NCBI GenBank assembly: GCA_041660605.1 | Contig: JBAZWB010000001.1 | Span: 750,503 to 814,502, forward strand | Direction: 5' to 3' | Length of the DNA: 64,000 nucleotides | DNA from: Patescibacteria group bacterium | GTDB taxonomy: Bacteria > Patescibacteriota > Patescibacteriia > UBA10025 > JAHIVO01 | Part shown: in pieces, positions 1 through 64,000 of the stretch | Layout of the letters: every line of letters starts with the position of its first letter | Position numbering within the stretch: position 1 is the first letter of the stretch | Notes under the pieces: generated by a model | Database searches by the model: none | The model's input: only the letters and a program-made list of their open reading frames with translations | What the model was told of the DNA's origin: nothing | Made by a program: the position numbers and the translations under genes

Positions 1-368
1 TTGTGGTCGCGTTCCTTATAGTTAACCACGATATTTTGCGGTGAAAATTTCTTGGTCTTGAAGCGCGAGGTAAATGAGGAAATAGTAGTTATTTGCGGAT
101 CAATCTTAGCACTGTCATACATCTCCAGCAGCACCGACGGAGTCATAAACCAGCTCATCACGGTTTGGGAAAATAAATCAGAGGCCTGAATGGCGTAATA
201 ACCGTCGTACTGATACTCGGTGGTTTCCTGCTTATTTATCCTATTAATGGAAAAAGAGATTGAAGTGTCATAAAATACCGGACGCAGATAAGAAAATAAA
301 AACGTGGCAATCAGGGAAACTGCAGTAATGATTATTATCAGCCAGCGATATTTTTTTAGTATGGACAT
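1..368 (-). CDS. Partial CDS (N-terminal 122 aa; C-terminus lies beyond window start): Wzz/GumC-like polysaccharide chain-length determinant, N-terminal TM helix then periplasmic domain
   Basis: Manually translated minus-strand ORF from ATG at 366-368 with no stop to position 1 (MSILKKYRWLIIIITAVSLIATFLF...). Hydrophobic N-terminal helix. Sits next to a GT and the priming sugar transferase. Confidence 0.45.
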   Translation of the reverse strand, partial: MSILKKYRWLIIIITAVSLIATFLFSYLRPVFYDTSISFSINRINKQETTEYQYDGYYAIQASDLFSQTVMSWFMTPSVLLEMYDSAKIDPQITTISSFTSRFKTKKFSPQNIVVNYKERDH

Positions 369-446
369 AGCGATATTTTTATAGATTATTTATATGCGGA
401 TTCATTGAGAAAATGCCGGCCAATACGCTCTTAGCACCTTTAATTA

Positions 447-1547
447 TTACTTATATTTAAACTTTTGCCAAGACTCTTCAATAAACGCATTGATCCTTTG
501 CTTAAACTCTTCAATGTCATACTTTTCAGCGTGCCGGCGTATTTCTTCGGGATTAAAATCCTCGTGCCTGAAATGGATTATCGTGTCGGCCAGCGCTTCC
601 CAGGACTGTTCATCAAAAAGAACTCCCGTTTTGCCGGGGATAACCGTTTCCAGCGCTCCACCCGCTTCATAGGCAATAACCGGCCGGCCGCAGGCCATCG
701 CTTCTACTGGCGTAATGCCGAAATCCTCCTCCTGCGGATGGATGAATGCGCGGCAGTGAGATAAACACTTGATCACTTCCTGATCGGAAACAAAGCCTAA
801 AAACTTGATATTAGGCTTGGCTATGGCTTTCAGCCTGTCGTATTCCCCTCCTTCACCGATAATATAGAGAGGCAATCCCAGTTTATTGAATGCCTGGATG
901 GCTATATCCACTTTTTTATATGGCCTCAAACGGGAGACTATCAGGTAATAATCGCCTATTTCACGGCTGACGGAAAAACGTTTTATATTGATGGGCGGGT
1001 TTATTACCACGCTATCGCGGTGATAATATTTTTTTATCCTTCTGGCGACGAACTGCGAATTAGCGATAAAAAAATCTACCCTGTCCGCTGCCAGGCGATC
1101 CCACATTCTCAGATAACTCCTGTATAGCTGAGAAAACCTGCCGATAAGCTTAACGCGCTCAAGCTTATCGATTATTTCATTATGATCGCTCCAGAGATAG
1201 CGGGTCGGCGTATGGCAATAGCAGACATGCATTGTTTTTGGCGATGTCAGCACGCCTTTAGCCAGGCCGGAACTGTCCGATAAAACTACGTTATAGCCAG
1301 ATAAATCATAACTTTCAGTCGCCGGCACCATCATCGGCAAATACCACCTGAATTTCTTGCGAGCCATAGGAAAACGGGTGATGAATGATTCTATGATTTT
1401 ATAATCAGAAAAAACATGCTGGGTATTTTTTTCATCATAAATCAAGGTATGCACCGGCGCCTGGGGAAACATTTCACAGAATACCTTAAGGACGCGTTCT
1501 GCTCCTCCCAATTGATTCAGATGGTCATGCACTAAGGCAATTTTCAT
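447..1547 (-). CDS. Glycosyltransferase family 4 (GT1-fold, group 1)
   Basis: ORF track 447..1628. Likely true start is the internal MKIALVHDHL at 1547. Carries the typical GT4 N-terminus and C-terminal EX7E-type region. Confidence 0.85.
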   Translation of the reverse strand: MKIALVHDHLNQLGGAERVLKVFCEMFPQAPVHTLIYDEKNTQHVFSDYKIIESFITRFPMARKKFRWYLPMMVPATESYDLSGYNVVLSDSSGLAKGVLTSPKTMHVCYCHTPTRYLWSDHNEIIDKLERVKLIGRFSQLYRSYLRMWDRLAADRVDFFIANSQFVARRIKKYYHRDSVVINPPINIKRFSVSREIGDYYLIVSRLRPYKKVDIAIQAFNKLGLPLYIIGEGGEYDRLKAIAKPNIKFLGFVSDQEVIKCLSHCRAFIHPQEEDFGITPVEAMACGRPVIAYEAGGALETVIPGKTGVLFDEQSWEALADTIIHFRHEDFNPEEIRRHAEKYDIEEFKQRINAFIEESWQKFKYK

Positions 1548-1552
1548 ATTTT

Positions 1553-2944
1553 TTAACTGGCTGCTTTGGCTGCTAGCACTACAAAAAACGTTTTTAATAC
1601 TATCTGTAAATCTAATTTTGGAGACCAATTTTCAATATAATAAATATCTAGTTTTGCCTCATCCTCAAATTTTAAATCTGAACGTCCGGAAATCTGCGCT
1701 AAACCGGTCATGCCAGGCTTAATGGTTAAAAGCTTCTTATGCCAGCTTTCGTATCTGGAGACCTCTTCCGGCTCGTGCGGACGCGGTCCGACCACGCTCA
1801 TTTCCCCTTTTAAAACATTAATTAGCTGAGGAAATTCGTCCAGGCTGGTTTTTCGCAGAAATCTGCCCACGCGGGTGATGCGGGGATCATTTTTTATTTT
1901 AAACAATGGACCGTCGGATCTTTCATTTTTATTAAGCAGATCTTTCTTCAGTAAATGGGCGTTTTTTACCATAGAACGGAATTTATACAGAGTAAAAGTT
2001 TTGCCTTTAGCGCCTACCCGCTGCAGCTTGACGAATACCTCGCCCTGGGAATCAATTTTTATTAAAATTGCTATCAGCAGAAAAAATGGAGAAAGAATGA
2101 TTATGCATAAGGAGGAAATTATGATATCGAATATTCTTTTGAATATCCGGCCCCAGCCGTCAAGTCTCGTCCTGATAACTTCAATAATAGGTATATCAGC
2201 GATTGTCCGCACTTCAATGTGTGTTGGCTGGACTTCGAATAAATCGGTAGCGTATTTGAAAGTTATATGGTGTTCGCTGCAAAAATCCCTGATAAAAAGC
2301 ATCTGCTCCTTGGCCAATTGGGTGTCCAGCTGGATAATTTCATCGATTTGGACAGTTTTCATTTTTTCGGTCAATTGTTGCTGTGCGGATTCGTCAAATT
2401 GGTCAAAGCGAGTGATTATTTTATAGCCGAGGGAGGGAAATTTATATATTTGGCTGATAATGTCTTCCGTGGTCTGGTTCTTGCCGATAATCACGACATT
2501 ATGAAATCCGATGCCTTTTTTCAATAAATTTCTCTGAATACTGCGTACGATCAGGCGTCCCAAAGTTACCAATAATATTGACAGTCCCCAGCCGAATAAG
2601 ACGATAAAGCGGGAGGAAAAAAGCTCCCGCTGGAAAAAAATTATTATAATGACGATGGCAATGCTGGCCGTGCAACCAATAAAGATCGCAGTTACTTCAT
2701 CAAATAGGCGTCTCGTATTCTTTATGGCATACAAACCGGTTAAAGCGAAAATTATTAAAAAAACCAGCGGAACGAAAAATAATATATTGGCATAAGGCTT
2801 GAATATGATTTCGGTAACTACCGGCCTGAGATCGGTAAAAAAAGAAAAGAAACGTAACTGGTATGCAAAAAAGCCTGCCAGGATGATCATAAAATAATCA
2901 ACAGGTAATAAAACCACGCTAAATATTGATTCAGACTTGTTCAT
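1553..2944 (-). CDS. Polyprenyl-phosphate sugar-1-phosphate transferase (WbaP/'bacterial sugar transferase' family), initiating enzyme of EPS/O-antigen synthesis
   Basis: Multi-TM N-terminus. C-terminal domain FDIIISSLCIIILSPFFLLIAILIKIDSQGEVFVKLQRVGAKGKTFTLYKFRSM is the bacterial sugar transferase signature. Start trimmed to MNKSESIF (ATG at 2944). Confidence 0.85.
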   Translation of the reverse strand: MNKSESIFSVVLLPVDYFMIILAGFFAYQLRFFSFFTDLRPVVTEIIFKPYANILFFVPLVFLIIFALTGLYAIKNTRRLFDEVTAIFIGCTASIAIVIIIIFFQRELFSSRFIVLFGWGLSILLVTLGRLIVRSIQRNLLKKGIGFHNVVIIGKNQTTEDIISQIYKFPSLGYKIITRFDQFDESAQQQLTEKMKTVQIDEIIQLDTQLAKEQMLFIRDFCSEHHITFKYATDLFEVQPTHIEVRTIADIPIIEVIRTRLDGWGRIFKRIFDIIISSLCIIILSPFFLLIAILIKIDSQGEVFVKLQRVGAKGKTFTLYKFRSMVKNAHLLKKDLLNKNERSDGPLFKIKNDPRITRVGRFLRKTSLDEFPQLINVLKGEMSVVGPRPHEPEEVSRYESWHKKLLTIKPGMTGLAQISGRSDLKFEDEAKLDIYYIENWSPKLDLQIVLKTFFVVLAAKAAS

Positions 2945-2995
2945 TAATCGATATTTTTTAATAAGCCTAAGCAAACCTGTAAGCCGAATTCTGTA

Positions 2996-3040
2996 CCCCC
3001 ACACTAATAAATTGAAATTTTCAACTTATTAGTGTGGGGG
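2996..3040. repeat. GC-clamped hairpin/palindrome 1 (15-bp stem CCCCCACACTAATAA/TTATTAGTGTGGGGG, 15-nt loop)
   Basis: Perfect inverted repeat read directly. The whole 45 nt is nearly a perfect palindrome. Confidence 0.8.
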
Positions 3041-3093
3041 CGATGACCATCTATCTAGGCCCGATATTGCTATCGAGCTCAAGCAACCAACCC

Positions 3094-3155
3094 GCCCCAC
3101 ACCAATTCCATTTATCAACTAGCAAATATATCTATAAACAGAATTGGTGTGGGGC
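3094..3155. repeat. GC-clamped hairpin 2 (15-bp stem GCCCCACACCAATTC/GAATTGGTGTGGGGC, 32-nt AT-rich loop)
   Basis: Perfect inverted repeat. Same outer clamp as hairpin 1, different inner stem. Confidence 0.8.
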
Positions 3156-3244
3156 CTATTTGGTTTTGCACCGGATAGGGTTTTTCATACTAGCCAGTCG
3201 CCTGGCCAGCCTGTGAGCTCTTACCTCACCGCTTTTCACCCTTA

Positions 3245-3318
3245 CCCCCACACCTTTCGCATCATCATTATATTATAGCTTCTCTTATTGAATTAGAGGC
3301 ATGCGAAAGGTGTGGGGG
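3245..3318. repeat. GC-clamped hairpin 3 (18-bp stem CCCCCACACCTTTCGCAT/ATGCGAAAGGTGTGGGGG, 38-nt loop)
   Basis: Perfect inverted repeat. Same outer clamp, different inner stem. Confidence 0.8.
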
Positions 3319-3456
3319 CGGTATTGTCTCTGTGACACTCTCCCTGGACTTCAAATTTTTAAAATGCTATAGCACTTTCAAAAATCTTACTTCCGGTCGC
3401 CCTTAGCGACTACCCGCTTCTCCGGCTTATTAGCCGGAGGGTGTTCGGACTTTCCT

Positions 3457-3524
3457 CCCCCCACACCAATACGTAAAAATATATTCTGAAATAATGAGTA
3501 ATTCTAATGTATTGGTGTGGGGGG
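3457..3524. repeat. GC-clamped hairpin 4 (16-bp stem CCCCCCACACCAATAC/GTATTGGTGTGGGGGG, 36-nt loop)
   Basis: Perfect inverted repeat. Same outer clamp, different inner stem. Confidence 0.8.
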
Positions 3525-3577
3525 CGATCATCCAGCTTACTTAGGCTTAATTTTGATAATAGCGAAATAAGGGTATT

Positions 3578-3607
3578 TTGTCAACACCCAATTATACATG
3601 GTACAAT
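3578..3607 (+). promoter_or_regulatory. Candidate sigma70-like promoter for GDPD gene (TTGTCA-18-TACAAT)
   Basis: -35 at 3578-3583 and -10 at 3602-3607, 10 nt before the ATG at 3617. Confidence 0.3.
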
Positions 3608-3616
3608 AAAGAAAAT

Positions 3617-4303
3617 ATGCAAAACTTTTATAAAATCGGCCACCGGGGCGCGGCCGGCTACGCGCCGGAAAATACCCTGCTTTCCATTAAAAAAGCTTTG
3701 GAATTAAAAGTTGATGCTATTGAATTCGACATTCACCGCTGCCAAACTGGGGAATTAGTAGTCATCCACGATGAAAAAGTTGACAGAACCACCGATGGTT
3801 CAGGTGAAATCGTTAGAATGAGCCTGGAAAAAATTAAAACATTTGATGCCGGCCTGGGCGAAAAAATCCCGACTCTAGATGAGGTTCTGGATTTGATTGA
3901 CGGAAAATCAAAAGTAAATATCGAACTTAAAGGTAAAGGTACGGCCAAGCCATTGGCGGATTTGATCGTAAAAAAAATCGCCTCAAAAAAATGGGAATTA
4001 TCCGATTTTATCGTTTCATCATTCGATCGGCCTAAGCTGGAACAATTCCATGGATTAGCTCCTGATATTTGGACGGGAATCATTTATACCCGGCCTCGCT
4101 TATTTTTCCTGCAAAAAGCGAAAAAAATTGGCGTAAAATCCATCCACCTTTCAAAAAAATTCGTTTCACGGAAAATTACCGAGAAAATCCATTTGGCGGG
4201 GCTAAAACTTTTTATTTATACGGTTAATGAACCGGACGAAATAAAAAAAATCCGGCAGCTTAGCGTTGACGGCATTTTTTCGAATTTTCCTGATAGATTA
4301 TAA
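3617..4303 (+). CDS. Glycerophosphodiester phosphodiesterase (GDPD/UgpQ-GlpQ family)
   Basis: HRGAAGYAPENTLLSIKKALELKVDAIEFDIHRCQTGELVVIHD is the GDPD motif block. Start moved to MQNFYKIGHRG. Confidence 0.85.
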   Translation: MQNFYKIGHRGAAGYAPENTLLSIKKALELKVDAIEFDIHRCQTGELVVIHDEKVDRTTDGSGEIVRMSLEKIKTFDAGLGEKIPTLDEVLDLIDGKSKVNIELKGKGTAKPLADLIVKKIASKKWELSDFIVSSFDRPKLEQFHGLAPDIWTGIIYTRPRLFFLQKAKKIGVKSIHLSKKFVSRKITEKIHLAGLKLFIYTVNEPDEIKKIRQLSVDGIFSNFPDRL

Positions 4304-5179
4304 TTCCAGCAGGTACTTGTTGAAAAAATTCAGAACCTTATCTTCATACTCACCTTTGGATATTGTATAAGTATTCTCATGTTCTGACTCGCGCTGCAGC
4401 CAGAATTCCTTTACCCAGGGCGCCGCTTTGGCAAATTCCAGGGCATTCTCAATCGGCACCCTCTTGTCATGCGCGCCATGGATAATCATCAGTGGACGTG
4501 CTTTTAACCTGCTTAAATATTTGATGGGATTTATTCTTGGATAGTAAATGCCCGTACGAAATTTAATTATCCCGAGTATTAAATAGCCGATCGGGAAGAA
4601 AGGCAAACCTTTCAGGTACCTCTGGAAATTCATCCAGATGACGCTTTTGAAATGCGCATAGGTGGAATTGATGACAATCGCTTTTACTTCGGGTATATCC
4701 CCTGATTTCATCATTGCCACGGCCCCGCCCATGGAAAATCCCAGCAGGCCTGTTCGGCCCAGATCGACATCCCGGCGTTTTTTCAAATAATCGATGGCAC
4801 CGACCAAGTCCGCCTGCTCGCGCTGGCCAAAGGTAATGAACTTCCCTTCGCTCCCGCCGGAAGCGCGGAAATCAAACATAAAAATATTGTACCCGGCTTT
4901 ATTCAGAAAACTGGCCTGCGGCAAGAGCTGTTCCATTGACCGCCCGTAGCCGTGTAATAATATAATTATCGCCTTATTAACGCCGCGGATGAATGCCCCG
5001 GCTAGTTTCAGGCCGTCTGGTGAATTAAAATCGACAATTTCCGGGTGCAGGTCATACTTTTTCCATTCTTCTCTTTTGTATTCCCTCGGCGAACGGCAAA
5101 TTCTAGAGGCTACAAACCAGCTGACCCCAAAGATGAAGAACAACAGCAATATTAAAAATAAAATGATGTTGTAAACCAT
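4298..5179 (-). CDS. Alpha/beta-fold hydrolase (esterase/peptidase S9-like) with N-terminal TM anchor
   Basis: GFSMGG nucleophile elbow (GxSxG), HG oxyanion region, N-terminal hydrophobic helix. Confidence 0.7.
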   Translation of the reverse strand: MVYNIILFLILLLFFIFGVSWFVASRICRSPREYKREEWKKYDLHPEIVDFNSPDGLKLAGAFIRGVNKAIIILLHGYGRSMEQLLPQASFLNKAGYNIFMFDFRASGGSEGKFITFGQREQADLVGAIDYLKKRRDVDLGRTGLLGFSMGGAVAMMKSGDIPEVKAIVINSTYAHFKSVIWMNFQRYLKGLPFFPIGYLILGIIKFRTGIYYPRINPIKYLSRLKARPLMIIHGAHDKRVPIENALEFAKAAPWVKEFWLQRESEHENTYTISKGEYEDKVLNFFNKYLLEL

Positions 5180-5181
5180 AA

Positions 5182-5595
5182 TTATTGCCGGAAATCGATT
5201 GCTTTATTAACTAATTTATCCGCCTCCTTATTTTTTTCCCTGGGAATATGGTGGAAACTAATTTTTTTAAAACCGATCATCAAATTCCAGGCTTTTACAA
5301 ACAAAGTGGCCAGCTGGCTATTCTTCACTTTCGCTCGCTGACTCAGCTGGTTAACGACCAATTCGCTGTCAATGAAAAAATCCAGCTCCTCCGCTCCCAG
5401 ACGCTTAGCCTGTTCCAGAGCCAAAACCACCGCCTGATACTCTGCCTGATTATTGGTCACCACCCCAATGAATTTCGAATAAGTGCCAATCAACTTTGTC
5501 CCCTGCCAGATAACAACGCCAACCCCTCCAGGTCCGGGATTACCTCTGGCGCCGCCGTCTGTGTAAATTTCGTATTTTTTTTCGCTCATATTCAT
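5182..5595 (-). CDS. Ribonuclease H (RNase HI-type)
   Basis: YTDGGARGNPGPGG opening, E/D catalytic residues, about 135 aa. Confidence 0.7.
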   Translation of the reverse strand: MNMSEKKYEIYTDGGARGNPGPGGVGVVIWQGTKLIGTYSKFIGVVTNNQAEYQAVVLALEQAKRLGAEELDFFIDSELVVNQLSQRAKVKNSQLATLFVKAWNLMIGFKKISFHHIPREKNKEADKLVNKAIDFRQ

Positions 5596-6278
5596 TAATG
5601 AAAGTATTCAGATTTTAGCAGTTCTTTTACTGCATATTCGGGAAAACCGGTAAATAACCGCCGGCCCTCCATCTGGCTGCGATGCTTAAGCAACGCCTTC
5701 TTTTTAATCGCTGGGTCAATTAATATTTTTAAAGTAGGTTTCAAATATTTAATTTTCCTGGCATAATGTTTTGATTTTCTGCGGCTAGCCAGCCACTTTA
5801 ACGCTTTTCCGGTAATAACTGGCGGGAAAGCAAATGTCACAAATTTTATATGCTTCTTACCGGCAATTTTTCTGGCAATCTTACCGATGCCTATATGATC
5901 CAGATGGCCAGATATTCCATCTGGACCGAAACTTAAAATAAAATCAGGCTTAATTTTATTGGCGATTTTCAGGCCTTTTGTGTAAAGCAACCTGGCGTAT
6001 TTCTGAATTTTGCCATCAGGGACACCGGCAAATACAATTTTTTTAATATGCAGTATTCTACCGGCTGCCAATAATTCCTTTTTTCGAACACGCTTTAATT
6101 TTAATTCGGATATTTCTTTTTTTAAATGAGATTTTCCCTTTTCACCCAGTGATGCGCAGAAGAGGTAGTTTTCCCCGCCCTGCTTGAAATTTTTATATAA
6201 AGTTCCGGCCGCTGCGTAGCTCTCATCATCCGGATGGGCAGTGAAAACTAATATTTTTTTCCCTAAAACGAATTTCAT
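5595..6278 (-). CDS. PIG-L/LmbE family N-acetylglucosaminyl deacetylase
   Basis: LVFTAHPDDES motif near N-terminus, HxDH region. Confidence 0.75.
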   Translation of the reverse strand: MKFVLGKKILVFTAHPDDESYAAAGTLYKNFKQGGENYLFCASLGEKGKSHLKKEISELKLKRVRKKELLAAGRILHIKKIVFAGVPDGKIQKYARLLYTKGLKIANKIKPDFILSFGPDGISGHLDHIGIGKIARKIAGKKHIKFVTFAFPPVITGKALKWLASRRKSKHYARKIKYLKPTLKILIDPAIKKKALLKHRSQMEGRRLFTGFPEYAVKELLKSEYFH

Positions 6279-7984
6279 ATTACTTCAGACATTTTTAAAT
6301 CATTCATTTTCAATTGAAGCTCCTTGCTGCCGTTCCATTCATTAACCGATACTTCGAAAATTATGTCAATCATATCGCCGATTTTAAGCTCATTCCCCCA
6401 GCCATTACCAAACCCAAAAGCGATAACTTTTCTAGTAGTTGATTTTTGCTGCAGGACCAGGCGCAAATGCTTGCCGTCATTGCCGACTTTTTGCAGATCA
6501 ACAACCTCTAAGCGGTTAGCGATAAAATGCGGACTCGGGTTGCCCTCGCCAAACGGACCGAAATTTCCCAATTGAACTACGAGATCCCAGTCTATCTGAC
6601 TTAATTCCGCTTCGCAGTCGATAAAAAACTTTTTTACCATATCCTCTTTATTTATCAGCTTATCGGCCAGACTCTCCATCTTTTTCTTAAATTTTTCTAA
6701 ATTGCTCTTTTTCAGGGTAAACCCGCAAGCCGCCGCATGCCCGCCAAACCTTTCCAGCAATCCCCGCGAAGCAATCAATGCCTTGGTAATGTCGAAAGCC
6801 GGTATGGACCGCCCAGAACCGACTATTTCACCGTCTCTTTCTCCCATGATAATAACCGGCCGGCTATATTCATCTGCCAGGCGTCCGGCTACCAGTCCGA
6901 CGATGCCGACGGTCCAGTCTTTGCCGTTGGCGAATAATATTTTTTGGCTGGCTATTTTGCCTATCTGTTTTTTCGACTCTTTGACGATTTTATCGGTCTG
7001 CTGCTGCCTTTTTTTGTTGGTTTCTTCCAGCTGCATAGCCACCTTTTTCGCTACTTTAATGTCATTAGTCATCAGTAATTCATAAGCGGTATTGGCATGA
7101 TCAATGCGGCCGGCGGCATTCAGCCGCGGTACAATGCCGAAAGCCACACTGACGGAATCCAGGGTTTCAAGGCTGAAACGGGTTGAAGCAATTAATTCAT
7201 GCAAGCCCGGCCGACGGGTTTTTTTCAGGACTACCATGCCGTATTTTACCAGCGTCCGGTTTTCCCCGACCAAAGAAACGCAATCTCCGATCGTACCTAT
7301 AGCTACTAAATCAAGAAGCCATTTTTCAAAACCAGGCTCAAGTTTCTTGTTTTTATCCTCTCTGACCAGCGCTTCTGCCAGTTTGAAAGCTACTCCCACG
7401 CCGGCTAGATCCATATATGGATAATTATCACCCGGGACGCGGGGGTTGATAATAGCCAAAGCCTGCGGCAGCTCAGGCTGCGGTTCATGATGGTCGGTAA
7501 TAATCACATCAATGCCCTTCTCTCTCGCTGAATTCACTTCCTCCACATTGGCAATGCCGCAGTCAACGGTGATGATCAGCTGGGTGCCATTTTTTGCCAA
7601 TTCATTTACCGTCTTCAAGTTCATGCCGTAGCCTTCTGACATACGGTGCGGAATATAAACATTTACTTCGCCGCCCAGCGCTTTCAGCGTGGTGACCAGG
7701 GTAACGGTGGCGCAAACACCATCAGCGTCATAGTCGCCATGCACTGTAATCTTCTCTTTGTTCTGGATTGCCTGAAAAATCCTCTTTACCGCTTTGGGCA
7801 TGTCTTTGAATAAAAAAGGGTCGTGAATATCCTGCCCGTAATCGGGATTTAAAAACTCGTCTATTGATCCCTGACTTTTTAGCCCGCGATTAAACAACAG
7901 CTGCAATACAACCGGGCTGATTTCAGGAAATTTACTCTTAATTTCTTCTGGGATTGGCTTGGCAATCTGCCATTTTGTTTTCAT
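6275..7984 (-). CDS. recJ: Single-stranded-DNA-specific exonuclease RecJ (DHH/DHHA1)
   Basis: ITVHGDYDADGVCATV and ITDHH motifs, GGH C-terminal domain. Start trimmed to MKTKWQIAKP (ATG 7984), 14 nt after a minus-strand TATAAT (7998-8003). Confidence 0.85.
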   Translation of the reverse strand: MKTKWQIAKPIPEEIKSKFPEISPVVLQLLFNRGLKSQGSIDEFLNPDYGQDIHDPFLFKDMPKAVKRIFQAIQNKEKITVHGDYDADGVCATVTLVTTLKALGGEVNVYIPHRMSEGYGMNLKTVNELAKNGTQLIITVDCGIANVEEVNSAREKGIDVIITDHHEPQPELPQALAIINPRVPGDNYPYMDLAGVGVAFKLAEALVREDKNKKLEPGFEKWLLDLVAIGTIGDCVSLVGENRTLVKYGMVVLKKTRRPGLHELIASTRFSLETLDSVSVAFGIVPRLNAAGRIDHANTAYELLMTNDIKVAKKVAMQLEETNKKRQQQTDKIVKESKKQIGKIASQKILFANGKDWTVGIVGLVAGRLADEYSRPVIIMGERDGEIVGSGRSIPAFDITKALIASRGLLERFGGHAAACGFTLKKSNLEKFKKKMESLADKLINKEDMVKKFFIDCEAELSQIDWDLVVQLGNFGPFGEGNPSPHFIANRLEVVDLQKVGNDGKHLRLVLQQKSTTRKVIAFGFGNGWGNELKIGDMIDIIFEVSVNEWNGSKELQLKMNDLKMSEVI

Positions 7985-8102
7985 AGATTGGCTTTGATTA
8001 TAGCATTTACTGTCCGTTATTTCAATAAATAAATCACGGTGAAAATTTTGTTTTATTTCCAATGTACGCTATAATAATATTATTATTAAACCTAAAAAGA
8101 TA

Positions 8103-8786
8103 ATGGAACCGGATAATCTACTAAATGGCAAGAAAGAGAAGTGGTTTCCCCTTTTCTGGGATTGGGAACAGCGCTGGATCGCCGCAGTCGTACCAAAATT
8201 ACCAAGCTACCTAAACGGCTACAGCCTGACTCTTATGAGCATTCCGGAAATATTTTTAATATTGCTTTTCAGCTGGCTAGCCCAAAACAGCCTTTTTTGG
8301 CTGATCGGCGTTTCCCTCGTAATTTTATTCCAGTACCTTACGGATTCACTAGATGGCGCTGTCGGCCGTTACAGGAAATCAGGGCTTGAAAAATGGGGAT
8401 ACTACATGGACCATCTGCTTGATTTTTTATTTATGAGTTCAATTATCATCGGCTACGCCTTTTTTATGCCGGAGAATCTGCTTTCACTCATTAGCCTGCT
8501 AGCCATCGTCGGCAGTTTTTACGTCAGCTCTTTCCTGGCCTCAAACGTCACCAGAAAATTCAGGATGAGCTATTATAAAATCGGGCCGACGGAAATGAGA
8601 TTCTTTATCATTGGACTGAATATTCTGATGATTATTTTCAAACCGACTTTTATGACCACCCTTCTGCCTATACTGACTGCCGTCTTCCTGGCCATCCTGG
8701 TCTTTACGATTTATAGTACGCAAAAACAAATAATCGACATTGATAAAGATAAAATTAATCTCACCAGCAAAAATAATGGAAACTAA
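8103..8786 (+). CDS. CDP-alcohol phosphatidyltransferase family membrane protein
   Basis: DSLDGAVGRYRKSGLEKWGYYMDHLLD fits the D-G-x2-A-R...G...D-x3-D signature. Multi-TM. Confidence 0.6.
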   Translation: MEPDNLLNGKKEKWFPLFWDWEQRWIAAVVPKLPSYLNGYSLTLMSIPEIFLILLFSWLAQNSLFWLIGVSLVILFQYLTDSLDGAVGRYRKSGLEKWGYYMDHLLDFLFMSSIIIGYAFFMPENLLSLISLLAIVGSFYVSSFLASNVTRKFRMSYYKIGPTEMRFFIIGLNILMIIFKPTFMTTLLPILTAVFLAILVFTIYSTQKQIIDIDKDKINLTSKNNGN

Positions 8787-9342
8787 ACATCTACTCAATT
8801 TTTTCTTTGAACTGGGCATCCTGAAAAAAGTTGAGCATGAAGGCTGGCGTCTGGCCGGTGTCGAGCATCCGGAAAGCGTTTCTGATCATTCTCTGCGTGC
8901 CGCGCAGATCGGCTTTGTGCTGGCCAAGCTGGAAAAACACAAAAATGCCTTTGAGGTATGCACCATGATTGTTTTCCATGATATCGCCGAATGCCGCACC
9001 GGAGACGTGCATAAAGTCGCTAATCGATACATTAAAAGGGACGAGGAAACTGCCGTAAAAGAACAGACAGTGAATTTGGAGGAAATCGGGCAGGAAATTT
9101 TTTCCTTATGGCAGCAGACAGAAAATAAAAACTCAACTGCTGGCATTATTGCCAAAGATGCTGATCTGATTGAACAGGCCATAACTGCCAAAGAATATAT
9201 GGAAAACGGGCATTCACTGGCATCGGACTGGATAAAAAACGTGAAAAAATCATTAGCTACCGCCTCAGCTAAGAAAATCATCGCTAATTTGGATAATATC
9301 AAATCCACCGATTGGTGGCAGGATCTAAAAAAAATCGACTAA
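8776..9342 (+). CDS. HD-domain phosphohydrolase (YfbR-like 5'-deoxynucleotidase family)
   Basis: H...HD metal motif (HSLRAAQ ... FHDIAE ... D). Start moved to METKHLL. Confidence 0.75.
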   Translation: METKHLLNFFFELGILKKVEHEGWRLAGVEHPESVSDHSLRAAQIGFVLAKLEKHKNAFEVCTMIVFHDIAECRTGDVHKVANRYIKRDEETAVKEQTVNLEEIGQEIFSLWQQTENKNSTAGIIAKDADLIEQAITAKEYMENGHSLASDWIKNVKKSLATASAKKIIANLDNIKSTDWWQDLKKID

Positions 9343-9343
9343 C

Positions 9344-10213
9344 ATGAAAATGGGCATATCATTAATCGCAACCAGCAAAGCCAGGCATCTTGTCCCATTT
9401 TTGAATAAATCCGGAAAGCTTCAGATATTATCTCCGGAAAAAAACAAGGACCATAAATACCATTTTCCTGACGGTGAAATCTATGTCAGGCTGGCAAAAG
9501 TCCATCAACTGGAAAAGCGCGTAATCGTCCTGCATTCCGGCTGTCCCGATCCAAATGCCGGCCTGATAGAATTGGAAATGATCCTGCAAATTTTAAATAA
9601 CCACACTTCGCACCGGATTGAAGTGTTTTTCAGTTATTTTCCCTATGGCCAGCAGGATAAAATGTTCAGCCCCGGAGAAATCAATATGGCTTATACCCTG
9701 CTGGAAAAACTAGTTAAAAATTACAATGTTAAGCGCATCTACGCCATAGACGCCCATTTTGTCGGACGACCGTGGGTGGAAAATTTTCCGTTTGTAAATA
9801 TCTCCGCGGTAGAAAAATTAAAATCAGTGGCGGAGAAAGAATATCCGGATCTGATCTATAAAACGCCTGACAGCGGCAGCCAGCGCCGGACCGGGATAAA
9901 AGGAGTGAAGAAAAAACGTATACATTCTTATGAAACCAGGACCAAATGCAGCCAAAGTTTTAAAAAAGACGTACAAGGAAAAACAGTGGCCGTAGTTGAC
10001 GATATTCTGGAAACTGGCGGCACTCTTGATCGCTTCTATGATGAATGTAAAAAATATGGCGCTAAAAAAGTTATCGCCCTGATCACGCATGGCGTCATGC
10101 CCAGCGGCATAAAAAGGATAGAAAAAAAATACGACCGGTTGTATCTGGCCAATACCATTCAAACAGCGGAAAAATCTGTTAACATTTCAGATTTAATAAT
10201 AAATTCTATTTAA
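9344..10213 (+). CDS. prs: Ribose-phosphate pyrophosphokinase (PRPP synthetase)
   Basis: DGEIYVRL, FSYFPYGQQDK (PRPP-synthase Mg/ATP loop) and VDDILETGGTL (PRPP-binding motif). Confidence 0.7.
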   Translation: MKMGISLIATSKARHLVPFLNKSGKLQILSPEKNKDHKYHFPDGEIYVRLAKVHQLEKRVIVLHSGCPDPNAGLIELEMILQILNNHTSHRIEVFFSYFPYGQQDKMFSPGEINMAYTLLEKLVKNYNVKRIYAIDAHFVGRPWVENFPFVNISAVEKLKSVAEKEYPDLIYKTPDSGSQRRTGIKGVKKKRIHSYETRTKCSQSFKKDVQGKTVAVVDDILETGGTLDRFYDECKKYGAKKVIALITHGVMPSGIKRIEKKYDRLYLANTIQTAEKSVNISDLIINSI

Positions 10214-10316
10214 AACTTCTGAATTTTCTTCAAGCAATGCCTGGCTGAACATATTGGCGAGGAAATCTTTTATATTATCTAAATGCCTTTATAGATAGGC
10301 AAATTCCTCCTAAAAA

Positions 10317-10328
10317 TGGTATAATACC
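10317..10328 (+). promoter_or_regulatory. Extended -10 (TGgTATAAT) upstream of ABC transporter operon
   Basis: aaaTGgTATAATacc about 30 nt before the ATG at 10357. Confidence 0.35.
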
Positions 10329-10356
10329 GCGGTAGATCGCTAAAATTTGCTAAATT

Positions 10357-11034
10357 ATGGAATCAACAGAATATATAATCACGGTTAAAAATGTTTTCCG
10401 GACTTACGATCTGGGGGAGGTAAAAGTGCCGGCTTTACGCGGTGTTTCACTACAAATAAAGGCTGGCGATTTTTTAATCATTACCGGCCGCAACGGCTCA
10501 GGCAAAACCACCCTGCTTCGGCAGATGGGACTGCTGGACAAGCCAGACAGCGGAACAATCACCCTGCTGAATCAGAATGTAAATACTATGAAAGAAATTA
10601 AGCGATCAAAAATTAGGCTGACGAGATTAGGATACATCTTTCAGGAATATGCGCTGATCGCTGAACTGACTGCCATTGAAAACGTCATGCTGCCGGCCAT
10701 GATGCTTAGCACCACGCGTGATTGCCGCGAACGCGCCCATAAATTACTGCTGAAAGTCGGACTGGGCAAGCGGACCGGCCACCTGCCGCGCCAAATGTCC
10801 GGCGGCGAGCAGCAAAAAGTGGCCATTGCCAGGGCGCTGATCAATGATCCCGAAGTTATTTTCGCGGACGAACCGACGGCTAACCTTGATTCAGTCGCCG
10901 CTCGTGAAATTCTTTCAATTTTTAATTATTTAAATAAGCATGACAAGCATACGGTCGTCATGATCACCCACGAACAGGACGAAACATCTTATGCTAATCG
11001 CATTATCAAACTGGCCGACGGAAAAATTATATGA
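10357..11034 (+). CDS. ABC transporter ATP-binding protein (MacB/LolD/FtsE-like)
   Basis: Walker A GRNGSGKTT, signature LSGGEQQKVAIARAL, Walker B IFADEPTANLD. Confidence 0.9.
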   Translation: MESTEYIITVKNVFRTYDLGEVKVPALRGVSLQIKAGDFLIITGRNGSGKTTLLRQMGLLDKPDSGTITLLNQNVNTMKEIKRSKIRLTRLGYIFQEYALIAELTAIENVMLPAMMLSTTRDCRERAHKLLLKVGLGKRTGHLPRQMSGGEQQKVAIARALINDPEVIFADEPTANLDSVAAREILSIFNYLNKHDKHTVVMITHEQDETSYANRIIKLADGKII

Positions 11035-12233
11035 AAAAAGAATTTAGAATACCTTTTTTTCTCATGATGCGTTCCCTACGGCGCGGCAATAAATGGACCT
11101 TGGCCCTGATAATTTTTCTCATCGCCATCGCTTTTATAAATCTGGTGTTTGTCGCTTCGCTGTTCAATGGCGTCATTAAAAATGCCAATCAGCAAATTAT
11201 CGACGCCTTTACCGGAAATATTTACGCTACCCCGCTACCAGGCGATGATTTCATACCAAATGCCGATCAGACCCTTAAAAAAATCAGAAAAACTGATGGC
11301 GTGACCGCGGCCAGCGCGGAAACGATCTTGCCTGCCAGCCTGGAATTTAACAGCATCAAGCGCACTTGGCCGATACTGGCGATCAATCCGGATGATGAAA
11401 AAAAAGTATTAAATATCGCTGACAAGTTTTCTTCCGGCTCATATCTGGATAAAAACGATACCGATCAAATAATTATCGGCCGGCAGATTGCCGGCGGTGT
11501 AGGCGTGGAAATGGACGCCTTTTCATTTAAAAATGCCAAGGTGGGCGATAAAATTACTTTAAACTACGGCAATGCTGATTATGAATTCACTATAAAAGGA
11601 ATTTTTTACACCAAATTCATTGATACCGACCAAAAAGCTTTCATCACAGATGAAGCGCTGAAAAAAATTAATCCGAATTATTCCGACCAAGCCACCAGTA
11701 TTGTCATAAAAACCGCTGAAACAGGCAATGAGTCAGAAACAATTAAAAAGCTGGAGTCTGACGGTGTGGAGGCAAAATTCATAGACTGGGAAGATGCCGC
11801 CGGCGTAATGGCTTCAGTTACCGAGAGCTTTTTAAGCATAAACGTGCTAATGACAAGCGTGGCGCTTCTAATCGCCGCGGTAACGATTTTTATCGTCATT
11901 TACATCGACATCTCCAGCCGGCGGCAACAGATAGGCATACTGCGTGCCATTGGCATCCGCCCTTATCTTATTACAGCTAATTACGTCTTGCTTTCCGCAG
12001 TTTATTCGGTAGCTGGAGTACTCCTCGGCTCAGGTTTATTTTTCGGAATCCTGGTCCCTTATTTTAATGCCCACCCTTTTGTCCTGCCGATCGCCGACGC
12101 CACCCTGGTGGTAAATTACGCCGATTTCATTATCCGCATGGAATCAATAATCTGGGTGGCAATTTTAACCAGCCTAATTCCGGCGTTTTTAATTACCCGC
12201 ATTAAAATCCTGGACGCCCTTCGTGGAAAATAA
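11031..12233 (+). CDS. ABC transporter permease, FtsX/MacB-type (periplasmic domain plus 4 TM)
   Basis: Overlaps the ATPase stop (operon). Has the N-terminal TM, large extracytoplasmic domain and C-terminal FtsX-like TM bundle. Confidence 0.8.
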   Translation: MKKEFRIPFFLMMRSLRRGNKWTLALIIFLIAIAFINLVFVASLFNGVIKNANQQIIDAFTGNIYATPLPGDDFIPNADQTLKKIRKTDGVTAASAETILPASLEFNSIKRTWPILAINPDDEKKVLNIADKFSSGSYLDKNDTDQIIIGRQIAGGVGVEMDAFSFKNAKVGDKITLNYGNADYEFTIKGIFYTKFIDTDQKAFITDEALKKINPNYSDQATSIVIKTAETGNESETIKKLESDGVEAKFIDWEDAAGVMASVTESFLSINVLMTSVALLIAAVTIFIVIYIDISSRRQQIGILRAIGIRPYLITANYVLLSAVYSVAGVLLGSGLFFGILVPYFNAHPFVLPIADATLVVNYADFIIRMESIIWVAILTSLIPAFLITRIKILDALRGK

Positions 12234-12238
12234 AAAGA

Positions 12239-12266
12239 CGTCACGCTGCATGGCTGCTGCGTGACG
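12239..12266. terminator. Hairpin terminator between convergent genes (CGTCACGC-12 nt-GCGTGACG; A-run upstream means T-run on minus strand)
   Basis: Perfect 8-bp GC-rich stem read from sequence. Confidence 0.5.
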
Positions 12267-12282
12267 CTTACTGACCTAGTTT

Positions 12283-12588
12283 TCAGCAAAATAGGATAAA
12301 GAAACCTCCTACCAAAACAATGGCGGACATAGCATAGTACCCTATAATGAAGCCAACCGGAAAACCTCGACCGCAATTGGCATTCCCGAGTGATGCGCCA
12401 AGCAGAGGCACGATAATCACATAGCCTGCCAACATCACCTGCCATGCCCTAAAGCCGGGATGCAAAAACGCACTGATGCCGGCTATCAGCCCCACGCAAA
12501 TTATCGCGGTAATAAGACCGATTGCAATCCCCCATTTTAATGTTAGGCCTGTACAGCGGCTGATCGATACGGAAGCATCCGTCTCCAT
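12283..12588 (-). CDS. Small hypothetical membrane protein (3 predicted TM), GC-richer than surroundings
   Basis: ORF of 101 aa, hydrophobic. No recognisable family. Confidence 0.4.
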   Translation of the reverse strand: METDASVSISRCTGLTLKWGIAIGLITAIICVGLIAGISAFLHPGFRAWQVMLAGYVIIVPLLGASLGNANCGRGFPVGFIIGYYAMSAIVLVGGFFILFC

Positions 12589-12659
12589 AACACGCTCCTA
12601 GCTGTCAAATGTGCCAATCAATTTCTTGTTATTAGATAATATTACTCTTTTCGAAAAAA

Positions 12660-13595
12660 TTGTCAAAACCATTCTGGAAAAAAATTGAAAAACCGATCAT
12701 CGCGCTGGCGCCAATGGACGGGTACACGGACAGCGCTTTTCGGCGTATCTCCAAATCCGTAAATAGTAATTTAGTTTTGTTTACTGAATTTGTTTCTGCG
12801 GACGGTCTGAACCATAAGGCAAAAAAACTTCTGGAAAAAATCAAGTTTAATGTTTCCGAAAAACCAATTATCGTGCAATTATTCGGCAAGAACGCTGAAT
12901 CATTCGCCACTGCGGCAAAGTTATGTGAGTCGTTGGGCTTTGCCGGCATAGACATAAATATGGGCTGCCCGTCTAAAAAAGTTGTTAAATCCGAACATGG
13001 CGTGGCCTTAAGAAAAAAACCTGATCTGGCTTTTCATCTGGTAGAAACGGTGACTAAAGCTACTTCCCTGCCTGTCTCAGTAAAAACACGCCTGGGCTGG
13101 AGCAATGCCGACGATTTACTGGATTTCTCCCGCGGTGTAGTCAACGCCGGCGCGCAGATGATCACCGTACATGGCCGGACCTACAAACAGGGATTCAGCG
13201 ACCAATCAGACTGGCAGCCGATTTATGAACTGAAAAAAAATCTTTCCATTCCCGTGCTGGGAAACGGTGATGTCGCTTCAATCGCGGACGGAATGAAAAA
13301 AATTAAAAACCTGGATGGTTTTATGATCGGCCGGGCGGCCATTGGCAATCCGTGGGTTTTCAGCGATCAACCGCCGGTTTCGTTTGCAGAAAAAATTCCT
13401 TTAATAAACAAGCATGCGGAATTTTTGATAGAATTAAAAGGTGAAAAAATCACCCTATTAGAAATACGAAAACACTTGCTCGCCTATGTTAAAGGCTTGC
13501 CTGGCGCTGGCTCATACCGCTCTCAGCTAGTACGAGTTCAATCGCTTGCAGAGATTGAAGACATCTTAACAAATATAGCCGATAAAGTCGGCTAA
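12660..13595 (+). CDS. dus: tRNA-dihydrouridine synthase
   Basis: IALAPMDGYTDSAFRR and GIDINMGCPSKKV (catalytic Cys), TIM-barrel family. Confidence 0.85.
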   Translation: MSKPFWKKIEKPIIALAPMDGYTDSAFRRISKSVNSNLVLFTEFVSADGLNHKAKKLLEKIKFNVSEKPIIVQLFGKNAESFATAAKLCESLGFAGIDINMGCPSKKVVKSEHGVALRKKPDLAFHLVETVTKATSLPVSVKTRLGWSNADDLLDFSRGVVNAGAQMITVHGRTYKQGFSDQSDWQPIYELKKNLSIPVLGNGDVASIADGMKKIKNLDGFMIGRAAIGNPWVFSDQPPVSFAEKIPLINKHAEFLIELKGEKITLLEIRKHLLAYVKGLPGAGSYRSQLVRVQSLAEIEDILTNIADKVG

Positions 13596-13642
13596 CGACT
13601 GGCATTTAGCAGGCCATTTGCTATACTAAACAAAACAATATT

Positions 13643-14074
13643 ATGGTTAAATTCAAATTATTTTTTGCGCCAAAAGCATTTATCGTTAAAAACGGCAAAG
13701 TGCTGGTCTTGCGCGAATCAGCTACACACCCGACCAACACCCACGCCGGTGAATATAGCCTGATCGGCGGCAGGATAGAGCCGAACGAACCGTGGGAAAA
13801 GGGTTTTGCGCGCGAAGTTAATGAGGAGATCGGTGCGACTTTCAAAATCCTCAAACCACTTTGGGTTAGTGAATCATTTAATGAAGTCCAAAAAGAAAAA
13901 TGGCATATTGTGCGCTGTTTTTTCCTGTGCAAAATGGAAGATCAGCCAATTAAGCTTAGCGGCGAACATGACCAATTCAAATGGATTGACCCAGTGAATT
14001 ATAAAAATGAAAATCTTATTCCCAATGAATATGGAGTATTTGAAGCGTATTTGGAACTGCTTAATAAAAATTAA
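13643..14074 (+). CDS. NUDIX hydrolase
   Basis: Nudix box GGRIEPNEPWEKGFAREVNEEIG (GX5EX7REUXEEXGU). Confidence 0.8.
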   Translation: MVKFKLFFAPKAFIVKNGKVLVLRESATHPTNTHAGEYSLIGGRIEPNEPWEKGFAREVNEEIGATFKILKPLWVSESFNEVQKEKWHIVRCFFLCKMEDQPIKLSGEHDQFKWIDPVNYKNENLIPNEYGVFEAYLELLNKN

Positions 14075-14111
14075 GCGTTTTATATAGTATTATTTAGATT
14101 ACAAAACATAT

Positions 14112-14498
14112 ATGGAGACGAAAGATAATATAATGACTACAAATAGCCCTAAACCCGTAAATAGTATTTATTACAAACATATTGGAAAAATAGTACTAAT
14201 TTGTCTGCAAGGCATTATTATCTTGGCTTCATTTATTTATTTCATAAACGGAGCTGTTCAGTACATTGGAAAAAATAAAAGTAATATCGAGGATGATTTA
14301 CAGCGTTGCACAATGCATACAATACCATATGCAATAACCGCAATTGTCGTATTAATCCTGCAGATTCTTTTAATTCGTTGGTCTATACGCAGTAAACGCA
14401 CATTTGTCCCGGGTGTCAGTCTGCTGATTACGATCTTTCTCACAATCTTATGGATGAATATAGCTACTTTTACGAATATTTTAATTGATTGTGTATAG
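14112..14498 (+). CDS. Hypothetical membrane protein
   Basis: ORF with 3 hydrophobic helices. No family recognised. Confidence 0.4.
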   Translation: METKDNIMTTNSPKPVNSIYYKHIGKIVLICLQGIIILASFIYFINGAVQYIGKNKSNIEDDLQRCTMHTIPYAITAIVVLILQILLIRWSIRSKRTFVPGVSLLITIFLTILWMNIATFTNILIDCV

Positions 14499-14529
14499 TT
14501 TTATATTACTATTTGCTGATAATTAACAT

Positions 14530-14967
14530 ATGAAAACCTTTCTAATCTTCACCTGGATCTGGCTGGCTATGATCGCCACTGCCTTTTGGGAATCATATGT
14601 GGAGGGCCGTAATGCCTGGGATCGCGGTAAATACGGCTGGAAATTCACCGTTGGAAAAAGCTTCGTTGTTACCGGCTACCATTTTTTCCTTTTTTACGTA
14701 ATGTGGCCGTTGATGCTCACTCTGCCGTTTGTGATCTTCGGCTGGAACAGTAGGTTTTTCGGCATAGTGCTGAGCGCCTTCGCTTCCGGCTCGGTGGTTG
14801 AAGACTTCATGTGGTACGTGGTAAATCCGGTGGTCAAATTCAAAGAATTAAACACTGACTTTGCCAATTATTATCCCAGAATCAGGTTTGGCAAAATTAA
14901 AATACCGGTTTTCTATTTTATCGGTATTCTGATCGCGATTGCTTCCTGGTATATATTCTGGAGATAA
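14530..14967 (+). CDS. Hypothetical membrane protein (4 TM)
   Basis: ORF, hydrophobic. Followed by a strong hairpin. Confidence 0.45.
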   Translation: MKTFLIFTWIWLAMIATAFWESYVEGRNAWDRGKYGWKFTVGKSFVVTGYHFFLFYVMWPLMLTLPFVIFGWNSRFFGIVLSAFASGSVVEDFMWYVVNPVVKFKELNTDFANYYPRIRFGKIKIPVFYFIGILIAIASWYIFWR

Positions 14968-14990
14968 ATATCAATAATTAATAAAAAAAG

Positions 14991-15020
14991 AATAGGACAG
15001 TCGGGCAGGACTGTCCTATT
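14991..15020. terminator. Bidirectional rho-independent terminator (AATAGGACAGTC-GGGCAG-GACTGTCCTATT)
   Basis: 12-bp perfect stem. A7 upstream gives T7 on the minus strand, so it terminates the 15071..15583 minus-strand gene. Weaker T-rich tail on plus. Confidence 0.7.
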
Positions 15021-15070
15021 TCTAAGTTATTACATCATGAGCAAACGCTAGTATTGCTTAAAATATCCGG

Positions 15071-15583
15071 CTAAACAAGTGCATGCCATTGCGTGCGAAG
15101 GTTATTCAACAGCCCTTCGAACTGACGGAAAAAAGTATCGTAAACTAATCCCGTTTCAGTTCTGTTGAACTGATGAGGCGGACAAGTGAGCAGGCCTCTG
15201 ATCGTACCGAGCTGTTGTAGCATCAATGGCCAAGTCATAGGAACCTTTTCGCACCTTGTGCTACGGCACACAAAAACGACTTGAGCGTCTGCCTCATAAA
15301 ACCAATACGGAAGCCAGCTTGACTGTACTTTCATCCATATATTATCAGTTTCATGTATCAACTGAACTTGCAGATCCGGTTGAAAACGCCCCTGATCGTG
15401 AGGACGATCAAAATACCTTAGCCAAATACCCGGATTGGTTTTTGTCCACCCAGAAATAATATCAACCCGTGCAAAATACAGCTCCGATTCACCAGGTGTA
15501 TCCCGTAGGACGCATCTGACAACCAATCTCCCATCGCGGAGATATTCATAGAATGTTTCTGGTGTTAATTCTCCAGGAAACAT
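15071..15583 (-). CDS. Hypothetical protein, compositionally atypical (about 50% GC, Trp/Arg-rich) orphan
   Basis: 170-aa ORF with a clean start and the terminator above. No recognisable motifs. Confidence 0.45.
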   Translation of the reverse strand: MFPGELTPETFYEYLRDGRLVVRCVLRDTPGESELYFARVDIISGWTKTNPGIWLRYFDRPHDQGRFQPDLQVQLIHETDNIWMKVQSSWLPYWFYEADAQVVFVCRSTRCEKVPMTWPLMLQQLGTIRGLLTCPPHQFNRTETGLVYDTFFRQFEGLLNNLRTQWHALV

Positions 15584-15769
15584 AGTTAACCTCCAGTTAC
15601 CTAGGTTTTTTACCGTCGGCTATGGTTGTAGGTTTGTTGTGAATATCCTCAAACTGCCCTTCAAGGATGTGAATGTACTAATACCAAAAATTACCATATC
15701 TTCTTTATAAGCGTCAATGGTTAATTTGACTAAAATTAATTTAAACTTTAAGCTTATTTCCGTTTAATT

Positions 15770-16705
15770 CTATAATTTTTCCTTGAAATTCTGGTAATAT
15801 CTTTTCTGGACTTCTCCCCAGGTAAAGCTGTGGGTTTGGGTGCCATACGCCTCAACCGTATACACGCTGACTACCGCCGCCAGTTTTCCAATCTTTGGCA
15901 ATGGATAACCCATGATTAAACCTTTTATAAAGCCTGCTCGATACGCATCACCCGCTCCGGTGGGGTCAGAGGTATTTTTCGGTTTGGCCGGCGGTATGAT
16001 ATGCTTCTGATCGCGGGTAACTATCACCGAGCCCTTTTCGCCTTTTGTATTTACCACCATTTCGGTCATCCCTAGCAGATCCCTCATGTTCAATCGCAGC
16101 TTATTTAAAATGCATACCAGCTCATAATCATTCGTAATCAGCGCCTTGGAACCCTGGATTCCGTTGATCAGGTCGCGCTGGGATAAAACCGGAATCTGCT
16201 GTCCGGGATCGAAAATATAGGGAGTCTTGGTTTTTTTATATAGCTCCGGATATTTTTTCATGTCCGTCGAATTGCCCGGCGAGACAATGCCGATTGATTT
16301 GCTGCCCAGCATCTGCGGCGGCGGGGTCAGGCTGTTGAATTTCATTGACCCGGGAAAAAATCCGGCGATCTGGTTGTCATCCTTGTCAGTGATGACATAA
16401 GCTGAAGCAGTGGCCAGGTCACTAACCTTTTTGCAATATGAATAATTTATGCCTTTACTGCGCAGCCATTTTCCGTAATCATGAAAATCATTGCCATAAG
16501 AGCTCAAAACAGTTGCTTTCTCGCCCAGCAAAGAAAGGCTGTAGGCGATATTCACCGCCGTGCCTCCGAAACTCTGCCGGAACGTATCAACCAAAAAGCT
16601 GACATTTAAAATATGGATCTTGTCAGGCAGTATGTGGTCCTTAAAACGGCCGTTGAAATTCATGATGCGGTCATAAGCCAGCGATCCGGAGACTAATATT
16701 TTCAT
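15770..16705 (-). CDS. PfkB-family carbohydrate/nucleoside kinase (ribokinase/adenosine kinase-like)
   Basis: N-terminal GG motif region GTAVNIAYSL and C-terminal DPTGAGDAYRAGF (PfkB signature 2). Confidence 0.8.
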   Translation of the reverse strand: MKILVSGSLAYDRIMNFNGRFKDHILPDKIHILNVSFLVDTFRQSFGGTAVNIAYSLSLLGEKATVLSSYGNDFHDYGKWLRSKGINYSYCKKVSDLATASAYVITDKDDNQIAGFFPGSMKFNSLTPPPQMLGSKSIGIVSPGNSTDMKKYPELYKKTKTPYIFDPGQQIPVLSQRDLINGIQGSKALITNDYELVCILNKLRLNMRDLLGMTEMVVNTKGEKGSVIVTRDQKHIIPPAKPKNTSDPTGAGDAYRAGFIKGLIMGYPLPKIGKLAAVVSVYTVEAYGTQTHSFTWGEVQKRYYQNFKEKL

Positions 16706-16715
16706 AAAATTTAGT

Positions 16716-17573
16716 TTATTTGAATGAATTTAATTCCTGGGAAATGTCAATATTTTCAATGGACTGCTTGACTAGCGTAGCTTCTTTTAATTGCGGAAGT
16801 TTATCTACACTTGTCGGCTTCTGAGTTTGATAGATCACGCCGATCGGGAGTTTATCGTGACCTTGCGTGGCCACCGTCAGTGCTTTTTGGAAATCTGCGG
16901 CATTATGTCCGGCTTCCTCAACTTTATAAATCCTGTCTTTATACCACTGGAAAGTATTGACTTTATTAAAAGTTACGCAAACCTGCAGAATATTGATAAA
17001 AGAAAAACCGCGGTGCTTGATGGCTTTCTTGATTAGCTCGCTCAGGTGAATAATATCGCCGCTGAAACCCTGCGCCACGAAAGTCGCTCCGTTGATAATA
17101 GCGCTGGCCAGAGGATTAAACGGCTGATTGGGCGCGCCAAAAGGCGTGGACGCTGTTTTCATGCCTTCTGCGGTGGTCGGAGACATCTGGCCCTTAGTCA
17201 GACTGTAAAGACGGTTGTCGTGCACTAAATAAGTGATATCAATATTGGTGCGGGCCGTATGGACGAAATGCGCAATTCCCTCACCGAATGAATCGCCATC
17301 TCCGGCATCAGCGATGACAGTTAAATCATGATTAGCTAATTTAACGCCAACTGCTACGGGTAATGACCGGCCATGCAGAGTATGAAAAGCGTAAAGCTTG
17401 AAAAAATTTGCGCCATTGGATGAGCAGCCAATGCCAAATGACATCACTACCTGATGCGGTTCCAGGCCCAGCTCCGAGAGGGCTTTCTTGGTTGCCGGAT
17501 AAATGCCGAAGTTTCCGCAGCCCGGGCACCAGGTCGGCTTATAAGTACTGGTAAAATCCTGTTGTGTTGCCAT
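16716..17573 (-). CDS. korB: 2-oxoacid:ferredoxin oxidoreductase beta subunit (TPP-binding)
   Basis: CPGCGNFGI N-terminal motif and GDGD TPP-binding region. Confidence 0.85.
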   Translation of the reverse strand: MATQQDFTSTYKPTWCPGCGNFGIYPATKKALSELGLEPHQVVMSFGIGCSSNGANFFKLYAFHTLHGRSLPVAVGVKLANHDLTVIADAGDGDSFGEGIAHFVHTARTNIDITYLVHDNRLYSLTKGQMSPTTAEGMKTASTPFGAPNQPFNPLASAIINGATFVAQGFSGDIIHLSELIKKAIKHRGFSFINILQVCVTFNKVNTFQWYKDRIYKVEEAGHNAADFQKALTVATQGHDKLPIGVIYQTQKPTSVDKLPQLKEATLVKQSIENIDISQELNSFK

Positions 17574-17574
17574 A

Positions 17575-19317
17575 TTATTTGATTTCCTTAATTGTCTGCA
17601 CCAGCTCTTGGACGAAAAACGGTCGGCCGTCGTATTTCAATATTTTGTAATCCGGCGCCAGCCCGGTCTGTTCGCGGATCCAGCCGGCCAGCTGGCCGGT
17701 CTTGTTTTGCTCCACTACAGCTACCTTTTTTGCTTTTTTGAAGATTTCCTTGACTTGTTCAACCGGGAACGGACTGATATAGATTATCTGCAGAAAATTC
17801 ACCTTAATATTTTCTTTTTTTAATTCCCGCATCGCCTCCAGGATCGGACCGCGGTTTGAGCCCCAGGAAATCAGGGTAATATCCGCCTTGTGTTCGCCTT
17901 CAAAGATCGCCGTTGGCAGCTCTTTTTTTGCCGTGGCTTCCTTGCGGAACCGCTTGTCCATCATTTTTGTCCGTTCTTCCGCGCTTTCTTCCGAGAAACT
18001 CATTTCATTATGCTCATCGCTGTTGGCGATGTGCTCTCCGCCCTTGGTGCCGGGCAAAGTGCGCGGAGAAACGCCTGACGCCGTATCTTTATATCGCAGA
18101 TAATTCTTGCCTGCCGCCAGATCCTTTTCTGTCAAAACTGCGCCGCGGTTTATTTTAATATCTTTCAGTAATTTTTTCTCCACCCATTTGTGGCTGGAGG
18201 CCAGGAATTTATCAGTTATAAACATCACCGGCGATTGGTATTTTTCCGCCAGATTGAATGCCTCCTGGATATAATTGTAGCATTGCTCAACATCACCCGG
18301 CGCGATGACAAAGCGGGGAAACTCGCCGTGTGAAGCGGAAAGTAAAAATTTTAAATCATCCTGCCCGCCCCAGGTCGGCAATCCGGTAGAAGGGCCAGTG
18401 CGCATCGCTTCAACCACGACTAATGGCACTTCAACCATCCCAGCCATGCCCCAGGCTTCAGTCATCAGGCAAAAACCGCCGCCAGAGGTGGCAGTCATTG
18501 CACGCACGCCGGTATAGGCAGCGCCGATAGCAGCGTTAATGGCGGAAATTTCATCTTCCGTATGCTGGACTACCAGTTTTTGCCGCTCGGCAACGGCGGC
18601 CATATTACCTAAGATTGAAGTAGCCGGGGTCATCGGATAAGCGGATAAAAACTTGCAGCCGGCTTTAATCGCGCCCCAGACTATGCCGTGGTTTCCTTCC
18701 ATCAACAGGCGTTCAACAGGAGGCAACAATTTGAACTGGTAATTAAACTCTTTTTTGAAATTCTGTAATAGGAAATCATACCCGGCCTTGGCGGCGTCAA
18801 TATTAGTGGTGACGATATTTTCAGCTTTTTTCTTCATGCCAAAATTAAGCGTAATAATCTCCTGCAAATTTTTGAATGGCAAGCCCAATAAAGCAAAACT
18901 GACGCCCAAAGCTACGACGTTCCTGGCTACTTTTTCCGCACCTGCCTTAACGGCTAAATCTTCAAGCGGCGCTCCGATAATATGCATTGAAGCAGGAAAA
19001 TTGCCATGATCGATTTTAATGTTATCGGAATTGTAAATAATTGCCGCATCCGGCGAAAGCTCATGGGTATGCGCTTCTATTGTTTCCTGATTCAGGGCAA
19101 CCAGAATATTGACCGGTCGCCTGACAGAATAGACCTCTTCATCAGCCGAACTGACCTCATAAGTATTATGCCCACCGCGGATCAGCGAAGGATACTCGGC
19201 ATAATCAAAAACATAAAGTCCGGCACGCAGCATAGCCCGGGCGAACATCGCGCCTGCCGATAAAATGCCGTAGCCTGCTTCTCCGCCGATTTTCCAGTTA
19301 AAATTATTTACAATCAT
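17575..19317 (-). CDS. korA: 2-oxoacid:ferredoxin oxidoreductase alpha subunit with N-terminal gamma-like domain (fused gamma-alpha)
   Basis: N-terminal IGGEAGYGILSAG...YPSLIRGG (gamma domain) then GNHGIVWGAIKAG...YPMTPATSI (alpha domain). Start trimmed to MIVNNFNW so it no longer overlaps ackA. Confidence 0.85.
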   Translation of the reverse strand: MIVNNFNWKIGGEAGYGILSAGAMFARAMLRAGLYVFDYAEYPSLIRGGHNTYEVSSADEEVYSVRRPVNILVALNQETIEAHTHELSPDAAIIYNSDNIKIDHGNFPASMHIIGAPLEDLAVKAGAEKVARNVVALGVSFALLGLPFKNLQEIITLNFGMKKKAENIVTTNIDAAKAGYDFLLQNFKKEFNYQFKLLPPVERLLMEGNHGIVWGAIKAGCKFLSAYPMTPATSILGNMAAVAERQKLVVQHTEDEISAINAAIGAAYTGVRAMTATSGGGFCLMTEAWGMAGMVEVPLVVVEAMRTGPSTGLPTWGGQDDLKFLLSASHGEFPRFVIAPGDVEQCYNYIQEAFNLAEKYQSPVMFITDKFLASSHKWVEKKLLKDIKINRGAVLTEKDLAAGKNYLRYKDTASGVSPRTLPGTKGGEHIANSDEHNEMSFSEESAEERTKMMDKRFRKEATAKKELPTAIFEGEHKADITLISWGSNRGPILEAMRELKKENIKVNFLQIIYISPFPVEQVKEIFKKAKKVAVVEQNKTGQLAGWIREQTGLAPDYKILKYDGRPFFVQELVQTIKEIK

Positions 19318-19333
19318 AAGATGATTAAAAAAA

Positions 19334-20488
19334 TTATTTATTAGATGTATTATATAGCTTTTTTGCTTCCAGGGCAATCTCCAGCTCTTCGTCGGTGGCA
19401 ATGACCCTGACAGCCGGCTGAGGATGAATCTTCAATCCAGCCAGCGCTAATTTTCTGATAATCGGACTGCGCTCACCGATGCCTCCGGTAAAAATAATAT
19501 AATCGACTTTACCCAGAAGCAGGCAAAAGAAAGCTAAATATTTTCTCAGGCGATTTAAAAAAACGGCCAACGCTATCTTCGCGCGCTTCCTCTGTTTAAC
19601 GGAAAAACTTTTACGGCCGTGATAATCCACGACTGGCTGGCCGGCTGCCTTCAAAATTTCTCTCATATCAGAGCTGAATCCCGAAAGCCCCAGCAAACCG
19701 GATTTTTTATTAAGCATTGTTTCAATTTCCTGCACTTTTAAATGCGCCTCTTTTTGCAGAAACAGGGGTATATAAGGATCAAGATCGCCGCAGCGGGTGC
19801 CCATGACCAGGCCTTCCAATGGTGTGAATCCCAGAGAGGTTTCGATCGGCTGGCCCTTCAGACAGGCGGTCATTGAACAGCCATTGCCCAGATGAATGCT
19901 GATTAAATTAATTTTTTTAAGATTTTTACCTTCGTTAACAGCCAGTTTTTTGGCTACAAACTGATGCGAAATCCCATGAAAGCCGTATTTTCTGATTTTA
20001 TATTTTTTTTGCAATTCAAGAGGAAGAGCATATAAATAATGTTCCGGCGTCATATCTTTATAATAAGCAGTATCAAAAACCAAAACATTTTTTACCCGCG
20101 GAAATAAAGACAGGCAGGCTTTGGCGACCGCCAGGTTAACCGGATTATGCAGAGGCGCTAAATTATTGAATTGACTGATTTGCCAGATGATTTTTTTACT
20201 GGCAATCAGCGGCCGGTAAAATTTATCGCCGCCATGCACCACCCGATGCCCGACCAGCGCGATTTCCCGCTGGCGGTCCCCTAAATGCTCAATGATAATT
20301 TTCAGTGCCTGACGGTGGTTGGTTACCGATCCGGTGCGGATTATTTTTTTATTCAATGTCAAGAATGAGCCAGGCAGGCCAATGCGCTCAAGATTACCGC
20401 CTAATATTGTATTAAAATCCTTAAAATCAAATAATTTAAACTTCAGTGTGGCTGACCCGGCGTTCAAAATTAAAATATATTTTTTCAT
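19334..20488 (-). CDS. ackA: Acetate (acyl) kinase
   Basis: ILILNAGSATLKFKLF N-terminus, GFHGISH motif, ASKHU fold, about 384 aa. Confidence 0.75.
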   Translation of the reverse strand: MKKYILILNAGSATLKFKLFDFKDFNTILGGNLERIGLPGSFLTLNKKIIRTGSVTNHRQALKIIIEHLGDRQREIALVGHRVVHGGDKFYRPLIASKKIIWQISQFNNLAPLHNPVNLAVAKACLSLFPRVKNVLVFDTAYYKDMTPEHYLYALPLELQKKYKIRKYGFHGISHQFVAKKLAVNEGKNLKKINLISIHLGNGCSMTACLKGQPIETSLGFTPLEGLVMGTRCGDLDPYIPLFLQKEAHLKVQEIETMLNKKSGLLGLSGFSSDMREILKAAGQPVVDYHGRKSFSVKQRKRAKIALAVFLNRLRKYLAFFCLLLGKVDYIIFTGGIGERSPIIRKLALAGLKIHPQPAVRVIATDEELEIALEAKKLYNTSNK

Positions 20489-20790
20489 AAGACGGTTATA
20501 TAATTCTGTATCCGCTGCGCTTCTGCCTGCACCAGTTCGCTGTCGTACTGCCCGGAATGGCGGGAAGTGCCGGCATAGGAGGCTTTTTTCTCGTCAAAAT
20601 GGACGTTGATCTCGTATTGTTCCTGGTTTTCATTTATGTAAACATGAAAACGCGGATATAAGTAACCTCCCAGGCGCCTAGCAAAACTGGCTTGCCCGCT
20701 CTGACGATCGACATTCTGATGGTAGCCTAGCCTGTTCAGCAGCACTTTGAGATTATCTTTTAATTCCGCTTTATTTATATAGATGCGCAT
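20485..20790 (-). CDS. Hypothetical protein cotranscribed between PduL and ackA
   Basis: 101-aa ORF overlapping the ackA start by 4 nt. No family recognised. Confidence 0.45.
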   Translation of the reverse strand: MRIYINKAELKDNLKVLLNRLGYHQNVDRQSGQASFARRLGGYLYPRFHVYINENQEQYEINVHFDEKKASYAGTSRHSGQYDSELVQAEAQRIQNYITVL

Positions 20791-20799
20791 GCGTATTAA

Positions 20800-21384
20800 T
20801 TATTTTTTCAGCAATATGCCCTGGTCGCCTGGCTTGATTCCGGCGGCATTTGCTTCATCAGTATCAAGATGAAGCGCCAAGTCATCAACACCGGCGCGTG
20901 AACGCACGATGACTTTATTAAACACCAGTTTTCTCTCCCCTTCTATTCTCACGGCCACCTCCTGCAAATGCTTCAGGCCCCAGTCTTTGGCCAGCGAGGG
21001 TGTAATATGCAAATGGCGCTTGGCGACAATCACGCCAGTTTTCAATTCTACACTACCGGCTGGCCCAACCAGCGTCACGCTGTCATTAACACCGCCATTC
21101 TCTCCGGACAAAGCTAACATTGGCTTTATGCCCAAATAATAACAATCAGTGACAGACAGCTCAAACTGCGTTTTTTCCCGGTTTGGGCCGACGATTCTCA
21201 CCTCTTTAAATAAATTCTTAGGGCCAACCACCTTGAGAGCTTCTTTGGCGGCATACTGCCCGGGCTGCGATATTTTTTTCAGCGGCTGAAGCGCATAGCC
21301 TTTGCCAAAAAGTTTTTCCAGATCATTATTGCCCAGGTGAATGTGACGCGCGGAAATTTCAATGGGAATTTTAATATTAGCCAT
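20800..21384 (-). CDS. PduL-type phosphate acyltransferase (phosphotransacetylase/propanoyltransferase)
   Basis: Two PduL repeats, each with the His motif (ISARHIHL ... VAKRHLHITP), about 194 aa. Confidence 0.75.
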   Translation of the reverse strand: MANIKIPIEISARHIHLGNNDLEKLFGKGYALQPLKKISQPGQYAAKEALKVVGPKNLFKEVRIVGPNREKTQFELSVTDCYYLGIKPMLALSGENGGVNDSVTLVGPAGSVELKTGVIVAKRHLHITPSLAKDWGLKHLQEVAVRIEGERKLVFNKVIVRSRAGVDDLALHLDTDEANAAGIKPGDQGILLKK

Positions 21385-21386
21385 AA

Positions 21387-22973
21387 TTAATACATTAATA
21401 AATTATGCCCGGTCATTTCTTCCGACGGCTCCAGCCCCATATATGCCAGAATAGTGACCGCCACATCAGATAAAATACCGGTTGGCTGCAGCATGCTCAG
21501 ATCATGGTCGACTATCATATCTTTATACAATGTCTGTCCTTTCCATTTGTTGGCTACGGCAATAAAAGGCACGGGGTTGACGCTGTGCTCCTTGTCCATT
21601 TCTCCTGTCTGGAGATTTGTCAGCTCCTCGGCATTGCCGTGATCAGCAGTCAGGAAGACAAGCCCGTCATGCTGCAGGACGGCTTTAACCACCTTGCCCA
21701 CCGCCTCGTCAACTGCTTCTATAGCTTTTATAGTCGGCTTGATTCTGCCTGAATGCCCGACCATGTCAGGATTGGGAAAATTTACCACGATAAAATCAAA
21801 TTTATTGCTTTTAATCTCTTTCAGCAGCTTTTCTGTAAGTTTAGACGAGCTCATCTCCGGCTTCAAATCATAAGAGGCTACCGCTGGTGACGGAATAATG
21901 ACATTCTCCTGTCCTTTATAAGGTTTTTCCTGGCCGCCGTTGAAGAAATAAGTCACGTGAGCGTATTTTTCCGTTTCTGAAATATGCAGCTGCTTCAGAC
22001 CGGCTTCTGAGATCACCCGGCACATGGGATATTCAATTTTCTCCGGAGGAAAGGCCACTTCCACGGGCAGATCGGCGTCGTATTGGGTCATGGTGACAAA
22101 AAACAAATTTTTTAGATACTTCCTTTTGAATTTATCGAAGCCCGGCAGAACAAAAGCTTTGGTCAGCTGACGCGCTCGGTCAGGCCGGAAATTAAAAAAG
22201 ATAATCGCGTCATTGTCTTCGATGACGGTAGTAGGCTTGCCGGCCTCTCCGATGACCGTCGGAATGAATTCCTCGTCATAAACTTCTTTTTCGTACGACT
22301 CATTAACGATTTTCAGGGGATCCTGGCCGTATTTCTCGGCGACTCCCTCAGCTATTGCCCGGTAGGCTTTTTCTTCGCGCTCCCAGCGGTTGTCCCGATC
22401 CATGGCATAATATCGTCCGCAGAGGGTGGCTATCTCACCGATTTTAAGTTCTTTTATTTTCCGCTGTACTTTTTTTATAAATTCAGCGCCGCTGTCTCGC
22501 GGTGCGTCCCGCCCGTCCAGAATCAAATGCAGCATGACTTTACTGATTTTTTCATTCTTGCATAATTCCATCAAAGCAAAAAGATGATCGGTTGAACTGT
22601 GCACGCCGCCCGGACCGATCATTCCCAGCAAATGCATGGTGGATTTGTTCTTCCTGACATGCGCTACGGCTTTAAGGAAGGCTTCATTGGTAAAAAATAC
22701 CCCTTCAGTTATCGCCTTGGAAATGCGCGGCAGATTCTGATATATTATCCGGCCGGCTCCAAGATTCAAATGTCCTACTTCTGAGTTTCCCATTTCACCC
22801 CAAGGCAGTCCGACTGCTTCACTGGAAGCCTGCAGAGACATAGTGGGAAAATTATCAACCAGCCAGTCAAGATTTGGCTTCTTGGCCTGACTGATCGGAT
22901 TGCTGGCCCCGGACGGTGAAATGCCCAGGCCATCTAATATTATTAGGACTGTTGGTTTATTTGGAATCGGCAT
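21387..22973 (-). CDS. gpmI: 2,3-bisphosphoglycerate-independent phosphoglycerate mutase (iPGM), copy 1
   Basis: LIILDGLG, GNSEVGHLNLGAGR (Ser nucleophile), full length 528 aa. Confidence 0.9.
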   Translation of the reverse strand: MPIPNKPTVLIILDGLGISPSGASNPISQAKKPNLDWLVDNFPTMSLQASSEAVGLPWGEMGNSEVGHLNLGAGRIIYQNLPRISKAITEGVFFTNEAFLKAVAHVRKNKSTMHLLGMIGPGGVHSSTDHLFALMELCKNEKISKVMLHLILDGRDAPRDSGAEFIKKVQRKIKELKIGEIATLCGRYYAMDRDNRWEREEKAYRAIAEGVAEKYGQDPLKIVNESYEKEVYDEEFIPTVIGEAGKPTTVIEDNDAIIFFNFRPDRARQLTKAFVLPGFDKFKRKYLKNLFFVTMTQYDADLPVEVAFPPEKIEYPMCRVISEAGLKQLHISETEKYAHVTYFFNGGQEKPYKGQENVIIPSPAVASYDLKPEMSSSKLTEKLLKEIKSNKFDFIVVNFPNPDMVGHSGRIKPTIKAIEAVDEAVGKVVKAVLQHDGLVFLTADHGNAEELTNLQTGEMDKEHSVNPVPFIAVANKWKGQTLYKDMIVDHDLSMLQPTGILSDVAVTILAYMGLEPSEEMTGHNLLMY

Positions 22974-24505
22974 AAAATTTTATTACCCATTTCCCTGGGT
23001 TTCTTTCGGCCCATCATGTGGATTATAGTGGGCGCAATATCTGAAAGGACGCCCTTTTTTACAGCTTCATCTCTGGAAATATGCTTATTAAATATTATAA
23101 AAGGTACCGGATTAGCGGAATGCGAAGTGTCCACCTGCCCTGTTTCCAGATCTATCATTTCTTCTATATTACCATGATCGGCGATGACAATCATAGTCCC
23201 GTCTTTTTTCCCTATAATATTTTGCAGGCGTCCGACGCAATAATCCACTTTCTGCACCGCCTTGATGCCGGCGGCCAAATCACCAGTATGGCCAATCATG
23301 TCAGGATTCGGATAATTTACCAGAATAAAATCATATTTATCCTGCTCAATGGACTTTACGATTATATCCGTCAGCTGATCAGCGCTCATTTCTGGCTTAT
23401 CCTTATATGAAGGTATAGTGGGCGATTTTACCATTATTCTGCTCTCTCCGGCTATAGTATGGTCATGACCGCCGTTTATAAAATATGTAACATGGGCGAA
23501 TTTTTCTGTTTCTGAAATATAGAGCTGCCTCAGTCCCTGCAAAGCGGCCGGCAGCGTGTCATGCAGCACCCGGGCCGGATATGCAGGTAAAACTCCAGGC
23601 AAATCCGGGCCAAAATCAGTCAGAGTAACCATTAAAAGATTTTTTAATACTTTGTCTCTTTTGAAACCAATAAAATCCGGCTGGACCAGGGCTTTGGTCA
23701 GTTCCCGCACCCGGTCTGAGCGCAGATTGAAAAAAATTACAGTATCATTATCACAGATTCGGCCATTGGCCTGGCCATCAGAATTTATTACAGTCGGCAT
23801 GATATATTCATCATTTTCATGCCGGTTGTAAGCCTGCAGAACCGCTTCCTGCGCGTCCCTGGCCTGGTGCCCTTTGCCCATGACCAGCGCTTCATAAGCC
23901 ATTTTCGTCCTGGCCCATTCTTTGATGCGATCCATGGCGTAGTACCTGCCGATTATCGTGCCAATTTTTTCACTATTTACCAAAATCTTTTTCAGCTTAT
24001 TCAACAGTTTGATGGCCAGAAACTGATAAGAATCGCGGCCATCCGTAAAAAGATGCAGGCAGACTTTGTGGACATTTTTCAATCTGGCAAAAGTCAGCAG
24101 GGCCAGCAAATGATCAGGGTCGGCATGCGCCGACTGCTGATCGGTTATCAGGCCCATCAAATGCAGAGTGGAATTATTTTTTTTAACGTGATGAATGGCC
24201 GCCAAAAAAGCCGGATTGCGGAAAAAAGTCCCTTCATTTATCGATCTGGAAATTATCACCGATTCCTGCTCAACTATACGTCCGGCTCCGATATTCAGGT
24301 GCCCGGCTTCGGAATTTCCATCCTGCCCCGGCGGCAATCCCACGTCCTTGCCTGAAGCCCCCAATAATGAATGCGGATAATTATCCATCAAAGTATCAAT
24401 CACCGGCGTATTGCCCAGGGCAACGGCATTGCCGCGGGTTTCCTTGGTAATGCCCCAACCGTCCAGAATTACCAAGACAAAAGGATTTGTTTTTTTCTTG
24501 TCCAT
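22943..24505 (-). CDS. gpmI: 2,3-bisphosphoglycerate-independent phosphoglycerate mutase (iPGM), divergent copy 2
   Basis: LVILDGWG, GNSEAGHLNIGAGR, 520 aa. Overlaps copy 1 by 31 nt. Confidence 0.9.
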   Translation of the reverse strand: MDKKKTNPFVLVILDGWGITKETRGNAVALGNTPVIDTLMDNYPHSLLGASGKDVGLPPGQDGNSEAGHLNIGAGRIVEQESVIISRSINEGTFFRNPAFLAAIHHVKKNNSTLHLMGLITDQQSAHADPDHLLALLTFARLKNVHKVCLHLFTDGRDSYQFLAIKLLNKLKKILVNSEKIGTIIGRYYAMDRIKEWARTKMAYEALVMGKGHQARDAQEAVLQAYNRHENDEYIMPTVINSDGQANGRICDNDTVIFFNLRSDRVRELTKALVQPDFIGFKRDKVLKNLLMVTLTDFGPDLPGVLPAYPARVLHDTLPAALQGLRQLYISETEKFAHVTYFINGGHDHTIAGESRIMVKSPTIPSYKDKPEMSADQLTDIIVKSIEQDKYDFILVNYPNPDMIGHTGDLAAGIKAVQKVDYCVGRLQNIIGKKDGTMIVIADHGNIEEMIDLETGQVDTSHSANPVPFIIFNKHISRDEAVKKGVLSDIAPTIIHMMGRKKPREMGNKILCRFQINQQS

Positions 24506-24508
24506 ACT

Positions 24509-25771
24509 TTAAATTTCTTCTTCAATGGCCATTAATCTGTTATATTTTTCCGTTCTTTCGCCGCGAGCCGGCCCAACCTTTATGTACTCGGCATTTACCG
24601 CTACTGCCAGATCGACCATGAAAGTGTCGTTAGTTTCCCCTCCTCCGCGATGGGAAATTACCTGCCAAAACTTATTTCTTCGCCCAAGCTGTATAGTTTT
24701 TATGGTTTCCGAGAGGGTGCCAATCTGATTTAGCTTTATCAAAACAGCATTAATGGCTTTGCATTCAATGGCTTTTTTAACGCGTTCGCTGTTAGTGACA
24801 GTCAGATCATCGCCGATGATCCTGGTCCGCCCGCCTAGCTCGGAAAATAAATTCGTCCAGCCCGCCCAGTCATCTTCGGCTAACCCGTCTTCTATGGAAA
24901 TGATCGGGTATTTACTCAGCCACTCATTATATAGGGCAATCATCTGATCGGAAGAAAGAGCGGCATTTTCTCTTTTCAATAAATATTTTTGCTCAGCTTT
25001 ATCATAGAATTCTGAAGACGCCGGATCCAGCGAAAGAGACACGTCGCGGCCGGGTTTGTAACCTGCCTGCTGAATGGCCTGCACCATCAATTTCAAAGGC
25101 TCTTCGTTGGTTTCAATGCCGGCCGGTGCAAAGGCTCCCTCATTGCCGACGTTGGTATTCAGGCCTTTTGTTTTTAAAACGCTTTTTAGGGCCTGATAGC
25201 ATTCCTCCCCCCAGCGTACTGCCTCACGAACGCTTTTGGTGCCGTTGACGCTGAATAAATATTCCTGGAAATCAGTGGAATCATCAGCATGCTTTCCGCC
25301 CTCCATCACTACCATCATCGGCCGCGGGAGCGAATAACCTTTGTATGGCAATTTGAACGCCTGGCGGATGAATTGGTAAAGAGGTATTTTTAGCGAAGCC
25401 GCGGCCGTGCGCGCAGCTGCCAAAGAAACGGAGAGGAGGCTATTGCCTCCCAGCTTGGCTTTATTCGGAGTACCGTCGAGCTTCAGCATTATTTGATCAA
25501 TTTTTTCTAATTCAAAAATGTTTCTACCGATAATCTTCGGCGCGATTATTTCATTGACAATCTTGCAGGCCCTGAGCATGCCTTGTCCGTTATAACGCTT
25601 CTTATCGCCGTCAAAAAGCACTGCCGCTTCATGAATGCCGGCCGAGGCTCCAAAAGGTACAGAGGCTTTTTCTTTGACGCCATTTTCCAGCTCAATCTGG
25701 CATTCTATGGAAGGCGTACCGCCGGAAGCCAAAATTTCACGGGCTTTTACATTTTTTATTTTCTCATTCAT
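24509..25771 (-). CDS. eno: Enolase
   Basis: IKNVKAREILASGGTPSIECQIELENG N-terminus. Enolase signature region present. Confidence 0.9.
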   Translation of the reverse strand: MNEKIKNVKAREILASGGTPSIECQIELENGVKEKASVPFGASAGIHEAAVLFDGDKKRYNGQGMLRACKIVNEIIAPKIIGRNIFELEKIDQIMLKLDGTPNKAKLGGNSLLSVSLAAARTAAASLKIPLYQFIRQAFKLPYKGYSLPRPMMVVMEGGKHADDSTDFQEYLFSVNGTKSVREAVRWGEECYQALKSVLKTKGLNTNVGNEGAFAPAGIETNEEPLKLMVQAIQQAGYKPGRDVSLSLDPASSEFYDKAEQKYLLKRENAALSSDQMIALYNEWLSKYPIISIEDGLAEDDWAGWTNLFSELGGRTRIIGDDLTVTNSERVKKAIECKAINAVLIKLNQIGTLSETIKTIQLGRRNKFWQVISHRGGGETNDTFMVDLAVAVNAEYIKVGPARGERTEKYNRLMAIEEEI

Positions 25772-25774
25772 TTT

Positions 25775-26944
25775 TTAAATAATTAATGGTTCTAAGGCTG
25801 GCAGAGTGCCTTTTTCTATGAATTCCAGCATGGCACCGCCGCCGGTGGAGACAAAAGACATTTTCTTCTTAAAACCTGCAAGCTTAATGGCTTCAATGGT
25901 ATCGCCGCCGCCCACAATGCTCTCAGCGCCGCTGTCGGCCACTTCTTTGGCAACCTGCGATGTGCCCTGCGCAAAATTCTTCAGTTCAAAATAGCCCATC
26001 GGACCGCCCCAGACGATCGTTTTTGCCTGCTTGATTATTAAGCCGAATAATTTAATTGTATCCGGGCCGATATCCAGAATATATTCATTGTCGGTAACGC
26101 TGCCGACCGCACGGATGGATGTTATCGCCGTTGCATCAATTTTATTGGCAGTCACCACGTCCACTGGCAAATGTATTTGATTACTGGTCAGATCTAATTT
26201 TTTTACATTTTCCTCCATGCCCTCTTCAACCAAAGATTTACCGACTGAAACACCCTTGGCTTTTAATATGGTATTGGCCAGCGCTCCGCCGATCAGCACG
26301 TGGTCAGCCAGATGCATAAACTGATTTATGACATTTAACTTATCGGAAATCTTAGCGCCGCCGATAATTGCTATCAGGGGGCGCCTGGGATTGTCCAAGG
26401 CGCCGGATAGAACGCGCACCTCTTCCTGCAATCTGAAACCAGCGTAGGCAGGCAAAAACTTCGGTACCCCGGTCATGGAGGCGTGCCGGCGGTGGCAGTT
26501 GGCAAAAGCTTCATTGACGTATATTTCGGCCAAAGAAGCCAGCTGTTTGGCAAATGATTCATCGTCTGTCTCTTCTTCTGCGTGAAAACGCAGGTTTTCC
26601 AGTAAAATAACCTCTCCGGATTTCATTTTCGCAATGGCATTTTCCACCATTGGACCGACGCAATCATTTAGCTTCACAACTTTCTTTCCCAAATGTTTTT
26701 CCAGGCTCTCACCGACTTTATTCATGGAAAGTTTCGGTATCACTTTGCCTTTTGGCCGGCCGTTGTGCCCGCATAAAATCAGCTTGCCTCCTTTTCCCAG
26801 AATATATTTCAAGGTCTCCAGGCACTCTATAATTCTTTCGTCTTCCACAATATTTCCCTGCTCATCAAAAGGCACGTCAAAACCGCATCTAACCAGTGTT
26901 CGTTTATTTAGAAAATCTGTCCCTTTAATGGATCTCAGTTTCAT
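25775..26944 (-). CDS. pgk: Phosphoglycerate kinase
   Basis: RCGFDVP N-terminal motif, GGGA...GGGDT hinge motifs. Confidence 0.9.
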   Translation of the reverse strand: MKLRSIKGTDFLNKRTLVRCGFDVPFDEQGNIVEDERIIECLETLKYILGKGGKLILCGHNGRPKGKVIPKLSMNKVGESLEKHLGKKVVKLNDCVGPMVENAIAKMKSGEVILLENLRFHAEEETDDESFAKQLASLAEIYVNEAFANCHRRHASMTGVPKFLPAYAGFRLQEEVRVLSGALDNPRRPLIAIIGGAKISDKLNVINQFMHLADHVLIGGALANTILKAKGVSVGKSLVEEGMEENVKKLDLTSNQIHLPVDVVTANKIDATAITSIRAVGSVTDNEYILDIGPDTIKLFGLIIKQAKTIVWGGPMGYFELKNFAQGTSQVAKEVADSGAESIVGGGDTIEAIKLAGFKKKMSFVSTGGGAMLEFIEKGTLPALEPLII

Positions 26945-27040
26945 AATTGTTATTTAACTTGTATAACTATTATAGCACATTTTCTGAAAAAAATCAATAT
27001 CACAAAACAACTGGTTTTGGCAGTTTGTCACTATTTAATT

Positions 27041-27298
27041 TTACTTTTCTCCTTCCACCACCGTTATGCTCAACTCCCGACCTTTCCCTTTTTTAATCAT
27101 TAATAAGGCATTTTCTGCCAAGGTATTCCTTTTAACCAATTCAAAATTAAACTGCAGATTTTCTGACGACAGCTCCTGGTTATGCTCAATTATTTTACCT
27201 AATTTAACGGTAATCCTGGTAATTTTTTTGAGCTTGTTTTTTTTGGCGATTTCCAACGCAGTTTTCACAATATCCTGCGCCGCAATTAAATCATGCAT
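27041..27298 (-). CDS. HypA-like nickel-metallochaperone N-terminal domain only (lacks the CxxC...CxxC zinc-finger domain)
   Basis: MHDLIAAQDIVKTALEIAKKNKLKKITRITVKLGKI aligns to the HypA N-terminus (MHE Ni-binding start). The ORF ends at 85 aa and has no Cys. Confidence 0.55.
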   Translation of the reverse strand: MHDLIAAQDIVKTALEIAKKNKLKKITRITVKLGKIIEHNQELSSENLQFNFELVKRNTLAENALLMIKKGKGRELSITVVEGEK

Positions 27299-27332
27299 TA
27301 CAAATGAATAATTTAAAATTAATAATGTATAA

Positions 27333-27698
27333 TTAATGTTTTGAATTTTTGATAATGGTCGTTAAAATCTTTATTATCTCTTCAGACTTGCCTTTTAATA
27401 ATTCCTGGGATTTTTTTTGAATTTTATTACTAGAAAAAATAAAAATTAGCCAATTGTCAGTTTCGATTGTGGATTTTCTTGCTGTTTGTAAGTAATTAAT
27501 AAAGTCTCTTTTGGTGACAGCGCCGGATCCCTCGGCAATATTCCCGGCTATTGAAGTAACGGATCTGACTATTTGATTAATCAATACACGATTAATTGAA
27601 TCATATTTAATCTTTTTACACAGATCAAATATCATCAGACTCAAAGTAAATGATTTTTTCCAAATATCAAGATCGCGATATCTCTTAAAATCACTCAT
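27333..27698 (-). CDS. Four-helix-bundle protein (23S rRNA intervening-sequence protein family)
   Basis: DLDIWKKS ... LINQIVRSVTSIAGNIAEGSG ... TKRDFINYLQTARKSTIETDNWL matches the family. Wedged with 27-34-nt spacers between the hypA-like gene and hydA. Confidence 0.8.
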   Translation of the reverse strand: MSDFKRYRDLDIWKKSFTLSLMIFDLCKKIKYDSINRVLINQIVRSVTSIAGNIAEGSGAVTKRDFINYLQTARKSTIETDNWLIFIFSSNKIQKKSQELLKGKSEEIIKILTTIIKNSKH

Positions 27699-27725
27699 TT
27701 TACATTATTAATTAATAATTATACA

Positions 27726-28985
27726 TTAATGTGTGGCACAGGTCATGCACGGATCATATGCCCTGATCATCATGGCTAATTTTCTCTGATTGTTTTTATT
27801 TTCAATATTCTTCAATTCTCCGATGTAAGCGCGTAAATCCTCTTCCAAATTATTTATAAACTGGGCAGTCGGCGTAATGATATTTACATTCTTCAGTATT
27901 CCGTATTTATCAGTTTCATAATAGTGCAGCAAAATACCGCGGGGTGCTTCAATCGCCCCAACCCCCTGCCCGGCCCTGACAGCATATTTAACCATTGGAC
28001 GTTCGTGCTTCATGTTTAAATATTTTTTCAGCAGTTTTTGCGCTTCTTCCATAAAATGAATCATTTCAATCCCCTGGCAATAAACATTCAAGAATGAGTT
28101 GGTCAGCGGCATATTCAATTTAATGTGCTGAAACGCTTGTTTGGCAATAGGATTTAATTGCTTCCAATTATTATTAATCCGCGATAAGGCACCGACCCAG
28201 TAAGTCTGTCCATTAAATCTCGTTCTCTTCACATAATCATCGCCTGATTGTATTTCCTCTACTTTTTTTATAAAACTTTCCGGCGTGGTTTTCAATCCTT
28301 TTGTGGAAACAACCTGCCCGTCATAAAAACCATATTCACTTTTTGAATGGAGCGCGATATATTCAGTTGAACGGCTGAACTTGGGAAATTTTAAATGCGA
28401 AAAAAAGTGAGCTAGCTCCACCGCTGATTGTAGTACCTCGGTACTGTCATCCAGTAATTTTTTTAGCTCATGTTTGTCTGGAAGTTTCAGAAATCCGCCG
28501 ACTTGCGAATTAACCGGATGCAAAGCTCGGCCGCCGATTATTTTCGTGAACCGATTTCCAAACTCTCTGATTTTTAGGGCAATTACAGATTGTTTTGGCG
28601 CTAACTTTAATAAATCCAGAGCTGAATCCCTGCCATAAAAATCCGGTATGCTCATAAAATATGCGTGCACTCCGTGCGAAGTCAGCATCTGCCCGATCAT
28701 CATCAGCTTGCGCAATATCGTAGTGCCAGAGTCAACCTTAACCTTCATGGCTTTTTCCAAGGCCTGTATGGCTGTTAAATTATGGACTATCGGGCAAACT
28801 CCGCAGATCCTGGAAGTGACAAGCGGCGCGTCCATATAATTCCGGCCGACTAAAATGCCTTCCATCAGACGCGCGCCTTCCAGCGTGTGATAGCGCGCTT
28901 CAGCCATTTTACCGGTTTTCAGCGCTCCCCAGAATGTTGCGTGGCCTTCTATTCTTGTAACGTGTTTTATGATTACGGTTTTCAT
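27726..28985 (-). CDS. [NiFe] hydrogenase large (catalytic alpha) subunit, group 3b-like
   Basis: N-terminal RIEGHATF and RICGVCPIVH (L1 motif). C-terminal DPCMTCATH (DPCxxCxxH) at the extreme C-terminus. Confidence 0.85.
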   Translation of the reverse strand: MKTVIIKHVTRIEGHATFWGALKTGKMAEARYHTLEGARLMEGILVGRNYMDAPLVTSRICGVCPIVHNLTAIQALEKAMKVKVDSGTTILRKLMMIGQMLTSHGVHAYFMSIPDFYGRDSALDLLKLAPKQSVIALKIREFGNRFTKIIGGRALHPVNSQVGGFLKLPDKHELKKLLDDSTEVLQSAVELAHFFSHLKFPKFSRSTEYIALHSKSEYGFYDGQVVSTKGLKTTPESFIKKVEEIQSGDDYVKRTRFNGQTYWVGALSRINNNWKQLNPIAKQAFQHIKLNMPLTNSFLNVYCQGIEMIHFMEEAQKLLKKYLNMKHERPMVKYAVRAGQGVGAIEAPRGILLHYYETDKYGILKNVNIITPTAQFINNLEEDLRAYIGELKNIENKNNQRKLAMMIRAYDPCMTCATH

Positions 28986-29953
28986 AATGCTTTAATTTTA
29001 TCAATAATTTTCTCGTCAATTTCTAACCACCCGCGTTTTCTATTACGCTGTTCTGTTTTATAAGCACGCTCACCAGGTATGAAAATTTCCCGCCTGCCTT
29101 TGAGTTTTTTGGCTGATTTAATATCCCCAATTAATTTTTTTACATCCCGATTAAATGCTTTTCTAGAAGAAAATATGGCAGGATTTATGACTATAAAGAG
29201 AAAACCACGTAATTTTTTCGTACTCTTGCCTACTTGAGTTCGTACTAATGGACCGGTTAATATTTCAATCGCCGCGGCTAAAATATACCCTTTATAACCC
29301 CCAAAAGGCAATAAAGCGACTAATTTATTTGGATCAGTCGTTGGTTGGCCGTGACTGTCAATTCCCCAGTCTTTATCAATTTTCTTACCAAAGGCGCGAG
29401 CCAGGCGTACATGCCAAAATGCACGTACCGAGGTTGCCATATCAACAACGAATGGAAAAGGTTTATAGGGGATTCCAATACCAATCGGATTAGTTGAAAG
29501 TATCGGCTCACACGCACCCGTTGGAGCTATTAATGGCCCACCACCATAATTAAAACACAAAGCGATCATGCCTTTTTGTGCTGCTTTTTCAGCCCAGGTA
29601 GCCGGACGTTGAAATGCGAATATGTTGCCACCACCAACTACATATACTCCAGATTGTTTAACTTTCTTAATCGCATGGTTAATGGCAAAATCAGCTACCA
29701 ACTGGCCGTAATCACAATTACCATCAAGGTAGGTGTAGGCTGGCTTGTCGACTGCTACTTTAAAATGGCCGCGCTTGATGGTTTTTCCTTTATTATAAGC
29801 ATCAGTAAACCCATAAATCCCGTGCGATTGTTTTCCTTTTAATTCACCGCGCATAAATTCATCAGCTACAATTCGTGCTTCCGGCGTTGTCAATGCGATT
29901 TTTTTCAGTTTATCTTCTAATAATTTTCTTAATATATTAATCTTTATTTTCAT
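28982..29953 (-). CDS. Ldh_2-family (malate/L-lactate/sulfolactate dehydrogenase family 2) oxidoreductase
   Basis: EARIVADEFMRGELKGKQSHGI N-terminal motif typical of Ldh_2. Inserted between hydrogenase small and large subunit genes. Confidence 0.65.
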   Translation of the reverse strand: MKIKINILRKLLEDKLKKIALTTPEARIVADEFMRGELKGKQSHGIYGFTDAYNKGKTIKRGHFKVAVDKPAYTYLDGNCDYGQLVADFAINHAIKKVKQSGVYVVGGGNIFAFQRPATWAEKAAQKGMIALCFNYGGGPLIAPTGACEPILSTNPIGIGIPYKPFPFVVDMATSVRAFWHVRLARAFGKKIDKDWGIDSHGQPTTDPNKLVALLPFGGYKGYILAAAIEILTGPLVRTQVGKSTKKLRGFLFIVINPAIFSSRKAFNRDVKKLIGDIKSAKKLKGRREIFIPGERAYKTEQRNRKRGWLEIDEKIIDKIKAL

Positions 29954-29992
29954 AAAATTACCTGTTAAGCATTACTAATTGCGAAATTTAAA

Positions 29993-30787
29993 TTACTTTT
30001 TGTTTTGCGTATCCAATTCCCATTCTTCCTGAATGCCAAAAATCTGCATAATATGCTCCAGCTGCTTCTGGCTGATTAATTTCAATAATTTTTTCTCCAA
30101 CTGCTTAGTGGAATAGCCGGGAATAACGCCCCGGCAGCCTTTGCAGAAAAATTTCGAATTCAGGCAAACGGCGTTGCATCCGCCGCGTATGACCGGGCCC
30201 AGGCACGGCTCGCCCTTCTGTAAAACACATTCATTGCCGTTTAGCTGACATTCGTAGCAAACGGGATTTTCCATAAGTTTCGGAGCAATCCTCTGCCGGA
30301 TCATGTTCAAAGCCATGATTAAATCGCGACCATCAGGCGGACAGCCGGGGATAATGAAATCAACTGGTACAAATCTGCTGATCGGTAAAATATTAGGATT
30401 GAAAACCTTGTTATACGTTTTGGGGTACTGGTATTTAACGGCTTTTTTCTTATCGATGTAATTTTTAATGTTGGGAATCACGCCAAAATGCGCACAGGCG
30501 CCGATGCCGATTAAGTACTTTGCACGTTTACGGATCTCCTTAAGCGCTTGAATATTTTTTTTAGTCAAAGGTGCTCCTTCAATTATTGCCACATCATAAA
30601 AAGCCTTCTTGTCTTTTTCGTCCATAATAATGAAAAAATCACCCAACTCAAAATGGTCAATGGAAGCGATAAATTCCAGGCCCATATCCAGGATGGAAAC
30701 CGAGCAACCGTCGCAGGAAGTTAAACCGACGATGGCTACTTTTAGCTTTCTATCATTTTTATTATTATAATGTTTTTTTCTTGACAT
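29993..30787 (-). CDS. [NiFe] hydrogenase small (delta) subunit, group 3b-like
   Basis: VAIVGLTSCDGCSVSILD proximal cluster Cys motif plus distal Cys cluster CNAVCLNSKFFCKGC. Confidence 0.8.
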   Translation of the reverse strand: MSRKKHYNNKNDRKLKVAIVGLTSCDGCSVSILDMGLEFIASIDHFELGDFFIIMDEKDKKAFYDVAIIEGAPLTKKNIQALKEIRKRAKYLIGIGACAHFGVIPNIKNYIDKKKAVKYQYPKTYNKVFNPNILPISRFVPVDFIIPGCPPDGRDLIMALNMIRQRIAPKLMENPVCYECQLNGNECVLQKGEPCLGPVIRGGCNAVCLNSKFFCKGCRGVIPGYSTKQLEKKLLKLISQKQLEHIMQIFGIQEEWELDTQNKK

Positions 30788-30903
30788 ACTATTAATTTAA
30801 CAATTCATCAAATTCCAATTTGCAAACAATTATCAATTTTCTAATAATCAATTTATAAAAATATTAATTGATCATTGGAGTTTGTTTGGGATTTGGAAAT
30901 TGG
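30788..30903. repeat. ~120-bp AT-rich repeated leader element E1 (CCAAT/ATTG-rich), immediately 5' of hydD
   Basis: About 85% identical to 33295-33423 over about 120 nt (e.g. attggaRtttgtttgg...aattggttattgKtaatta). Same orientation, same position relative to the downstream start codon. Confidence 0.7.
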
Positions 30904-31119
30904 TTATTGTGAATTAAACTGCGACAGCAGTTTCAATGTTTCCTGCGCTTCTTTTTTGGTTAATTTATAAATCGCAAATTGATTTTCGTTCATCACGTAG
31001 TCCCCTGCCTTAACTTTGGGAACCAAACGAATGTCCAGCGTATGCGTCTTTTTTCCACAGGCCACGGTGGCTTGCTGGCCTTTGATCTTTATTATTTTAT
31101 GGGGAATAGCTAGGCACAT
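30904..31119 (-). CDS. hypC: Hydrogenase assembly chaperone HypC/HupF
   Basis: MCLAIP N-terminal hallmark, about 71 aa. Confidence 0.8.
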   Translation of the reverse strand: MCLAIPHKIIKIKGQQATVACGKKTHTLDIRLVPKVKAGDYVMNENQFAIYKLTKKEAQETLKLLSQFNSQ

Positions 31120-31212
31120 ATTTTAATGCATAATGCATAATTTAAAATTAATAATTATACATTTTAAATTATCACCCTTCGGGTGATCCGCCTTTGGCGG
31201 ATAAATTATTAA

Positions 31213-32025
31213 TTAACTCTGGAACATCACTCTGCTTTTTCCAGGCACTTTTATCTTTTTTAAATCCTCCTCTTGCCATAAACGGTAAAAATCAATGTCC
31301 TTATCTGCCTGCTTGATAATCTGCCCGGCCATATCAACCCGGAAAAAAGTCGCCTTGGCATAATCAATGTCTTTTATATTACTGCCTAATACCTGCTTTA
31401 TTGTTTTTTGGATGAATGACTGCTGGTTTTGTTTTTTCTGCAATCTTACTGCTAATTGTAAAAGAGAATCACTGTCTGCAGTGGAAACGATTACTCCAAA
31501 ATGATGGAACACTGTCTGCCCTGGCCATACTGCCAAATCGCCTGGTACCAGTATATGCGAAAATTTTATAATTGAACCGCATATCTCCACCTTGATATCT
31601 GCCAGCTGTCGTTGACTGAAATTTTTTACTTTTAAAACCTGGCCAACAGTCAGGACATGCGCCAAGGCATATGAGGGCTCAAACATGAGCGCGGCCGAGT
31701 TTTCTTCCACCGCTTCCGCGTGATCAATGGCAAAACACTCAAGCAAATCCGCCGCGGTAATAACTAGCCGGCCGCGCGATTCCGCGAATTTTGCTACCTG
31801 CGATGGGAAAGCGGTAATAATGTGAGGGGAAATTTCTGTCAGGGTAACTGGCTGTCCGGTCAGAAACTTAGCTAGATTGATATCGGACTTGCATCCTGGG
31901 TGCAAAAACAAATTAACTAAAATTTTAACGGCTGAGGGTTCCAAAATAATTTTATCAAAACTTGAAAAAGACAGCCGCCGGGCAGCTTCAAGATTTTTAA
32001 TTATTTTTTGGGTATTGACTGGCAT
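31213..32025 (-). CDS. Hypothetical protein in hydrogenase operon, downstream of arsR
   Basis: 270-aa ORF. Two short hairpins follow its stop (31172-31205). No family recognised. Confidence 0.45.
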   Translation of the reverse strand: MPVNTQKIIKNLEAARRLSFSSFDKIILEPSAVKILVNLFLHPGCKSDINLAKFLTGQPVTLTEISPHIITAFPSQVAKFAESRGRLVITAADLLECFAIDHAEAVEENSAALMFEPSYALAHVLTVGQVLKVKNFSQRQLADIKVEICGSIIKFSHILVPGDLAVWPGQTVFHHFGVIVSTADSDSLLQLAVRLQKKQNQQSFIQKTIKQVLGSNIKDIDYAKATFFRVDMAGQIIKQADKDIDFYRLWQEEDLKKIKVPGKSRVMFQS

Positions 32026-32033
32026 TTTGTCAT

Positions 32034-32088
32034 TCGAACGTTCGTCCCGTTATCCACTTTGTTTCAACGGGGCAAGTGCGAACGTTCC
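32034..32088. promoter_or_regulatory. TTCGAACGTTCG / GCGAACGTTCC half-palindromes in the promoter region of the 31213..32025 gene (candidate ArsR-family operator)
   Basis: ttcgaacgttcg at 32034-32045 and gcgaacgttcc at 32078-32088, directly 3' of arsR and 5' of the next gene. Confidence 0.4.
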
Positions 32089-32092
32089 TATT

Positions 32093-32368
32093 TCATTTGC
32101 TGTTAATTATTTGCTTTAAAACTCCTGCATTTTTAAATTCCTTGGATAATCTATAAAACATGAATTTTCCTCTTTGCTCTTTTTCAACTACTCCCTCATG
32201 CTCTAACCTTTGTAAATGTTTTGATACGCTTTTAAAGGATAAATTAATTTTACTGCTGATATCAATAACTGAGGATTCTTTTTGTGATAATAATTTAATA
32301 ATCCCCATCCGTCTTTCATTGCCGATTACTTTAAAAACCCGGGCTAAAATTTTAGTTCTTAGGGCCAT
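32093..32368 (-). CDS. ArsR/SmtB-family winged-helix transcriptional regulator
   Basis: ERRMGIIKLL...SVIDISSKINLSFKSVSKHLQRLEHEGVV helix-turn-helix, 91 aa. Confidence 0.8.
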   Translation of the reverse strand: MALRTKILARVFKVIGNERRMGIIKLLSQKESSVIDISSKINLSFKSVSKHLQRLEHEGVVEKEQRGKFMFYRLSKEFKNAGVLKQIINSK

Positions 32369-32373
32369 ATTTT

Positions 32374-33294
32374 TTATTTAATAACGTTCGAACGTTCCCA
32401 TGTAAATTTTACCATTCCCCTCATTCCTCGCCAACCTATTATGAAAGCGATTCCAATTAACATTAAAATGAAACCCCACCACTGTCCAATTGTCCATTTT
32501 ATTCCACCCTGCGCAATTAAAGTCGTTAACCCGGTAATTGGCGCGCCCAAAGCCAATACAGCCGTGGCTACGGAAGCCCTGACATATTTTAACCCATGGT
32601 AGAAAGTAACCACATATCCAAATAAAAATAAAGAAGTAATAGCAATCCATTTCCATTGTTCCGGATTATAGGTAAAGACAGCATCAACTTGCCTGGTGCA
32701 GATTAAAAAAATAAAAATGAATATTGCTCCAAAAAACATTCTGCCCCAAGCCACTACACGCGGCGATATTTCTGTCAGCGCTTTCTTGGCAATAACAATT
32801 TCTACAGCCCACAAAAGCGTAGCTAATAACACTAGCCCATCTCCCCAATTAAGCCCAACGGATTTAATTCCCAGGAATAAAACATTGCCGGCAAGCAAAG
32901 CGCCAAGGCCAAGCAATAGGCTTTTGTTAATTTTTTCTTTCAGGAAAATAATGGCCAAAAAGCCAACATAGATAAACATAGTCTTATGGATGAATGAACC
33001 CTGCGCGGCCATGGTCATTGACAACCCTTTGAAAAATAATAAAAACGGGACTGAACCGCCGATAAAACCGATCAGCCATAATTGCTTCCATTGTCTGTGT
33101 GTTAGTTTTTTTATTTCCCGCCATTCTTTAAAAACTAAAATCAATGAAAGCAAAGCCGCGCCTACGAATAAATTCTTCAGGCCGGTGAAAACATACGGAT
33201 TGGCAAATTTTACGCCCAATGCATTCACATAAATAGAAACGCCAGAAATTATGGCGGTTGATAGTACTAATAATATGCCTTTTGATTGATTCAT
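32374..33294 (-). CDS. EamA/DMT-superfamily transporter (10 TM)
   Basis: Two EamA-like repeats, 306 aa, polytopic. Confidence 0.7.
   Translation of the reverse strand: MNQSKGILLVLSTAIISGVSIYVNALGVKFANPYVFTGLKNLFVGAALLSLILVFKEWREIKKLTHRQWKQLWLIGFIGGSVPFLLFFKGLSMTMAAQGSFIHKTMFIYVGFLAIIFLKEKINKSLLLGLGALLAGNVLFLGIKSVGLNWGDGLVLLATLLWAVEIVIAKKALTEISPRVVAWGRMFFGAIFIFIFLICTRQVDAVFTYNPEQWKWIAITSLFLFGYVVTFYHGLKYVRASVATAVLALGAPITGLTTLIAQGGIKWTIGQWWGFILMLIGIAFIIGWRGMRGMVKFTWERSNVIK
32383..32396. promoter_or_regulatory. Perfect 14-bp palindrome AACGTTCGAACGTT just upstream of arsR start (inside the last codons of eamA)
   Basis: Self-complementary 14-mer. Same GAACGTTCG core as the sites downstream of arsR. 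Confidence 0.45.
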
Positions 33295-33423
33295 ATTTAG
33301 TAATTCTTCAATTAATCAAATTACAATTTTACAAACAATCCTCAATTTTTAATTCTCAATTTTCAAACATTGAAGCATTGATTATTGGAATTTGTTTGGA
33401 AATTGCTAATTGGTTATTGGTAA
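33295..33423. repeat. ~125-bp AT-rich repeated leader element E2, immediately 5' of eamA and 3' of hydG
   Basis: Paralogue of E1 (30788-30903). Confidence 0.7.
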
Positions 33424-34257
33424 TTATCCATATTGTACAGTATCTCTCAGTTGCGCATACGAAAACACCGGCCCATCTTTGCAAACGTAATACGGCCCAA
33501 TGGCGCAGTGCTGGCAAGTACCCAAACCGGCGCAGTGCATCCTTCTTTCCAATGATAAATAAATATTTTCATCTTTATAACCGATTTTCGATAATTCCGG
33601 TACTACAAATCTGAACATTATCGGCGGTCCGCACAAAACTGCCGCTCCATTCTTAATAATTTCCGCTTTTTGGAAAAGCACGCCGATATTTCCTTTATAG
33701 CAGTTCATGCCTGAGTTTTTCGGTCCATCGCCGCTATCAATGGCGATCTGGATATTAAATCTTTTATTCCACTTTTTCAGCTCGTCCTTAAAAAGCACGA
33801 AGCCATAACTGCGGCAGCCGTATAAAAACTGTATCTGCCGGTTTTTTGTCTCCAACAAATCACGACTAATCATATAATTAACCAGACTCCGTAAAGGCAC
33901 GATACCCAGGCCGCCGGCGATTAATAAAATATTTTTGCCTTTCAGTTTATTCAAATCAAAGCCATTGCCGTACGGTCCGCGCAGGTCAAAGGCGTCTCCA
34001 ACTTTTAAAGCGTGCAAGCGGCTGGTAACTCTTCCCAGCTTTTGCACAGCGATGTCATAGACGTTTCTCTGCCCGGTTTTCTGGCTGGGGACAAACACGG
34101 ATTCACCATAGCCAGGAAAGGAAAAAACGAAAAATTGTCCGGGTAAATATTCCAAAGCACGGCCGCTGGCCAGTTTAAAATCAAAACATTTGATATCCGG
34201 AGCCAGTTCTTTGATCTTTAATATTTTCGCTGCTTGGTGTTCGTAGGGATTTTGCAT
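33424..34257 (-). CDS. Hydrogenase gamma subunit (FAD/NAD(P)-binding ferredoxin-reductase-like with C-terminal 2Fe-2S Cys cluster), sulfhydrogenase HydG-like
   Basis: FNR-like domains. C-terminal CAGLGTCQHCAIG ... C cluster. Confidence 0.75.
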   Translation of the reverse strand: MQNPYEHQAAKILKIKELAPDIKCFDFKLASGRALEYLPGQFFVFSFPGYGESVFVPSQKTGQRNVYDIAVQKLGRVTSRLHALKVGDAFDLRGPYGNGFDLNKLKGKNILLIAGGLGIVPLRSLVNYMISRDLLETKNRQIQFLYGCRSYGFVLFKDELKKWNKRFNIQIAIDSGDGPKNSGMNCYKGNIGVLFQKAEIIKNGAAVLCGPPIMFRFVVPELSKIGYKDENIYLSLERRMHCAGLGTCQHCAIGPYYVCKDGPVFSYAQLRDTVQYG

Positions 34258-34263
34258 ATCTAT

Positions 34264-35262
34264 TTATTCTTTTTTAAATCGTTCCCGCTTATTTTCTTCC
34301 ATCCACTTAAAAACATCCGCGCGCTTGATGCCTACCGGACAAACCTTGTCGCAACGGCCGCAATTGACACAACCCATGATCTGAAATTCCTTCGGTGTCC
34401 TCACCCATTTATGCACGTACCAATTCTGGATGCGTTTGGCATTAGTCTTCAGAAATTTTCGGCCGCCGCCGATTTCCGAAAAATCATTATAAAAACAAGT
34501 GGTCCAATTCCTGACTCTCTGTCCGCTGTCCTTCTCTTTCGTGTCCTGCTCATCTTCAATATTGAAACAATAGCAGGTCGGACAGTCTATGGCGCACTTG
34601 CCGCAGGCCAGGCAGATTTCTCCCCAATGGTCCCAGGCTTCAGCTGACGCTTCAACAATCTGCTGGCGGTGTTTAGCCAGCATCGGGTCAATGCCTTCCT
34701 CTTTTATTAATCCGGCGAATTCTATATGCTCAAAATCTTTATAGCCGAATTTTTCCAGCGTCCTCTGCCCTTTTTCCGATCCGGTAAAGACTTTCCACTC
34801 GTCCTTCGCTGATTTCGTCAGCATGATGTCGAAGATTATATGCTCCAGAATGTCTTCCTCATATAAATCCCGCACATGCCCGCGAAAGCCAGAACCTTCA
34901 AAAAATGCCTGGCCAATAAGGAGATTTGACTGCCGTTTTTTCTGGTAATACGGATCCCTCTCAAATGTCTGGTGAAACAGCCCGACTGCTTTCAAATCCA
35001 TAATGGACATAAGGAAGCCGCACTGCGGCTTGTATTTCATGTCGGCTGGCTGCATTTTCCCTTTCTTGAAGTTAAATAAAATCTCCCGTTTTGGCAGCAG
35101 GACGGGTTTAAAAGTGTTAATGGGTATTTGATTGGAAAAATCTATTTCCTCAAGGTCATTTATTGGCTGTACATACAGTTCTTTTCCGTCCCTGACCGGC
35201 GCGTAAATCTTAAAAGTCTTTTTTAAGTGTAAAAAGAATTTATTTAATGTGTTTTTGTTCAT
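34264..35262 (-). CDS. Hydrogenase beta subunit (4Fe-4S ferredoxin-domain, HydB-like)
   Basis: CLACGKCAIDCPTCYC and CVNCGRCDKVCP ferredoxin-type Cys motifs. Confidence 0.75.
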   Translation of the reverse strand: MNKNTLNKFFLHLKKTFKIYAPVRDGKELYVQPINDLEEIDFSNQIPINTFKPVLLPKREILFNFKKGKMQPADMKYKPQCGFLMSIMDLKAVGLFHQTFERDPYYQKKRQSNLLIGQAFFEGSGFRGHVRDLYEEDILEHIIFDIMLTKSAKDEWKVFTGSEKGQRTLEKFGYKDFEHIEFAGLIKEEGIDPMLAKHRQQIVEASAEAWDHWGEICLACGKCAIDCPTCYCFNIEDEQDTKEKDSGQRVRNWTTCFYNDFSEIGGGRKFLKTNAKRIQNWYVHKWVRTPKEFQIMGCVNCGRCDKVCPVGIKRADVFKWMEENKRERFKKE

Positions 35263-35349
35263 AAATATGAAATTATTATAACATAAAAATGACGTTTTTC
35301 CAAACGCGTTTCACTGTGTAAAATAAATAAATTTATGTTTTAATTCCAA

Positions 35350-35973
35350 TCAATTCTTGCTTGATACAATTAATTGCTCCATACAAAAAGTACCTGCTTT
35401 TTTTCCAAAAAAACTTGCTTTCTTAGTTTGATACACTTTAAAATTTTTCCCTTCATATAATTTTCTAGCCTGAGGATTATTAATTGAAACATCAAGAATA
35501 ACTCTCTGGCAACCTAAATTTTTTGCACTTTCCAACGCAGACTTCAAAAATGCTGATCCGATGCCTTTTTTACGATAATCTTTATCAACACACAAATTAC
35601 TTATATAATAATCGCTTGGGTCACTTGAGCGTGTAAGAATACGTTCGATAAAAAATTTATCATAAAACCAGAGTTTAAAGCTTTCAAAAAATTTAATTAC
35701 TTTGATAAAGTCTTCGTCTTCCAATAATTTTTTAACTTCTCCCCCTCTATGTGTAATCATAATACCTGTAACTTTATTATTTTCTAGGCTTACTTTTACA
35801 AATCGATAACTAAAAGTATTATGTTTAAGTTTAATACAAGATTCTATTAATGGAATTGCTTTATTTTTATTAAAACCAAATATTAAGCCAAATAATTCTA
35901 CCTCCGTATTGTATATTAATTCAGCTACTTTTTTATAATCATGTACTTTTAAATTTAGTGGAACGATTTCCAT
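35350..35973 (-). CDS. GNAT-family N-acetyltransferase
   Basis: C-terminal acetyl-CoA binding block RKKGIGSAFLKSALESAKNLGCQRVILDV. Confidence 0.75.
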   Translation of the reverse strand: MEIVPLNLKVHDYKKVAELIYNTEVELFGLIFGFNKNKAIPLIESCIKLKHNTFSYRFVKVSLENNKVTGIMITHRGGEVKKLLEDEDFIKVIKFFESFKLWFYDKFFIERILTRSSDPSDYYISNLCVDKDYRKKGIGSAFLKSALESAKNLGCQRVILDVSINNPQARKLYEGKNFKVYQTKKASFFGKKAGTFCMEQLIVSSKN

Positions 35974-35982
35974 ATTTTATTT

Positions 35983-38856
35983 TTACAAATCGTATTTCTT
36001 GCCTTCTTTTGCCGTATTCTTGGCGATAGGAACAGTCACATGGAAAGCCGAGCCCTTGCCCAGGCCTTTGGATTCCACCCAAATCTTACCACCGTGCGCT
36101 TCCGCCAACCGGCGCGCTACGTACAGACCGAGGCCGGAGCCGTCCGGATTCACCTGGGCAATACCGAAACCGCGCACAAATTTGGTAAAAAGCTTATTTG
36201 CTTCATGCTGAGGAATGCCGCGTCCGGTATCAGCTACGATAAAATGGATAAACTCCCCTTCCTGCTTTGTGCTTAGCGTGACACTGCCCTTGTCAGTATA
36301 TTTTATGGCATTATCCGTTAGATTCATTACCACATCACCAAATTTATCGGCATCAGCCATAATTTTTGGCAGGAGTTTTGGCTCTTTTTTATAAGACAAT
36401 TTTAATTTCTTGTCATCAGCGGATTTTTGCACTACTTTCATGATATTGGCAATAATATCTTCAATCCGTAAAGGCATGCGGTTCAGCTCCATCTTGCCGG
36501 ATTCAATCTTGGTGACATTAAGAAATAAATTGATCAGCCTGATCATGCGCTGGGACTCATCAAGTAAATTCTGCAGGACTTTTTTCTGCTCTTTCGGCAC
36601 CTTGCCAAAGTCTTCCTGCAAAACCATGGACAGATAGCCCATAATGCCGGTCATCGGAGTCCTTAATTGATGTGAAGCAATGGAAACGAATTCTGATTTT
36701 GCCTGGTCCAGCTGCTGCAAGTGCACATTGGCCTCTGCTAATTCTTTATTAGTACCCTGCAGCTGGTGATACAGCTCAATGTTTCGATAGACAATGCCAG
36801 TCTGGTTGCACAAGGCTTTCATCATGGACAAATCAGTCTCTTTCAGCCCTCCCGGATCGCGGTCAAGCAGAAAATCTATGACGCCGACTATCCCCTCCTC
36901 AGAATATATCGGCACGGCAATGACCGCTTTTATATTAAGCTTAGCCTGTATCTGTTTCACTATTTCCGGAGGCACTGGCGGAGAAATAAATTCTGACAGA
37001 TCAGTACCGATCTGCACCTTGCCATGCTTGATGGCCTTAATAGAGCGAGTACTATCCTCCTTAAAATCCCCATAATATTCATTCATTGGCTTGGGCAGCA
37101 TTTTCAGCATCTCATCAATTTGTTTGCTGCGTGTTATCGCGTCAGGAAAAAGCTTATGCCGGTCTTTACCCAGAAATAACAAAATCCCCCCTAAGTATCC
37201 GAGCTCTGAAGAAATACTATCAGTAATTGCCTGTGTTACTTTTTTAAAATCCAACGTGCGTGTAATCAAATTAGTAACTTTCTGCAATGCCGACAGAAAA
37301 CGATTGTGCTCCTGCAATTGGATATTGGTACTGCGCAAGCCCTCGGTAGCCAAGGCCACTTCTTTTTTCAGTCTTTCTGTAAATTGCCGTGCTTCCTCAT
37401 ATAAACGGGATTTTTCCAGCGCCGACGCCAGTTGTGGACCGATTAATTTTAATAAATCCAAATCTTCAGAACCAAATGGATCGCCTGATAATTTCGGTCC
37501 TAAAACCAATATAGCATTCAGGTTATTACCAACCATGACTGGCGCCACCACCGCCGAGTCCAAAGCATCCAGGGCGGTTTTGGAGGCTTCTAGTTTTTTT
37601 CGTTCTGCCTCAACCTGCGTATCTTCTATTTTTCGCTCCAGCGCTTCCAATACGATAGTTTCATTTTCTTTTTTTAAATATGCAATCAACGGACTTTTAT
37701 GAGGGATTTTATTATGCAAATCCTGCCGAGCGGCCAGATCCATATCGTTTCCATTCTCATCAACAATTCTTTTGCCCTTTTCGTCTAGATTTCCCTTACG
37801 CTTGTAGAAGGCACCGCCCGCCACACCCGATAAATAGATACTGGCATTTTTTATTTTTAGTGATACTTCCAGCTTACGCGATAGAGCGTACAACAGCGTA
37901 TCCATATCAATTTCACGATTTATGATTTCTGAAAGTTCAGATAAAAGTTTCCTATAATCCACCTTTGCTTTAAAAAATAGTTGATCGGTGGCTTGGGCAA
38001 TGGATTTTTTTAGTGGATCTAAAATAAGTACAATAAAAATTGAAACAAAAATTGCTATTATTGATTTAGTTGTAATATTAACTCCTAGAATATCAGGTAA
38101 AAGGAGTGCTAAGCCAACAACAGCAGCGGAAATTAATAAAACCACGAGAGAATAGGTGATTGTTCGCAATATAACTAAGCGAATATCTAATAATTTATGT
38201 TTAATTATTGCATAAACTGACAATCCAACAAAGATTAAGGCGAATGGACTATCTAATGCTGAATATTTTTCATATCCAAGGGCAGGTAAAATTAAACTTA
38301 AAAACATCGAAATAAATCCAAAAGATGAAGTTCCAATTAAAATAAATTTATATTGAATCCGTTTCAAACGACTCCCTTTTTTATAGGCACCTAATAATAA
38401 AATAATGGGAATTATAATTGCAGAAGCGCTATAGATAGCATATAAATTAAATAGACTACCCTTTTGAAATGACGTAAATGGATTTGTTGAATCTAAATTC
38501 CCGACAACAATATAATCATTAACGAAAGGTAAAATTATAAATACAATTCCAATTATTATTACTATTAATCTTACAAGTTTATCACTTTTAGATATTCTTC
38601 CTTTAAAGTATAAAATCCAAATTATTGCAGTAATTGGTACTAGCGCTCCAAGTGAAAATGTTAATCTTAAAATGTAATAATTTATTACTACCCTTAATAA
38701 AAAATTTGAAAAAATCCATATACCCGTAATAAAGGCAAAAATTGCCAACGATATATTGATTTTATTTTTTTTATTTCTTCGCCAAACAAGTGCAGCAAGA
38801 AAAATATTTGCCAATGAAGCAATTAGCGTTAATAATGCGACCAAAAAAGTAACCAT
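35983..38856 (-). CDS. Sensor histidine kinase: N-terminal 7TM sensor, GAF domain(s), HisKA, HATPase_c
   Basis: H-box FVSIASHQLRTP. N, G1 and G2 boxes (NLTDNAIKYT, DTGRGIP, GSGLGLYVARRL). N-terminal 7 hydrophobic helices. GAF-like region ends ...IVYRNIELYHQLQ. Confidence 0.85.
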   Translation of the reverse strand: MVTFLVALLTLIASLANIFLAALVWRRNKKNKINISLAIFAFITGIWIFSNFLLRVVINYYILRLTFSLGALVPITAIIWILYFKGRISKSDKLVRLIVIIIGIVFIILPFVNDYIVVGNLDSTNPFTSFQKGSLFNLYAIYSASAIIIPIILLLGAYKKGSRLKRIQYKFILIGTSSFGFISMFLSLILPALGYEKYSALDSPFALIFVGLSVYAIIKHKLLDIRLVILRTITYSLVVLLISAAVVGLALLLPDILGVNITTKSIIAIFVSIFIVLILDPLKKSIAQATDQLFFKAKVDYRKLLSELSEIINREIDMDTLLYALSRKLEVSLKIKNASIYLSGVAGGAFYKRKGNLDEKGKRIVDENGNDMDLAARQDLHNKIPHKSPLIAYLKKENETIVLEALERKIEDTQVEAERKKLEASKTALDALDSAVVAPVMVGNNLNAILVLGPKLSGDPFGSEDLDLLKLIGPQLASALEKSRLYEEARQFTERLKKEVALATEGLRSTNIQLQEHNRFLSALQKVTNLITRTLDFKKVTQAITDSISSELGYLGGILLFLGKDRHKLFPDAITRSKQIDEMLKMLPKPMNEYYGDFKEDSTRSIKAIKHGKVQIGTDLSEFISPPVPPEIVKQIQAKLNIKAVIAVPIYSEEGIVGVIDFLLDRDPGGLKETDLSMMKALCNQTGIVYRNIELYHQLQGTNKELAEANVHLQQLDQAKSEFVSIASHQLRTPMTGIMGYLSMVLQEDFGKVPKEQKKVLQNLLDESQRMIRLINLFLNVTKIESGKMELNRMPLRIEDIIANIMKVVQKSADDKKLKLSYKKEPKLLPKIMADADKFGDVVMNLTDNAIKYTDKGSVTLSTKQEGEFIHFIVADTGRGIPQHEANKLFTKFVRGFGIAQVNPDGSGLGLYVARRLAEAHGGKIWVESKGLGKGSAFHVTVPIAKNTAKEGKKYDL

Positions 38857-40083
38857 CTACTTTAAAATTTTATATTTCTTCCCAAGTTTTTCAACGCATT
38901 CAAGAAGGTAATCTATATGTTTGCGTTCATGTAATGATGTAATGATATACCTTAGTCTTGCCATCCCCTTTGGAACTGCAGGCCATCTCATTGGGGGCAC
39001 ATAAATACCTAAATTAAATAAATCGTTAGAAAATTTGATTGCCACGCTTTCATTACCAATTAACATTGGAATAAGTGGTGTTTTAGTTTCAAGAGTATTA
39101 TAACCAATTTGATTTAATTTCTGAATTAAATAATTTGTATTATCCCATAATTTAGCAATTCTTTGCTGGCCTTCAACTGAATTTAAAATTTCAAGAATTT
39201 TCAATCCTCCCTCAGCGATTGAGGTCAAATATGTTCTAGAAAAAATATACGTCCTAGCTGTTACTTTTAAAAAATCAATTATCTCTTTTTTTGCACAGAC
39301 ACAACCACCGATCATACCAAATCCTTTTGATAAAGATGCGATATATATATCGACACCTTCATTTAAATTATAGAATTCCATTATACCTTTACCATGTTTA
39401 CCTAGTACTCCAATTGAGTGGGCATCATCAACTGCTAACAAACAATTATATTTCCTTGATAGCTTGACCATGGCTGGTAAATTTATTATATGGCCATCCA
39501 TACTAAATACCCCATCTGTCACAATTAAATTTCTTTTAGTTCTACCTTGTTTCAATTTATTTTCAAGGTCTTGTAAATCTAAATGATTATAGATAACTGT
39601 ATCATTTTTTGAAATTCGGCAACCATCAACTATTGTTGCATGATTTAATTCATCACTAAATATCGTTGTTTTTGTGTTACCAACATATAATTTTACAAAA
39701 AATAAAAAACTTTCTACAGGCAAATTTGTAATTGCCGGTATAACACCAGTATTAACAGCGGTAGTCGAACTAAATAAAATACAATCATCGTAGCCAAAAA
39801 AAATTGCCAATTCCTTTTCAAATTTTTCGTGAATTTTCCATAAACCTCCAACGAGTGGTGAATTAGAAGGATGTATCCCATATTTTAATATCGAATTTGC
39901 AACAATCTTTTTAATTTCAGGATGAGCAGATAAACCTAAATAATTACACGAATTAAAAGTTAATACCCTACTACCTTTCATCGTAAAAACGGGATCTTCA
40001 CTATTATCATCGATAACAGTCATAATCTCCGGATATAACCCCCCTTTATTGATCACCTTGAGTAATTTTTTAATTGTTTCCAT
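38857..40083 (-). CDS. Alpha-oxoamine synthase family PLP enzyme (8-amino-7-oxononanoate synthase / serine palmitoyltransferase / KBL-like)
   Basis: DDAHSIGVLGKHGKG and SLSKGFG (PLP Lys) motifs. Start trimmed to METIKKLL. Abuts the kinase stop. Confidence 0.75.
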   Translation of the reverse strand: METIKKLLKVINKGGLYPEIMTVIDDNSEDPVFTMKGSRVLTFNSCNYLGLSAHPEIKKIVANSILKYGIHPSNSPLVGGLWKIHEKFEKELAIFFGYDDCILFSSTTAVNTGVIPAITNLPVESFLFFVKLYVGNTKTTIFSDELNHATIVDGCRISKNDTVIYNHLDLQDLENKLKQGRTKRNLIVTDGVFSMDGHIINLPAMVKLSRKYNCLLAVDDAHSIGVLGKHGKGIMEFYNLNEGVDIYIASLSKGFGMIGGCVCAKKEIIDFLKVTARTYIFSRTYLTSIAEGGLKILEILNSVEGQQRIAKLWDNTNYLIQKLNQIGYNTLETKTPLIPMLIGNESVAIKFSNDLFNLGIYVPPMRWPAVPKGMARLRYIITSLHERKHIDYLLECVEKLGKKYKILK

Positions 40084-40470
40084 GTATTTTGTTTTTAATA
40101 GTGATTGATAATTACTTAAAATATTGTGAAAATAAAATTGTAACAAAGTTTAATTTATCATACCACATTTTTCATCTTTTTGCAAGTCCAATTATCAAAC
40201 AAAAAACCCAAATCTCGACTAATAATTGGGCATTTCTGAAAGAAAATTGAATTCATTATTTTTCTTTTTATTTTTCTGTTGCCTTTATTTTAGCACAAAA
40301 TTGCTAACCTATAAATACCAAAAAAACAAGCATCTTTGCCTGTGACCGCCCTTTATGCTATTAAATAATAATAATATTAATACTACATTTGCACGTACGT
40401 ACTATTCTTCAAATATTATATTAATAAATAAAATAATTTAGTCTGATAAAAAATAGCCAAAATACCTTAT

Positions 40471-41037
40471 TTAAATTAATCTAAAAGATTCCACCACTTC
40501 ATCGAAAACTTCATTATGAGAGTAATTTGTTTCTTCAGTTATTATGTAAATCTTTTTATTTTTTGAAACTACTATGGTTCTTTGATTAGTCGAATTACTA
40601 ATAAACTTTTCTGCTGTTTGCCCGGAAACTGTCTCACTGGACACTTTATAAGCCGAGAAATCATTTTTATCCAATAGTTCAATCAAAAGTACAATTGACT
40701 CATCTTTCTTCTGAAGCAGATAATTTTCTATTTCCAAATTATTATCATTAGAATAAACCGAAATGGTAACCTCTTCGCCCTCATTTGGCTGCTCGTACAC
40801 CGTTAAATTAATTGAGTTACCCTGTGGCAGATTATCAGTTTCCGTGTTTATTTGATAATCAGATGGATAAGAAAAACTGAAATAGTTTTCCGTATTGGAA
40901 TACGTTTTTAATTCAGTGTTATTGATACTTATTTGTTCTATTTTTGTTCCTGCCCCTCCTCTTAGCACTAAAAATCCAACTATAATTAAACCAGCAACGC
41001 AAATAATTATTGAAGTGATTATTAAATTTTTTTTCAT
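40471..41037 (-). CDS. Hypothetical N-terminally membrane-anchored extracytoplasmic protein
   Basis: Signal-anchor MKKNLIITSIIICVAGLIIVGFLVL. C-terminal ...EVVESFRLI resembles the next gene's ...EVISSFKLI. Confidence 0.45.
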   Translation of the reverse strand: MKKNLIITSIIICVAGLIIVGFLVLRGGAGTKIEQISINNTELKTYSNTENYFSFSYPSDYQINTETDNLPQGNSINLTVYEQPNEGEEVTISVYSNDNNLEIENYLLQKKDESIVLLIELLDKNDFSAYKVSSETVSGQTAEKFISNSTNQRTIVVSKNKKIYIITEETNYSHNEVFDEVVESFRLI

Positions 41038-41684
41038 ATATCAATTAATTTAAAACTAGAAATAACTTCTTCTGCCAACGGATTTGAATCTGTGTTTTCA
41101 TATACTATGCCAATGTGATAAAGCCAACCTTTGTTAATAAAATAATATTCTGTGGCATAATCTTTAACACCGCCGGTAAAATCAACCCTATCAGCTTCAA
41201 TACCGTCAGCCAATCTTTCTTTCCTGAATGTCCACTCCCCCTCGCCATACTGCTGGTTTAAATAGTCAGTAAGTGTTTCGTTACTAAATAAGCTACGAGT
41301 AAACTGAACCGCCGTTCCAGTTAAGCTCACCAGATTTTCATCCTCCGGACCTTTGCCCGAGCTTCTATAAAGCGGCTTGTCCGAACTTTCAACGCTGATC
41401 ATATTTCCGCTGTAAATTACCTGTTGTACGCCATTGACCACGACATTATCAACCGTGGTTCTCACATGCCACTCTTTTGGCATTTCGAAAGAAATCTGCA
41501 AATTGGGGTCTGTATAGAGATCACGGTCGGCACTTACTATCACTCGAGTAGCGTTATTTGAGGCAGAATTCGTCTGTAGATTGGTGTTGGTTTCGCCCGA
41601 GTTATTATTCGAAATAAAAAAATAAACACTTACTAATATTATTGCCACAATTATAACGCAAATTAAAATGTTTTTTTTAGTCAT
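41034..41684 (-). CDS. Hypothetical N-terminally membrane-anchored extracytoplasmic protein (paralogous C-terminus to 40471..41037)
   Basis: Start set at MTKKNILICVIIVAIILV. Overlaps the neighbouring genes by 4-8 nt (operon). Confidence 0.45.
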   Translation of the reverse strand: MTKKNILICVIIVAIILVSVYFFISNNNSGETNTNLQTNSASNNATRVIVSADRDLYTDPNLQISFEMPKEWHVRTTVDNVVVNGVQQVIYSGNMISVESSDKPLYRSSGKGPEDENLVSLTGTAVQFTRSLFSNETLTDYLNQQYGEGEWTFRKERLADGIEADRVDFTGGVKDYATEYYFINKGWLYHIGIVYENTDSNPLAEEVISSFKLIDI

Positions 41685-42903
41685 ATTGCAGCGAACTAAT
41701 AATATTTTCAAATTGTTTAACGCTTTCCGCCTCCTCATTAAATATCTGAAATTTTCCCGATTCAATTTGTCGGACAAAATAATCAAACTCACTTTCCTTT
41801 ACATTAATTACATTATTGTCCGTAGGGACATAGCCAAATATCGCTTTTTTAGAATTATCATCTTTGTTCCGAATAAAAACCTCACGCACTATAGTACCTG
41901 AATTTTCAATACCATAATCATATATAAATTCATAAAATGAAAATCCCTCGTAACCGTCAGGTACCTGCATAAATGGCTTACAAGCTGCGTACTTAAATGA
42001 AGGCAGATTAACCAACAAACTACAAAAATCTCCCGAATTGGATTGAAAGGGTTCCTGTCCAAGGAATGATAAAAAGCGTTCCGTGCCGCACAAAACGTCC
42101 TGCATTCCGTAACTAACCCATAAACCAACCCCCGTTTGCGTTTGAAAATATGATACCCGGCAAGACAAATCCACAGAATGTACGCTTTTATCATTTAGAG
42201 AATCAATATCCGCTTGAGTGAATTTAATAAAATCTACGGGTATTTCAATTTTTAGCAAAGAATATGGAAAACTTAATGTTCCCGTTTGTCCATTTAGGCT
42301 GTATCTGTAATAACCAAGTTCCGGGCGTGTATCCGGCCCTCGCGAAGTATCAAATAACAATTCTTTGCCTCCAGACGTTAAATATAATATATTACCTTCA
42401 ACTTTAGTGATTTCCACATCCGTACCAATCAAATTATCCGGATCTTCATACGAAATTGATGTTGCTGCTAACGGATCAAACGCGGTGATGTCTATATAAT
42501 GGAAACTATAATGATTTTCTTCGCGAATCTCCGAAATAAACCATAATCTTGTTTTGTTACTATTCCAAATAAAATTTCTATATTGAAAGTTAAAATCATA
42601 GGTACCATTAACCATTTCTGACAAATTATCCTGTCGATCATACATTGTTAAAATCTGCTTTCCATCGGATTTAATGGTATGCTCTAGATAATAGTTAGAA
42701 TCAGAAAACGCATACACCTGTGTATTGTTGGTCAGTTGATTAATATTATCTAATGAAGAATTGCTCATCTTATTACTTACATTATTAGTATAATCCTTAT
42801 TGATGCTGTCCTTATTTGTATCAACTATGAGTATAATTGCAAGAACAGCTACAATAAAAATAGCTATTAATATTAATCCTACTTTTTTATTTATTGATTT
42901 CAT
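41677..42903 (-). CDS. Hypothetical large membrane-anchored extracytoplasmic protein (408 aa)
   Basis: Signal-anchor MKSINKKVGLILIAIFIVAVLAIILIV. No family recognised. Confidence 0.45.
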   Translation of the reverse strand: MKSINKKVGLILIAIFIVAVLAIILIVDTNKDSINKDYTNNVSNKMSNSSLDNINQLTNNTQVYAFSDSNYYLEHTIKSDGKQILTMYDRQDNLSEMVNGTYDFNFQYRNFIWNSNKTRLWFISEIREENHYSFHYIDITAFDPLAATSISYEDPDNLIGTDVEITKVEGNILYLTSGGKELLFDTSRGPDTRPELGYYRYSLNGQTGTLSFPYSLLKIEIPVDFIKFTQADIDSLNDKSVHSVDLSCRVSYFQTQTGVGLWVSYGMQDVLCGTERFLSFLGQEPFQSNSGDFCSLLVNLPSFKYAACKPFMQVPDGYEGFSFYEFIYDYGIENSGTIVREVFIRNKDDNSKKAIFGYVPTDNNVINVKESEFDYFVRQIESGKFQIFNEEAESVKQFENIISSLQYD

Positions 42904-42998
42904 GCGAATTAAAATAAATAATTAGATAAAGATGATTTTAGAATGCGTGGTGGAAAAGGAGTGTTTCCCTCTTCCACCACACTTATGTGGGTAAATGG

Positions 42999-43673
42999 CT
43001 AATATTGCCACCAGTAGAAATCAATTTGGCAGGCATAATACTCTGAATCACACAGCGTCGGAATAACGGGATGTCCGTTGTTGTCATTGATGTTCTCGTA
43101 TCCAACAATATGCAGATGTGTTCCAATAGAATTTCCGGAATTTCCAGTTCTGCCGAGAAAAAAATGAGCCGGAATATTTTTTCCCACATAAACTCGCGAG
43201 TAGATGTAGGATAAATGCGCATAGCGTATGGCAACATGGCGAATTGGGTCATACACTACAACGGTATACCCATAGCCATTTTGCCACCCTGCGTAGATTA
43301 TTCTGCCTCCAAACCCGGCAAAAATCTGTATGCCATAATCTAAACCGTTAATTTGGTTTAAATCACGCGCATAATATTCCGCGCCCGAATGAGTGCTTAG
43401 CCGGCCATTGCAAAATGGTGCACCGATTGTAGAACCTGGGGTATTTGGTCCATCCCAACCAATCCAATCACCTTTCAGCTGTAATGATCCAAATGGCCAA
43501 GCCACAATCATTTTAGCCCCACGTTTTGATAACACTTCCACTGCCCCCACATCAACATCATTGAATTCAGCTTCCTTGGGCTGGGGATTACTGGCTTTGT
43601 CGGCTAGCTTCGAACAACCGACAACGAAAGCTAGGATTAGCGCCAATATCGTAATTAATCTGTGGTTCTTCAT
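42999..43673 (-). CDS. Lipoprotein with M23-family (LytM-like) metallopeptidase domain
   Basis: Lipobox LAFVVGC. M23 motifs ...HSGAEYYARD... and GRTGNSGNSIGTHLHIVG. GC-richer than neighbours. Confidence 0.6.
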   Translation of the reverse strand: MKNHRLITILALILAFVVGCSKLADKASNPQPKEAEFNDVDVGAVEVLSKRGAKMIVAWPFGSLQLKGDWIGWDGPNTPGSTIGAPFCNGRLSTHSGAEYYARDLNQINGLDYGIQIFAGFGGRIIYAGWQNGYGYTVVVYDPIRHVAIRYAHLSYIYSRVYVGKNIPAHFFLGRTGNSGNSIGTHLHIVGYENINDNNGHPVIPTLCDSEYYACQIDFYWWQY

Positions 43674-43855
43674 TTTCTCTTTGTTCCTTTCCTGAAAGGT
43701 AGTTTTGATTTCAAGTTGCGGTTTTTTAGGCTTTCAGAAAATACCCACGTGTTTTCCGAAAGCTGGTTGCTATTTGCCTCCCATGGTTATTGCCATAGAC
43801 ATGCTCCTTTGTTTACAATGAACGGTTTTTTAGGTTAATTAAAAACTATTTTATA

Positions 43856-44137
43856 TTAAACAAAAATTATTATTAATAATGACAGGACCACAAATAAAAG
43901 CCAATTAGCCAAAGCTCCTTGCGCATAGAACTTATAACTCTTGTTAGACAGCCCGAAAAAAGCTACAAAAAATAATACCCCACTTAAAATATAAGTTACA
44001 ATTGCTGGGAGGTCGATCTGTGATTTTGAAAATATGATTTTGAATAAATCTAAGGAAGAAAGCGCCGCAGCATACAGAAAAAAACCGACAATGCGTTCTT
44101 TTAAAAATATTTTTTTAAATTCAGTTTCCATATACAT
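43856..44137 (-). CDS. Small hypothetical membrane protein
   Basis: 93-aa ORF with two hydrophobic helices. Confidence 0.3.
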   Translation of the reverse strand: MYMETEFKKIFLKERIVGFFLYAAALSSLDLFKIIFSKSQIDLPAIVTYILSGVLFFVAFFGLSNKSYKFYAQGALANWLLFVVLSLLIIIFV

Positions 44138-44199
44138 AATATTACTAATTAATAATGTTGAGGGAAGAATTAGTTGTCTTCTTCCCTCTTCTCGGACCG

Positions 44200-44736
44200 C
44201 TAGCCCGTTATCCAGATGCCACCTGCCCAGGTGTGATTAATACAGAAACGACTGTAATGATAGTAATAGTACTGTGCCCAGAGATAGATCGGATATGCGT
44301 ATCCACTGCGAGACATGAGGTCAAGCATATAGACTGCTGATAGTTCAGAATAGCATTCCTTGTACCCCCACCAGTACCAATAAAACTCGATCTTTGCGAT
44401 CGCCGGAGACTCGTTCATCTCCTGAATCTTCTGATTAGCAATCGGAATTCCTTTCTGCAGATTGAGCACAGTTTCCAGATCAGAACCGGCAATCGAGCTG
44501 TGCGCGGCCTTGAATCCCGCTTCGTCAAAGACATACTGTCCGTCTTTGGTTTGGGTAACGTACGGATCCATAGCCGCAATCATCTGCTCATACTGAGCGG
44601 CCTTGGCCTGTTCTTTGGCAAACGGCTGTTCCGGTTCGCTGGCAACCGGGGCTTTCACTCCCGAACAGCCAGGCAGCAGGAACATGATGGCCAATGGAAA
44701 CGCCAACAATCGGTAAAGAAGTTTATGCTTCATCAT
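44200..44736 (-). CDS. Hypothetical lipoprotein, aromatic-rich C-terminus, GC-richer
   Basis: Start set to MMKHKLLYRLLAFPLAIMFLLPGCSG (lipobox LLPGC). Confidence 0.5.
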   Translation of the reverse strand: MMKHKLLYRLLAFPLAIMFLLPGCSGVKAPVASEPEQPFAKEQAKAAQYEQMIAAMDPYVTQTKDGQYVFDEAGFKAAHSSIAGSDLETVLNLQKGIPIANQKIQEMNESPAIAKIEFYWYWWGYKECYSELSAVYMLDLMSRSGYAYPIYLWAQYYYYHYSRFCINHTWAGGIWITG

Positions 44737-44939
44737 ATAGAGAAGCCTTTCAAAAACAGAATTTCCGTGAGTGCTTGATTGGCAAATAACAATCGTAAGA
44801 AGAGACCCACGTTTTCTCCCTACTAAAATCAATTAACTGTAACCTCTCTTTCTACCTGCGAAATGGCAAGTGGTTGGTATGGTTTAGGCTATCAATGAGC
44901 GATTATTTATGTTGGAAAAGGCTCTTATGCACATGTTTT

Positions 44940-44969
44940 GACGACGGCGAATGTCCGCGACGGCGCAAT
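44940..44969. repeat. Left GC-rich inverted repeat GACGACGGCGAATGTCCGCGACGGCGCAAT bounding the 7TM-GAF block
   Basis: Matches the reverse complement of 52881-52912 (GCGACGGCGCAAT-5nt-GCGACGGCGC) at about 85% identity. GC-rich 13-mer in an AT-rich spacer. Confidence 0.6.
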
Positions 44970-45128
44970 CAGATATAAATTTATTTACGAATAATCATTG
45001 ATATTGCTTATCATAATTTTTCATAAAAAATAACAGAGCGCCGTCAATCTTTTGCCCTGTTAATGTTCGTTTCTATCTTAATTATATCATTTTTCAATCA
45101 AACATTCAGCATCTAATAATAAAATTAA

Positions 45129-46580
45129 TTATTTTATTTTCCCAATCCTCTCAACTGCCTGTTTATAAAGCAACGCATTCGCAATCGCACCCGTCATCTG
45201 CGGCTGGAGACGATTTAAGTACTGAATATTATCAGAAGTAAAAGCTTCGTTATTATCTTTATTACCAAACAATAATAACCCTATTAATTCCCCTTTCTCC
45301 CCAATTGGCAGCATTAACCCCACTTTTAGATATTTCATCTCTTCATAAATATCTTTTAGTATTTGTGTTTCTCCGTTTTCTTCTTCTTCTATTATGTAAG
45401 GTATTTCTTCAATAATTAGGATTTTCGGATAATTGCGTAAATACTGAAATAATGGACTGCTTGGTGTAAATGTTATTTTCTTATCATCTGGGTAATAATT
45501 TTCCAGCTGGCCAGTTTTTTTGTTTTGCCAAATGAATTGAATTGTATTTACATTAAGATAATTGATTAATTCTATTGTTATTCTCTTTAGTAGCTGATCA
45601 AATTGCAGCGAAGAAGACATTATAGTTCTCAATTGGCGAGCTTTTTCTAATTGATTATTGTGCTTGGAATAGAATACATTATCAATTATTTTCACTAATA
45701 ACCTACGTAAAGGCTCGACAGTAAAGGCAATGATAACAATTAATACAATTGTAGTAGTTTGTTCTGACCAACTATATTGTTTCTCAAAATAACTCTTGGA
45801 AATAATAAGTAAATAAATGTAGAAAAAAAGAATAATTGCTAATGATAAAAAATGTATAAAACCTTTTTTTATAACAACTCTAATATCCATAAACCTATAA
45901 CGTATTATCGTGTATGTCATTAAAATTGCGATGACTATCGTTACAAGTGGCCCATAGGGGGATATTATGGCTTTATCAGATTCGATACCATGTGTAAACA
46001 ATATCGGATAAATTAAGTTTGTAAATAATCCGAAAATTGTAGCTATAATAAATGAAAATATAAGATACTTCGTTTTGATTTTTTCAATACCTGTTGATAT
46101 TGATTTTTGCTTGAATAATAAATAAAACCCTATAATAAAATAAGTGATAAGATAAAACCCATACATCTTATATAAAGAACCATAAACAATATCATTTATA
46201 GGCACTCCTAGTCTTATAATAACGTCTTTTGCTACTAGGTCAGTTAGGCTGATTATTGAGAAAAAAAATGAAACTAAAAATATTAGAACCTTGATACTTT
46301 TTTTAATTTTTAAAGTGTTTGGAAAATTTATCACTAAATTTACAAAGAAAAAAACTATTAATACAGGAAAGAAAAACAAAATTTTTAAATTAAAAGCTGC
46401 TATACTATATTGCTTTATTACACCATCTAACCAATTAAAGAGTATCCATCCGGAAGTTGCAATCATCAGTAGAAAAAAGTAAACATTCGGTTTTTTATTT
46501 TTCCCTTTCCACCATACAAAAAAGCCTAACGACAAATTAGCCACTACCACGAAAATTGAAATAATATCCAGTATTGTCAT
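45129..46580 (-). CDS. 7TM-GAF sensor-module protein lacking kinase transmitter domains (paralogue C)
   Basis: N-terminal 7TM like the histidine kinase at 35983..38856. Ends right after the GAF-like domain (...QPQMTGAIANALLYKQAVERIGKIK*). Start trimmed to MTILDIISIF. Confidence 0.7.
   Translation of the reverse strand: MTILDIISIFVVVANLSLGFFVWWKGKNKKPNVYFFLLMIATSGWILFNWLDGVIKQYSIAAFNLKILFFFPVLIVFFFVNLVINFPNTLKIKKSIKVLIFLVSFFFSIISLTDLVAKDVIIRLGVPINDIVYGSLYKMYGFYLITYFIIGFYLLFKQKSISTGIEKIKTKYLIFSFIIATIFGLFTNLIYPILFTHGIESDKAIISPYGPLVTIVIAILMTYTIIRYRFMDIRVVIKKGFIHFLSLAIILFFYIYLLIISKSYFEKQYSWSEQTTTIVLIVIIAFTVEPLRRLLVKIIDNVFYSKHNNQLEKARQLRTIMSSSLQFDQLLKRITIELINYLNVNTIQFIWQNKKTGQLENYYPDDKKITFTPSSPLFQYLRNYPKILIIEEIPYIIEEEENGETQILKDIYEEMKYLKVGLMLPIGEKGELIGLLLFGNKDNNEAFTSDNIQYLNRLQPQMTGAIANALLYKQAVERIGKIK
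45139..45209. repeat. 71-bp near-identical DNA repeat (copy 1) at the 3' end of paralogue C
   Basis: 70/71 identical to 46604-46674, while flanking coding DNA of the two paralogues is much more diverged. Confidence 0.8.
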
Positions 46581-46590
46581 ATACCTATAA

Positions 46591-48006
46591 TTATTTATTA
46601 AAATTCCCAATCCTCTCAACTGCTTGTTTATAAAGCAACGCATTCGCAATCGCACCCGTCATCTGCGGCTGGAGTCGCTGTAAATATTGTATCGCATCAA
46701 CTGTATAAGCGTCTTTTTTGTTTTTCGGACCAAAAAGGAAGACGCCTACTAACTCCCCTCTCTCGCCAATCGGTAAAACCAAACTAACTGCTAACTGTTT
46801 TAGTTTTTCTTCAATATTTTTTAACTTACCAACTTCGCCATTTTTACTCTCTTCCATTAAATATGGAATTTCCTCAGTAATTAATATGTTTGGATTATCC
46901 TGCAAATAGCTGAATAATACGTCCGTTGATTTTATACTGACTGTTGTATTTTCTGTATTATCATTTTTTAAGTCTCCGGTTTGTCTATCTAATTCTAAAA
47001 AATAAATTTTATTAATTTGCAAAAAATCCTTTAAGCTTCCAGTTGCTCTATTTATCAGATGATCAAAATGCATTGAAGAAGACAGAATGAGTTTTAATTT
47101 TCTCGCTTCTTCATCCACATTTCTTTGCTTGGAATAAAACACTTTATCAATAACTTTCACCAATAACCTACGTAAAGGTTCAATAGTTAGTGCAATGATT
47201 ATCACCAACACAATTGTCGTTGTCTGTTCTGACCAGTAAAACGTTTTTTCAAAATAGCTTTTAGAAAAAATCAGTAAGTATATGTAAATAAATAAAATAA
47301 TTGCTAATGTTAGAAAGTTTACCAGACCTTTCCTAACGATAAACTTAATATCCATAAATCTATATTTGAAAATAGAATATGAAATCAAAGTTACAAATAT
47401 AATTGAAACCATAGCATCAAGTCTTGCAAAATATAATCGTTCAAAATAGGGAAAAATAAAATTAAAAATTAATACAATTAAAATAGGAATAATAAAACCA
47501 ATTATTACATAAATATTTTGTAATTTCTTAATTCCCATTGATTTTTTATATCCTGCCAACAATATTATGATCGAAATCAATAAAATCAATCCAATCGGAA
47601 TTGTGAAAGCAGTAAAATATTTTCCTAAATTCGCATCAAATCCAAAGGGTGTTTGTATCATTTCAGTACTTAATATAAAATTGGGAATTAGAGTTAGTAA
47701 AGCAACTAGTATACACACCAATACTCCAAAAATCTTCCAAAACTTTTTAATATTAACCTTACTATAGTAAATAACCCATAAAAATATACCTGCTGCTAAT
47801 AACACACCAGACATATAGGTTAATGTTTCAAAAAAATATTTTGGAATAAATAAAAATAGTACATTACTAATAACCCATATTGTTGCAAGAAAAATAAAAT
47901 AAGAAAAGGTTTTTTGAACTTTATTTTTTGATTTTATAAATACCGATATTCCCAATGCTAGATTAAGAATTGTTGCTGCGATCATTAAAATTTTAGAAAT
48001 CAACAT
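46591..48006 (-). CDS. 7TM-GAF sensor-module protein lacking kinase transmitter domains (paralogue B)
   Basis: Same architecture. Tandem with paralogue C. Confidence 0.7.
   Translation of the reverse strand: MLISKILMIAATILNLALGISVFIKSKNKVQKTFSYFIFLATIWVISNVLFLFIPKYFFETLTYMSGVLLAAGIFLWVIYYSKVNIKKFWKIFGVLVCILVALLTLIPNFILSTEMIQTPFGFDANLGKYFTAFTIPIGLILLISIIILLAGYKKSMGIKKLQNIYVIIGFIIPILIVLIFNFIFPYFERLYFARLDAMVSIIFVTLISYSIFKYRFMDIKFIVRKGLVNFLTLAIILFIYIYLLIFSKSYFEKTFYWSEQTTTIVLVIIIALTIEPLRRLLVKVIDKVFYSKQRNVDEEARKLKLILSSSMHFDHLINRATGSLKDFLQINKIYFLELDRQTGDLKNDNTENTTVSIKSTDVLFSYLQDNPNILITEEIPYLMEESKNGEVGKLKNIEEKLKQLAVSLVLPIGERGELVGVFLFGPKNKKDAYTVDAIQYLQRLQPQMTGAIANALLYKQAVERIGNFNK
46604..46674. repeat. 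71-bp near-identical DNA repeat (copy 2) at the 3' end of paralogue B
   Basis: See copy 1 (45139..45209). Confidence 0.8.
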
Positions 48007-48149
48007 ACTTATTTATCCTTAAAATTATTATCTTCACCCATAATCTTTTCAATAACATCCCTCAAAAAATCTGCCTGGTTTTGTGTTTTCTACTTAAATT
48101 CATACGCATAAATTAAATTGTTATAAAGGTAAATTCATAAGTTACGCTT

Positions 48150-48215
48150 GATATGGGAAGTGGGACGTAGAAGTGAGATGCGGGTCGGGTAATGAGAAGC
48201 TAGGAGTGAGGCAAG
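48150..48215. repeat. Left arm of ~55-bp purine-rich imperfect inverted repeat bracketing the four-helix-bundle gene 48200..48598
   Basis: ...GAAGTGAGATGCGGGTCGGGTAATGAGAAGCTAGGAGTGAGG... versus the reverse complement of 48615-48671 ...TAAGTGAGGTTAGATGTGGGTTTCGGATGTGTGAGGTGGGG... Confidence 0.6.
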
Positions 48216-48598
48216 TTACTTATCCAGTTTTTTCCAAGATTATAAAGTTGCTTGCCTGCTATATTGTACGTTTCAATTAGTTTACTGCATATTTCAGAAG
48301 AAACGTATTTACTATAAACATCTCTACATACGCTCAAATGATGAATCATCTCATTGCTCTCGCCGATTGCATCATCAATGTACTTTTTCCAACTACGTTT
48401 ATAATTTTTCTTTGCGTAACCTTCGGCCAGTTGAGCCGGTGCACTCTTACAGGCTCTTCTTAATTGATCTGCTAAATCAAATCTTTCTTCTTTTGGTAAA
48501 TTTGGCACAACTTTTGTTAAAACAATTACCATTGCTTTATATAAATTCTGGTAAACTATTAGATCAGTATAACTTTTAATTGGCATATTATTTAGCAA
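48200..48598 (-). CDS. Four-helix-bundle protein (23S rRNA IVS protein family)
   Basis: LIVYQNLYKAMVIVLTKVVPNLPKEERFDLADQLRRACKSAPAQLAEGYAK matches the family. Probable ATG start at 48586. Confidence 0.8.
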   Translation of the reverse strand: MLNNMPIKSYTDLIVYQNLYKAMVIVLTKVVPNLPKEERFDLADQLRRACKSAPAQLAEGYAKKNYKRSWKKYIDDAIGESNEMIHHLSVCRDVYSKYVSSEICSKLIETYNIAGKQLYNLGKNWISNLPHS

Positions 48599-48614
48599 TT
48601 TTTTTGTTAATTAA

Positions 48615-48671
48615 ATCCCCACCTCACACATCCGAAACCCACATCTAACCTCACTTATTCCGAAATCCCTC
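48615..48671. repeat. Right arm of inverted repeat bracketing the four-helix-bundle gene 48200..48598
   Basis: Pyrimidine-rich on plus strand (atccccacctcacacatccgaaacccacatctaacctcacttattccgaaatccctc), complementary to the left arm. Confidence 0.6.
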
Positions 48672-49241
48672 ATCTTTTTGCATAATATCCTCAATTATAT
48701 CTCTTAGAAAGTCAGCTTTAGTCTTCTTCTTACGCTTTGACATATACTGTAGATACCTTTCCATCTGGGAATTTATTCTTAAAGTGAATTTGATCGTCGG
48801 TTTTTCCTTAATTCCCTTTCCCTGGCCGACTTCGTTGATAAAATCCCCAACTACTTGCGCCAAATCGTTTTTGGAATACGACTTCATTACCATGAATTCC
48901 GGCGTGTTTTTCTTGGTTAAATACCCATGCGCCACCTTTTCCGGCGTGCCTTTTTGGTACAAATATAACAATGGTTTTTTCTGTGAAATGGCGTAGGCCA
49001 ATAAATAACCGATTTCCTGGTCTGGCTGCGAAGCTTCTACAATTAAACAATCCATTTTATCCAGTAATATTTCCCCAGCTTCAGTCATCTGTTCCAGCTC
49101 TTCCTTTTTAAAATCCGTATTATTTTCATTTGACGATGCCACCACGAAAACACCGGATTGTCTTAAAGTTTCAACAATTTTTTTGTAATTTTGATCCAGT
49201 TCGGTAGTTGAGATTAGTGGACTGAAGAAATAGGTTCTCAT
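48651..49241 (-). CDS. Nucleoside 2-deoxyribosyltransferase-like domain fused to a C-terminal ribbon-helix-helix (CopG/Arc-like) domain
   Basis: N-terminal MRTYFFSPL ... CLIVEASQPDQEIGYLLAYAISQKKPLLYLY resembles the Nuc_deoxyrib_tr fold. C-terminal KPTIKFTLRINSQMERYLQYMSKRKKKTKADFLRDIIEDIM reads as beta-strand plus two helices. Confidence 0.5.
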   Translation of the reverse strand: MRTYFFSPLISTTELDQNYKKIVETLRQSGVFVVASSNENNTDFKKEELEQMTEAGEILLDKMDCLIVEASQPDQEIGYLLAYAISQKKPLLYLYQKGTPEKVAHGYLTKKNTPEFMVMKSYSKNDLAQVVGDFINEVGQGKGIKEKPTIKFTLRINSQMERYLQYMSKRKKKTKADFLRDIIEDIMQKDEGFRNK

Positions 49242-49280
49242 AGTTTATTTAATGGTTTCGGTTGTGGCTTTAAAAGAAAT

Positions 49281-49339
49281 AAGTCTTAGGTTTAAAGTTG
49301 AAAGAAGAAAGTATGGATAAAAGATTAAGGTCTTAGGTC
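49281..49339. repeat. Left arm of inverted repeat bracketing the four-helix-bundle gene 49325..49720
   Basis: AAGTTGAAAGAAGAAAGTATGGATAAAAG versus the reverse complement of the right flank AAGTTGAAAGTTTAAGGAGGAAGGAATGGAATAAAG. Confidence 0.55.
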
Positions 49340-49720
49340 TTTTCGATTAAAATTCTTCCAGGCGAGGCTTAATTTATACAATTGTTTATTAATTAAATCA
49401 TAATTCTTTAATAAACGTTCACATATTTTTTTATCAATATTACCCCCATATATGTCCATGCAATAACTTATATGTACTATGGTCTCATTGCATTCACCCA
49501 TTGCATCATCAAGGTATTTTTTGAAACTCTTTGGCATATGTTTCTTGGCAAACCCTTCCGCAATTAAAGGCGCAATCGCTTTTGCGGATCTTCCTAATTG
49601 ATCAACTAGGCCATACCGCTCTGAAGCAGGTAATTTAACTACAACATCTTTCATAACCACGACAGCGGAACTATAGGCATTTTGGTAAACATATAAATCT
49701 TTAAAACTTTGAATTGCCAT
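49325..49720 (-). CDS. Four-helix-bundle protein (23S rRNA IVS protein family)
   Basis: FKDLYVYQNAYSSAVVVMKDVVVKLPASERYGLVDQLGRSAKAIAPLIAEGFAK matches the family. Confidence 0.8.
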   Translation of the reverse strand: MAIQSFKDLYVYQNAYSSAVVVMKDVVVKLPASERYGLVDQLGRSAKAIAPLIAEGFAKKHMPKSFKKYLDDAMGECNETIVHISYCMDIYGGNIDKKICERLLKNYDLINKQLYKLSLAWKNFNRKDLRP

Positions 49721-49736
49721 ATTCTTAAAACTTTAA

Positions 49737-49783
49737 ACTTTATTCCATTCCTTCCTCCTTAAACTTTCAACTTATGACCTATA
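49737..49783. repeat. Right arm of inverted repeat bracketing the four-helix-bundle gene 49325..49720
   Basis: See left arm (49281..49339). Confidence 0.55.
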
Positions 49784-49804
49784 TCAATTTAAAATATTTA
49801 TTAA

Positions 49805-50806
49805 TCAATCCCCCAAACCATCCTCCCACATTAAAATTCTGATCTTACCAAGGTCCCTCGTCTGCCCCAAAACCCACATGAACTTAGCAAAAGCCGTTTC
49901 AAAAGTCATATTATTTACCAGAATGTACTCGCGTTTTTTCTTTTTAATATCCAGGGCAAAAGGATTGTGAGCCACCACGGGTATTTTCTTCTCATAAGCT
50001 TTTTCTAGAACCGGTTTGTATGAATCAGGAAATAAATTTGTATTGAAGCTTTTTACCATTATCCCCTGACAACCACCGTTGAGCATATTATCCAAAAGCT
50101 CCGGTCCTGCGCCGGGGTACAGTTGCATCAGGCAAACCTGCGGTTCAATTTTATCGTTCAATTTAATTTTACTATTTGATCTTTGCCTTACTTTATTAAA
50201 AAGCTTAATGCCGAAATCCACCTTGCCCAACATACCATCTTTATAAGCGTCAAAAAAATTAAATGACGGCGTGTCGCTTTTGGCAACCTGTGTTGCCCTG
50301 ATTAACCGATTGCCGAACATTATCGCCACCTCTCCCAGATCCATAGTAGCCACCTGTATGGCATTAATTAAGTTGGCTTTTACTCCCAATGATTTATAAC
50401 CGGAAATCAGGCCGGATAAATCCTGCTTGTCTGATTCCGTCACTTCTGCTGACAATGGTGAACCGGTGAAAACAACGGGCTTGCCTAGGTTCTGCAGCAT
50501 AAACGACATCATGCTGGCAGTATATATCATGGTGTCCACGCCGTGGGTAATGACAAAACCGTCGCATTTGTCATATAGCTTTGCGATTTCCCGGGCCAAT
50601 CTGCCCCACAGCTCCGGTTTGATTTCCGACGCGTCTTCGCCAAACACAAAAACCGGTTCAATGTCCGCTATCAAGCTAATTTCCGGCACCGCTTCAAGCC
50701 ACGGCTTTATGTCAGCCGATTTTTGCACGGATAATACCTTGTCATCAGCGATTAACGCCGATCCTCCGCAGAACAACAAGGCTATTTTTTGGTTTGATTT
50801 AGGCAT
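49805..50806 (-). CDS. L-asparaginase-family protein with both catalytic threonines substituted (probably non-canonical or inactive)
   Basis: Asparaginase fold motifs, but TGGTIAG is replaced by CGGSALIA and hGTDTm by HGVDTM. Start trimmed to MPKSNQKIALLFCGG (ATG 50806). Confidence 0.65.
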   Translation of the reverse strand: MPKSNQKIALLFCGGSALIADDKVLSVQKSADIKPWLEAVPEISLIADIEPVFVFGEDASEIKPELWGRLAREIAKLYDKCDGFVITHGVDTMIYTASMMSFMLQNLGKPVVFTGSPLSAEVTESDKQDLSGLISGYKSLGVKANLINAIQVATMDLGEVAIMFGNRLIRATQVAKSDTPSFNFFDAYKDGMLGKVDFGIKLFNKVRQRSNSKIKLNDKIEPQVCLMQLYPGAGPELLDNMLNGGCQGIMVKSFNTNLFPDSYKPVLEKAYEKKIPVVAHNPFALDIKKKKREYILVNNMTFETAFAKFMWVLGQTRDLGKIRILMWEDGLGD

Positions 50807-50834
50807 AACTCTTATATTTCTGATACACACGTCG

Positions 50835-50923
50835 TAAAGATTCTTCGCTTCGCTCTGAATGACAGTGTAAACGATCGTCATTCAGAGGACCCTGAACGAA
50901 GTGAAGGGGACGAAGAATCTTTA
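50835..50923. other. ~90-nt long stem-loop: 13-bp and 11-bp perfect stems (TAAAGATTCTTCG...CTCTGAATGAC / GTCATTCAGAG...CGAAGAATCTTTA) immediately 5' of the asparaginase-family gene
   Basis: Inverted repeats read directly from sequence. No T-run on either side. Confidence 0.65.
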
Positions 50924-50943
50924 TGCAGTTATTTTCGTAATTT

Positions 50944-50998
50944 CTAATTATGAATTTCTAATTTCTAATAAAATCCCAATTCATTAATTATTTAATGT
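50944..50998. repeat. Left arm of AT-rich inverted repeat (ATTAGAAATT-type) bracketing the four-helix-bundle gene 50999..51370
   Basis: Reverse complement ...TTATTAGAAATTAGAAATTCATAATTAGAAATT... versus right flank 51371-51409 ...TGATTAGAAATTAAGAATTAGTAATTAGCAAT... Confidence 0.45.
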
Positions 50999-51370
50999 CT
51001 AACTGTTTCTATTAGTAGAATTAACAATAGCGTTAAAAATTAAATTTAGTTCTTTTGCTTCCTGGTAAATAATATTTACTTTTTCTTCTTGGATAGGGTC
51101 GGCCGTAGCAATCATTTTCAACCAATGTTTTGTCTCCCTGGCTTCTTTTTTACAGATGCCAATTTTGTGCTTAAAGTCTTTCCTGGACTCAGCATCATCC
51201 GCTTCACAATAATTCGAACCAACGCTGGTTGCTGATCTAACTAATTGAGATATTAATGGTCTGGTTACTACACTCTCCGGTATTTGCTTAGCGAACCTAA
51301 TTGCATCAATGCCAAATTTTCTTGTCCTCTCCTCCAAATCGTACTTTTTTGTCATTACTTCATTAGTCAT
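50999..51370 (-). CDS. Four-helix-bundle protein (23S rRNA IVS protein family)
   Basis: ISQLVRSATSVGSNYCEADDAESRKDFKHKIGICKKEARETKHWL matches the family. Confidence 0.75.
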   Translation of the reverse strand: MTNEVMTKKYDLEERTRKFGIDAIRFAKQIPESVVTRPLISQLVRSATSVGSNYCEADDAESRKDFKHKIGICKKEARETKHWLKMIATADPIQEEKVNIIYQEAKELNLIFNAIVNSTNRNS

Positions 51371-51409
51371 TGGAGCTTGATTAGAAATTAAGAATTAGTA
51401 ATTAGCAAT

Positions 51410-52855
51410 TTATAATTGGTTATTATCCGTGTTAGCGGTAATTCTTTCCACCGCCTCCTGATACAACACCGCATTTGCTAACGTAATCCCCGCCTGCTCT
51501 CTTAATTCAACTAAAAACTTCACATCCTGGATAGTAAATGTGCTTTTATCTTTCTTTTGATCTAATAAAGCTAATGCAAAAACCTCTTCTTCCGTATTGA
51601 AAGGGAGGACTAGACTGGCATTAAATTTTTTCATTTCCTTTTCGGCTTTTTGTAATGTTTCCTTTTCAAACTTACCCTGCCTTTCCTCCAGTAAATGCGG
51701 AATTTCTTCGTAAATCAACGGTTCATTATACTTCTCGAAGTATTTAATTAAATTATTCTGCAAATCAATGCTTTCATTTGAATCATCATTTTCATAAATA
51801 AGCCTCTGCTCTTTATGATTAAGTATAAAAAGTTTAGCAATCTCAACACCTAAGTACTCTTTAATTTTTAGGCTAATAATCTTTACCAGTTTTTCTAAAT
51901 CTGTTTCCCTTGAAATTGCCTCTCTTAATTCTTTGACTGCCAGATCAATACTCTTTTTGCCTTTGAACAATGAATTAATGGCTTTCTCCACCAACATTTT
52001 TAAAGGTGGGAAACCGAGGGCTACTAAGGCAATTAAAACAATTGAAGTCCGCCCGGGTGTAATATTCCAATAATTTTCAATCGTTGTTCGCAGAAGTAAA
52101 GCAACATATGTATAAATTGCTAGTGTAACGATAAGTGAAATTATATATATCAATCCACGCTTGATAACAACCTTTATATCTAACAATCGATATCGTGCCA
52201 TGGCATAAGAACTCATTATTGCGAAAACTATTGTTATACTTACTAGTCCTGTAAATGTAAAATTACTGACTTTACCAACTAAACCATTAAGACCACTGGC
52301 TGTTAAGGCCGAAATGATTGCGATTAAGTATCCTACAATAATATATTTTATCTGGCTTTTTTCAATTGTTGAAACTAATTTATATTTTTTTATTAAAGAG
52401 ATTGGCCCAATAAAAATAAAATATACAACAATAATGATAAAATATAAGGCAAACACCGGTTTATTATATTTCGCTAAATTATAATCGTAAATTGTCACGA
52501 TTTTACCAAACACACCGAGTAATGATACAAAAATAATTGGGATTGCAATTGCTAATTCATAAAAAATGTTTATCCTTAAATTTTTTTTGGGAAAGTGAAG
52601 ACAAAACAGCACAAACCAGTATGCAACCCATGGTGCTAAAATAAAATCAATACTAATAATCACTTTATGAACGTCAAATGGAATTCTTGTTACCATTTCA
52701 AGCATTGAGCATGTAATATAAGCAAAACCGAATAAAATAGTAATAAAAAATAATGCATACGTTTTATTACGTTTCCAATTAATAATTATAAATACAAATA
52801 AGCTTAGATATGCTAATACATTTATTCCAGCTACTATTTCTTCAGGTGTAATCAT
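51410..52855 (-). CDS. 7TM-GAF sensor-module protein lacking kinase transmitter domains (paralogue A)
   Basis: Same 7TM plus C-terminal GAF-like architecture as B and C, with a divergent C-terminus (...ANAVLYQEAVERITANTDNNQL*). Confidence 0.7.
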   Translation of the reverse strand: MITPEEIVAGINVLAYLSLFVFIIINWKRNKTYALFFITILFGFAYITCSMLEMVTRIPFDVHKVIISIDFILAPWVAYWFVLFCLHFPKKNLRINIFYELAIAIPIIFVSLLGVFGKIVTIYDYNLAKYNKPVFALYFIIIVVYFIFIGPISLIKKYKLVSTIEKSQIKYIIVGYLIAIISALTASGLNGLVGKVSNFTFTGLVSITIVFAIMSSYAMARYRLLDIKVVIKRGLIYIISLIVTLAIYTYVALLLRTTIENYWNITPGRTSIVLIALVALGFPPLKMLVEKAINSLFKGKKSIDLAVKELREAISRETDLEKLVKIISLKIKEYLGVEIAKLFILNHKEQRLIYENDDSNESIDLQNNLIKYFEKYNEPLIYEEIPHLLEERQGKFEKETLQKAEKEMKKFNASLVLPFNTEEEVFALALLDQKKDKSTFTIQDVKFLVELREQAGITLANAVLYQEAVERITANTDNNQL

Positions 52856-52880
52856 TTAATTCCTATTATTTTCTTAATTT

Positions 52881-52912
52881 CCCGCGCCGTCGCACTTTAT
52901 TGCGCCGTCGCT
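52881..52912. repeat. Right GC-rich inverted repeat (reverse complement AGCGACGGCGCAATAAAGTGCGACGGCGCGGG) bounding the 7TM-GAF block
   Basis: See left copy (44940..44969). Confidence 0.6.
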
Positions 52913-52993
52913 ATATTTTTACCCTACTACTCCCTTTTTTTCCTGTCAAATCCCGGCTGTGGATAACCAAAAGCGATTGCTTTATTTAATTTC

Positions 52994-53020
52994 TTGACAA
53001 AAAATACCCCAAGCTATAAT
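52994..53020 (+). promoter_or_regulatory. Near-consensus sigma70-like promoter TTGACA-15/17-TATAAT(A) pointing into ORF-free region
   Basis: ttcTTGACAaaaaataccccaagcTATAATatg read directly. Confidence 0.5.
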
Positions 53021-53406
53021 ATGTAGTCCCGCACATTATTATCACATTTGCATATAAGGGTTCCGGTCATGGGCGAAATTCTGAACTTCCCTGTCAACCA
53101 ACAGGATTTCGTCCCCCCTCCCGGAGCCCGAAAATTTATAGTTCTTATCTAACGGTCCTTTGTCCATCCCTCCCTATTCAATGTTCAACCGGAGCCTACC
53201 CCACTCCAAACATTGTTTAGGCGCTTGTGACAAAGGGCCCTTTTTTTATTGCTAAATTATTTTATATATAATATAATAAAGATATAATAGTTCATCTAAT
53301 TTTTCTTTTCCCCACAAACTGGGAGGGTGGTTGAACGTTGTAAACCAAGGACAGTTCGTTTCATTGATGCTCATCGTATCTGCAAAAAGATACTGGCTTA
53401 TATTTC

Positions 53407-53457
53407 CTCCTCCAAACTAACAGACTATTTGTTACGTTTGGGGGAGTGTTTTTTTAT
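53407..53457 (+). terminator. Rho-independent terminator (CTCCTCCAAAC...GTTTGGGGGAG + T8)
   Basis: 11-bp stem with one G:U wobble, followed by tgttttttta. Confidence 0.65.
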
Positions 53458-53545
53458 ATTTAATATTTTGGTATTATAAAAACGCTGGCAAAATCTCATT
53501 GAGCAGAATCTTTGCTGGCCTCTTTATCAGAGTACCGCCATTCAC

Positions 53546-53595
53546 CGCCAGCCAAAAGTAATTGACCGTGTCCTGGTGTGTTTGGCGGTTTTTTT
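53546..53595 (+). terminator. Candidate terminator hairpin (CCGCCAGCCAAA...TTTGGCGG + T7)
   Basis: GC-rich stem with a long loop, followed by ttttttt. Confidence 0.35.
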
Positions 53596-53762
53596 ATCCA
53601 CTTGACTGTTTTTAAGGCTGTATTAGAATTACGGCAGAACGACCATCGGCCCACGATGGTTGTTCTTTTATTTAACCTAGATAAATTAAAGAATACTGAG
53701 TTTATCGAAGTGTTATTTTTTGCTCCTTAAAAGCTTCGGGAGCATGATTTTTTAACAAATAT

Positions 53763-53790
53763 TGACTCAGCAATTACCCTATGGTATAAA
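53763..53790 (+). promoter_or_regulatory. sigma70-like promoter TTGACT-16-TATAAA with extended -10 (TGgTATAAA)
   Basis: aTTGACTcagcaattaccctaTGgTATAAAaag read directly. About 270 nt upstream of the 54031 terminator. Confidence 0.5.
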
Positions 53791-53797
53791 AAGAACG

Positions 53798-54069
53798 GCC
53801 AGTACGGATGACTGCAACATTCGTCTGAACCTAGTTAGACCCATAGTCCGGGTCGCCTGATTCGGACTATGGTAATAGTACATTATTATCTAATGATAAG
53901 CCCCCCACTCACCAATAAGCAGGTCCCGCTTTTCAAGTGCTTGTCACTTCCTCCAAAAACCAAAGCAGCCAGGACATGGGTTCTGGTAGGTCTCTATTTA
54001 TGAAGCGGCAGCACAGCCTGCTTACCTAATGGTCTGAGTCGTTACCCAAAACGACTTGGACCTTTTTTT
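53798..54069 (+). ncRNA. Candidate non-coding RNA (~270 nt) bounded by promoter 53763-53790 and terminator 54031-54069; identity unknown
   Basis: No ORF of 60 aa or more. Internal complementary segments (AAGCAGG/CCTGCTT; CCCGCTT/AAGCGG; AAGTG/CACTT). Contains AAAGCAGCCAGG reminiscent of but not matching the SRP RNA domain IV. Confidence 0.3.
54031..54069 (+). terminator. Rho-independent terminator (GGTC-tga-GTCGTT-acccaaa-AACGAC-ttg-GACC + T7) convergent on murF stop
   Basis: Two-tier stem with T7 on the plus strand only. The minus strand has an A-run before the hairpin. Confidence 0.65.
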
Positions 54070-55366
54070 ATTCCCATTCTTCGCCCTGCCGCACCAGCAG
54101 TTCTTCGGCGCGCAACGGTTCGGCCATTAACTCTTTAACGACTTTTTCCATACGCGCGCCTTGCGAGCCCTTGATCAGCAAAATATCGCCCTGCCTGATT
54201 CTTTCCTGCAGGAATTTTCCCGCCAAATCAGAAGTATCAAAGGTAAAGACGCGTTCTTCGGTCAGGCCGTTTTGTTTGGCAGCGGCGGCGGTAATTTTCG
54301 AGCGCTCACCGACTGTCACTAATACGTCAACGATTTTAGCGGCAGTTTCGCCGACCTCGCGGTGACCCTGCTCGGTGTAATGCCCCAGCTCCAGCATATC
54401 ACCCAGCACGGCGAACTTGCGGCCAGTTGTTTTAGCTTTTTCCAATACACGCAAGGCAGCTTTAGCCGCCATAGGCGAGGAGTTATACGTGTCATCAATA
54501 ATAGTCGTGCGCTTAATGCCGGCAATGAGGCGCATGCGGCCGGCCGGTGGCTGATATTTTTTTAAAGCTGCAGAAATATCCGACTGGTTTAATCCAAAAC
54601 TCAGCCCAATCGCGGCGGCAGCCAGCGCGGCGTACACCTGGTGCTCGCCAAAAACGTTCGGCAGATAAATCGGCACTGATGATCCCTGATAGATCAATTT
54701 GAAGCTCAGGCCTTTTACCTGGCCGGCAGCCCAGGGATCCTGCGCCGGACCGGTAGAGATATCCAGTTCCACGGCGCGCACCATGGCCTGCTCGGAAAAA
54801 CCAAAGGTGATTATCTGCGCCCTGGTCTTATCCCGTGCCTGCGCCACTAATGTATCGTCAATATTCAGAATGGCAAAATCATTTTTTTTCAGATGTGAAA
54901 TTATTATCTGCTTTTCCCGCACTACGCGATCCAGAGTCTCAAAAAGCTCCAGATGCACCGGACCGATGGCAGTGATTACGCCCGCTTTGCATGGCGCCAG
55001 CTTAACAAGATAGCGCAGATCACCCGGCTTATCAGCGCCCATTTCCAATACTAAAATTTCCGGATAATCTTTTTGGCGGAATAAGATCAGGCTTAAAGCA
55101 TGAAAAAAAATGCCAATCCAGGCAAAAGGGTTTTTAAAGCCCGACTCCCTGCCTAAAATTGATAATGGCACTCCCAGCTCATTATTATAATTTTTTATAT
55201 TTTTGCGTACGCGAAATTTAGCGGATAAAACCGTGTATATCGCTTCTTTGGCAGAAGTCTTGCCCACACTGCCCGTGATGCCGACAACCTGCGGCTTATA
55301 CTTTCTCAAAACCCAGCCAGCCAGTACCCGCAGTTTCCATTGTATAATTTTTTTGAAAAAATTCAT
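54068..55366 (-). CDS. murF: UDP-N-acetylmuramoyl-tripeptide--D-alanyl-D-alanine ligase
   Basis: ITGSVGKTSAKE P-loop, NYNNELGVPLSIL (MurF NNxIGVP signature), Mur ligase C-terminal domain. Confidence 0.85.
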   Translation of the reverse strand: MNFFKKIIQWKLRVLAGWVLRKYKPQVVGITGSVGKTSAKEAIYTVLSAKFRVRKNIKNYNNELGVPLSILGRESGFKNPFAWIGIFFHALSLILFRQKDYPEILVLEMGADKPGDLRYLVKLAPCKAGVITAIGPVHLELFETLDRVVREKQIIISHLKKNDFAILNIDDTLVAQARDKTRAQIITFGFSEQAMVRAVELDISTGPAQDPWAAGQVKGLSFKLIYQGSSVPIYLPNVFGEHQVYAALAAAAIGLSFGLNQSDISAALKKYQPPAGRMRLIAGIKRTTIIDDTYNSSPMAAKAALRVLEKAKTTGRKFAVLGDMLELGHYTEQGHREVGETAAKIVDVLVTVGERSKITAAAAKQNGLTEERVFTFDTSDLAGKFLQERIRQGDILLIKGSQGARMEKVVKELMAEPLRAEELLVRQGEEWE

Positions 55367-55535
55367 TATGCTTTAGTTAAATATTTCAAGGACAAATTTT
55401 GCCACTCTAAAGCTGTCATCCTGAACTTGTTTCAGGATCTAGATTTAAGTCGAGATTCCGGATCAAGTCCGGAATGACAGAAGTAAAAAGCACAAATTTG
55501 TCCTTAAAGTATTAATTAGCCAACGTAAATCCCCC

Positions 55536-57290
55536 CTACTTCACCACCTCTTCCGCCGGCGGTATCCCATAATAGTTTAGCATAAACTGGGCCAGCTGAC
55601 CGAACAGCGGCGCGGCTGAACTTTCCGCCCACTGCACGTCCCGCGGCCGGTCAATCCTGACGCACATGACAAATGAAGGGTTATCAACCGGCGCGAACCC
55701 GCAAAAAGTCCCGATTGTGACGTTTGGATCGTAGCCCGGCCCGTTTTCATTGGGTACCTGGGCAGTACCGGTTTTGCCAGCGACGAAATAACCCGGCACG
55801 CCGGCTTTCTGTCCGTGGCCGTTGCGCACTACGTTGACGAGCATAGCGCCCAGGGTAGTGGAGGTTTTTTGGGAAATTACGTCACGGATTATTTTTGGCT
55901 CAGTATTTATTTTATAGCCGTCCGGCTTGATTACCTGGTCAACTACGTACGGCTGCATCAGCTTGCCGCCATTGGCTATGACGCCGAAAGCGTTTGTCAT
56001 CTGCAGTAAGGAAACCGATATGCCCTGGCCAAAAGACCCGGTCGCCATATACAGTTCCTTATGCGCGGCCAGCGAGGAAACGTCTCCTTGCGCTTCGGAA
56101 TTCAGCTCCAAGCCGTACTTCTGTCCGAACCCGAATTTTTTTACGTATTCCTCGAATTTTTCCGGACCGATGCTGCGCGCGGCATAAATTGCTCCGGTAT
56201 TCAGGGATTTTTCCAATACTTCGGTCATAGTCTGGATGCCATTGGCTTTGCCGTCAGAATTTTTAATGGTATATTTGCCGATTTCCACGTTGCCGGTGTC
56301 TTCATAAGTAGAAGAGGGGGTAACCGCGCCCTGGTCCAGCGCCGCCGCCATGGTAATGGCTTTGAAAACCGAGCCTGGTTCGTAAATATAATATGTAGAA
56401 GGATTTAAATATACATTAATGTCCTCCACTTCATTATATTTATTCGGATCAAAATCAGGCGAACCGCACATCGCAGTAATCGCTCCGGTTTGGGGTTTCA
56501 TGATGATGACCGACCCGCCGTCCGCGCCGTGCTTCTGGACCGCCTCGTTCAACTGCTTGCAGGCTTCATATTGTATAGTGTGATCAATGGATAAAACCAG
56601 ATCATCACCGTCCTTCGCTTCCTGGAGGAGCTTGGTACCAAAAGTTATCCAGCGGCCCTGGGCGTCCTTTTCCGCTTGCAGAAATCCCGGCTCCCCGGCC
56701 AGTTCTTTCTCCCAATACTCCTCCAGACCATACTGGCCAACCTGCTTGTCACCGCTGATGCCCACAAATCCGAGCAGCTGGGAACCTAAATTATTTTCCG
56801 GATAATAGCGGTATAGCTCTTCCTGCCATTTGATGCCGGCCAGGTTCAGTTTGGAAATCTCCTGCATTTTTTCCTCGGTCACCTGGTGTTTCAGCGGCTC
56901 ATATAAATCATTGGGTTTTTTCAACCGCGGTAGGATTTCCTCTTCTTTTACTTCCAGGAGAGGTGCCAGTGTTTTAGCCGCCCCATCGGCGTCTGTCACC
57001 ATCTTCGGTTCCGCATAAATGAGATAATAAGCCTTATTTATGGCCAGCGGAAAGAGCTTATTTGGGTCATCCCTGTCTTTGACAAATATTTCCCCGCGCT
57101 TAGGAAAAAGCTTTTCTGACAGGCTATGCTGATCAGCAGCCAGCGCCTCATAAAAGCCATGCTGGAAGATCTGAATATCGGCCAACCGGACTATTATCAG
57201 GCCGGCAAATAAAAAAATAACCGCACGTAAATAATCAATGCGGTCAAGCTTCTTGCTTTCTTTCTGGTATCTTGTTTTTCTCCTGACCAT
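55536..57290 (-). CDS. ftsI: Penicillin-binding protein (class B transpeptidase, FtsI/PBP2-like)
   Basis: N-terminal TM anchor, dimerisation domain, transpeptidase motifs (SxxK region ...GSVFK, SxN SLN, KTGT KTGTAQ). Confidence 0.85.
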   Translation of the reverse strand: MVRRKTRYQKESKKLDRIDYLRAVIFLFAGLIIVRLADIQIFQHGFYEALAADQHSLSEKLFPKRGEIFVKDRDDPNKLFPLAINKAYYLIYAEPKMVTDADGAAKTLAPLLEVKEEEILPRLKKPNDLYEPLKHQVTEEKMQEISKLNLAGIKWQEELYRYYPENNLGSQLLGFVGISGDKQVGQYGLEEYWEKELAGEPGFLQAEKDAQGRWITFGTKLLQEAKDGDDLVLSIDHTIQYEACKQLNEAVQKHGADGGSVIIMKPQTGAITAMCGSPDFDPNKYNEVEDINVYLNPSTYYIYEPGSVFKAITMAAALDQGAVTPSSTYEDTGNVEIGKYTIKNSDGKANGIQTMTEVLEKSLNTGAIYAARSIGPEKFEEYVKKFGFGQKYGLELNSEAQGDVSSLAAHKELYMATGSFGQGISVSLLQMTNAFGVIANGGKLMQPYVVDQVIKPDGYKINTEPKIIRDVISQKTSTTLGAMLVNVVRNGHGQKAGVPGYFVAGKTGTAQVPNENGPGYDPNVTIGTFCGFAPVDNPSFVMCVRIDRPRDVQWAESSAAPLFGQLAQFMLNYYGIPPAEEVVK

Positions 57291-57351
57291 AGGAAGATTG
57301 ACTAATTTTGCTTTATTTTACCAATATATCCCCTATTGATCAATGTTAAAA

Positions 57352-57711
57352 TTAACGGGAAGCCACACTGGTACCGGCCGCCGGTAAATATTCTATCCGG
57401 GTAGTCGCCACCATGTTTAATTCCTGGCCGGCGCGCTCTATTGAAGTCATGGAGCGCAGTTCCGCCGTTTTTATAGTCAGGCTTTTATTTTCTTTCTGCA
57501 ATTCAGCAATCGAAATTTCCAGTCCTTTCATGTCAAAACCGCCGGTCGCGGTCCGGTTTATATAGTATAAATAGGAAAAACCCACGCAAACAATCAAAAT
57601 CAGCAGTATGACATTCAGACTCATCCGGTTGATGGTCAGCCTGACCTTGGCTTTATTGCCCAAATGCATTTCTTTTTCGGAATTGTATTTTTTTACTAGA
57701 AATCGGGTCAT
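57352..57711 (-). CDS. ftsL: Cell-division protein FtsL-like (single TM plus coiled coil)
   Basis: Position between rsmH and ftsI. TM helix LNVILLILIVCVGFSYLYY followed by coiled-coil-like IAELQKENKSLTIKTAEL. Confidence 0.5.
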   Translation of the reverse strand: MTRFLVKKYNSEKEMHLGNKAKVRLTINRMSLNVILLILIVCVGFSYLYYINRTATGGFDMKGLEISIAELQKENKSLTIKTAELRSMTSIERAGQELNMVATTRIEYLPAAGTSVASR

Positions 57712-57724
57712 TTACTTTTTTATT

Positions 57725-58687
57725 TTATTTCTTGGCCGCTACTCGCAACAGAGCGCTGCGGGATCGCGGATTTTGTTTTATTTCCGCTATCGAAGGCTTA
57801 ATAGGCTTTTTAGTAATTAATTTTATTGAAGCTTTGTGTCCGCACTGGCAGACCGGAGCGGTTGGCGGGCAGATGCAGTCTCGCGATTCCCGACGGAAAT
57901 GATCTTTGACAATTTTATCTTCCAGCGAGTGGAAGCTGATGACCGCCAATCTGGCGCCGGTAGGCAAAATCTCTATCATCTGTGGCAAAGCTTTTCCCAG
58001 GTGGCCGAGCTCGTCATTGACGGCCAGCCTCAGTGCCTGGAATGTCTTGGTGGCAGGATGTCGGCCGCCAACCCAGGGAATTTCTTTTTTACTTTTTAAT
58101 ATATTTCTGAAGGCCAGGAGTACGGCCTCGGTCAGAGCTTTTGTTTTTGTTATTCTTTGTTGGCGTCGGGAATTCACGATTTGCCGTGAAATCTCGTACG
58201 CCATTTTATATGGCTCTTGGCCATACTCCTGGATAACCTTTGATAATTTTTCAAGCGGCCAGGTGTTGACTATCTCTTCCGCGGTTAATGATTGCCGTTT
58301 ATCAAACCGCATATCCAGCGGCCCGTCTATTTGAAAGGAAAATCCTCGATGTTGATCTTCGAGCTCAAAAGATGATAACCCAAGGTCAAGTAAAATACCA
58401 TTAATTTTATAAATGCTGAAGTGTTCATTTTGTATTTGTTTTATTTTCGAGAAATTTTCCTGAACAAAGGTAATTCTCGCTTTATATTTATTTAATAATT
58501 CTTTATTTCTTGCAAATGCTTCCTCATCCAGGTCAATGGCCAGCAATTTGCCGTCAGGCGAGGTTTTTTCCAATATCGCCTGCGCGTGCCCGCCGCCGCC
58601 GAACGTGCCGTCAATGAAATTTTGTCCAGGCTGGGGATTTAGATATTTAACAACTTCATCTAAAAGTACAGGTATGTGTTTCGCCAT
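57725..58687 (-). CDS. rsmH: 16S rRNA (cytosine1402-N4)-methyltransferase
   Basis: HIPVLLDEVV ... DGTFGGGGH SAM-binding motifs. Confidence 0.9.
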   Translation of the reverse strand: MAKHIPVLLDEVVKYLNPQPGQNFIDGTFGGGGHAQAILEKTSPDGKLLAIDLDEEAFARNKELLNKYKARITFVQENFSKIKQIQNEHFSIYKINGILLDLGLSSFELEDQHRGFSFQIDGPLDMRFDKRQSLTAEEIVNTWPLEKLSKVIQEYGQEPYKMAYEISRQIVNSRRQQRITKTKALTEAVLLAFRNILKSKKEIPWVGGRHPATKTFQALRLAVNDELGHLGKALPQMIEILPTGARLAVISFHSLEDKIVKDHFRRESRDCICPPTAPVCQCGHKASIKLITKKPIKPSIAEIKQNPRSRSALLRVAAKK

Positions 58688-58870
58688 AAATTCGAAATTC
58701 TAATATCGAAATCCTAAACAATATCGAATGTTCCAATGTATTAAATTCAAAACTGATTTAAAACACTTGAATTTAATATTTTGAATTTGTTTCGTGCTTC
58801 GAAATTCGAATTTCGTGCTTATTTATTAACTTTAATGAACGTAAAGTCACCGAACTAACCAAACAATTTA

Positions 58871-59302
58871 CTAAACGCCAAGATCATCCAACGCCTCAGC
58901 GATATCGCTCCCTCTCTTTTCCGTACCTTCCTTATATTTACTCCAGGCCGCCTCATCCCATATTTCCAAACGGTTATATAATCCGGCAATCACTACCTTC
59001 TTTTTTATAGTGGCATATTTGCGTAAATAATCAGGCAGAATAATTCTCCCCTGCCGGTCTATTTCGCAATCCATGGCGCCGGCCAGCATCAGCCTGGCAA
59101 AAGCCCGGGTATTGGCTTTAGAGATTGGCAGCTTGGAAAGCTTGTCAGCCAATGTCTCCCAATCTTTTTGGGGATAAAGAAAAAGACAGTTATCCAGACC
59201 GCGTGTGACAACCGCGCCTTTAGCCAATTCGTTGCGGAATTTTATGGGTACGGCTAATCTCCCCTTTTCATCAATAGAATGATTGTATTCGCCTATAAAC
59301 AT
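58871..59302 (-). CDS. mraZ: Transcriptional regulator MraZ
   Basis: MFIGEYNHSIDEKGRLAVP and a second repeat ...DRQGRIILP. Two MraZ/SpoVT-AbrB repeats. Start trimmed from the ORF-track GTG (59350) to ATG 59302. Confidence 0.85.
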   Translation of the reverse strand: MFIGEYNHSIDEKGRLAVPIKFRNELAKGAVVTRGLDNCLFLYPQKDWETLADKLSKLPISKANTRAFARLMLAGAMDCEIDRQGRIILPDYLRKYATIKKKVVIAGLYNRLEIWDEAAWSKYKEGTEKRGSDIAEALDDLGV

Positions 59303-59340
59303 TGAGTGCTTTTGAATAATATAAGTAAACAAATCCAGTG

Positions 59341-59387
59341 GCTTATCCACAGTTGAGGGTACTTATCCCCACATTTATCCACTTTTC
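59341..59387 (-). promoter_or_regulatory. Array of GTGG(A/G)TAA-type direct repeats at about 10.5-bp spacing in the mraZ 5' UTR (candidate MraZ operator)
   Basis: Minus strand reads GAAAAGTGGATAAATGTGGGGATAAGTACCCTCAACTGTGGATAAGC, just downstream of the -10 at 59401-59406. Confidence 0.5.
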
Positions 59388-59400
59388 ACCCTACTACTCC

Positions 59401-59429
59401 ATTTTACACCACTTTTATTGAATCGTCAA
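59401..59429 (-). promoter_or_regulatory. Candidate Pmra promoter (minus strand TTGACG-17-TAAAAT)
   Basis: Plus-strand cgtcaa at 59424-59429 and atttta at 59401-59406, with a 17-nt spacer. Confidence 0.5.
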
Positions 59430-59668
59430 CCACTTTCCTACCAGAAAAAATTAACCGGCAAATGTCAATAGACGGATTTATACATATAGTATGATTTATT
59501 TTTTCTGCACTACTATATGTAGATAAAGAGAATTAGCGATCCAAAATAATGTAAATTAATAAAATTTTAATAAACAAAAACCTACTATATTAATTGGTAG
59601 GTTTTAAATATTATCTAATTATCCTAATAATACTGGGGTTTAAAACGCTATGTGGATAACCTTTCTTT

Positions 59669-59755
59669 ACCCCGTTAGAAAATATTTTTTTGATTTTTAA
59701 TAATGATTATTTTTAGGCAAATATTAGCCGTTTTTAGTTATTTTTCTAACGGGGT
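59669..59755. other. Long-range perfect 14-bp inverted repeat ACCCCGTTAGAAAA...(59 nt)...TTTTCTAACGGGGT
   Basis: Read directly. The 3' arm abuts the TTGACT -35 of the promoter at 59755. Confidence 0.6.
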
Positions 59756-59783
59756 TGACTTTCGGTTTTTCTTCGGCTATAAT
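59755..59783 (+). promoter_or_regulatory. Consensus-like sigma70 promoter TTGACT-17-TATAAT whose spacer is the 16-mer TTCGGTTTTTCTTCGG; fires antisense into the 59788..60582 gene
   Basis: Read directly. The same 16-mer recurs upstream of dinB (61292-61307). Confidence 0.5.
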
Positions 59784-59787
59784 TAAA

Positions 59788-60582
59788 CTATCTTATTATA
59801 TGGCTAAAAACACCAACAATTACGGATATTATTCCCATAATCGCTAAACTAATAGCGGCGAACATTATTCCATAAGATAAGAATATAGCAGTTAATAATA
59901 CCGGGTATGTCAGCCATTGGATTATCGCCCAGGTAATATGCGCGGCTAGCCATTGGTCAATCAGATATATCAGGAAAAATATCACCGCCAAGCCAATTAA
60001 ACCAAAATATGTGTGCTTCAGATCTTCCTTTGAAGGCGCCGCATGAGAACTCAGGCTAAGCATCAGATAGATGAATAAATATGTCTGCCAGGAGGAGAAA
60101 TTAAATTGCTTGATCAAATCTTGAACATTTATAATATATTGCCTGAAATAATCCCAGGTAAAAGAAAAGAAATTTTGATAGGAAGAAAAATCGCTTAGTA
60201 TTTTTTTCAGGCCATCTAGATTACTGAAATAAAAATCCGGCAATAAAAACCTGGTCAGCAGCCAGATGACCGCGGTAGCGCCAAATAAAGGGGCAATGGA
60301 AATAATTATACTTTTAAGCGGATTTCTGGTTTGCTCATGCTGGACCATTCCCAGCGTTCCTCCCTGCGGATAAAAAAGCTGCACTTTGTAAACACGGGTA
60401 AAAGTCAGCAGACAGCCAACCAGATGTGAAAGCTCATGTATCATCACACCCGGCCACATGGTCGCCAGATACCATCCCCTGCCCAGACGCCGTAGCACCA
60501 GCCTATCCACCGCCTGTGAGAGAAAATACAAAATCAGTATTTGCAGCAGTAACGGAAGAAATAAATTTATAACCTGTACCAT
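59788..60582 (-). CDS. Polytopic membrane protein with HExxH motif (putative membrane zinc metalloprotease-like)
   Basis: MIHELSHLVG inside or adjacent to a TM helix. About 6 TM. Divergent from lexA. Confidence 0.5.
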   Translation of the reverse strand: MVQVINLFLPLLLQILILYFLSQAVDRLVLRRLGRGWYLATMWPGVMIHELSHLVGCLLTFTRVYKVQLFYPQGGTLGMVQHEQTRNPLKSIIISIAPLFGATAVIWLLTRFLLPDFYFSNLDGLKKILSDFSSYQNFFSFTWDYFRQYIINVQDLIKQFNFSSWQTYLFIYLMLSLSSHAAPSKEDLKHTYFGLIGLAVIFFLIYLIDQWLAAHITWAIIQWLTYPVLLTAIFLSYGIMFAAISLAIMGIISVIVGVFSHIIR

Positions 60583-60634
60583 ACTTTGAAAAATAAATTA
60601 TCTACATTATTCATTATACATTATTAATTATTTA

Positions 60635-61258
60635 TTGATAGATATGACCAAGATACTTCCCAATAAAAAGCAAAAGATCCTTAGATTCCTAAAAGACTAC
60701 ATTTCCCAAAACGGCTATGCTCCGACTTTGACAGAGATAGCCAAAGAATTCAAAGTCTCCTCGCTGGCCACGGTTCATGAGCATTTGCAATTCCTGGAAG
60801 AACACGGTTTTATCAGGCGTGATAAGGACCAGACTCGTGGTATCACCATTTCCGAGATGGAAAAAGAAGAAGAGCAGGAAACCGCTATCCTCTTGCCGCT
60901 AGTCGGCACCATTACTGCCGGTGCGCCGATTGAAGCTATTGAGAATCGCGAATTGGAAATTCCCGTTCCTATGGAAATGGTAAAAAATAAAAATGCCTAC
61001 ATCCTGAAGGTCAAAGGCGATTCTATGATTGAAAGCCTGATTTCCGATGGCGATCTGGTTATCTGCGAAAAAACCGAATACGCCAAAGACGGCGATACCG
61101 TAGTTGCCCTGCTGGAAGACGGTACTGCCACTCTGAAAAAATTCTTCAAAACCAAGAACTTCATCCGCTTGCAGCCGGCGAATAAAAAATACAAGCCTCT
61201 GTACACGCAAAATGTCATTGTGCAGGGAAAGGTGCTGGGTATTATCAGAAAATTTTAA
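60635..61258 (+). CDS. lexA: LexA repressor (wHTH plus S24 peptidase)
   Basis: N-terminal HTH (LTEIAKEFKVSSLATVHEHLQFLEEHGFI), A-G-like cleavage region, catalytic VKGDSM ... K (Ser/Lys dyad). Confidence 0.85.
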   Translation: MIDMTKILPNKKQKILRFLKDYISQNGYAPTLTEIAKEFKVSSLATVHEHLQFLEEHGFIRRDKDQTRGITISEMEKEEEQETAILLPLVGTITAGAPIEAIENRELEIPVPMEMVKNKNAYILKVKGDSMIESLISDGDLVICEKTEYAKDGDTVVALLEDGTATLKKFFKTKNFIRLQPANKKYKPLYTQNVIVQGKVLGIIRKF

Positions 61259-61291
61259 CTGCCTATATATCTTTGATTAATCTTTTTTTAT

Positions 61292-61307
61292 ACTTAATAT
61301 CTTCGGT
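61292..61307 (+). promoter_or_regulatory. 16-mer TTCGGTTTTTCTTCGG (direct repeat TTCGG-N6-TTCGG) about 40 nt upstream of dinB; candidate SOS/LexA-type operator
   Basis: Exact 16/16 match to 59761-59776. Followed by TTAATA (-10-like). Confidence 0.45.
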
Positions 61308-61349
61308 TTTTCTTCGGTTAATACAACTTTATTATTTAATATAATTAAT

Positions 61350-62522
61350 ATGCCAAAACAATCCCCTTTCCGCACCATTATATATGTAAGATTAGACGCA
61401 TTTTTTACTGCTGTTGAAGAAGCATTGAATCCCTCCCTGCGCCAACACCCGGTAGTCGTCGTCGGCGACCCAAAAACCCGAAACCTGGTGGCCTGCCCGA
61501 ATTATCATGCGCGACAGCTGGGTATCAGAAAAAACATGCCTTTGCCAGATGCTTATCGATTGGCACCGCAGGCCAAATACCTAGCCGGCTCTTTCGCCCA
61601 TTACCGACAATTTTCAGAGGAATTTTTCCGCATCTTATCCCGTTTTACCAGCCAGATCGAGCCGGTTTCTCTCGACCAGGCATATCTGGACGTTACTGAC
61701 GCGCAAAGCCAGTGGATTTCCCCTGAACAGTTAGCTCAGGAAATTAAAAAGGTAATTTTTCAGGAATTGGAAATTACAGTTTCTGTCGGCATTGCGGCCA
61801 ATAAAGTCTGCGCCAAAGTCGCCTCAGAATGCCAGAAGCCCGATGCTCTGGTTTACGTACCTTATGGGCGCGAAAAAGAATTCCTTGCTCCAATGCCGGT
61901 CGGCAGCCTGCCTGGCATCGGTTCACGGACCGAAAAAGCCCTCAATGCCATGGGCATATTTCTTATTGGCCAGCTCGCTAACCAGCCTTTCCAGAATATG
62001 ATCAGGTCATTTGGGCCAAACGGTTTCTGTCTTTGGCAGCTGGCCAATGCCCTGGATGCGCGCGTGGTCGTCGTCCCGGGGCAGAAAAAATCCGTTTCCC
62101 GCAGCCAGACGTTTGAATTTTCTACCAGTGATCTGAATCTGCTGAAGCTATCCTACTTCAACCTGGCTAAAAAAGTCTGCGGTTCCTTGAAAACCGAGAA
62201 AAAACTTTGCCGGACGATCAGCCTGAAAATGAGCAATGATGGATTAACCTGGAAATCACGCCAGTACACTCTCCCCCGGGTCACGAACGACTCTTACAAA
62301 TGCCTGGAAATAATTAGTCGCATTATTGATGAAAATCCACAGGAATTAAAAAAAATACGTTCAGTTGGTTTATGCGTTTTAAATTTGGAAAATGAAAATT
62401 TACAGGCAAATCTTTTCGAACAGTCGTTTGATAAAATCAAAAAAATCCGCCAGTCTCTTATGAAGGTTAAAAATCAATTTAACTTTTCCTATAGCTTTAA
62501 GCAAAAACTGGTTACCTTTTAA
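61350..62522 (+). CDS. dinB: DNA polymerase IV (Y-family)
   Basis: IIYVRLDAFFTAVEE (catalytic Asp/Glu), SIDEAYLD-like LDQAYLDVT, little-finger domain. Confidence 0.85.
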   Translation: MPKQSPFRTIIYVRLDAFFTAVEEALNPSLRQHPVVVVGDPKTRNLVACPNYHARQLGIRKNMPLPDAYRLAPQAKYLAGSFAHYRQFSEEFFRILSRFTSQIEPVSLDQAYLDVTDAQSQWISPEQLAQEIKKVIFQELEITVSVGIAANKVCAKVASECQKPDALVYVPYGREKEFLAPMPVGSLPGIGSRTEKALNAMGIFLIGQLANQPFQNMIRSFGPNGFCLWQLANALDARVVVVPGQKKSVSRSQTFEFSTSDLNLLKLSYFNLAKKVCGSLKTEKKLCRTISLKMSNDGLTWKSRQYTLPRVTNDSYKCLEIISRIIDENPQELKKIRSVGLCVLNLENENLQANLFEQSFDKIKKIRQSLMKVKNQFNFSYSFKQKLVTF

Positions 62523-62944
62523 TGAAAAACTTGCTTCTTTGATTTAGTGATATTCGGTTCTGCGTTATATACGGGCTTAGCTAATGTCCAGCGCTTCCCA
62601 ATCTTTAAGCGCTGAGCGCCAAGCACGGCTAATTTTTCAGCACTTTCAAATTCCGAGCGGCTAATCCCGACAATTGGCACATTGAGAGCAAAGCTAAAAG
62701 TATTGGCGGTAACTACGCCAACCCGTACTGAAGTAAAGTTGCCAGGGCCGGTTACTACTACTATGCCCTTTAAGCTGCTGCAAAGCACCCCTTTGCCTCG
62801 CAGAAAACTGTCTATAGACGGGAGTATTTTTTCCGACTGCATTAACTGGCCGTGTACGATTTTCCTGAATTTTATTTTGCCTTTTATGTCTGATAAGCCA
62901 ATATAAAAATTATCGTATTGCGTTGTATCGATTATTAATAGCAT
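62519..62944 (-). CDS. TsaB/YeaZ-like (Kae1/TsaD-fold) N-terminal-domain protein, short
   Basis: MLLIIDTTQ... ASKHA-fold N-terminal motif, only 141 aa. Overlaps the dinB stop. Confidence 0.4.
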   Translation of the reverse strand: MLLIIDTTQYDNFYIGLSDIKGKIKFRKIVHGQLMQSEKILPSIDSFLRGKGVLCSSLKGIVVVTGPGNFTSVRVGVVTANTFSFALNVPIVGISRSEFESAEKLAVLGAQRLKIGKRWTLAKPVYNAEPNITKSKKQVFH

Positions 62945-62946
62945 GT

Positions 62947-63510
62947 TTATTTTGTGAAAATCTTATCAGTAATGACGATCTTCTGGTTTTCCAGTATGGT
63001 ATAAAGGAATTTATCGGTTAAATCGTTGCGGTATTCAAATTCTTTTTTCGTCATGATCGTATAGCGTATTTTTTTATCGAAATCTTTGTGGAATTCGTTG
63101 ACCAGCCTTTTTAGTTTTTTTCGGTTAACCTTCCCCACTATCAATATATCGGTCTGTGCATTGACCACTCCGGTAAATAATCCGGTCAGTACCAAATAAG
63201 AGATCTGTCCGATTTTTTTGATATTTTTCGCCAGACTTCTTTCCATAGTCATCTGGGATTTCAGCATCAAAGATTTAAGTTCAGGATATAGCGTAAAATC
63301 AGTATTAACCCTATAAAATTTTTTTTGACCGACTTGATGTGGTGAAACCAGTCCCATTTCTTCTAAATTTTCTAATTCACGGCGAACTGAATTAATGCGC
63401 TCTTTAATCTTCCTGGTTAACTCACGGACAAAATAGTCGTTATCCGGATTCGTCAAAAAAATTCTCAGCAATTTTACGCGCGTTCGTGAACCAAATAATT
63501 GTTCAAGCAT
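62947..63510 (-). CDS. Winged-helix DNA-binding protein with C-terminal nucleotidyltransferase-like domain
   Basis: N-terminal wHTH (DYFVRELTRKIKERINSVRRELENLEEMGLV). C-terminal DILIVGK...KEFEYRND region resembling the minimal NTase fold. Confidence 0.45.
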   Translation of the reverse strand: MLEQLFGSRTRVKLLRIFLTNPDNDYFVRELTRKIKERINSVRRELENLEEMGLVSPHQVGQKKFYRVNTDFTLYPELKSLMLKSQMTMERSLAKNIKKIGQISYLVLTGLFTGVVNAQTDILIVGKVNRKKLKRLVNEFHKDFDKKIRYTIMTKKEFEYRNDLTDKFLYTILENQKIVITDKIFTK

Positions 63511-63585
63511 ATATTTTCAGGCTTTACTTCTTCTCTTGAATGTATTATAATATTTTTGGAAAAAAGAAGCAAGCAAACTTAAAAA

Positions 63586-64000
63586 ATGTCCAGTTATTCT
63601 ATAATTTTTGACCGTCTACTTATCTGCGATCCGGATAAAAGCCGGTCAATCTGCCATATATTTATTTCACATCAATCACCCGCTGAAGAGAGCAGTTTGG
63701 GCAAGCTTTTTTTAATTACGGAGATTAGCAGCCACGATAAAATTAACATGGAGATTATCAATGCCATCCATGAAGAACTGAAAATCAGCTATTACAATAC
63801 TGAGGATTTGAATATTGAAACAGCCTTCGAAAAAGCATTGGAATCTGCTAACCAGAGAATTGCCGATATGGTTGGAGACTATGAAACAAACTGGCTGGAC
63901 AAGCTTAACACCATCGCTGCTGTGATAAATAAGAATACTCTATTCATCAGCAATATCGGAACGATGCACGCTTTTTTGATACGCGGGTCGAAAATTACCA
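63586..64000 (+). CDS. Partial CDS (N-terminal 138 aa; runs off window end), hypothetical
   Basis: ATG at 63586. Manual translation (MSSYSIIFDRLLICDPDKSRS...) has no stop through 64000. Confidence 0.35.
   Translation, partial: MSSYSIIFDRLLICDPDKSRSICHIFISHQSPAEESSLGKLFLITEISSHDKINMEIINAIHEELKISYYNTEDLNIETAFEKALESANQRIADMVGDYETNWLDKLNTIAAVINKNTLFISNIGTMHAFLIRGSKIT

Follow-up and report, generated by a model that had tools for sequence, protein, structure and literature searches.

Copies of a dispersed palindromic repeat at four helix positions of a bacterial RNase P RNA gene

The region between a sugar transferase gene and a glycerophosphodiester phosphodiesterase gene of a Patescibacteria genome carries four conspicuous inverted repeats with a common C-run/G-run clamp. 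It is part of a stretch of 64 kb which was analysed as a whole and is called the window here. An initial annotation described the repeats as an array of free-standing hairpins of an unrecognised class. What are these hairpins, and how did four palindromes with the same ends come to lie so close together? In this study, we show that they are helices P3, P12, P16/17 and P19 of an RNase P RNA (RF00010) and belong to one repeat family. We demonstrate that their arms covary, and that the same helix positions are occupied by the element in some relatives and not in others. Most probably, the four variable arms of this RNase P RNA gene (rnpB) were each built from a copy of one palindromic repeat, which elsewhere behaves like a MITE.

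An RNase P RNA gene between two protein genes

The hairpins had been said to fill the spacer between two divergent genes. This spacer is not empty, as its minus strand is occupied by a full-length bacterial class A RNase P RNA gene, an already known gene (Table 1), and it was because of this minus-strand location that the gene was overlooked. It matches Rfam RF00010 over model positions 1-367 of 367 (212.9 bits, E 1.2e-67; gathering score 100 bits). The minimum free energy of the RNA is -261.7 kcal/mol (z = -13.5), and the corresponding fold reproduces the helices. RF00010 orthologues scoring 179-196 bits are found at the same genomic position, with homologous flanking genes, in four relatives (L013, L097, L108 and L209). 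Both flanking genes of the window had been named correctly (Bac_transf/WbaP-like, minus strand, start 2944; GDPD, plus strand, start 3617). The GDPD gene is indeed divergent, but its partner is rnpB, and the sugar transferase gene follows rnpB on the same strand, with its start codon 20 nt past the rnpB 3' end.

The core of the RNA is complete in the cmscan alignment (P1-P5, the P4 strands, J11/12, J12/13 UAAGGGUGAAA, L13 GGUAAGAGC and P18). The P4 strands GAGGAAAGUCC and ACAGAAnnCGGCUUA can pair, CCGAA/UUCGG preserving the P4 pairing. The CGGGU stretch 3' of P16 is present as well; it is retained because the P16/17 copy lies between CAAAUAGG and CGGGUUGGUUGCUUGAG. As judged from these motifs, the catalytic and specificity cores are conventional. 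Upstream of the gene, a putative sigma-70-type promoter agrees with the consensus at 11 of 12 positions and ends 13 nt upstream of the rnpB 5' end. TTGACA-N17-TAT is likewise found upstream of rnpB in L013, L097 and L108, and rnpB would be transcribed from this site.

The window gene is a member of the RF00010 class, yet it measures 580 nt against a model of 367 positions. Approximately 250 nt of it lie in four expanded arms with one common terminal sequence, and it retains no native P3, P12, P16/17 or P19 sequence. Covariance-model scores are lowered by the four expansions. A search of 38 loci with Rfam at gathering thresholds revealed no other RNA family overlapping the hairpins and no tRNA, tmRNA or rRNA hosts. 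Helices of the window gene were placed by the cmscan alignment, those of other genes by landmark regular expressions, with several divergent CPR genes labelled 'other'.

Table 1. Features of the rnpB locus of the window, with scores of the element copies against the covariance model R1 (see text)
Feature	Positions	Strand	Basis	R1 score
rnpB (580 nt)	2964..3543	(-)	RF00010 match, fold, syntenic orthologues	
Helix P3, element copy CCCCCCACACCAATAC...GTATTGGTGTGGGGGG	3457..3524	(-)	cmscan P3 columns, directly 5' of GAGGAAAGUCC	48.8 bits, E 1.3e-10
P4 5' strand AGGAAAGUCC, universal catalytic core	3447..3456	(-)	sequence and cmscan alignment	
Helix P12, element copy CCCCCACACCTTTCGCAT...	3245..3318	(-)	cmscan, between ACAGAGACAAUACCG and UAAGGGUGAAAA	51.5 bits, E 2.5e-11
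P16/P17 arm, element copy GCCCCACACCAATTC...GAATTGGTGTGGGGC	3094..3155	(-)	cmscan, between CAAAUAGG and CGGGUUGGUUGCUUGAG	40.1 bits, E 2.8e-08
Helix at P19 position, element copy CCCCCACACTAATAA...	2996..3040	(-)	between P2 3' strand GGUCAUCG and P4 3' strand ACAGAAUUCGGCUUA	39.2 bits, E 4.9e-08
P4 3' strand ACAGAAUUCGGCUUA	2980..2994	(-)	sequence and cmscan alignment	
Predicted sigma-70-type promoter of rnpB	3556..3584	(-)	TTGACA, 17-nt spacer, TATTAT	
WbaP-like sugar transferase	1553..2944	(-)	Pfam Bac_transf 2.3e-68 and CoA_binding_3	
Glycerophosphodiester phosphodiesterase	3617..4303	(+)	Pfam GDPD 1.8e-40; divergent from rnpB	

The inverted repeats themselves were confirmed at the positions given in Table 1. 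Their arms measure 22, 22, 18 and 24 nt, in the order of the hairpins starting at 2996, 3094, 3245 and 3457, with a complementarity of 95, 91, 100 and 88%; the perfect parts of the arms form the stems of 15-18 bp that had been described. The common outer clamp was confirmed as well. Its 8-mer CCCCACAC is found eight times in the window, where 0.6 occurrences are expected and none of 100 shuffles reaches eight, and all eight belong to these four hairpins, both strands counted. Local GC content is approximately 41%, higher than the background of about 35% against which the C- and G-runs had been set. The inner stems, reported as different in every copy, do vary in sequence, but YAAT follows the clamp in three of them, and a 12-nt sequence, CCCCACACCAAT, is common to two. 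When the copies were aligned in pairs, no likeness appeared beyond the termini (about 60% identity, the noise level of AT-rich loops). A recent origin of the window copies from one another was rejected, the pairwise similarity being confined to the termini.

The repeat family inside and outside rnpB

The element has the termini C4-6ACACC-WWT...AWW-GGTGTG4-6. Nine to ten invariant terminal nucleotides are followed by about five co-varying base pairs and an unconserved loop of 10-100 nt; the stems comprise 14-18 bp, the total length is 26-135 nt and the element is non-coding. The ten terminal base pairs are invariant across phyla. A covariance model, R1, was built from 35 dispersed copies, all of them outside rnpB. 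All four hairpins of the window are recovered by it at 37-51.5 bits (E 2.5e-11 to 1.9e-07), whereas the rest of the 64 kb gives no hit, the best match there having an E of 1.9. In stem pairs 11-16 of the 35 dispersed members 66 double-sided changes were counted against 23 in shuffled controls, and none of 500 shuffles reached 66. Moreover, orthologous P3 stems of the relatives differ by compensatory changes (TAC/GTA, TTC/GAA, TAT/ATA). The proposal that pairing is kept while the sequence varies, and that selection acts on structure, was thus borne out. The covariation of the arms is genuine; it is that of a palindromic element kept as ribozyme helices and not of a new regulatory RNA.

Outside rnpB the family is widespread. 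At least 119 metagenome contigs carry both 12-nt termini. At least 127 metagenome copies were found and, among the matches listed, approximately 96% lie outside rnpB. An exact 4-nt flanking direct repeat borders 38 of 119 copies among the matches listed, where 7.2 are expected and the maximum of 500 shuffles is 14. These repeats are varied in sequence (TAAA/TTTA, TATA, TCAA, CAAG/CTTG and others). One dispersed copy lies in frame in the B3_4-B5 linker of PheT, where it encodes PPHQ...WCGG, and another near the N-terminus of an IF-2B/MtnA-family protein. About 41 copies among the matches listed sit in a larger composite palindrome. In its dispersal, its 4-nt repeats, its in-frame insertion in PheT and its composite palindromes, the family therefore behaves like a MITE. 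A search around solo termini in the fetched loci yielded only two non-coding elements of approximately 310 nt and no parent with the same termini that encodes a transposase. Viral contigs contained no copy, so that a phage vector is unsupported.

The copies in rnpB differ from this picture. Neither the four window copies nor any other rnpB copy examined has flanking direct repeats. They replace a helix exactly, with junctions precisely at the helix bases, and are therefore not simple insertions. Outside rnpB no copy was detected in the 64-kb window, in the loci of the relatives (about 36 kb) or in the sequence flanking rnpB at 100 labelled loci (745 kb), so that an active dispersed element is not evident there. 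The clade of the window has 13 element copies in about 100 kb, all within rnpB. Approximately 4% of the pattern-ascertained copies among the matches listed are in rnpB, roughly 100 times the share of rnpB in a genome; passive retention alone may not explain this excess.

Among close relatives the helices form a mosaic. The element is present at P3, P12, P16/17 and P19 in the window, at P3, P12 and P16/17 in L097, at P12 and P16/17 in L209, at P3 and P16/17 in L013 and at P3 only in L108. Helix positions without the element hold an unrelated native helix or none: P12 is a native, unrelated helix in L013 and L108, the P16/17 arm is absent from L108, and L209, L013 and L108 have in common a long native hairpin at P19 which is unrelated to the element. 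One and the same helix position is thus filled in some relatives and native or empty in others, which speaks for an exchange of helices and against simple insertion. Within a single gene, copies may be nearly identical. The P3 and P16/17 copies of L046, which belongs to another phylum, are identical at 131 of 132 positions in inverted orientation, including a non-palindromic interior, although this inverted pair may be an assembly artefact since the source is a MAG. The copies of L013 are 83% identical, loop included, those of L117 74%, and arms within a gene are more alike than arms of different genes (p ~0.03).

Further occurrences were sought by scanning a genome collection for the 3' clamp of P3 fused to the P4 strand, GTGTGGGGN{0,3}AGGAAAGTCC. 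This pattern is unspecific, yet it yielded informative relatives and multi-copy cases. GTGTGGGG immediately precedes AGGAAAGTCC in at least 119 genomes of many phyla; 93 of the 119 scan matches listed are ordinary P3 helices ending in GUGU and a G-run, without the extended terminus. The full terminus (AWWG) is present on 26 of the 119 P3 clamps listed, where about 2 would be expected; these 26 come from MAGs labelled CPR, Omnitrophota, Nitrospinota, Planctomycetota and others. Eight more rnpB genes have two to three occupied helices according to the helix tally, and that of L109 carries degenerate copies at several helices. Several clamp-bearing rnpB genes, several of them from CPR MAGs, score below the Rfam gathering threshold. 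The Rfam consensus of P3 and P12 is C-rich/G-rich, and the C-run/G-run termini of the element resemble these bases of native P3 and P12.

Origin of the helices and rival explanations

We propose that P3, P12, P16/17 and P19 represent evolutionarily variable peripheral arms, each made from one copy of an element that in other genomes would be a non-coding, MITE-like mobile element. The copies sit exactly at helix bases, where the ribozyme probably requires just some stable stem. In rnpB they would have been tolerated first and later kept by selection for pairing, which would explain why the arms stay complementary despite sequence drift. Transposition may have brought them there, or else short-patch recombination or gene conversion via the identical C-run/G-run termini. 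Near-identical copies at different helices suggest that the element has been copied from one helix to another within a gene, and the RNA would be functional with the copies left in place. The initial annotation had held that recent duplicates of a mobile element with target-site duplications would argue against selection on structure. Dispersed family members do have 4-nt direct repeats, and individual rnpB genes elsewhere do contain near-identical copies, in one case inverted; the four copies of the window, however, lack flanking duplications and did not arise from one another recently.

A tentative extension of this proposal, which we regard as possible but doubtful, is that the element is directed to rnpB, either by recombination or gene conversion overwriting helices one by one or by co-option as a module of the holoenzyme. 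Overwriting would make use of the C-run/G-run termini, with copying between helices in either orientation; under co-option the hairpin could serve, for example, as a protein-binding platform of the RNase P holoenzyme. If so, the element would reside in rnpB by preference and over the long term in several bacterial phyla, and nowhere else in some lineages, that of the window among them.

The clamp hairpin might instead be a functional module of RNase P RNA (a protein platform, or a stabilising or tertiary-contact element) that was repeatedly selected, the dispersed copies being secondary; these would derive, for instance, from rnpB or bind the same factor. Such a module would fit the confinement of all 13 copies of the window's clade and of every match in the 100 labelled loci to rnpB, the exact junctions without duplications, the invariant terminal base pairs, the roughly 100-fold over-representation of rnpB among pattern-ascertained copies and the resemblance of the clamp to the base of native P3 and P12. 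We nevertheless consider it unlikely, as native helices serve at these positions in close relatives, in all combinations, and as copies that are near-identical including the loop, or inverted, within one gene indicate copying at the DNA level. Most family members, moreover, are unrelated to rnpB, often with 4-nt repeats and once in frame in PheT, and the stem appears to be a plain A-form helix without a recognisable protein-binding motif. A still lower probability is assigned to hairpins that resemble the intervening sequences (IVSs) of 23S and 16S rRNA and are excised after transcription, for example by RNase III, the fragments being held by the GC clamps. In rRNA IVSs the tip of a helix of an essential structural RNA gives way to an extra hairpin, which occurs sporadically among close relatives and is excised by RNase III. 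The window hairpins likewise take the place of helix tips in a structural RNA and occur sporadically among relatives, and their perfect stems of 15-18 bp are prolonged by imperfect pairing; many copies, however, comprise 26-45 nt and are shorter than typical RNase III substrates. To our knowledge, IVSs at different rRNA helices normally have no common terminal sequence, whereas the window copies share one. Excision would concern the fate of the RNA only and is compatible with an origin of the arms from copies of the repeat.

Virtually no weight is left for the array of four independent structured elements (sRNAs, attenuators, terminators or cruciforms) of unknown class that was proposed at first. 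It would agree with complementary arms of variable inner sequence and with the site between divergently oriented protein genes, but it is refuted by the full-length RF00010 match: the whole interval is RNase P RNA with all core motifs between the hairpins, these align to P3, P12, P16/17 and P19, and the same architecture is found at the syntenic site in relatives partly without clamps. Chance resemblance, with four independent clamps in an RNA whose helices often begin with C-runs and end with G-runs, has an equally negligible probability. The frequency of GTGTGGGG before AGGAAAGTCC, mostly without the extended terminus among the matches listed, and the C-rich/G-rich consensus of P3 and P12 would be expected from it. 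It is refuted by the excess of the 8-mer in the window, by the excess of the extended terminus among the matches listed and by R1, which was trained without rnpB copies and gives all four hairpins an E of 2e-07 or better; identity of whole elements within genes of up to 83-99% also stands against it.

These results bear on annotation, in that a conspicuous 'orphan' hairpin array proves to be an essential, well-known gene. With regard to RNA evolution, the locus would provide a natural case of ribozyme peripheral helices rebuilt from selfish palindromic DNA, in which presence and absence among close relatives and apparent copy-paste between helices of one gene are both visible. It may thereby offer a concrete mechanism for the expansion-segment-like growth of structural RNAs. 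To the biology of mobile elements it adds a cross-phylum family of mini-palindromes, strongly associated with rnpB, whose ten terminal base pairs are invariant, whose inner pairs covary and whose copies are often flanked by 4-nt repeats. Our literature search found no account of rnpB helices that contain a palindromic or mobile element, and the pattern of helix replacement seems to be undescribed.

Comparison with known systems

One close parallel inside rnpB concerns the STRR repeats of heterocystous cyanobacteria, a genome-wide short repeat family which reportedly occupies the variable helix P12 without destroying function. A short repeat family in a variable rnpB helix is common to both cases. 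STRR are said to be tandem heptanucleotide repeats, restricted to P12 and to one phylum, whereas the element described here is a palindrome with conserved termini. Rickettsia palindromic elements (RPEs) are small non-coding selfish palindromes of approximately 100-150 bp, restricted to Rickettsia and tolerated even in frame in protein-coding genes. The insertion in PheT behaves alike, and the likeness is one of behaviour: the present element measures 26-135 nt, is found in several phyla and is concentrated in one RNA gene.

Like integron attC sites, the element is an imperfect palindrome whose length varies, its outer ends being conserved and its interior variable but structured. An attC assignment was rejected, as the RYYYAAC/GTTRRRY cores are absent, no cassette array is present and the copies are part of an RNA gene. 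CRISPR was rejected since the repeats are inverted pairs with irregular start-to-start spacing (98-213 nt) and what would be 'spacers' is conserved sequence of the RNase P core. Arrays of riboswitches or of terminators were also weighed and dismissed.

Small dispersed repeats (SDR) have reportedly been described from Nostoc. Tiny dispersed hairpin repeats that are mutually nested and lack a transposase gene of their own are a trait which the element shares with SDR and with REP/REPIN sequences (PMC3116915, PMC3733652), and its composite doublet forms recall REPINs. REPs are defined by a palindrome that carries the tetranucleotide GTAG or CGTC at one of its ends (PMC3733652). On inspection of its sequence the element ends in C4-6ACACC / GGTGTG4-6 and bears no such tag, for which reason a REP/REPIN assignment was rejected. 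It has 4-nt flanking direct repeats, unlike REPs, and no RAYT gene has so far been identified.

RNase P RNAs of CPR bacteria have been reported to carry 'large extensions of helices', such as an extended P15, which drop Rfam scores below threshold (Lui et al. 2021, PMC8172020). According to the same passages, rnpB of CPR genomes is overlooked at default thresholds, which is the annotation problem encountered here, and several clamp-bearing CPR genes of the present study also fall below the gathering score. The sections of that paper on these extensions do not attribute them to a shared repeat or a mobile element (PMC8172020). The extensions described here, by comparison, belong to one palindromic family that is present outside rnpB too.

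The hairpins and the RNase P RNA gene

The interval between the genes for a Bac_transf/WbaP-like transferase (minus strand) and a GDPD protein (plus strand), both correctly named in the initial annotation, had been described there as a divergent spacer filled by a hairpin array. Instead, it is covered on the minus strand by a match to bacterial class A RNase P RNA (RF00010; 212.9 bits versus a gathering score of 100, E 1.2e-67, model positions 1-367 covered). This is the sole Rfam match at gathering thresholds in the 64-kb window, in which no tRNA or tmRNA genes were found. Minus-strand sequence between the hairpins includes GAGGAAAGUCCGAAC, ACAGAGACAAUACCG, UAAGGGUGAAAAG, GGUAAGAGC and ACAGAAUUCGGCUUA. 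The supposed spacer is thus rnpB, an already known gene and RF00010 member. The hairpins map to P3, P12, P16/17 and P19; they are the four variable arms of the RNase P RNA and themselves predicted functional elements.

Coordinates of rnpB, its hairpins and composite palindromes
Feature	Coordinates	Strand	Basis or remark
rnpB	2964-3543	minus	Rfam RF00010, 580 nt
Hairpin, P3	3457-3524	minus	cmscan alignment
Hairpin, P12	3245-3318	minus	cmscan alignment
Hairpin, P16/P17 arm	3094-3155	minus	cmscan alignment; CGGGU stretch on 3' side of P16 kept
Hairpin, P19 position	2996-3040	minus	cmscan: between 3' strands of P2 and P4
Composite palindrome, L138	565-617 and 3846-3898		conserved arms
Composite palindrome, L234	1284-1339 and 7709-7761		conserved arms

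A putative, near-consensus sigma-70 promoter (TTGACA-17 nt-TATTAT, 11/12) on the rnpB strand ends 13 nt upstream of the rnpB 5' end, and the same motif lies upstream of orthologous rnpB in relatives. The MFE fold of the 580-nt RNA (-261.7 kcal/mol, z = -13.5) recovers P1-P3, P12-P14, P16/17, P18 and the 3' hairpin. GDPD is divergent from rnpB, with the sugar-transferase gene 20 nt downstream of rnpB in the same orientation. Terminator prediction gave no site between the rnpB 3' end and the WbaP-like start codon (window 2944-2964), and read-through or co-transcription of the two genes is possible. Several rnpB genes in which both clamp hairpins and the universal P4 strand are present fall below the Rfam gathering threshold (L091, L109, L111, L072, L071, L077). 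Apparently, large helix expansions push genuine RNase P RNA genes under the cut-off, as reported for CPR genomes (PMC8172020).

The four inverted repeats lie where the initial annotation had placed them, with stems perfect over 15-18 bp and the outer clamp C4-6ACAC/GTGTG4-6 common to all. CCCCACAC occurs eight times in the window, exactly at the four hairpins on both strands (0.6 expected by chance). The inner stems are not all different as had been claimed: two copies have CCCCACACCAAT in common, a third has CCCCACACTAAT. Local GC is ~41% rather than ~35%. As had been proposed, a covariance model was built, trained exclusively on 35 dispersed non-rnpB copies; its inner pairs co-vary and it recovers all four hairpins with all filters off (37-51.5 bits, E 2.5e-11 to 1.9e-07). 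Across the 35 aligned copies the ten outer pairs never vary, double-sided changes at pairs 11-16 number 66 versus 23 in shuffles (0/500 reach it), and 96.9% of cells are paired versus 45-60% with the partner slid; positions 10-12 are complementary between arms in 120 of 122 distinct copies. The proposed selection on structure is supported, acting within a known ribozyme gene and not marking a new intergenic RNA class. Neither the model (next best E 1.9) nor a 12-mer search allowing two mismatches revealed further copies in the 64-kb window. Significant model matches in the relatives and 100 labelled loci (745 kb) all lie inside rnpB, and no copy outside rnpB was found in the window's clade or in the flanks of labelled rnpB loci.

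Elsewhere in the window, positions 35983-48006 form a low-GC stretch (27-37% GC at 38-50 kb versus ~42-47% elsewhere), possibly an island that was acquired or evolves fast. Encoded there are three HisKA_7TM membrane proteins, paralogues of one another, at 35983-38856 (a full GAF histidine kinase), 45129-46655 and 46591-48006.

Clamp hairpins in rnpB of other genomes

A genome collection was scanned with a pattern joining the 3' clamp of P3 to the P4 strand. GUGUGGGG ending P3 is not rare alone, being present in at least 119 genomes of many phyla; AWWG precedes the clamp in 26/119 among the matches listed (~2 expected), and some rnpB genes have two or three clamp hairpins. Syntenic relatives of the window, with flanking genes at ~68-70% nucleotide identity, are loci L013, L097 and L108 and metagenome contig L209. 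Taxon names of loci are labels on MAG records, taken as given.

Helix occupancy in rnpB of the window and its syntenic relatives (native, helix without clamp)
rnpB	P3	P12	P16/17	P19
Window	clamp	clamp	clamp	clamp
L097	clamp	clamp	clamp (degenerate)	native short
L209	native short	clamp	clamp	native long
L013	clamp	native	clamp	native long
L108	clamp	native	absent	native long

In L209, L013 and L108 the native P19 is formed by a single long conserved hairpin. This common P19, together with the mosaic occupancy, argues that clamp hairpins were repeatedly gained, or substituted for native helices, inside the window's clade. Of the five genes, that of the window goes furthest, with all four variable helices occupied.

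The P3 and P16/17 copies of L013 are 83% identical, loops included, and an Uhrbacteria MAG (L117) has two ~130-nt copies with 74% identity. In rnpB of a Patescibacteria MAG (L046), 132-nt copies at P16/17 (2591-2722) and P3 (3010-3141) are identical at 131/132 positions, only with one copy reverse-complemented; their interior is non-palindromic. Either one copy was made from the other in inverted orientation very recently, or the pair is an artefact of the MAG's assembly. Arms are more similar within than between genes (6.3 versus 5.3 of 10 positions, permutation p ~0.03). Such similarity between copies within a gene, the L046 pair coming from a MAG, points to DNA-level copying that can run in either orientation. 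At L117:3185-3440, rnpB has an extra ~150-nt AT-rich palindromic expansion in the P5-P9 region (CCAAGCACCAAGCACCAAATACC...GGAATTTGGGATTTGG), which looks like a different repeat in another helix.

A dispersed palindromic repeat family

When metagenomes were scanned for the two 12-nt termini together (CCCCACACCWWT, 15-45 nt, AWWGGTGTGGGG), at least 127 hairpins on at least 119 contigs matched, against a chance expectation estimated as a handful. Among the copies listed only about five reside in rnpB (L135, L171, L209 twice), the others in unrelated contexts. An exact 4-nt direct repeat flanks 38/119 non-redundant copies listed versus 7.2 in shuffled controls (maximum 14). The flanking 4-mers among the listed copies are varied (TAAA/TTTA 22, TATA 5, TCAA 3, CAAG/CTTG 3, others), which fits target-site duplications rather than a part of the element. 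Copies also lie within genes: at least one is in frame, in the B3_4-B5 linker of PheT, encoding PPHQ...WCGG (L159:8766-8833), and another, with its TAAA direct repeat kept, is near the N-terminus of an IF-2B/MtnA-family protein (L206:1961-2010). Some contigs carry multiple copies within a few kilobases. The window hairpins are members of this palindromic repeat family, which shows marks of mobility elsewhere.

About 41 listed copies sit at the centre of a larger, composite palindrome, each arm with a small hairpin (...AACTTAnGG...ACGTAAGTTnTnTGnCCGAATTTAA[hairpin]); among the matches listed none was uninterrupted, and the composite had no Rfam match. Partial or nested copies lie side by side in L143, L185 and L196. 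No copy was found in the viral contigs scanned, and no transposase-bearing parent element was seen in the loci examined. Two ~310-nt non-coding elements (L202:1404-1719, L239:1321-1628) share the family's termini (CCCCACACCTTTCATATCAT.../CCCCACACCTAATTAGCAT...) and are flanked by direct repeats of 5-6 nt (GTTATC, TTGAC); these longer family members are possibly nearer a parent element. L152:3971-4105, on a contig of 28% GC, holds tandem ~35-nt units (GTAAACCCCCACACCTTTTAAAAAAGGTGTCTAGG), each with a short version of the element.

Possible origin and known systems

It is demonstrated that hairpin occupancy differs among close relatives, that arms co-vary and that copies can be duplicated between helices of one gene. 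P3, P12, P16/17 and P19 are the most variable positions of bacterial RNase P RNA, where any stable stem is acceptable. A palindrome landing at such a helix would be tolerated and then preserved through selection for pairing, while intergenic copies would decay. CPR RNase P RNA variants offer a comparison for the variable helices (PMC8172020).

Copies might enter rnpB by classical transposition and subsequent trimming, or short-patch recombination or gene conversion via the identical termini might bring them in. The rnpB copies are without flanking duplications and begin exactly at the helix base, and the clamp is similar to the base of native P3 and P12, which is C-rich/G-rich in the Rfam consensus; for these reasons we consider recombination or conversion at least as likely. 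With inverted repeats as its termini, the element could have its interior pasted in either orientation by this route. About 4% of the pattern-ascertained listed copies are in rnpB, by estimate ~100-fold the fraction of a 1-Mb genome that the gene makes up. Passive retention may explain both this excess and the finding of copies only inside rnpB in the window's clade and the labelled loci; a process directed at rnpB, or a function of the hairpins in the RNase P holoenzyme, seems to us rather unlikely.

The rnpB element is not a REP, having no GTAG/CGTC tag, nor an attC site, having no RYYYAAC/GTTRRRY cores, nor a CRISPR array, whose defining features are missing. STRR repeats reportedly occur in rnpB P12 of heterocystous cyanobacteria (Vioque in 1997), and Elhai is said to have described small dispersed repeats of Nostoc in 2008. 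Both are among the closest precedents in kind, as are Rickettsia palindromic elements and rRNA intervening sequences. REP/REPIN elements (PMC3116915, PMC3733652) also belong here. Expanded helices are reported in CPR RNase P RNAs, with no repeat family linked to them in the relevant part of PMC8172020, and the literature searched yielded no published description of a palindromic element in rnpB helices. That a single cross-phylum palindromic mini-element has taken the place of all four variable helices appears to be a new case within a kind of phenomenon already known.

Follow-up and report, generated by a model that had tools for sequence, protein, structure and literature searches.

Four-helix-bundle genes enclosed by complementary arms in operons of a Patescibacteria group bacterium: probable mobile cassettes of the rRNA intervening-sequence type

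INTRODUCTION

Proteins of the PF05635/TIGR02436 family are abundant "hypothetical" proteins, often encoded in multiple copies per genome. [quoted passage not shown] The Coxiella IVS forms an RNase III-cleaved stem with the open reading frame (ORF) in the loop and contains tandem GACAGAT heptamers (PMC4990558). The family motif is G-x2-R-x3-S-x3-N-x2-E (Lin et al. 2006; Zhang and Ye, PMC3936711), and a gene for such a four-helix-bundle (4HB) protein is known between the cas genes cmr3 and cmr2 (PMC3936711). A second described system is that of Avd, the DGR accessory protein, whose pentamer binds an 11-bp RNA stem-loop via flipped-out bases; in DGR RNA, sequence upstream of the template also pairs with sequence downstream of it (bioRxiv 10.1101/2023.10.23.563531).

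Here, we describe four 4HB genes in 64,000 nt of DNA (hereafter, the window) from a Patescibacteria group bacterium (GCA_041660605.1, contig JBAZWB010000001.1, positions 750,503 to 814,502, forward strand). The host is a member of the candidate phyla radiation.

RESULTS

Four divergent 4HB genes are wedged between protein-coding genes

Profile HMM searches matched all four ORFs, designated A to D, to PF05635 over their full lengths (66 to 91 bits against a cutoff of 33.8) and to TIGR02436 (59 to 95 bits against a cutoff of 24). These are the only 4HB genes in the window. The four proteins share just 16 to 46% amino acid identity, with B and C being 46% identical. Proteins A (RSVTSIAGNIAE) and D (RSATSVGSNYCE) contain the full family motif; proteins B and C keep its R and E, which are invariant in the four-way alignment, with variable residues at the S and N positions. 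A profile search also matched PDB 2GSC (XCC0516, five chains; E = 1.4e-7), a link by sequence only, and the 4HB protein is a predicted homologue of both XCC0516 and DGR Avd, which are homopentamers. The ORF of cassette C is under purifying selection relative to its relatives (dN/dS of at most ~0.15, with synonymous sites saturated). None of the four proteins matched PADLOC defense-system models. We rejected identity with DGR Avd itself, since the NCBIfam Avd model NF033474 gave 19.5 against a cutoff of 80, and for B only. We likewise rejected a DGR component, with no reverse transcriptase domain among the neighbors and no TR/VR pair or long direct repeats near the cassettes.

All four genes are on the - strand between codirectional, unrelated genes (Table 1). 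Rfam searches found no rRNA within the window, and the cassette flanks are protein-coding genes. Cassette A lies between the gene for the NiFe hydrogenase large subunit (27726-28985) and hypA (27041-27298), and the base of its stem overlaps the last codons of the former and the start codon of the latter. Cassettes D, C, and B are interleaved with genes for 7TM proteins, an asparaginase, and a 196-aa protein. Cassette D starts at the stop codon of a 481-aa 7TM gene (51410-52855), cassette C has the asparaginase gene (49805-50881) on one side and the 196-aa gene (48651-49241) on the other, and the start of cassette B falls inside the last codons of the 196-aa gene. The B ORF most likely starts at the ATG at 48586 and not at the TTG at 48598.

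Table 1. Coordinates of the 4HB cassettes and associated features in the window
Feature	Coordinates	Strand	Remarks
Cassette A, whole unit	27294..27738	-	29-bp MFE closing stem (27738-27701 with 27329-27294); duplex z = -4.7
Cassette A 5' arm	27701..27738	-	AT-rich; lag-7 autocorrelation 0.40
Cassette A 4HB ORF, 121 aa	27333..27698	-	PF05635 90.8 bits; TIGR02436 94.7 bits
Cassette A 3' arm	27294..27329	-	MFE fold; 7-nt periodicity
Cassette B, whole unit	48137..48658	-	41-bp MFE closing stem (48658-48590 with 48264-48137); duplex z = -2.9 to -3.2
Cassette B 5' arm	48590..48658	-	G/U-rich; lag-7 autocorrelation 0.40
Cassette B 4HB ORF, 128 aa from ATG 48586	48200..48586	-	PF05635 66.3 bits
Cassette B 3' arm	48137..48199	-	C/A-rich
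Cassette C, whole unit	49268..49794	-	57-bp MFE closing stem (49794-49726 with 49335-49268); duplex z = -3.4 to -4.6
Cassette C 5' arm	49726..49794	-	Purine-rich GTTnAAR-type tandem heptamers; lag-7 autocorrelation 0.54
Cassette C 4HB ORF, 131 aa	49325..49720	-	PF05635 68.6 bits
Cassette C 3' arm	49268..49335	-	Overlaps last codons of ORF
Cassette D, whole unit	50939..51410	-	45-bp MFE closing stem (51410-51353 with 50997-50939); duplex z = -3.4 to -4.0
Cassette D 5' arm	51353..51410	-	TAATTnn heptamers; includes start codon; lag-7 autocorrelation 0.52
Cassette D 4HB ORF, 123 aa	50999..51370	-	PF05635 66.1 bits; TIGR02436 84.6 bits
Cassette D 3' arm	50939..50997	-	ATTAGAA heptamers
Relic duplicate of last ~14 codons of 196-aa gene	48009..48053	-	Read from sequence

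Complementary flanks close each gene into a long stem

MFE folds of the transcribed - strand revealed a long-range closing stem of 29 to 57 bp in all four cassettes. A first-pass annotation of this DNA had assigned the genes to the rRNA-IVS-type 4HB family, described them as squeezed between unrelated genes and flanked by inverted repeats different for each copy, and proposed folding as a check. The profile matches and the codirectional, unrelated neighbors at every copy agree with the first two of these statements. The folded stems fall within ~15 nt of the arms that it had placed, the arm sequences do differ among copies, and every cassette, including the hydrogenase copy A, is closed by a stem. 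Energies of the flank-flank duplexes gave z = -2.9 to -4.7, with 0 to 2 of 300 dinucleotide shuffles being equally good. Among the 62 genes of the window, B, C, and A occupied the first three ranks of flank-flank pairing energy; D ranked only 14th because its arms are ~90% A+T.

For cassette C and related cassettes, RNAalifold independently recovered a covarying helix in which 81% of cells were paired. Compensatory changes occurred in 13 of the 28 closing-helix pairs, and the covariation score of 0.298 exceeded those of shuffles (0.164, with 0 of 500 reaching the observed score) and of slid controls (0.065 to 0.154).

We also surveyed 91 homologous genes from ~85 genomes of many phyla, with taxon labels from MAG bins, some of which may be misbinned, and used 337 displaced positions as controls. 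Flank pairing reached z<-3 in 44% of the homologues versus 2% of controls and z<-2 in 59% versus 7% (Mann-Whitney p = 3e-25). No significant flank pairing was found in ~40% of the homologues, including L009, L006_148, and the archaeal loci. Neighboring genes were codirectional on 64 of 73 upstream sides and 62 of 72 downstream sides (~87%), with median gaps of 86 nt and 60 nt, respectively, and none of 80 surveyed loci was embedded in a long noncoding stretch. The inner edge of the stem lay at a median of 9 nt before the start codon and, on the 3' side, 6 nt within the ORF as counted from the last nucleotide of the stop codon.

The arms are tandem repeats with a conserved core

Rather than being arbitrary inverted repeats, the arms consist of tandem 6- to 7-nt repeats, and lag-7 autocorrelation revealed a 7-nt periodicity in all eight arms of the window. 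The 5' arm of cassette C also contains a Shine-Dalgarno-like AAGGAGG. Arms of the surveyed subfamily frequently contain a conserved 13-nt core, which we found in 39 of 91 5' flanks and 30 of 91 3' flanks, versus 7 and 6 of the 337 controls. This core is inverted near both ends of the unit, flanked by GGTTAC-type repeats, and its left-end and right-end variants are each conserved. Conservation of the core implies sequence-specific recognition, for which RNase III alone would provide no explanation.

The arms could instead be TIRs of a DNA-level element, composed of reiterated protein-binding sites (the core plus hexamer or heptamer iterons) and recognized on DNA by a recombinase or transposase supplied in trans or by the 4HB protein itself, with the RNA stem a by-product. 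An inverted core near both ends that is enriched over controls fits this explanation, as do the separately conserved left and right variants, comparable to transposon IRL and IRR, the sharp unit ends in L043 and the long target duplication at one site (both described below), and, from general knowledge, a layout like that of a RAYT gene between inverted REPs. We nevertheless consider a DNA-level element unlikely, as the sense strand systematically pairs better. Stability was higher for sense-strand stems (Wilcoxon p = 2e-4; among the strongest stems, 20 of 25), by 12.7 kcal/mol in cassette B, and these contained more G.U pairs (590 versus 394 on the antisense strand), an excess that could partially reflect C-to-T mutational bias on the non-template strand. 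Between conserved G-C pairs, changes in the arms are A-U to U-A flips, leaving the sequence itself unfixed. Also arguing against a DNA-level element are the strong bias for sense orientation within operons, the function of homologous rRNA IVSs as RNA stems (PMC4990558), and the finding of no transposase in or consistently beside the cassette and of no short target-site duplication. Covariation does not by itself prove an RNA stem, because two DNA sites that share one coevolving protein could change in concert.

The same sites are occupied, decayed, or empty in relatives

The site between the hydrogenase large-subunit gene and hypA is intact in the window, contains a decayed cassette in L098 with conserved arms, and is empty in L099 and L100. 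At the site between the 196-aa and 7TM genes, L002 is empty (a 4-nt gap), L092 has an internally deleted cassette, and L009 retains an ORF-less hairpin of 214 nt. One site is held by three different 4HB lineages among relatives. Conversely, C-type cassettes with alignable arms occur in at least five different intergenic contexts, and nearly identical arms were found at one site in L092 and at another in L096. The orthologue of cassette D in L093 is 75% identical with homologous arms, and two copies in L043 share homology that has sharp ends ~500 bp apart.

A relic of the 3' end of the 196-aa gene lies 2 nt ahead of the start of the next gene. It reads IEKIMGEDNNFKDK and a stop codon, versus IIEDIMQKDEGFRNK and a stop codon at the genuine C terminus, and the same relic reached significance in nucleotide comparisons for L006 (z = 5.7) and for L092 (z = 4.5). 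Its sequence indicates that the relic was left behind when an insertion into the 196-aa gene at its 3' end produced a long (~25 to 45 nt) target duplication. We detected no short target-site duplication at the L043 copies and no clear one elsewhere except at this site. No recombinase or reverse transcriptase is encoded beside the window cassettes, and no recombinase is encoded within the cassette.

The first-pass annotation had viewed the genes as lying within IVS-like and possibly mobile cassettes and had suggested a search for presence and absence in relatives. Both ideas gained support: each ORF is looped out by a stem that its own flanks form by pairing, the helix covaries, and a 23S rRNA IVS of Azospirillum (described below) has the same anatomy; a given intergenic site can be intact, decayed, or empty depending on the genome, arms travel with the gene, and the L043 copies end sharply. 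We infer mobility from this distribution only.

Host regulatory hairpins that evolved in place as mRNA stabilizers, attenuators, or devices for translational coupling, without any mobility, would explain why stems overlap the ribosome-binding site or start codon of the 4HB gene and, at A, of hypA, as well as the close spacing of the inner stem edge to both ends of the ORF. This explanation is largely refuted by the comparative data and appears very improbable, considering that the gene is accompanied by homologous arms at various loci and across phyla, orthologous sites are empty or decayed in relatives, homology between two same-genome copies ends sharply (L043), and three different 4HB lineages occupy the same site. 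Pairing by mere chance between AT-rich, low-complexity intergenic stretches, as the ~85 to 90% A+T of the A and D arms and the 14th of 62 ranks of D by raw energy might suggest, is refuted by shuffle z scores near -3 to -4.7 in all four copies, displaced controls of which only 2% reach z<-3, covariation of the closing helix, and conservation of the A arms in L098 and the D arms in L093.

DISCUSSION

Our findings are best explained by IVS-type selfish cassettes of ~0.5 kb within mRNA operons, in each of which two complementary arms, one 5' and one 3', flank a 4HB ORF, and we consider this explanation likely. As judged from their distribution, these cassettes appear to spread both horizontally and within genomes, to insert in sense orientation into short spacers or the extreme 3' ends of codirectional genes, and to decay in place to ORF-less hairpins. 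On a presumably polycistronic transcript, the arms would pair into a stem of 30 to 60 bp that loops out the ORF. Published work on rRNA IVSs suggests that RNase III would then cut the stem (PMC4990558); with such processing, a transcript could tolerate the insertion. The 4HB protein of the cassette may, in addition, bind this stem or its repeats. In the sense RNA, the stem probably serves as a target of RNase III, as a site to which an Avd-like 4HB pentamer binds, or as both.

A bolder proposal, which we regard as doubtful, is that the 4HB pentamer attaches to the repeat-built stem of the transcript encoding it and that the resulting RNP is the propagating form of an unrecognized class of mobile elements lacking a recombinase, with rRNA IVSs and the DGR Avd module as offshoots. 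The conserved core with its recurrent A.A mismatches might then offer flipped-out bases, as in the Avd-RNA complex, and the element might borrow a reverse transcriptase or a host repair pathway, for example, in trans.

IVS-type cassettes in mRNA would recast rRNA IVSs as rRNA-resident members of a widespread family found mostly inside ordinary operons, and such breadth would make IVS biology testable in many organisms. PF05635/TIGR02436 proteins would gain a concrete context, namely, a selfish unit that brings along cis elements of its own as well as a conserved core motif. Caution toward guilt by association would be warranted, as 4HB genes amid cas genes or hydrogenase operons may be mere hitchhiking insertions. 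A stem of 30 to 60 bp at the boundary of neighboring genes, over the hypA start codon in A, hints at posttranscriptional effects on host operons, and the family may hint at where Avd came from or went to.

Other mobile units share parts of this anatomy. Like integron gene cassettes, the 4HB cassettes are promoterless single-ORF sense units in a transcribed array with an imperfect palindrome as part of the unit. Integron cassettes, however, have attC at the 3' end only and are clustered by an integrase and attI, whereas the 4HB arms enclose the ORF on both sides, insertions are at scattered sites, and we saw no integrase. Correia/NEMIS and ERIC-type elements lie between operon genes and are cotranscribed into mRNAs as long hairpins, which are cut by a double-strand-specific RNase, altering expression of flanking genes. 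These elements lack ORFs and occur in many near-identical copies per genome with defined TIRs and target-site duplications. De Gregorio et al. (2002-2003) reportedly described how RNase III cuts hairpins of the Correia type. The 4HB cassettes have inverted arms and, in L043, sharp ends; unlike the miniature elements, each contains a conserved protein gene, and same-genome copies are highly diverged. We rejected a MITE-like set of near-identical noncoding copies on the same grounds, the window copies being 16 to 46% identical with different arms and an encoded conserved protein in each.

REPtrons consist of a RAYT (Y1 transposase) gene bracketed by inverted REPs. The 4HB cassettes similarly place a single small gene between inverted copies of short repeats, which are candidate recognition sites for the gene product, and ORF-less hairpin derivatives exist for both. 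Unlike REPtrons, their cargo is a 4HB protein without a known catalytic motif, and, in the sequences analyzed here, the arm repeats showed no REPIN-like dispersal over the genome. Avd is a homologous four-helix-bundle protein whose RNA stem-loop is encoded beside its own gene, but the cassette bracket encloses the ORF of the protein itself and not a template repeat.

The cassettes also resemble the ORF-containing 23S rRNA IVSs of Leptospira, Coxiella burnetii, Azospirillum, and others. Both have a sense-oriented PF05635 (S23p) ORF that is looped out by a long inverted-repeat stem with heptamer arms, and both are AT-biased, horizontally acquired units of ~0.45 to 0.55 kb. In Azospirillum lipoferum AZO_p2, the IVS in the h45 region of 23S rRNA contains a sense 4HB ORF and a 25-bp closing stem, and its arms have a 7-nt periodicity with GAGGACR heptamers. 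The window cassettes differ in being inserted into mRNA operons rather than a 23S or 16S rRNA helix and in the strong purifying selection on the window-type ORF, whereas the Coxiella ORF reportedly decays. RNase III excision is demonstrated for rRNA IVSs and predicted here by analogy with them. No RNase III gene lies within the 64-kb window, the part of the genome that was covered. This shared anatomy suggests that rRNA IVSs are rRNA-resident instances of a much wider cassette family.

Identification of the four 4HB cassettes and their closing stems

The first-pass annotation had assigned four genes of the window to the four-helix-bundle (4HB) family and placed each between unrelated genes, and all four passed the curated cut-offs of the family models. 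An HMM built from the four detected no fifth copy in any frame of the window. The ORFs, designated A to D, encode proteins of 121-131 aa and lie beside unrelated genes on the same strand. A is flanked by genes for the NiFe hydrogenase large subunit and hypA, and D, C, and B are interleaved with genes for 7TM (HisKA_7TM-like) proteins, asparaginase, and a conserved 196-aa protein. Pairwise identity among the four proteins was only 16-46%, so the copies are not recent duplicates of each other and recent paralogous duplication within the window is rejected. An exact match to protein C is recorded from a Patescibacteria group bacterium, which identifies the host as a CPR bacterium. PADLOC gave no match for the four proteins, and a PHROGs search gave only a weak match, for B, to Avd, the accessory protein of diversity-generating retroelements (DGRs). 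In the window, Rfam detected RNase P only and no rRNA, and we found no RNase III signature. A promoter and terminator scan of 46.5-53 kb revealed no enrichment and no intrinsic terminator in minus-strand spacers.

4HB ORFs of the window and the helices closing them
Cassette	ORF coordinates	Strand	ORF basis	Closing stem	Stem basis
A	27333-27698	-	PF05635 and TIGR02436 above curated cut-offs	29 bp	RNA fold
B	48200-48586 (48598 if TTG start)	-	PF05635 and TIGR02436 above curated cut-offs	41 bp	RNA fold
C	49325-49720	-	PF05635 and TIGR02436 above curated cut-offs	57 bp	RNA fold
D	50999-51370	-	PF05635 and TIGR02436 above curated cut-offs	45 bp	RNA fold

When each cassette (5' arm, ORF, and 3' arm) was folded with its flanks as RNA of the transcribed strand, a long-range helix closed every one of the four ORFs, giving the continuous bracketing stem that the first-pass annotation had proposed, with arms at most about 15 nt from the inverted repeats it had listed. 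Its description of A as having short AT-rich flanks gave way to a full 29-bp stem. Flank-versus-flank duplex energies were 2.9-4.7 SD below dinucleotide-preserving shuffles (0-2 of 300 shuffles were as good), and B, C, and A took ranks 1-3 in flank pairing among 62 crude gene calls in the window; D owes its lower rank solely to arms made almost entirely of A+T. At their bases, the stems touch or run into adjacent genes: stem A includes the final codons of the hydrogenase gene as well as the hypA start codon, and cassettes B and D begin at the upstream gene's stop codon.

Other features of the window were also observed. The hydrogenase operon has an unusual member, a malate/L-lactate dehydrogenase family gene (Ldh_2, E = 7e-82; 28982-29953), between the small-subunit-like (29993-30787) and large-subunit (27726-28985) genes. 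The stretch at ~38000-53000 is low in GC (27-38% vs 40-47% elsewhere) and encodes an array of 7TM paralogues (HisKA_7TM-like) that lack kinase domains, adjoined by a full 7TM-GAF-HisKA-HATPase kinase (35983-38856); this variable array houses three of the four cassettes. The RNase P RNA (2964-3543, minus strand; RF00010, 212.9 bits) spans 580 nt (model, 367 nt). Four of its helices are each lengthened by an AT-rich insert, and the same CCCCACAC...GUGUGGGG stem closes every insert; the inserts resemble small stem insertions repeated within a structured RNA.

Cassette turnover at conserved sites

We traced close homologues of C (61-80% identity) to their contigs. The asparagine-synthesis/196-aa/7TM neighborhood is conserved in these relatives (196-aa protein 68-76% and asparaginase ~67% identical), yet cassette occupancy varies. 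At the hydrogenase site, a metagenome scan yielded three orthologous loci, in all of which the gene ends are identical (...DPCMTCATH followed by the stop, and MHDLIAAQDI...). Orthologous sites were thus occupied, decayed, or empty, and the arm and gene patterns that the first-pass annotation had named as contrary to cassette insertion were not found in the relatives.

Occupancy of sites in the window and in loci of other genomes (L numbers)
Site	Occupant	Locus
asparaginase/196-aa	C-type	window, L092, L093
asparaginase/196-aa	different 4HB, 47% to C	L006
asparaginase/196-aa	D/A-like 4HB	L002
asparaginase/196-aa	truncated 4HB	L096
asparaginase/196-aa	none	L009
196-aa/7TM	B-type	window
196-aa/7TM	C-type	L006
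196-aa/7TM	internally deleted cassette, both arms and ORF stubs	L092
196-aa/7TM	ORF-less 214-nt hairpin (dG -64 kcal/mol) and C-type gene	L009
196-aa/7TM	nothing, 4-nt gap	L002
7TM/autoinducer-synthase-like gene	C-type	L002
7TM/DUF2238	C-type	L096
before methyltransferase	C-type	L097
hydL/hypA	290-nt frame-broken remnant of A-type cassette with arms	L098
hydL/hypA	unrelated spacer, 60 nt	L099
hydL/hypA	unrelated spacer, 104 nt	L100

The arms travel with the gene. In an alignment of eight C-type cassettes with 130 nt of flank per side, homology began ~50-55 nt before the ATG and continued for ~60-65 nt beyond the stop codon, whatever the flanking genes. RNAalifold independently predicted from this alignment a closing helix of 28 pairs, in which 81% of cells were paired with the aberrant L009 counted in and 13 pairs showed compensatory changes. 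Its covariation score was 0.298, compared with 0.164 for column shuffles (0 of 500 reached 0.298) and 0.065-0.154 for slid partners. The cassettes of L092 (decayed) and L096 (intact) have near-identical arms despite sitting at different sites, and the D-type orthologue of L093 (75% identity) has arms homologous to those of D. L043, from a Patescibacteria single-cell genome, contains two cassette copies 1.4 kb apart, whose homology has sharp boundaries, TGGTTACGGTTAGG at its start and CCTAACCGA at its end ~500 bp on; the 3' halves are 100% identical, which indicates recent gene conversion, and we saw no short target-site duplication at either copy. At one site, 196-aa/7TM, a relic of the upstream gene's last 8-15 codons follows the cassette, implying insertion into the 3' end of that gene with a long target duplication; such a duplicated gene end was significant only there, with nothing comparable at the other sites. 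For the C-type ORF, pN was 0.13-0.22 and pS 0.67-0.92, so dN/dS is at most about 0.15, and by this measure the 4HB ORF is under purifying selection. Together, these comparisons show that arms and ORF form a discrete unit whose occupancy changes across sites and genomes and whose decay leaves ORF-less hairpins, that the 4HB protein is conserved, and that the arms keep their complementarity.

Several other elements share these neighborhoods. In L009 (4787-5612), a GU-rich heptamer arm has two candidate CA-rich partners downstream, one on each side of the 4HB ORF, so that an ORF-less hairpin or an ORF-enclosing stem could form; this arrangement may reflect recombination or a switch between alternative structures. 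Other spacers of these loci (window 50830-50930 and 55380-55513; L009 2496-2887 and 3881-4207) contain REP-like palindromic elements that form a family of their own (such as GTCATTCAGAGG...GAAGAATCTT, CTGTCATTCCGGACTTGATCCGGAATC, and GATCCTGAAACAAGTTCAGGATGACAG). Those in L009 occupy sites of the window's 4HB cassettes, and one element overlaps the asparaginase gene start. Directly upstream of the asparaginase/4HB cluster, L006 (553-1113) and L008 (2091-2651) carry a Y1-transposase-like gene (weak PF01797 match) with very strongly pairing flanks (z = -8.4, dG -62 kcal/mol), a RAYT/REPtron-like layout beside the cassettes. Small GIY-YIG nuclease genes also recur in these variable neighborhoods (L093 1779-2072, L002 8371-8679, and L008 995-1327).

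Bracketed 4HB genes in other phyla

With a C-type profile as query and one genome per species, we found 349 relatives. The best 80 of these were only 50-59% identical to C and came from Patescibacteria, Omnitrophota, WOR-3, Planctomycetota, Nitrospirota, Gamma- and Deltaproteobacteria, Clostridia, Bacteroidales, and Thermoplasmata, a spread that argues for horizontal transfer with the caveat that the taxa are those of MAG bins. No C-type relatives were found among viral contigs, and tblastn against plasmids gave only four distant matches, one of them a genuine 23S IVS (intervening sequence).

We compared flank pairing at 91 genes, with ORF limits set by hmmsearch, with that at 337 controls displaced by 0.8-1.2 kb. 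Pairing at z<-3 was found for 44% of genes and 2% of controls, and at z<-2 for 59% and 7% (Mann-Whitney p = 3e-25); with the shuffles, these controls rule out chance pairing of the flanks. Where pairing was strong, the stem's inner edge was located at a median of 9 nt ahead of the start codon on one side and 6 nt short of the stop-codon end on the other, so the ORF essentially fills the loop; the outer limits given by RNAduplex are unreliable owing to its tendency to prolong pairing to the edge of the supplied flank. The adjacent gene was co-directional on 64 of 73 upstream sides (median gap, 86 nt) and on 62 of 72 downstream sides (median gap, 60 nt), and none of the 80 surveyed loci appeared to have long non-coding, rRNA-like surroundings.

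Repeats, core, and strand preference of the arms

Autocorrelation at lag 7 peaked at 0.40-0.54 in all eight window arms against a background of ~0.28, and the flanks of 77 loci, unlike controls, peaked at lags 6-7 and 12-14, indicating that the arms are tandem repeats of 6-7 nt. The 5' arm is rich in G (31%) and poor in C (10%), with the opposite bias in the 3' arm. A 13-nt core, GAAGCCCGTATCG (also written GAAGCCCGUAUCG), recurs in the cross-phylum set: 39 of 91 genes have it ~35 nt ahead of the ATG, versus 7 of 337 controls, and 30 of 91 have its partner, CGA(A/T)ACGGGC(A/T)TC, 1-8 nt past the stop codon, versus 6 of 337. Both are flanked by GGTTAC-type hexamers, and in about half of cases the paired core has two recurrent A.A mismatches. 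No Rfam family matched the arms of 12 cassette loci at permissive thresholds.

Considering that the core is conserved, something reads the sequence as well as the pairing, and we therefore keep as a live rival a mechanism in which the arms act as inverted repeats in DNA, unlikely as we consider it. Concerted change of the two arms would also be expected of two inverted sites bound by one co-evolving protein. Against such a mechanism, the stem is more stable on the sense strand, the median difference being 4 kcal/mol across the full set of 76 genes (Wilcoxon p = 2e-4) and 10 kcal/mol in the strongest-stem set, where 20 of 25 favor sense; in the window, B and C favor sense by 11-13 kcal/mol, and A and D are neutral. 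G.U pairs are likewise in excess on the sense strand (590 vs 394 antisense), which a C-to-T bias on the non-template strand would also yield. The sense orientation of the cassettes within operons and the precedent of IVSs, in which the stem matters on the transcript, speak further against action on DNA. From strand stability, orientation, and this precedent, we favor a structure acting on the transcript.

By analogy with rRNA, a stem acting on the transcript would form on the operon mRNA and be cut by RNase III, detaching the cassette RNA and separating the flanking cistrons. Such cutting would enable the element, unlike most insertions, to live in both rRNA and tight operons. The 4HB protein may in turn bind the repeats or core of its own cassette, as its homologue Avd suggests.

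Relationship to rRNA IVSs and other known systems

Integron cassettes (the arms are on both sides and there is no integrase) and DGRs (there is no RT and no TR/VR pair) were rejected as identities. Earlier work had already described the rRNA IVS as well as the protein family and its occurrence in multiple copies, and Ralph and McClelland reportedly proposed in 1993 that the IVS may be a mobile element. The mentions we found in the searchable open-access literature concern IVS, Avd, and cas-locus contexts; we found no account there of a bracketed 4HB cassette outside rRNA, of its repeat-built arms and core, or of its site polymorphism. PF05635 genes between cas genes were read by their authors as a functional link (PMC3936711).

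The Avd protein of DGRs is pentameric and, via flipped-out bases, grips an RNA stem-loop of 11 bp adjacent to its own gene, and DGR RNAs pair sequences upstream and downstream of the template (bioRxiv 10.1101/2023.10.23.563531). XCC0516 (PDB 2GSC) was deposited with five chains.

The closest likeness is to ORF-bearing IVSs. One plasmid match, unannotated in Azospirillum lipoferum AZO_p2, lies by Rfam inside a 23S rRNA gene of 3199 nt (model, 2925 nt), with the insert starting ~1150 nt in, presumably the helix-45 region. This insert contains a sense 4HB ORF (39% identical to C over 89 residues) closed by a continuous 25-bp stem, ATTCAGAGGACGGATGACAGAGGAC with GTCTTCTGTCATCCGTCTTCTGAGT, and its arms are built of GAGGACR heptamers (lag-7 autocorrelation 0.43 and 0.40). 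In the Coxiella IVS, similarly, the loop contains the ORF, tandem GACAGAT heptamers precede it, and RNase III sites have been mapped to the stem (PMC4990558). PF05635 ORFs are also reported from 16S and 23S insertions of CPR bacteria (PMC11270868). The IVS-like architecture of a stem with the ORF in its loop, put forward in the first-pass annotation, is therefore upheld: structurally, the window cassettes differ from ORF-bearing IVSs only in lacking the defining feature, rRNA residence, and we class them as an IVS-type element resident in mRNA operons.

Follow-up and report, generated by a model that had tools for sequence, protein, structure and literature searches.

A gene-free interval of about 1.2 kb (52856-54067) adjoins murF on a chromosome of a member of the Patescibacteria (CPR), within the 64,000-nucleotide stretch of DNA that was analysed, here called the window. 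It is flanked by murF, the last gene of an mraZ-mraW-ftsL-ftsI-murF cluster, and by gene A, which codes for a 7TM/GAF membrane protein (51410-52855). The absence of any ORF of 60 aa or more, as stated in the original prediction for this DNA, is confirmed: the longest ORFs are 52, 50 and 50 aa, and an independent gene call on an identical contig (L001) leaves the space from murF to gene A empty. Two of the small ORFs contain PPP runs by our reading of the sequence. A scan with ARAGORN for tRNA and tmRNA found neither. We also rejected a decayed pseudogene, as tblastn of 13 neighbouring proteins from relatives matched nothing in the interval except the U4 hairpin described below; the genes found there in relatives have left no recognisable trace. 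Repeats in the interval are limited to pairs of chance size; CRISPR, TIGR and other repeat arrays were rejected, there being no tandem repeat family and a single copy of the U4 hairpin. The features of the interval are as follows.

52856-52975, minus strand: promoter and leader of gene A, a block conserved in 8 loci
52958-52966: perfect TTATCCACA box in the gene A promoter block
52994-53250, plus strand: predicted unit U1, promoter TTGACA-17-TAATAT at 52994-53022, divergent from the gene A promoter
53154-53239, plus strand: hairpin followed by T7, -33 kcal, overlooked in the original prediction
53249-53458, plus strand: predicted unit U2, promoter TTGCTA-17-TATAAT (53249-53277) or TTTATA-16-TATAAT (53261-53288)
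53407-53446 followed by T7, plus strand: terminator, -21.6 kcal
53469-53598, plus strand: predicted unit U3, extended -10 TG-n-TATTAT at 53469-53477
53534-53589 followed by T7, plus strand: terminator, -22.4 kcal
53594-53673, plus strand: candidate unit U4, with box, promoter, 13-bp hairpin and T-rich tail
53636-53666, plus strand: hairpin followed by a T-run, -20.1 kcal, likewise overlooked
53692-53753, plus strand: predicted unit U5, two small hairpins each followed by a run of six U, promoter of its own not seen
53692-53721 and 53721-53753, plus strand: the two small hairpins with T-runs, also overlooked
53762-54069, plus strand: predicted unit U6, promoter TTGACT-17-(TG)TATAAA at 53762-53790
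54031-54062 followed by T7, plus strand: terminator, -18.3 kcal

The leftmost 120 nt are the minus-strand promoter and operator of gene A and not non-coding RNA. The promoter consists of a -35 TTGACA (52949-52944), a 17-nt spacer and a -10 TAGGGT (52926-52921), and past the -10 lies the tandem GCGACGGCGC-N8-GCGACGGCGC, which is the direct repeat D15 and reads on the plus strand as GCGCCGTCGC at 52884-52893 and 52902-52911. The shared part of this block (52877-52966) is conserved in the 8 loci while their flanks diverge. Two DnaA-type boxes occur in the interval, one perfect and one matching at 8 of 9 positions, and relatives, too, have such boxes beside the promoters of U4 and gene A. The mraZ promoter uses this type of box as its repeated operator, and those of the interval may therefore be MraZ sites.

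Two plus-strand promoters had been proposed. The first, described as near-consensus, does have a TTGACA at 52994-52999, but a spacer of only 15 nt separates it from the perfect TATAAT with which it was paired (53015-53020); if the spacer is taken as 17 nt, the -10 becomes TAATAT and 10 of 12 positions match. The elements of the second (TTGACT/TG-n-TATAAA) are present as proposed, except that TTGACT starts one base further left (53762-53767) and the spacer is 17 nt rather than 16. Its TG-n-TATAAA, at 53782-53790, lacks the usual final T of the -10, which is why our scan tool did not list it. In the window, the promoters of U1, U2 and U4 match at 10 of 12 positions; those of U3 and U6 are only of the extended -10 type. 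The three plus-strand terminators named originally are all real, with hairpins that fold and T-runs. A consensus scan on its own did not rise above shuffled sequence (7 promoters versus 4.7 +/- 2.2, and 3 terminators versus 1.6 +/- 1.1). From our in-house terminator scan, which was too permissive as a whole, compact hairpins alone were counted. If a compact strong terminator is taken to be a hairpin of at most 45 nt that folds at -18 kcal or below and leads into a T-run, the whole 64 kb has five, and three of them fall in this 1.2 kb, all on the plus strand. Segments of 200 nt on the plus strand between 52951 and 53901 give folding z-scores of -3 to -7.8, against a background of -0.42 +/- 1.33 sampled from the 64-kb window and a range of -6 to -7.5 for the RNase P control, and in nearly every segment the plus strand folds more strongly than the minus strand.

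U1 would yield an RNA of about 220 nt (approximately 53029-53250), made up of a 70-nt hairpin (53058-53128) and the 86-nt terminator hairpin with its T7 (MFE -69.3, z -6.3). It contains a 27-codon ORF (53069-53152) that had been put forward as a possible leader peptide; the ORF exists, but the leader-peptide idea is left without a homologue in about 100 related loci, and no homologue of U1 was found in relatives at the DNA or peptide level, where a divergent promoter is nevertheless carried at the matching position. The predicted RNA of U2 (about 165 nt, fold z -2.4) ends at the terminator at 53407-53446 and is not conserved. Nor is the sequence of U3, for which an RNA of about 110 nt (53484-53597) ending in the terminator at 53534-53589 is predicted, with a fold z of -2.5 (the 200-nt segment at 53501 reaches -7.8). 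A homology between U3 and the units 5' of U4 in relatives was considered and rejected: they have a short CUCUU/AGAG hairpin ahead of the terminator in common but do not align convincingly. For U6, the roughly 270-nt transcript of the original prediction (53798-54069, 272 nt) retains its strong fold (MFE -91.3 kcal, z -5.95) and its terminator, which overlaps the murF stop codon (54068-54070, minus strand), but has no homologue in about 100 related loci. Support for U1, U2, U3, U6 and the 27-codon ORF thus comes from a single sequence.

Apart from their promoters and terminator tails, the units show no similarity to one another; short C-rich motifs are all that they have in common. These motifs are unpaired. 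In the variable units, 4-5 of 9 loci share C-rich hexamers on the strand that would be transcribed, and for most of the hexamers 0-1 loci carry them on the other strand. Within the window, complementarity of the units to possible targets was not above chance, and long-loop duplexes dominated the duplex folds with 61 translation start regions; neither search pointed to a target or partner for any unit. Enrichment of Shine-Dalgarno sequences is absent across the window's 61 genes, and the usual target of C-rich sRNA motifs is therefore gone, which weakens an anti-Shine-Dalgarno role for the CCUCC/CCCUCC motifs.

Homologues were sought in 80 GTDB murF loci, 20 further loci, phages, plasmids and viral contigs. 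MurF of the relatives is 63-72% identical, the nearest relative standing at 72%, and the only blocks that relatives have in common with the interval are the gene A promoter/operator (52877-52966) and the U4 hairpin (53636-53666). No homologue of U2, U3 or U6 was found in the roughly 100 related loci, and no small peptide is conserved between loci outside these two blocks. Since even the nearest relative is so distant, the lack of conservation suits non-functional drift and lineage-specific RNAs alike for U1, U2, U3 and U6, and does not separate the two.

The conserved unit is thus none of those highlighted originally but U4, whose hairpin had been overlooked. Its box, TTATCCAC at 53594-53601, abuts the -35 TTGACT (53602-53607), which is followed after a 16-nt spacer by the -10 TAGAAT (53624-53629; whole promoter 53602-53629). 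The hairpin begins 6 nt past the -10 and reads A-GAACGACCAUCG-GCCCA-CGAUGGUUGUUC-U (31 nt), then UUUAUUU. It recurs in 14 further loci from metagenomes and MAGs and is nearly invariant over the 15 loci, with an RCCCA pentaloop and one conserved G-U pair; the neighbourhood is always murF to 7TM/GAF wherever the flanks of a locus are long enough to judge. At a MurF identity of only 72% and with unalignable flanks, 29 of 29 nt are identical. In the alignment of the 15 loci, 97.9% of the cells are paired and 4 pairs show double changes; the covariation score was reached by none of 500 shuffles, and slid controls collapse. All 17 asymmetric stem cells are G-U on the plus strand, which makes them A-C mismatches on the opposite strand. 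The promoter is of the TTGACA-16/17-TATAAT type, matching at 10 or more of 12 positions in 13 of 15 loci, and 5-9 nt separate its end from the stem in every one of the 15 (versus 0.9% of random windows), with a spacer sequence that is not conserved across loci. A T-rich run lies 3' of the hairpin in most loci, and a TTATCCACA-like box is found at -43 to -52 of U4 in 8 of 15, against a background of 0.06 per 100 nt. The window, like each of the contigs, has one copy of the hairpin, and searches of viral contigs, phages and plasmids did not find it. Taken as sequence evidence, this is best read as a clade-specific gene for a small hairpin RNA.

The adjoining U5 comprises the hairpins AAUACU-loop-AGUGUU and UGCUCC-loop-GGAGCA. 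The first, with its flank, is conserved in two loci (L091, 83% over 88 nt; L101, 79% over 82 nt). The two hairpins of U5 probably serve as back-up terminators, or else they make up the 3' portion of a longer U4 RNA of about 85-120 nt. Two other readings of U4 were rejected. LexA half-sites are spaced by 4 nt, and the GAAC...GTTC at U4 is spaced by 21 nt; by our own reasoning, the loop departs from the consensus positions that mimicry of a tRNA anticodon or T-loop would call for.

A scan with Rfam 15 assigned no family to the interval, RNase P, tmRNA, SRP and 6S RNA included, for which the original prediction had seen no convincing match by eye either. The sole match in the window at the gathering threshold was RNase P RNA at 2964-3543; with E-values allowed up to 10, the best hits in 52700-54200 were at 1.2-9, all far below gathering, and riboswitches, OLE, GOLLD, ROOL and HEARO did not reach the gathering threshold in the interval. 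Nothing relevant appeared in the syntenic gaps of 11 relatives. The likeness to SRP RNA suggested for a motif in U6 finds no backing in any Rfam match at E-values up to 10. In length and fold stability U6 is comparable to the housekeeping RNAs (SRP/4.5S, 6S, tmRNA, RNase P), but it is unmatched in Rfam 15, and RNase P RNA is encoded at another place in the window. By these comparisons U4 and its neighbours match no known RNA family.

Tandem clusters of regulatory sRNAs include LhrC1-4 of Listeria, the streptococcal cia-dependent csRNAs and FopS of the Bacteroidetes. Like these, the units are short, lie head-to-tail in one intergenic region with their own (here predicted) promoters and intrinsic terminators, carry unpaired C-rich motifs and adjoin a gene for a membrane sensor-like protein. 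Unlike them, they are not mutual paralogues, and one alone is conserved between genomes; in contrast to LhrC and the csRNAs, there is no Shine-Dalgarno sequence here for C-rich motifs to mask. A sibling-sRNA cluster of the LhrC/csRNA type was therefore rejected, paralogy and Shine-Dalgarno pairing (61 genes) both being absent; the FopS match (Rfam RF04319) is at chance level (E 2.8), chiefly over a promoter and T-run. A different likeness is offered by protein-binding RNA hairpins such as phage lambda boxB/nut and the MS2 coat-protein operator. As in boxB and the MS2 operator, the loop, the closing pairs and a non-Watson-Crick feature (the conserved G-U) of U4 are fixed in sequence, which suits recognition by a protein. 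However, U4 is free-standing, with its own promoter and terminator, rather than part of an mRNA or phage operon, and its RCCCA pentaloop matches neither system. The end of U4, and of every unit, resembles an intrinsic terminator in having a GC-containing stem followed by a U-run, but ordinary intrinsic terminators conserve shape and not sequence, whereas U4 is identical amid unalignable flanks and, with a promoter directly ahead, has nothing to terminate. Of the generic marks of bacterial sRNAs, an own promoter at a fixed distance is present in U4, intrinsic terminators are present in the units, and a structure backed by covariation is found in U4 only.

Several other explanations have to be weighed. 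The conserved 29-bp element could be a DNA site at which a dimeric protein binds to an imperfect palindrome (operator, recombination/attachment or replication/segregation site), with indels around it accounting for the variable DNA. Its near invariance, single copy per contig and 12-5-12 layout would suit this, as would the differing gene content on either side of it among relatives and the symmetric changes in L087 and L094, which fit dimer half-sites too. We nonetheless consider a DNA site quite unlikely, given the one-sided G-U asymmetry, the sigma-70 promoter held in place in all loci despite an unconserved spacer, the T-rich run that usually follows and the lack of matches in mobile elements; there is also no turn of GC skew or change of gene orientation such as dif or Ter would need. 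We take the element to be unlike the dif and parS consensus sequences. A dif/Xer site (11-6-11, TTATG-type arm, skew switch at the terminus) was rejected on sequence, skew, G-U asymmetry and promoter, and parS for want of resemblance to its consensus. As to a replication origin or a cluster of DnaA-titrating boxes, suggested by the TTATCCACA boxes, their recurrence in relatives and an AT-rich stretch at 53246-53290, it is hardly credible: there are two boxes only, which may be MraZ sites as argued above, the cumulative GC skew falls steadily through the interval with genes on either side on the same strand, and neither dnaA nor dnaN is nearby.

A more serious, though still unlikely, explanation is that everything except U4 and the gene A promoter is non-functional, fast-drifting spacer, whose hairpins with T-runs would serve only to halt transcription that strays or converges between the murF operon and gene A and would yield no RNA with an effect. 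The sequences of U1-U3 and U6 are unconserved in any relative, unrelated genes fill the matching gap in relatives (a PsbP-like gene of about 200 aa at the position of U6), and one relative (L099) has 1.9 kb at this locus without genes and without such units. Against this, the folding extends beyond the terminator hairpins, is strand-specific and reaches the level of RNase P RNA in the window; a promoter-like site directly follows each terminator; rows of same-strand terminators are also seen at this locus in L087, L084/L096 and L092; and CPR genomes are compact. That the units encode tiny proteins or leader peptides seems very improbable, even if ORFs exist (27 aa at 53069-53152, 29 aa at 53331-53420, and 24 aa from an ATG in the U4 stem), two of them with PPP runs, and a missing ribosome-binding site is no counter-argument in an organism that needs no Shine-Dalgarno sequence. 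No gene is called in the interval, peptides are not conserved as noted above, and the start codons are buried in strong stems; the ORF from the ATG in the 3' arm of U4 (MVVLLF...) ranges in length between 5 and over 30 codons across loci and has no start codon in L094. A type I toxin-antitoxin or small-protein gene was rejected on the same grounds, no conserved short ORF being found.

The reading of the interval as a non-coding RNA locus, as originally predicted, remains the best in view of the plus-strand structure, the clustered terminators, each behind a promoter-like site, and the comparative support for U4, but it has to be given up for the left 120 nt, and U1, U2, U3 and U6 are without homologues. 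We think it reasonably likely that the interval holds one clade-specific hairpin RNA gene within a fast-evolving row of lineage-specific sRNA-like units. From these features we infer transcription of the units, the ends of their transcripts and all functions proposed here. The remaining 1.1 kb would comprise five head-to-tail units on the plus strand, opposite to the gene A promoter, every one starting at a sigma-70-type promoter directly after the terminator T-run of the preceding unit. The strong U4 promoter, often with a TTATCCACA-like (DnaA-box or MraZ-box-like) site at its -35, would fire straight into the hairpin and give a product of about 35-40 nt, or of about 85-120 nt with read-through into the next small hairpins. 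Because the sequence of the stem is kept beyond mere pairing, the RNA would act as a specific ligand, bound by a protein or docked through its loop onto a UGGGY-containing partner, and not by long antisense pairing; U4 is thus probably a protein-binding or loop-pairing regulatory RNA. U1, U2, U3 and U6 would be lineage-specific, structured, C-rich RNAs, which we take as fast-evolving regulatory sRNAs. A bolder version, to which we give only a small chance, would place U4 among the smallest independently transcribed bacterial RNAs, under control of a DnaA/MraZ box, and have it engage a conserved protein as a sequence-specific ligand or decoy, or let its CCCA(C) loop dock onto GUGGG-type repeats of the mraZ leader; division or replication control in these ultra-small bacteria would then be tied to a tiny RNA, and the neighbouring C-rich RNAs would evolve fast and follow the same principle without Shine-Dalgarno control.

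CPR bacteria are uncultured, with small genomes and little non-coding space, and to our knowledge their regulatory RNAs are almost uncharted. If no unit is expressed, the locus is an ordinary variable spacer and the finding of little consequence; if the unconserved units are expressed as well, it would be a fixed hotspot of the chromosome where sRNA genes turn over rapidly. A unit of promoter, hairpin and terminator that stays the same to the letter in a clade with MurF identities of only about 65-72% is a concrete candidate for a regulatory RNA, and its place at the end of a cell-division cluster, behind a promoter with the box type of the mraZ operator, leads to the specific hypothesis that it may take part in the control of division.

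The interval between gene A and murF (52856-54067) is non-coding, as originally predicted: its longest ORFs reach 50-52 aa, and an independent gene call on the identical contig places no gene there. The two promoters and three terminators of that prediction are present, with coordinates and spacers slightly corrected, and other elements had been overlooked, namely a fourth large terminator (53154-53239, followed by T7), a hairpin (53636-53666) with a promoter (53602-53629), and two small hairpins with U-runs (53692-53753). On the plus strand, left to right, the order is gene A promoter (as reverse complement), divergent promoter, and the predicted small units U1 to U6. These features and their neighbours are:

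Left of gene A: 23S_rRNA_IVP protein gene and asparaginase gene
51410-52855, minus: gene A, 481 aa, weak HisKA_7TM match
52877-52966, minus: Block 1, for gene A, with a TTATCCACA box, TTGACA, 17 nt, TAGGGT and two GCGACGGCGC copies spaced 8 nt
52884-52911, minus: tandem direct repeat GCGACGGCGC-N8-GCGACGGCGC, directly after the gene A promoter, kept in eight loci
52994-53250, plus: U1, predicted size ~220 nt
53249-53458, plus: U2, predicted size ~165 nt
53469-53598, plus: U3, predicted size ~110 nt
53594-53673, plus: U4, a 13-bp hairpin
53692-53753, plus: U5, two small hairpins
53762-54069, plus: U6, predicted size ~272 nt
54068-55366, minus: MurF, Mur_ligase_M and Mur_ligase_C domains
Upstream of murF, minus: ftsI, ftsL, mraW, mraZ
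59343-59420, minus: repeats GTGGTG / GTGGATAA / GTGGGGATAA / GTGGATAA in the mraZ leader, upstream of mraZ (58871-59350)

The interval combines plus-strand-specific structure with a tandem promoter-terminator layout. Plus-strand sliding windows of 200 nt give fold z-scores of -3 to -7.8 across 52951-53901, against a background of -0.42 +/- 1.33 (5th percentile -2.6) and -6 to -7.5 for the RNase P RNA of the window, and the plus strand folds more stably than the minus strand in nearly every 200-nt window of the interval. For whole units, z is -6.3 (U1), -2.4 (U2), -2.5 (U3) and -5.95 (U6). Compact strong hairpin-plus-T-run elements number five in 64 kb, and three of them lie inside this 1.2 kb, all on the plus strand and opposite to the flanking genes, which are all on the minus strand. 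The next -35 element begins within a few bases of each terminator's T-run, a terminator-then-promoter design that relatives repeat (T7-AT-TTGACA), and the T-run of the U6 terminator overlaps the murF stop codon. On its own, a promoter and terminator consensus scan of the interval did not rise above its shuffles; the two stronger tests, on folding and on compact terminators, did exceed background. Elsewhere in the window, the match to class A RNase P RNA (2964-3543, minus) spans 580 nt versus 367 model positions, so this RNA carries large insertions, and a 200-nt plus-strand fold at 1001-1200 (z = -5.9) is as strong as RNase P, though inside the minus-strand ORF 447-1628, and may represent an antisense RNA with structure or an embedded one.

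We compared 80 murF loci from species representatives, ten loci reached via closer MurF homologues and nine from a metagenome hairpin-pattern scan. Only two blocks of the interval align to any relative, Block 1 and Block 2, the U4 hairpin. The 29-nt core of U4, GAACGACCATCG-GCCCA-CGATGGTTGTTC, is identical in the nearest non-identical MurF relative (72% identity, from a 5.8-billion-protein collection) and in most other loci, with unalignable flanks. Stem pairs change from A-U to G-C and from C-G to U-A in two relatives (L087 and L094) and from U-A to C-G in another (L101), A-U, U-A or G-C forms the outermost pair in 12 of 15 loci, and all one-sided changes yield G-U, a pattern such as would be expected of an RNA stem. 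In the alignment 97.9% of cells are paired and four pairs are changed on both sides; the covariation score was reached by none of 500 shuffles, and sliding the partner destroys the pairing. No variation is seen at loop positions 2-5 (CCCA) or in the two closing pairs. A promoter match of at least 10/12 precedes U4 in 13 of the 15 loci (against 0.9% of random 50-nt windows taken from these loci), and in all 15 the best match stops 5-9 nt short of the stem, with differing spacer sequences. In eight of them a TTATCCACA-like box is present as well, at -43 to -52, against a background of 0.06 per 100 nt. Judged by this comparison, the hairpin, which has a conserved promoter, is under strong purifying selection.

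The main rival explanation for U4 is a palindromic site acting at the DNA level. Against it stand the fixed promoter position, the U-run that follows the hairpin, and the strand-specific G-U pattern: the 17 G-U cells, one of them a G-U present in 14 of 15 sequences, would be A-C mismatches on the opposite strand, so that the plus strand is the functional one. An RNA is the preferred reading of U4. Since conservation in two relatives (L091 and L101) runs ~55 nt beyond U4 and takes in the first of the two U5 hairpins, this RNA may measure ~85-120 nt if the first U-run is read through. The element is clade-specific and, apparently, single-copy; its covariance model found nothing in 80 more distant murF loci, and within the clade there is one copy per contig.

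For U1, U2, U3 and U6, neither DNA searches (blastn, nhmmer) nor a peptide-level search (tblastx) gave a homologue in the relatives compared. A possible alternative, and the main rival for these units, is non-functional spacer with insulating terminators. Relatives have a promoter divergent from that of gene A at the same place, and in 4-5 of 9 loci the variable units bear C-rich hexamers (CCCTCC, CCTCCT etc.) on their transcribed strand, against 0-1 loci for the other strand with most hexamers; several C-rich tracts are unpaired in the predicted folds. In LhrC, RsaE and csRNAs such motifs mask ribosome-binding sites, whereas here this role is unlikely because no Shine-Dalgarno signal precedes the 61 gene starts of the whole window, the 25 nt before them being merely AT-rich. 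Complementary-target searches within the window stayed at chance level.

The genome is that of a member of the Patescibacteria (CPR), and among 185,579 species representatives its MurF is best matched, at 62% identity, in a Kerfeldbacteria MAG. The close clade keeps the order murF, variable content, 7TM/GAF gene (GAF domains are found in gene A orthologues) and asparaginase, and the gap content is not kept. In most relatives murF is followed by a convergent gene for a membrane-anchored PsbP_2-like protein of ~200 aa, with the U4 hairpin 7-150 nt past its stop codon (L089 10032-10550, L092 1135-1650, L093 727-1350, L084 9498-10085 and others). The window either lost this gene or never had it, and U5/U6 occupy its place. 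Other gaps hold DUF2238, a hydrolase, a 628-aa protein or small ORFs, and several also include 0.4-0.9 kb that is gene-free and has rows of same-strand terminators. In one relative with a 67% identical MurF (L099, 7314-9177), no gene is called over the 1.9 kb that follow murF, and this stretch has neither hairpin nor terminator row. To the left, 48200-51370 holds three paralogous 23S_rRNA_IVP (four-helix-bundle) genes interleaved with asparaginase and a 196-aa gene of unknown function, an order shared by relatives, and GC content shifts sharply within 51400-55400, from 27-36% in gene A and leftward to ~50% in murF and ftsI.

The interval matches no described RNA family: the Rfam scan assigned none, neither at gathering score nor at E up to 10. 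The general idea of a non-coding RNA locus is supported in part; its highlights, a 270-nt SRP-like RNA and a 27-codon leader peptide in U1, are not supported, the former having no Rfam SRP match even at E up to 10 and the latter no tblastx homologue. No tRNA or tmRNA, tandem repeat or internal paralogy was found in the interval, nor any similarity to phages, plasmids or viral contigs. Tests for pseudogene decay gave no support, as genes at the same place in relatives leave no remnant; nor did those for small proteins, for an origin or a cluster of DnaA boxes, for dif or for CRISPR-like arrays.

Block 1 is conserved in eight loci and lies on the strand of gene A, which makes this stretch of the ORF-free interval an ordinary promoter and operator, if an interesting one. 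Its GCGACGGCGC repeat has two readings, as the operator of some unknown regulator or as an element of a 5' leader. The gene A and mraZ promoters (52916-52938 and 59383-59405, minus) match at 91% over 23 nt and share GGAGTAGTAGGGTAAAA, which surrounds an unusual -10 (TAGGGT) 17 nt after TTGAC and recurs in relatives' gene A promoters; it may mark a special promoter class or a common regulator site. The GTGGATAA and GTGGGGATAA direct repeats of the mraZ leader, of the TTATCCACA box type and kept in six relatives (L082, L084, L086, L087, L100 and L101), are presumably the MraZ operator. These boxes also resemble DnaA boxes (TTATCCACA reversed), three perfect or near-perfect ones being clustered. 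The annotated GTG start of mraZ falls inside the third box and, as MraZ has 159 aa here versus 143 aa in relatives, the true start is probably further downstream.

We infer that transcription of U4 yields a very short RNA. With its stem sequence, G-U pair and pentaloop fixed, this would probably serve a protein as specific ligand or engage in a loop-loop contact rather than function as a long antisense RNA. The U4 promoter would be regulated through the TTATCCACA-like box and, because this box type is common to the mraZ leader, the regulator could be MraZ or DnaA. U1-U3 and U6 would be lineage-specific sRNAs, a reading of the remaining units that is plausible but unproven. Intergenic sRNA genes that have promoters and intrinsic terminators are already a familiar kind, and the comparison gives good support to U4 as a new, clade-restricted candidate for a small RNA. 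The interest of the locus lies in the CPR setting, in the extreme degree to which the sequence of such a small RNA is constrained, and in the tie of this RNA to the division cluster and to MraZ/DnaA-type boxes.
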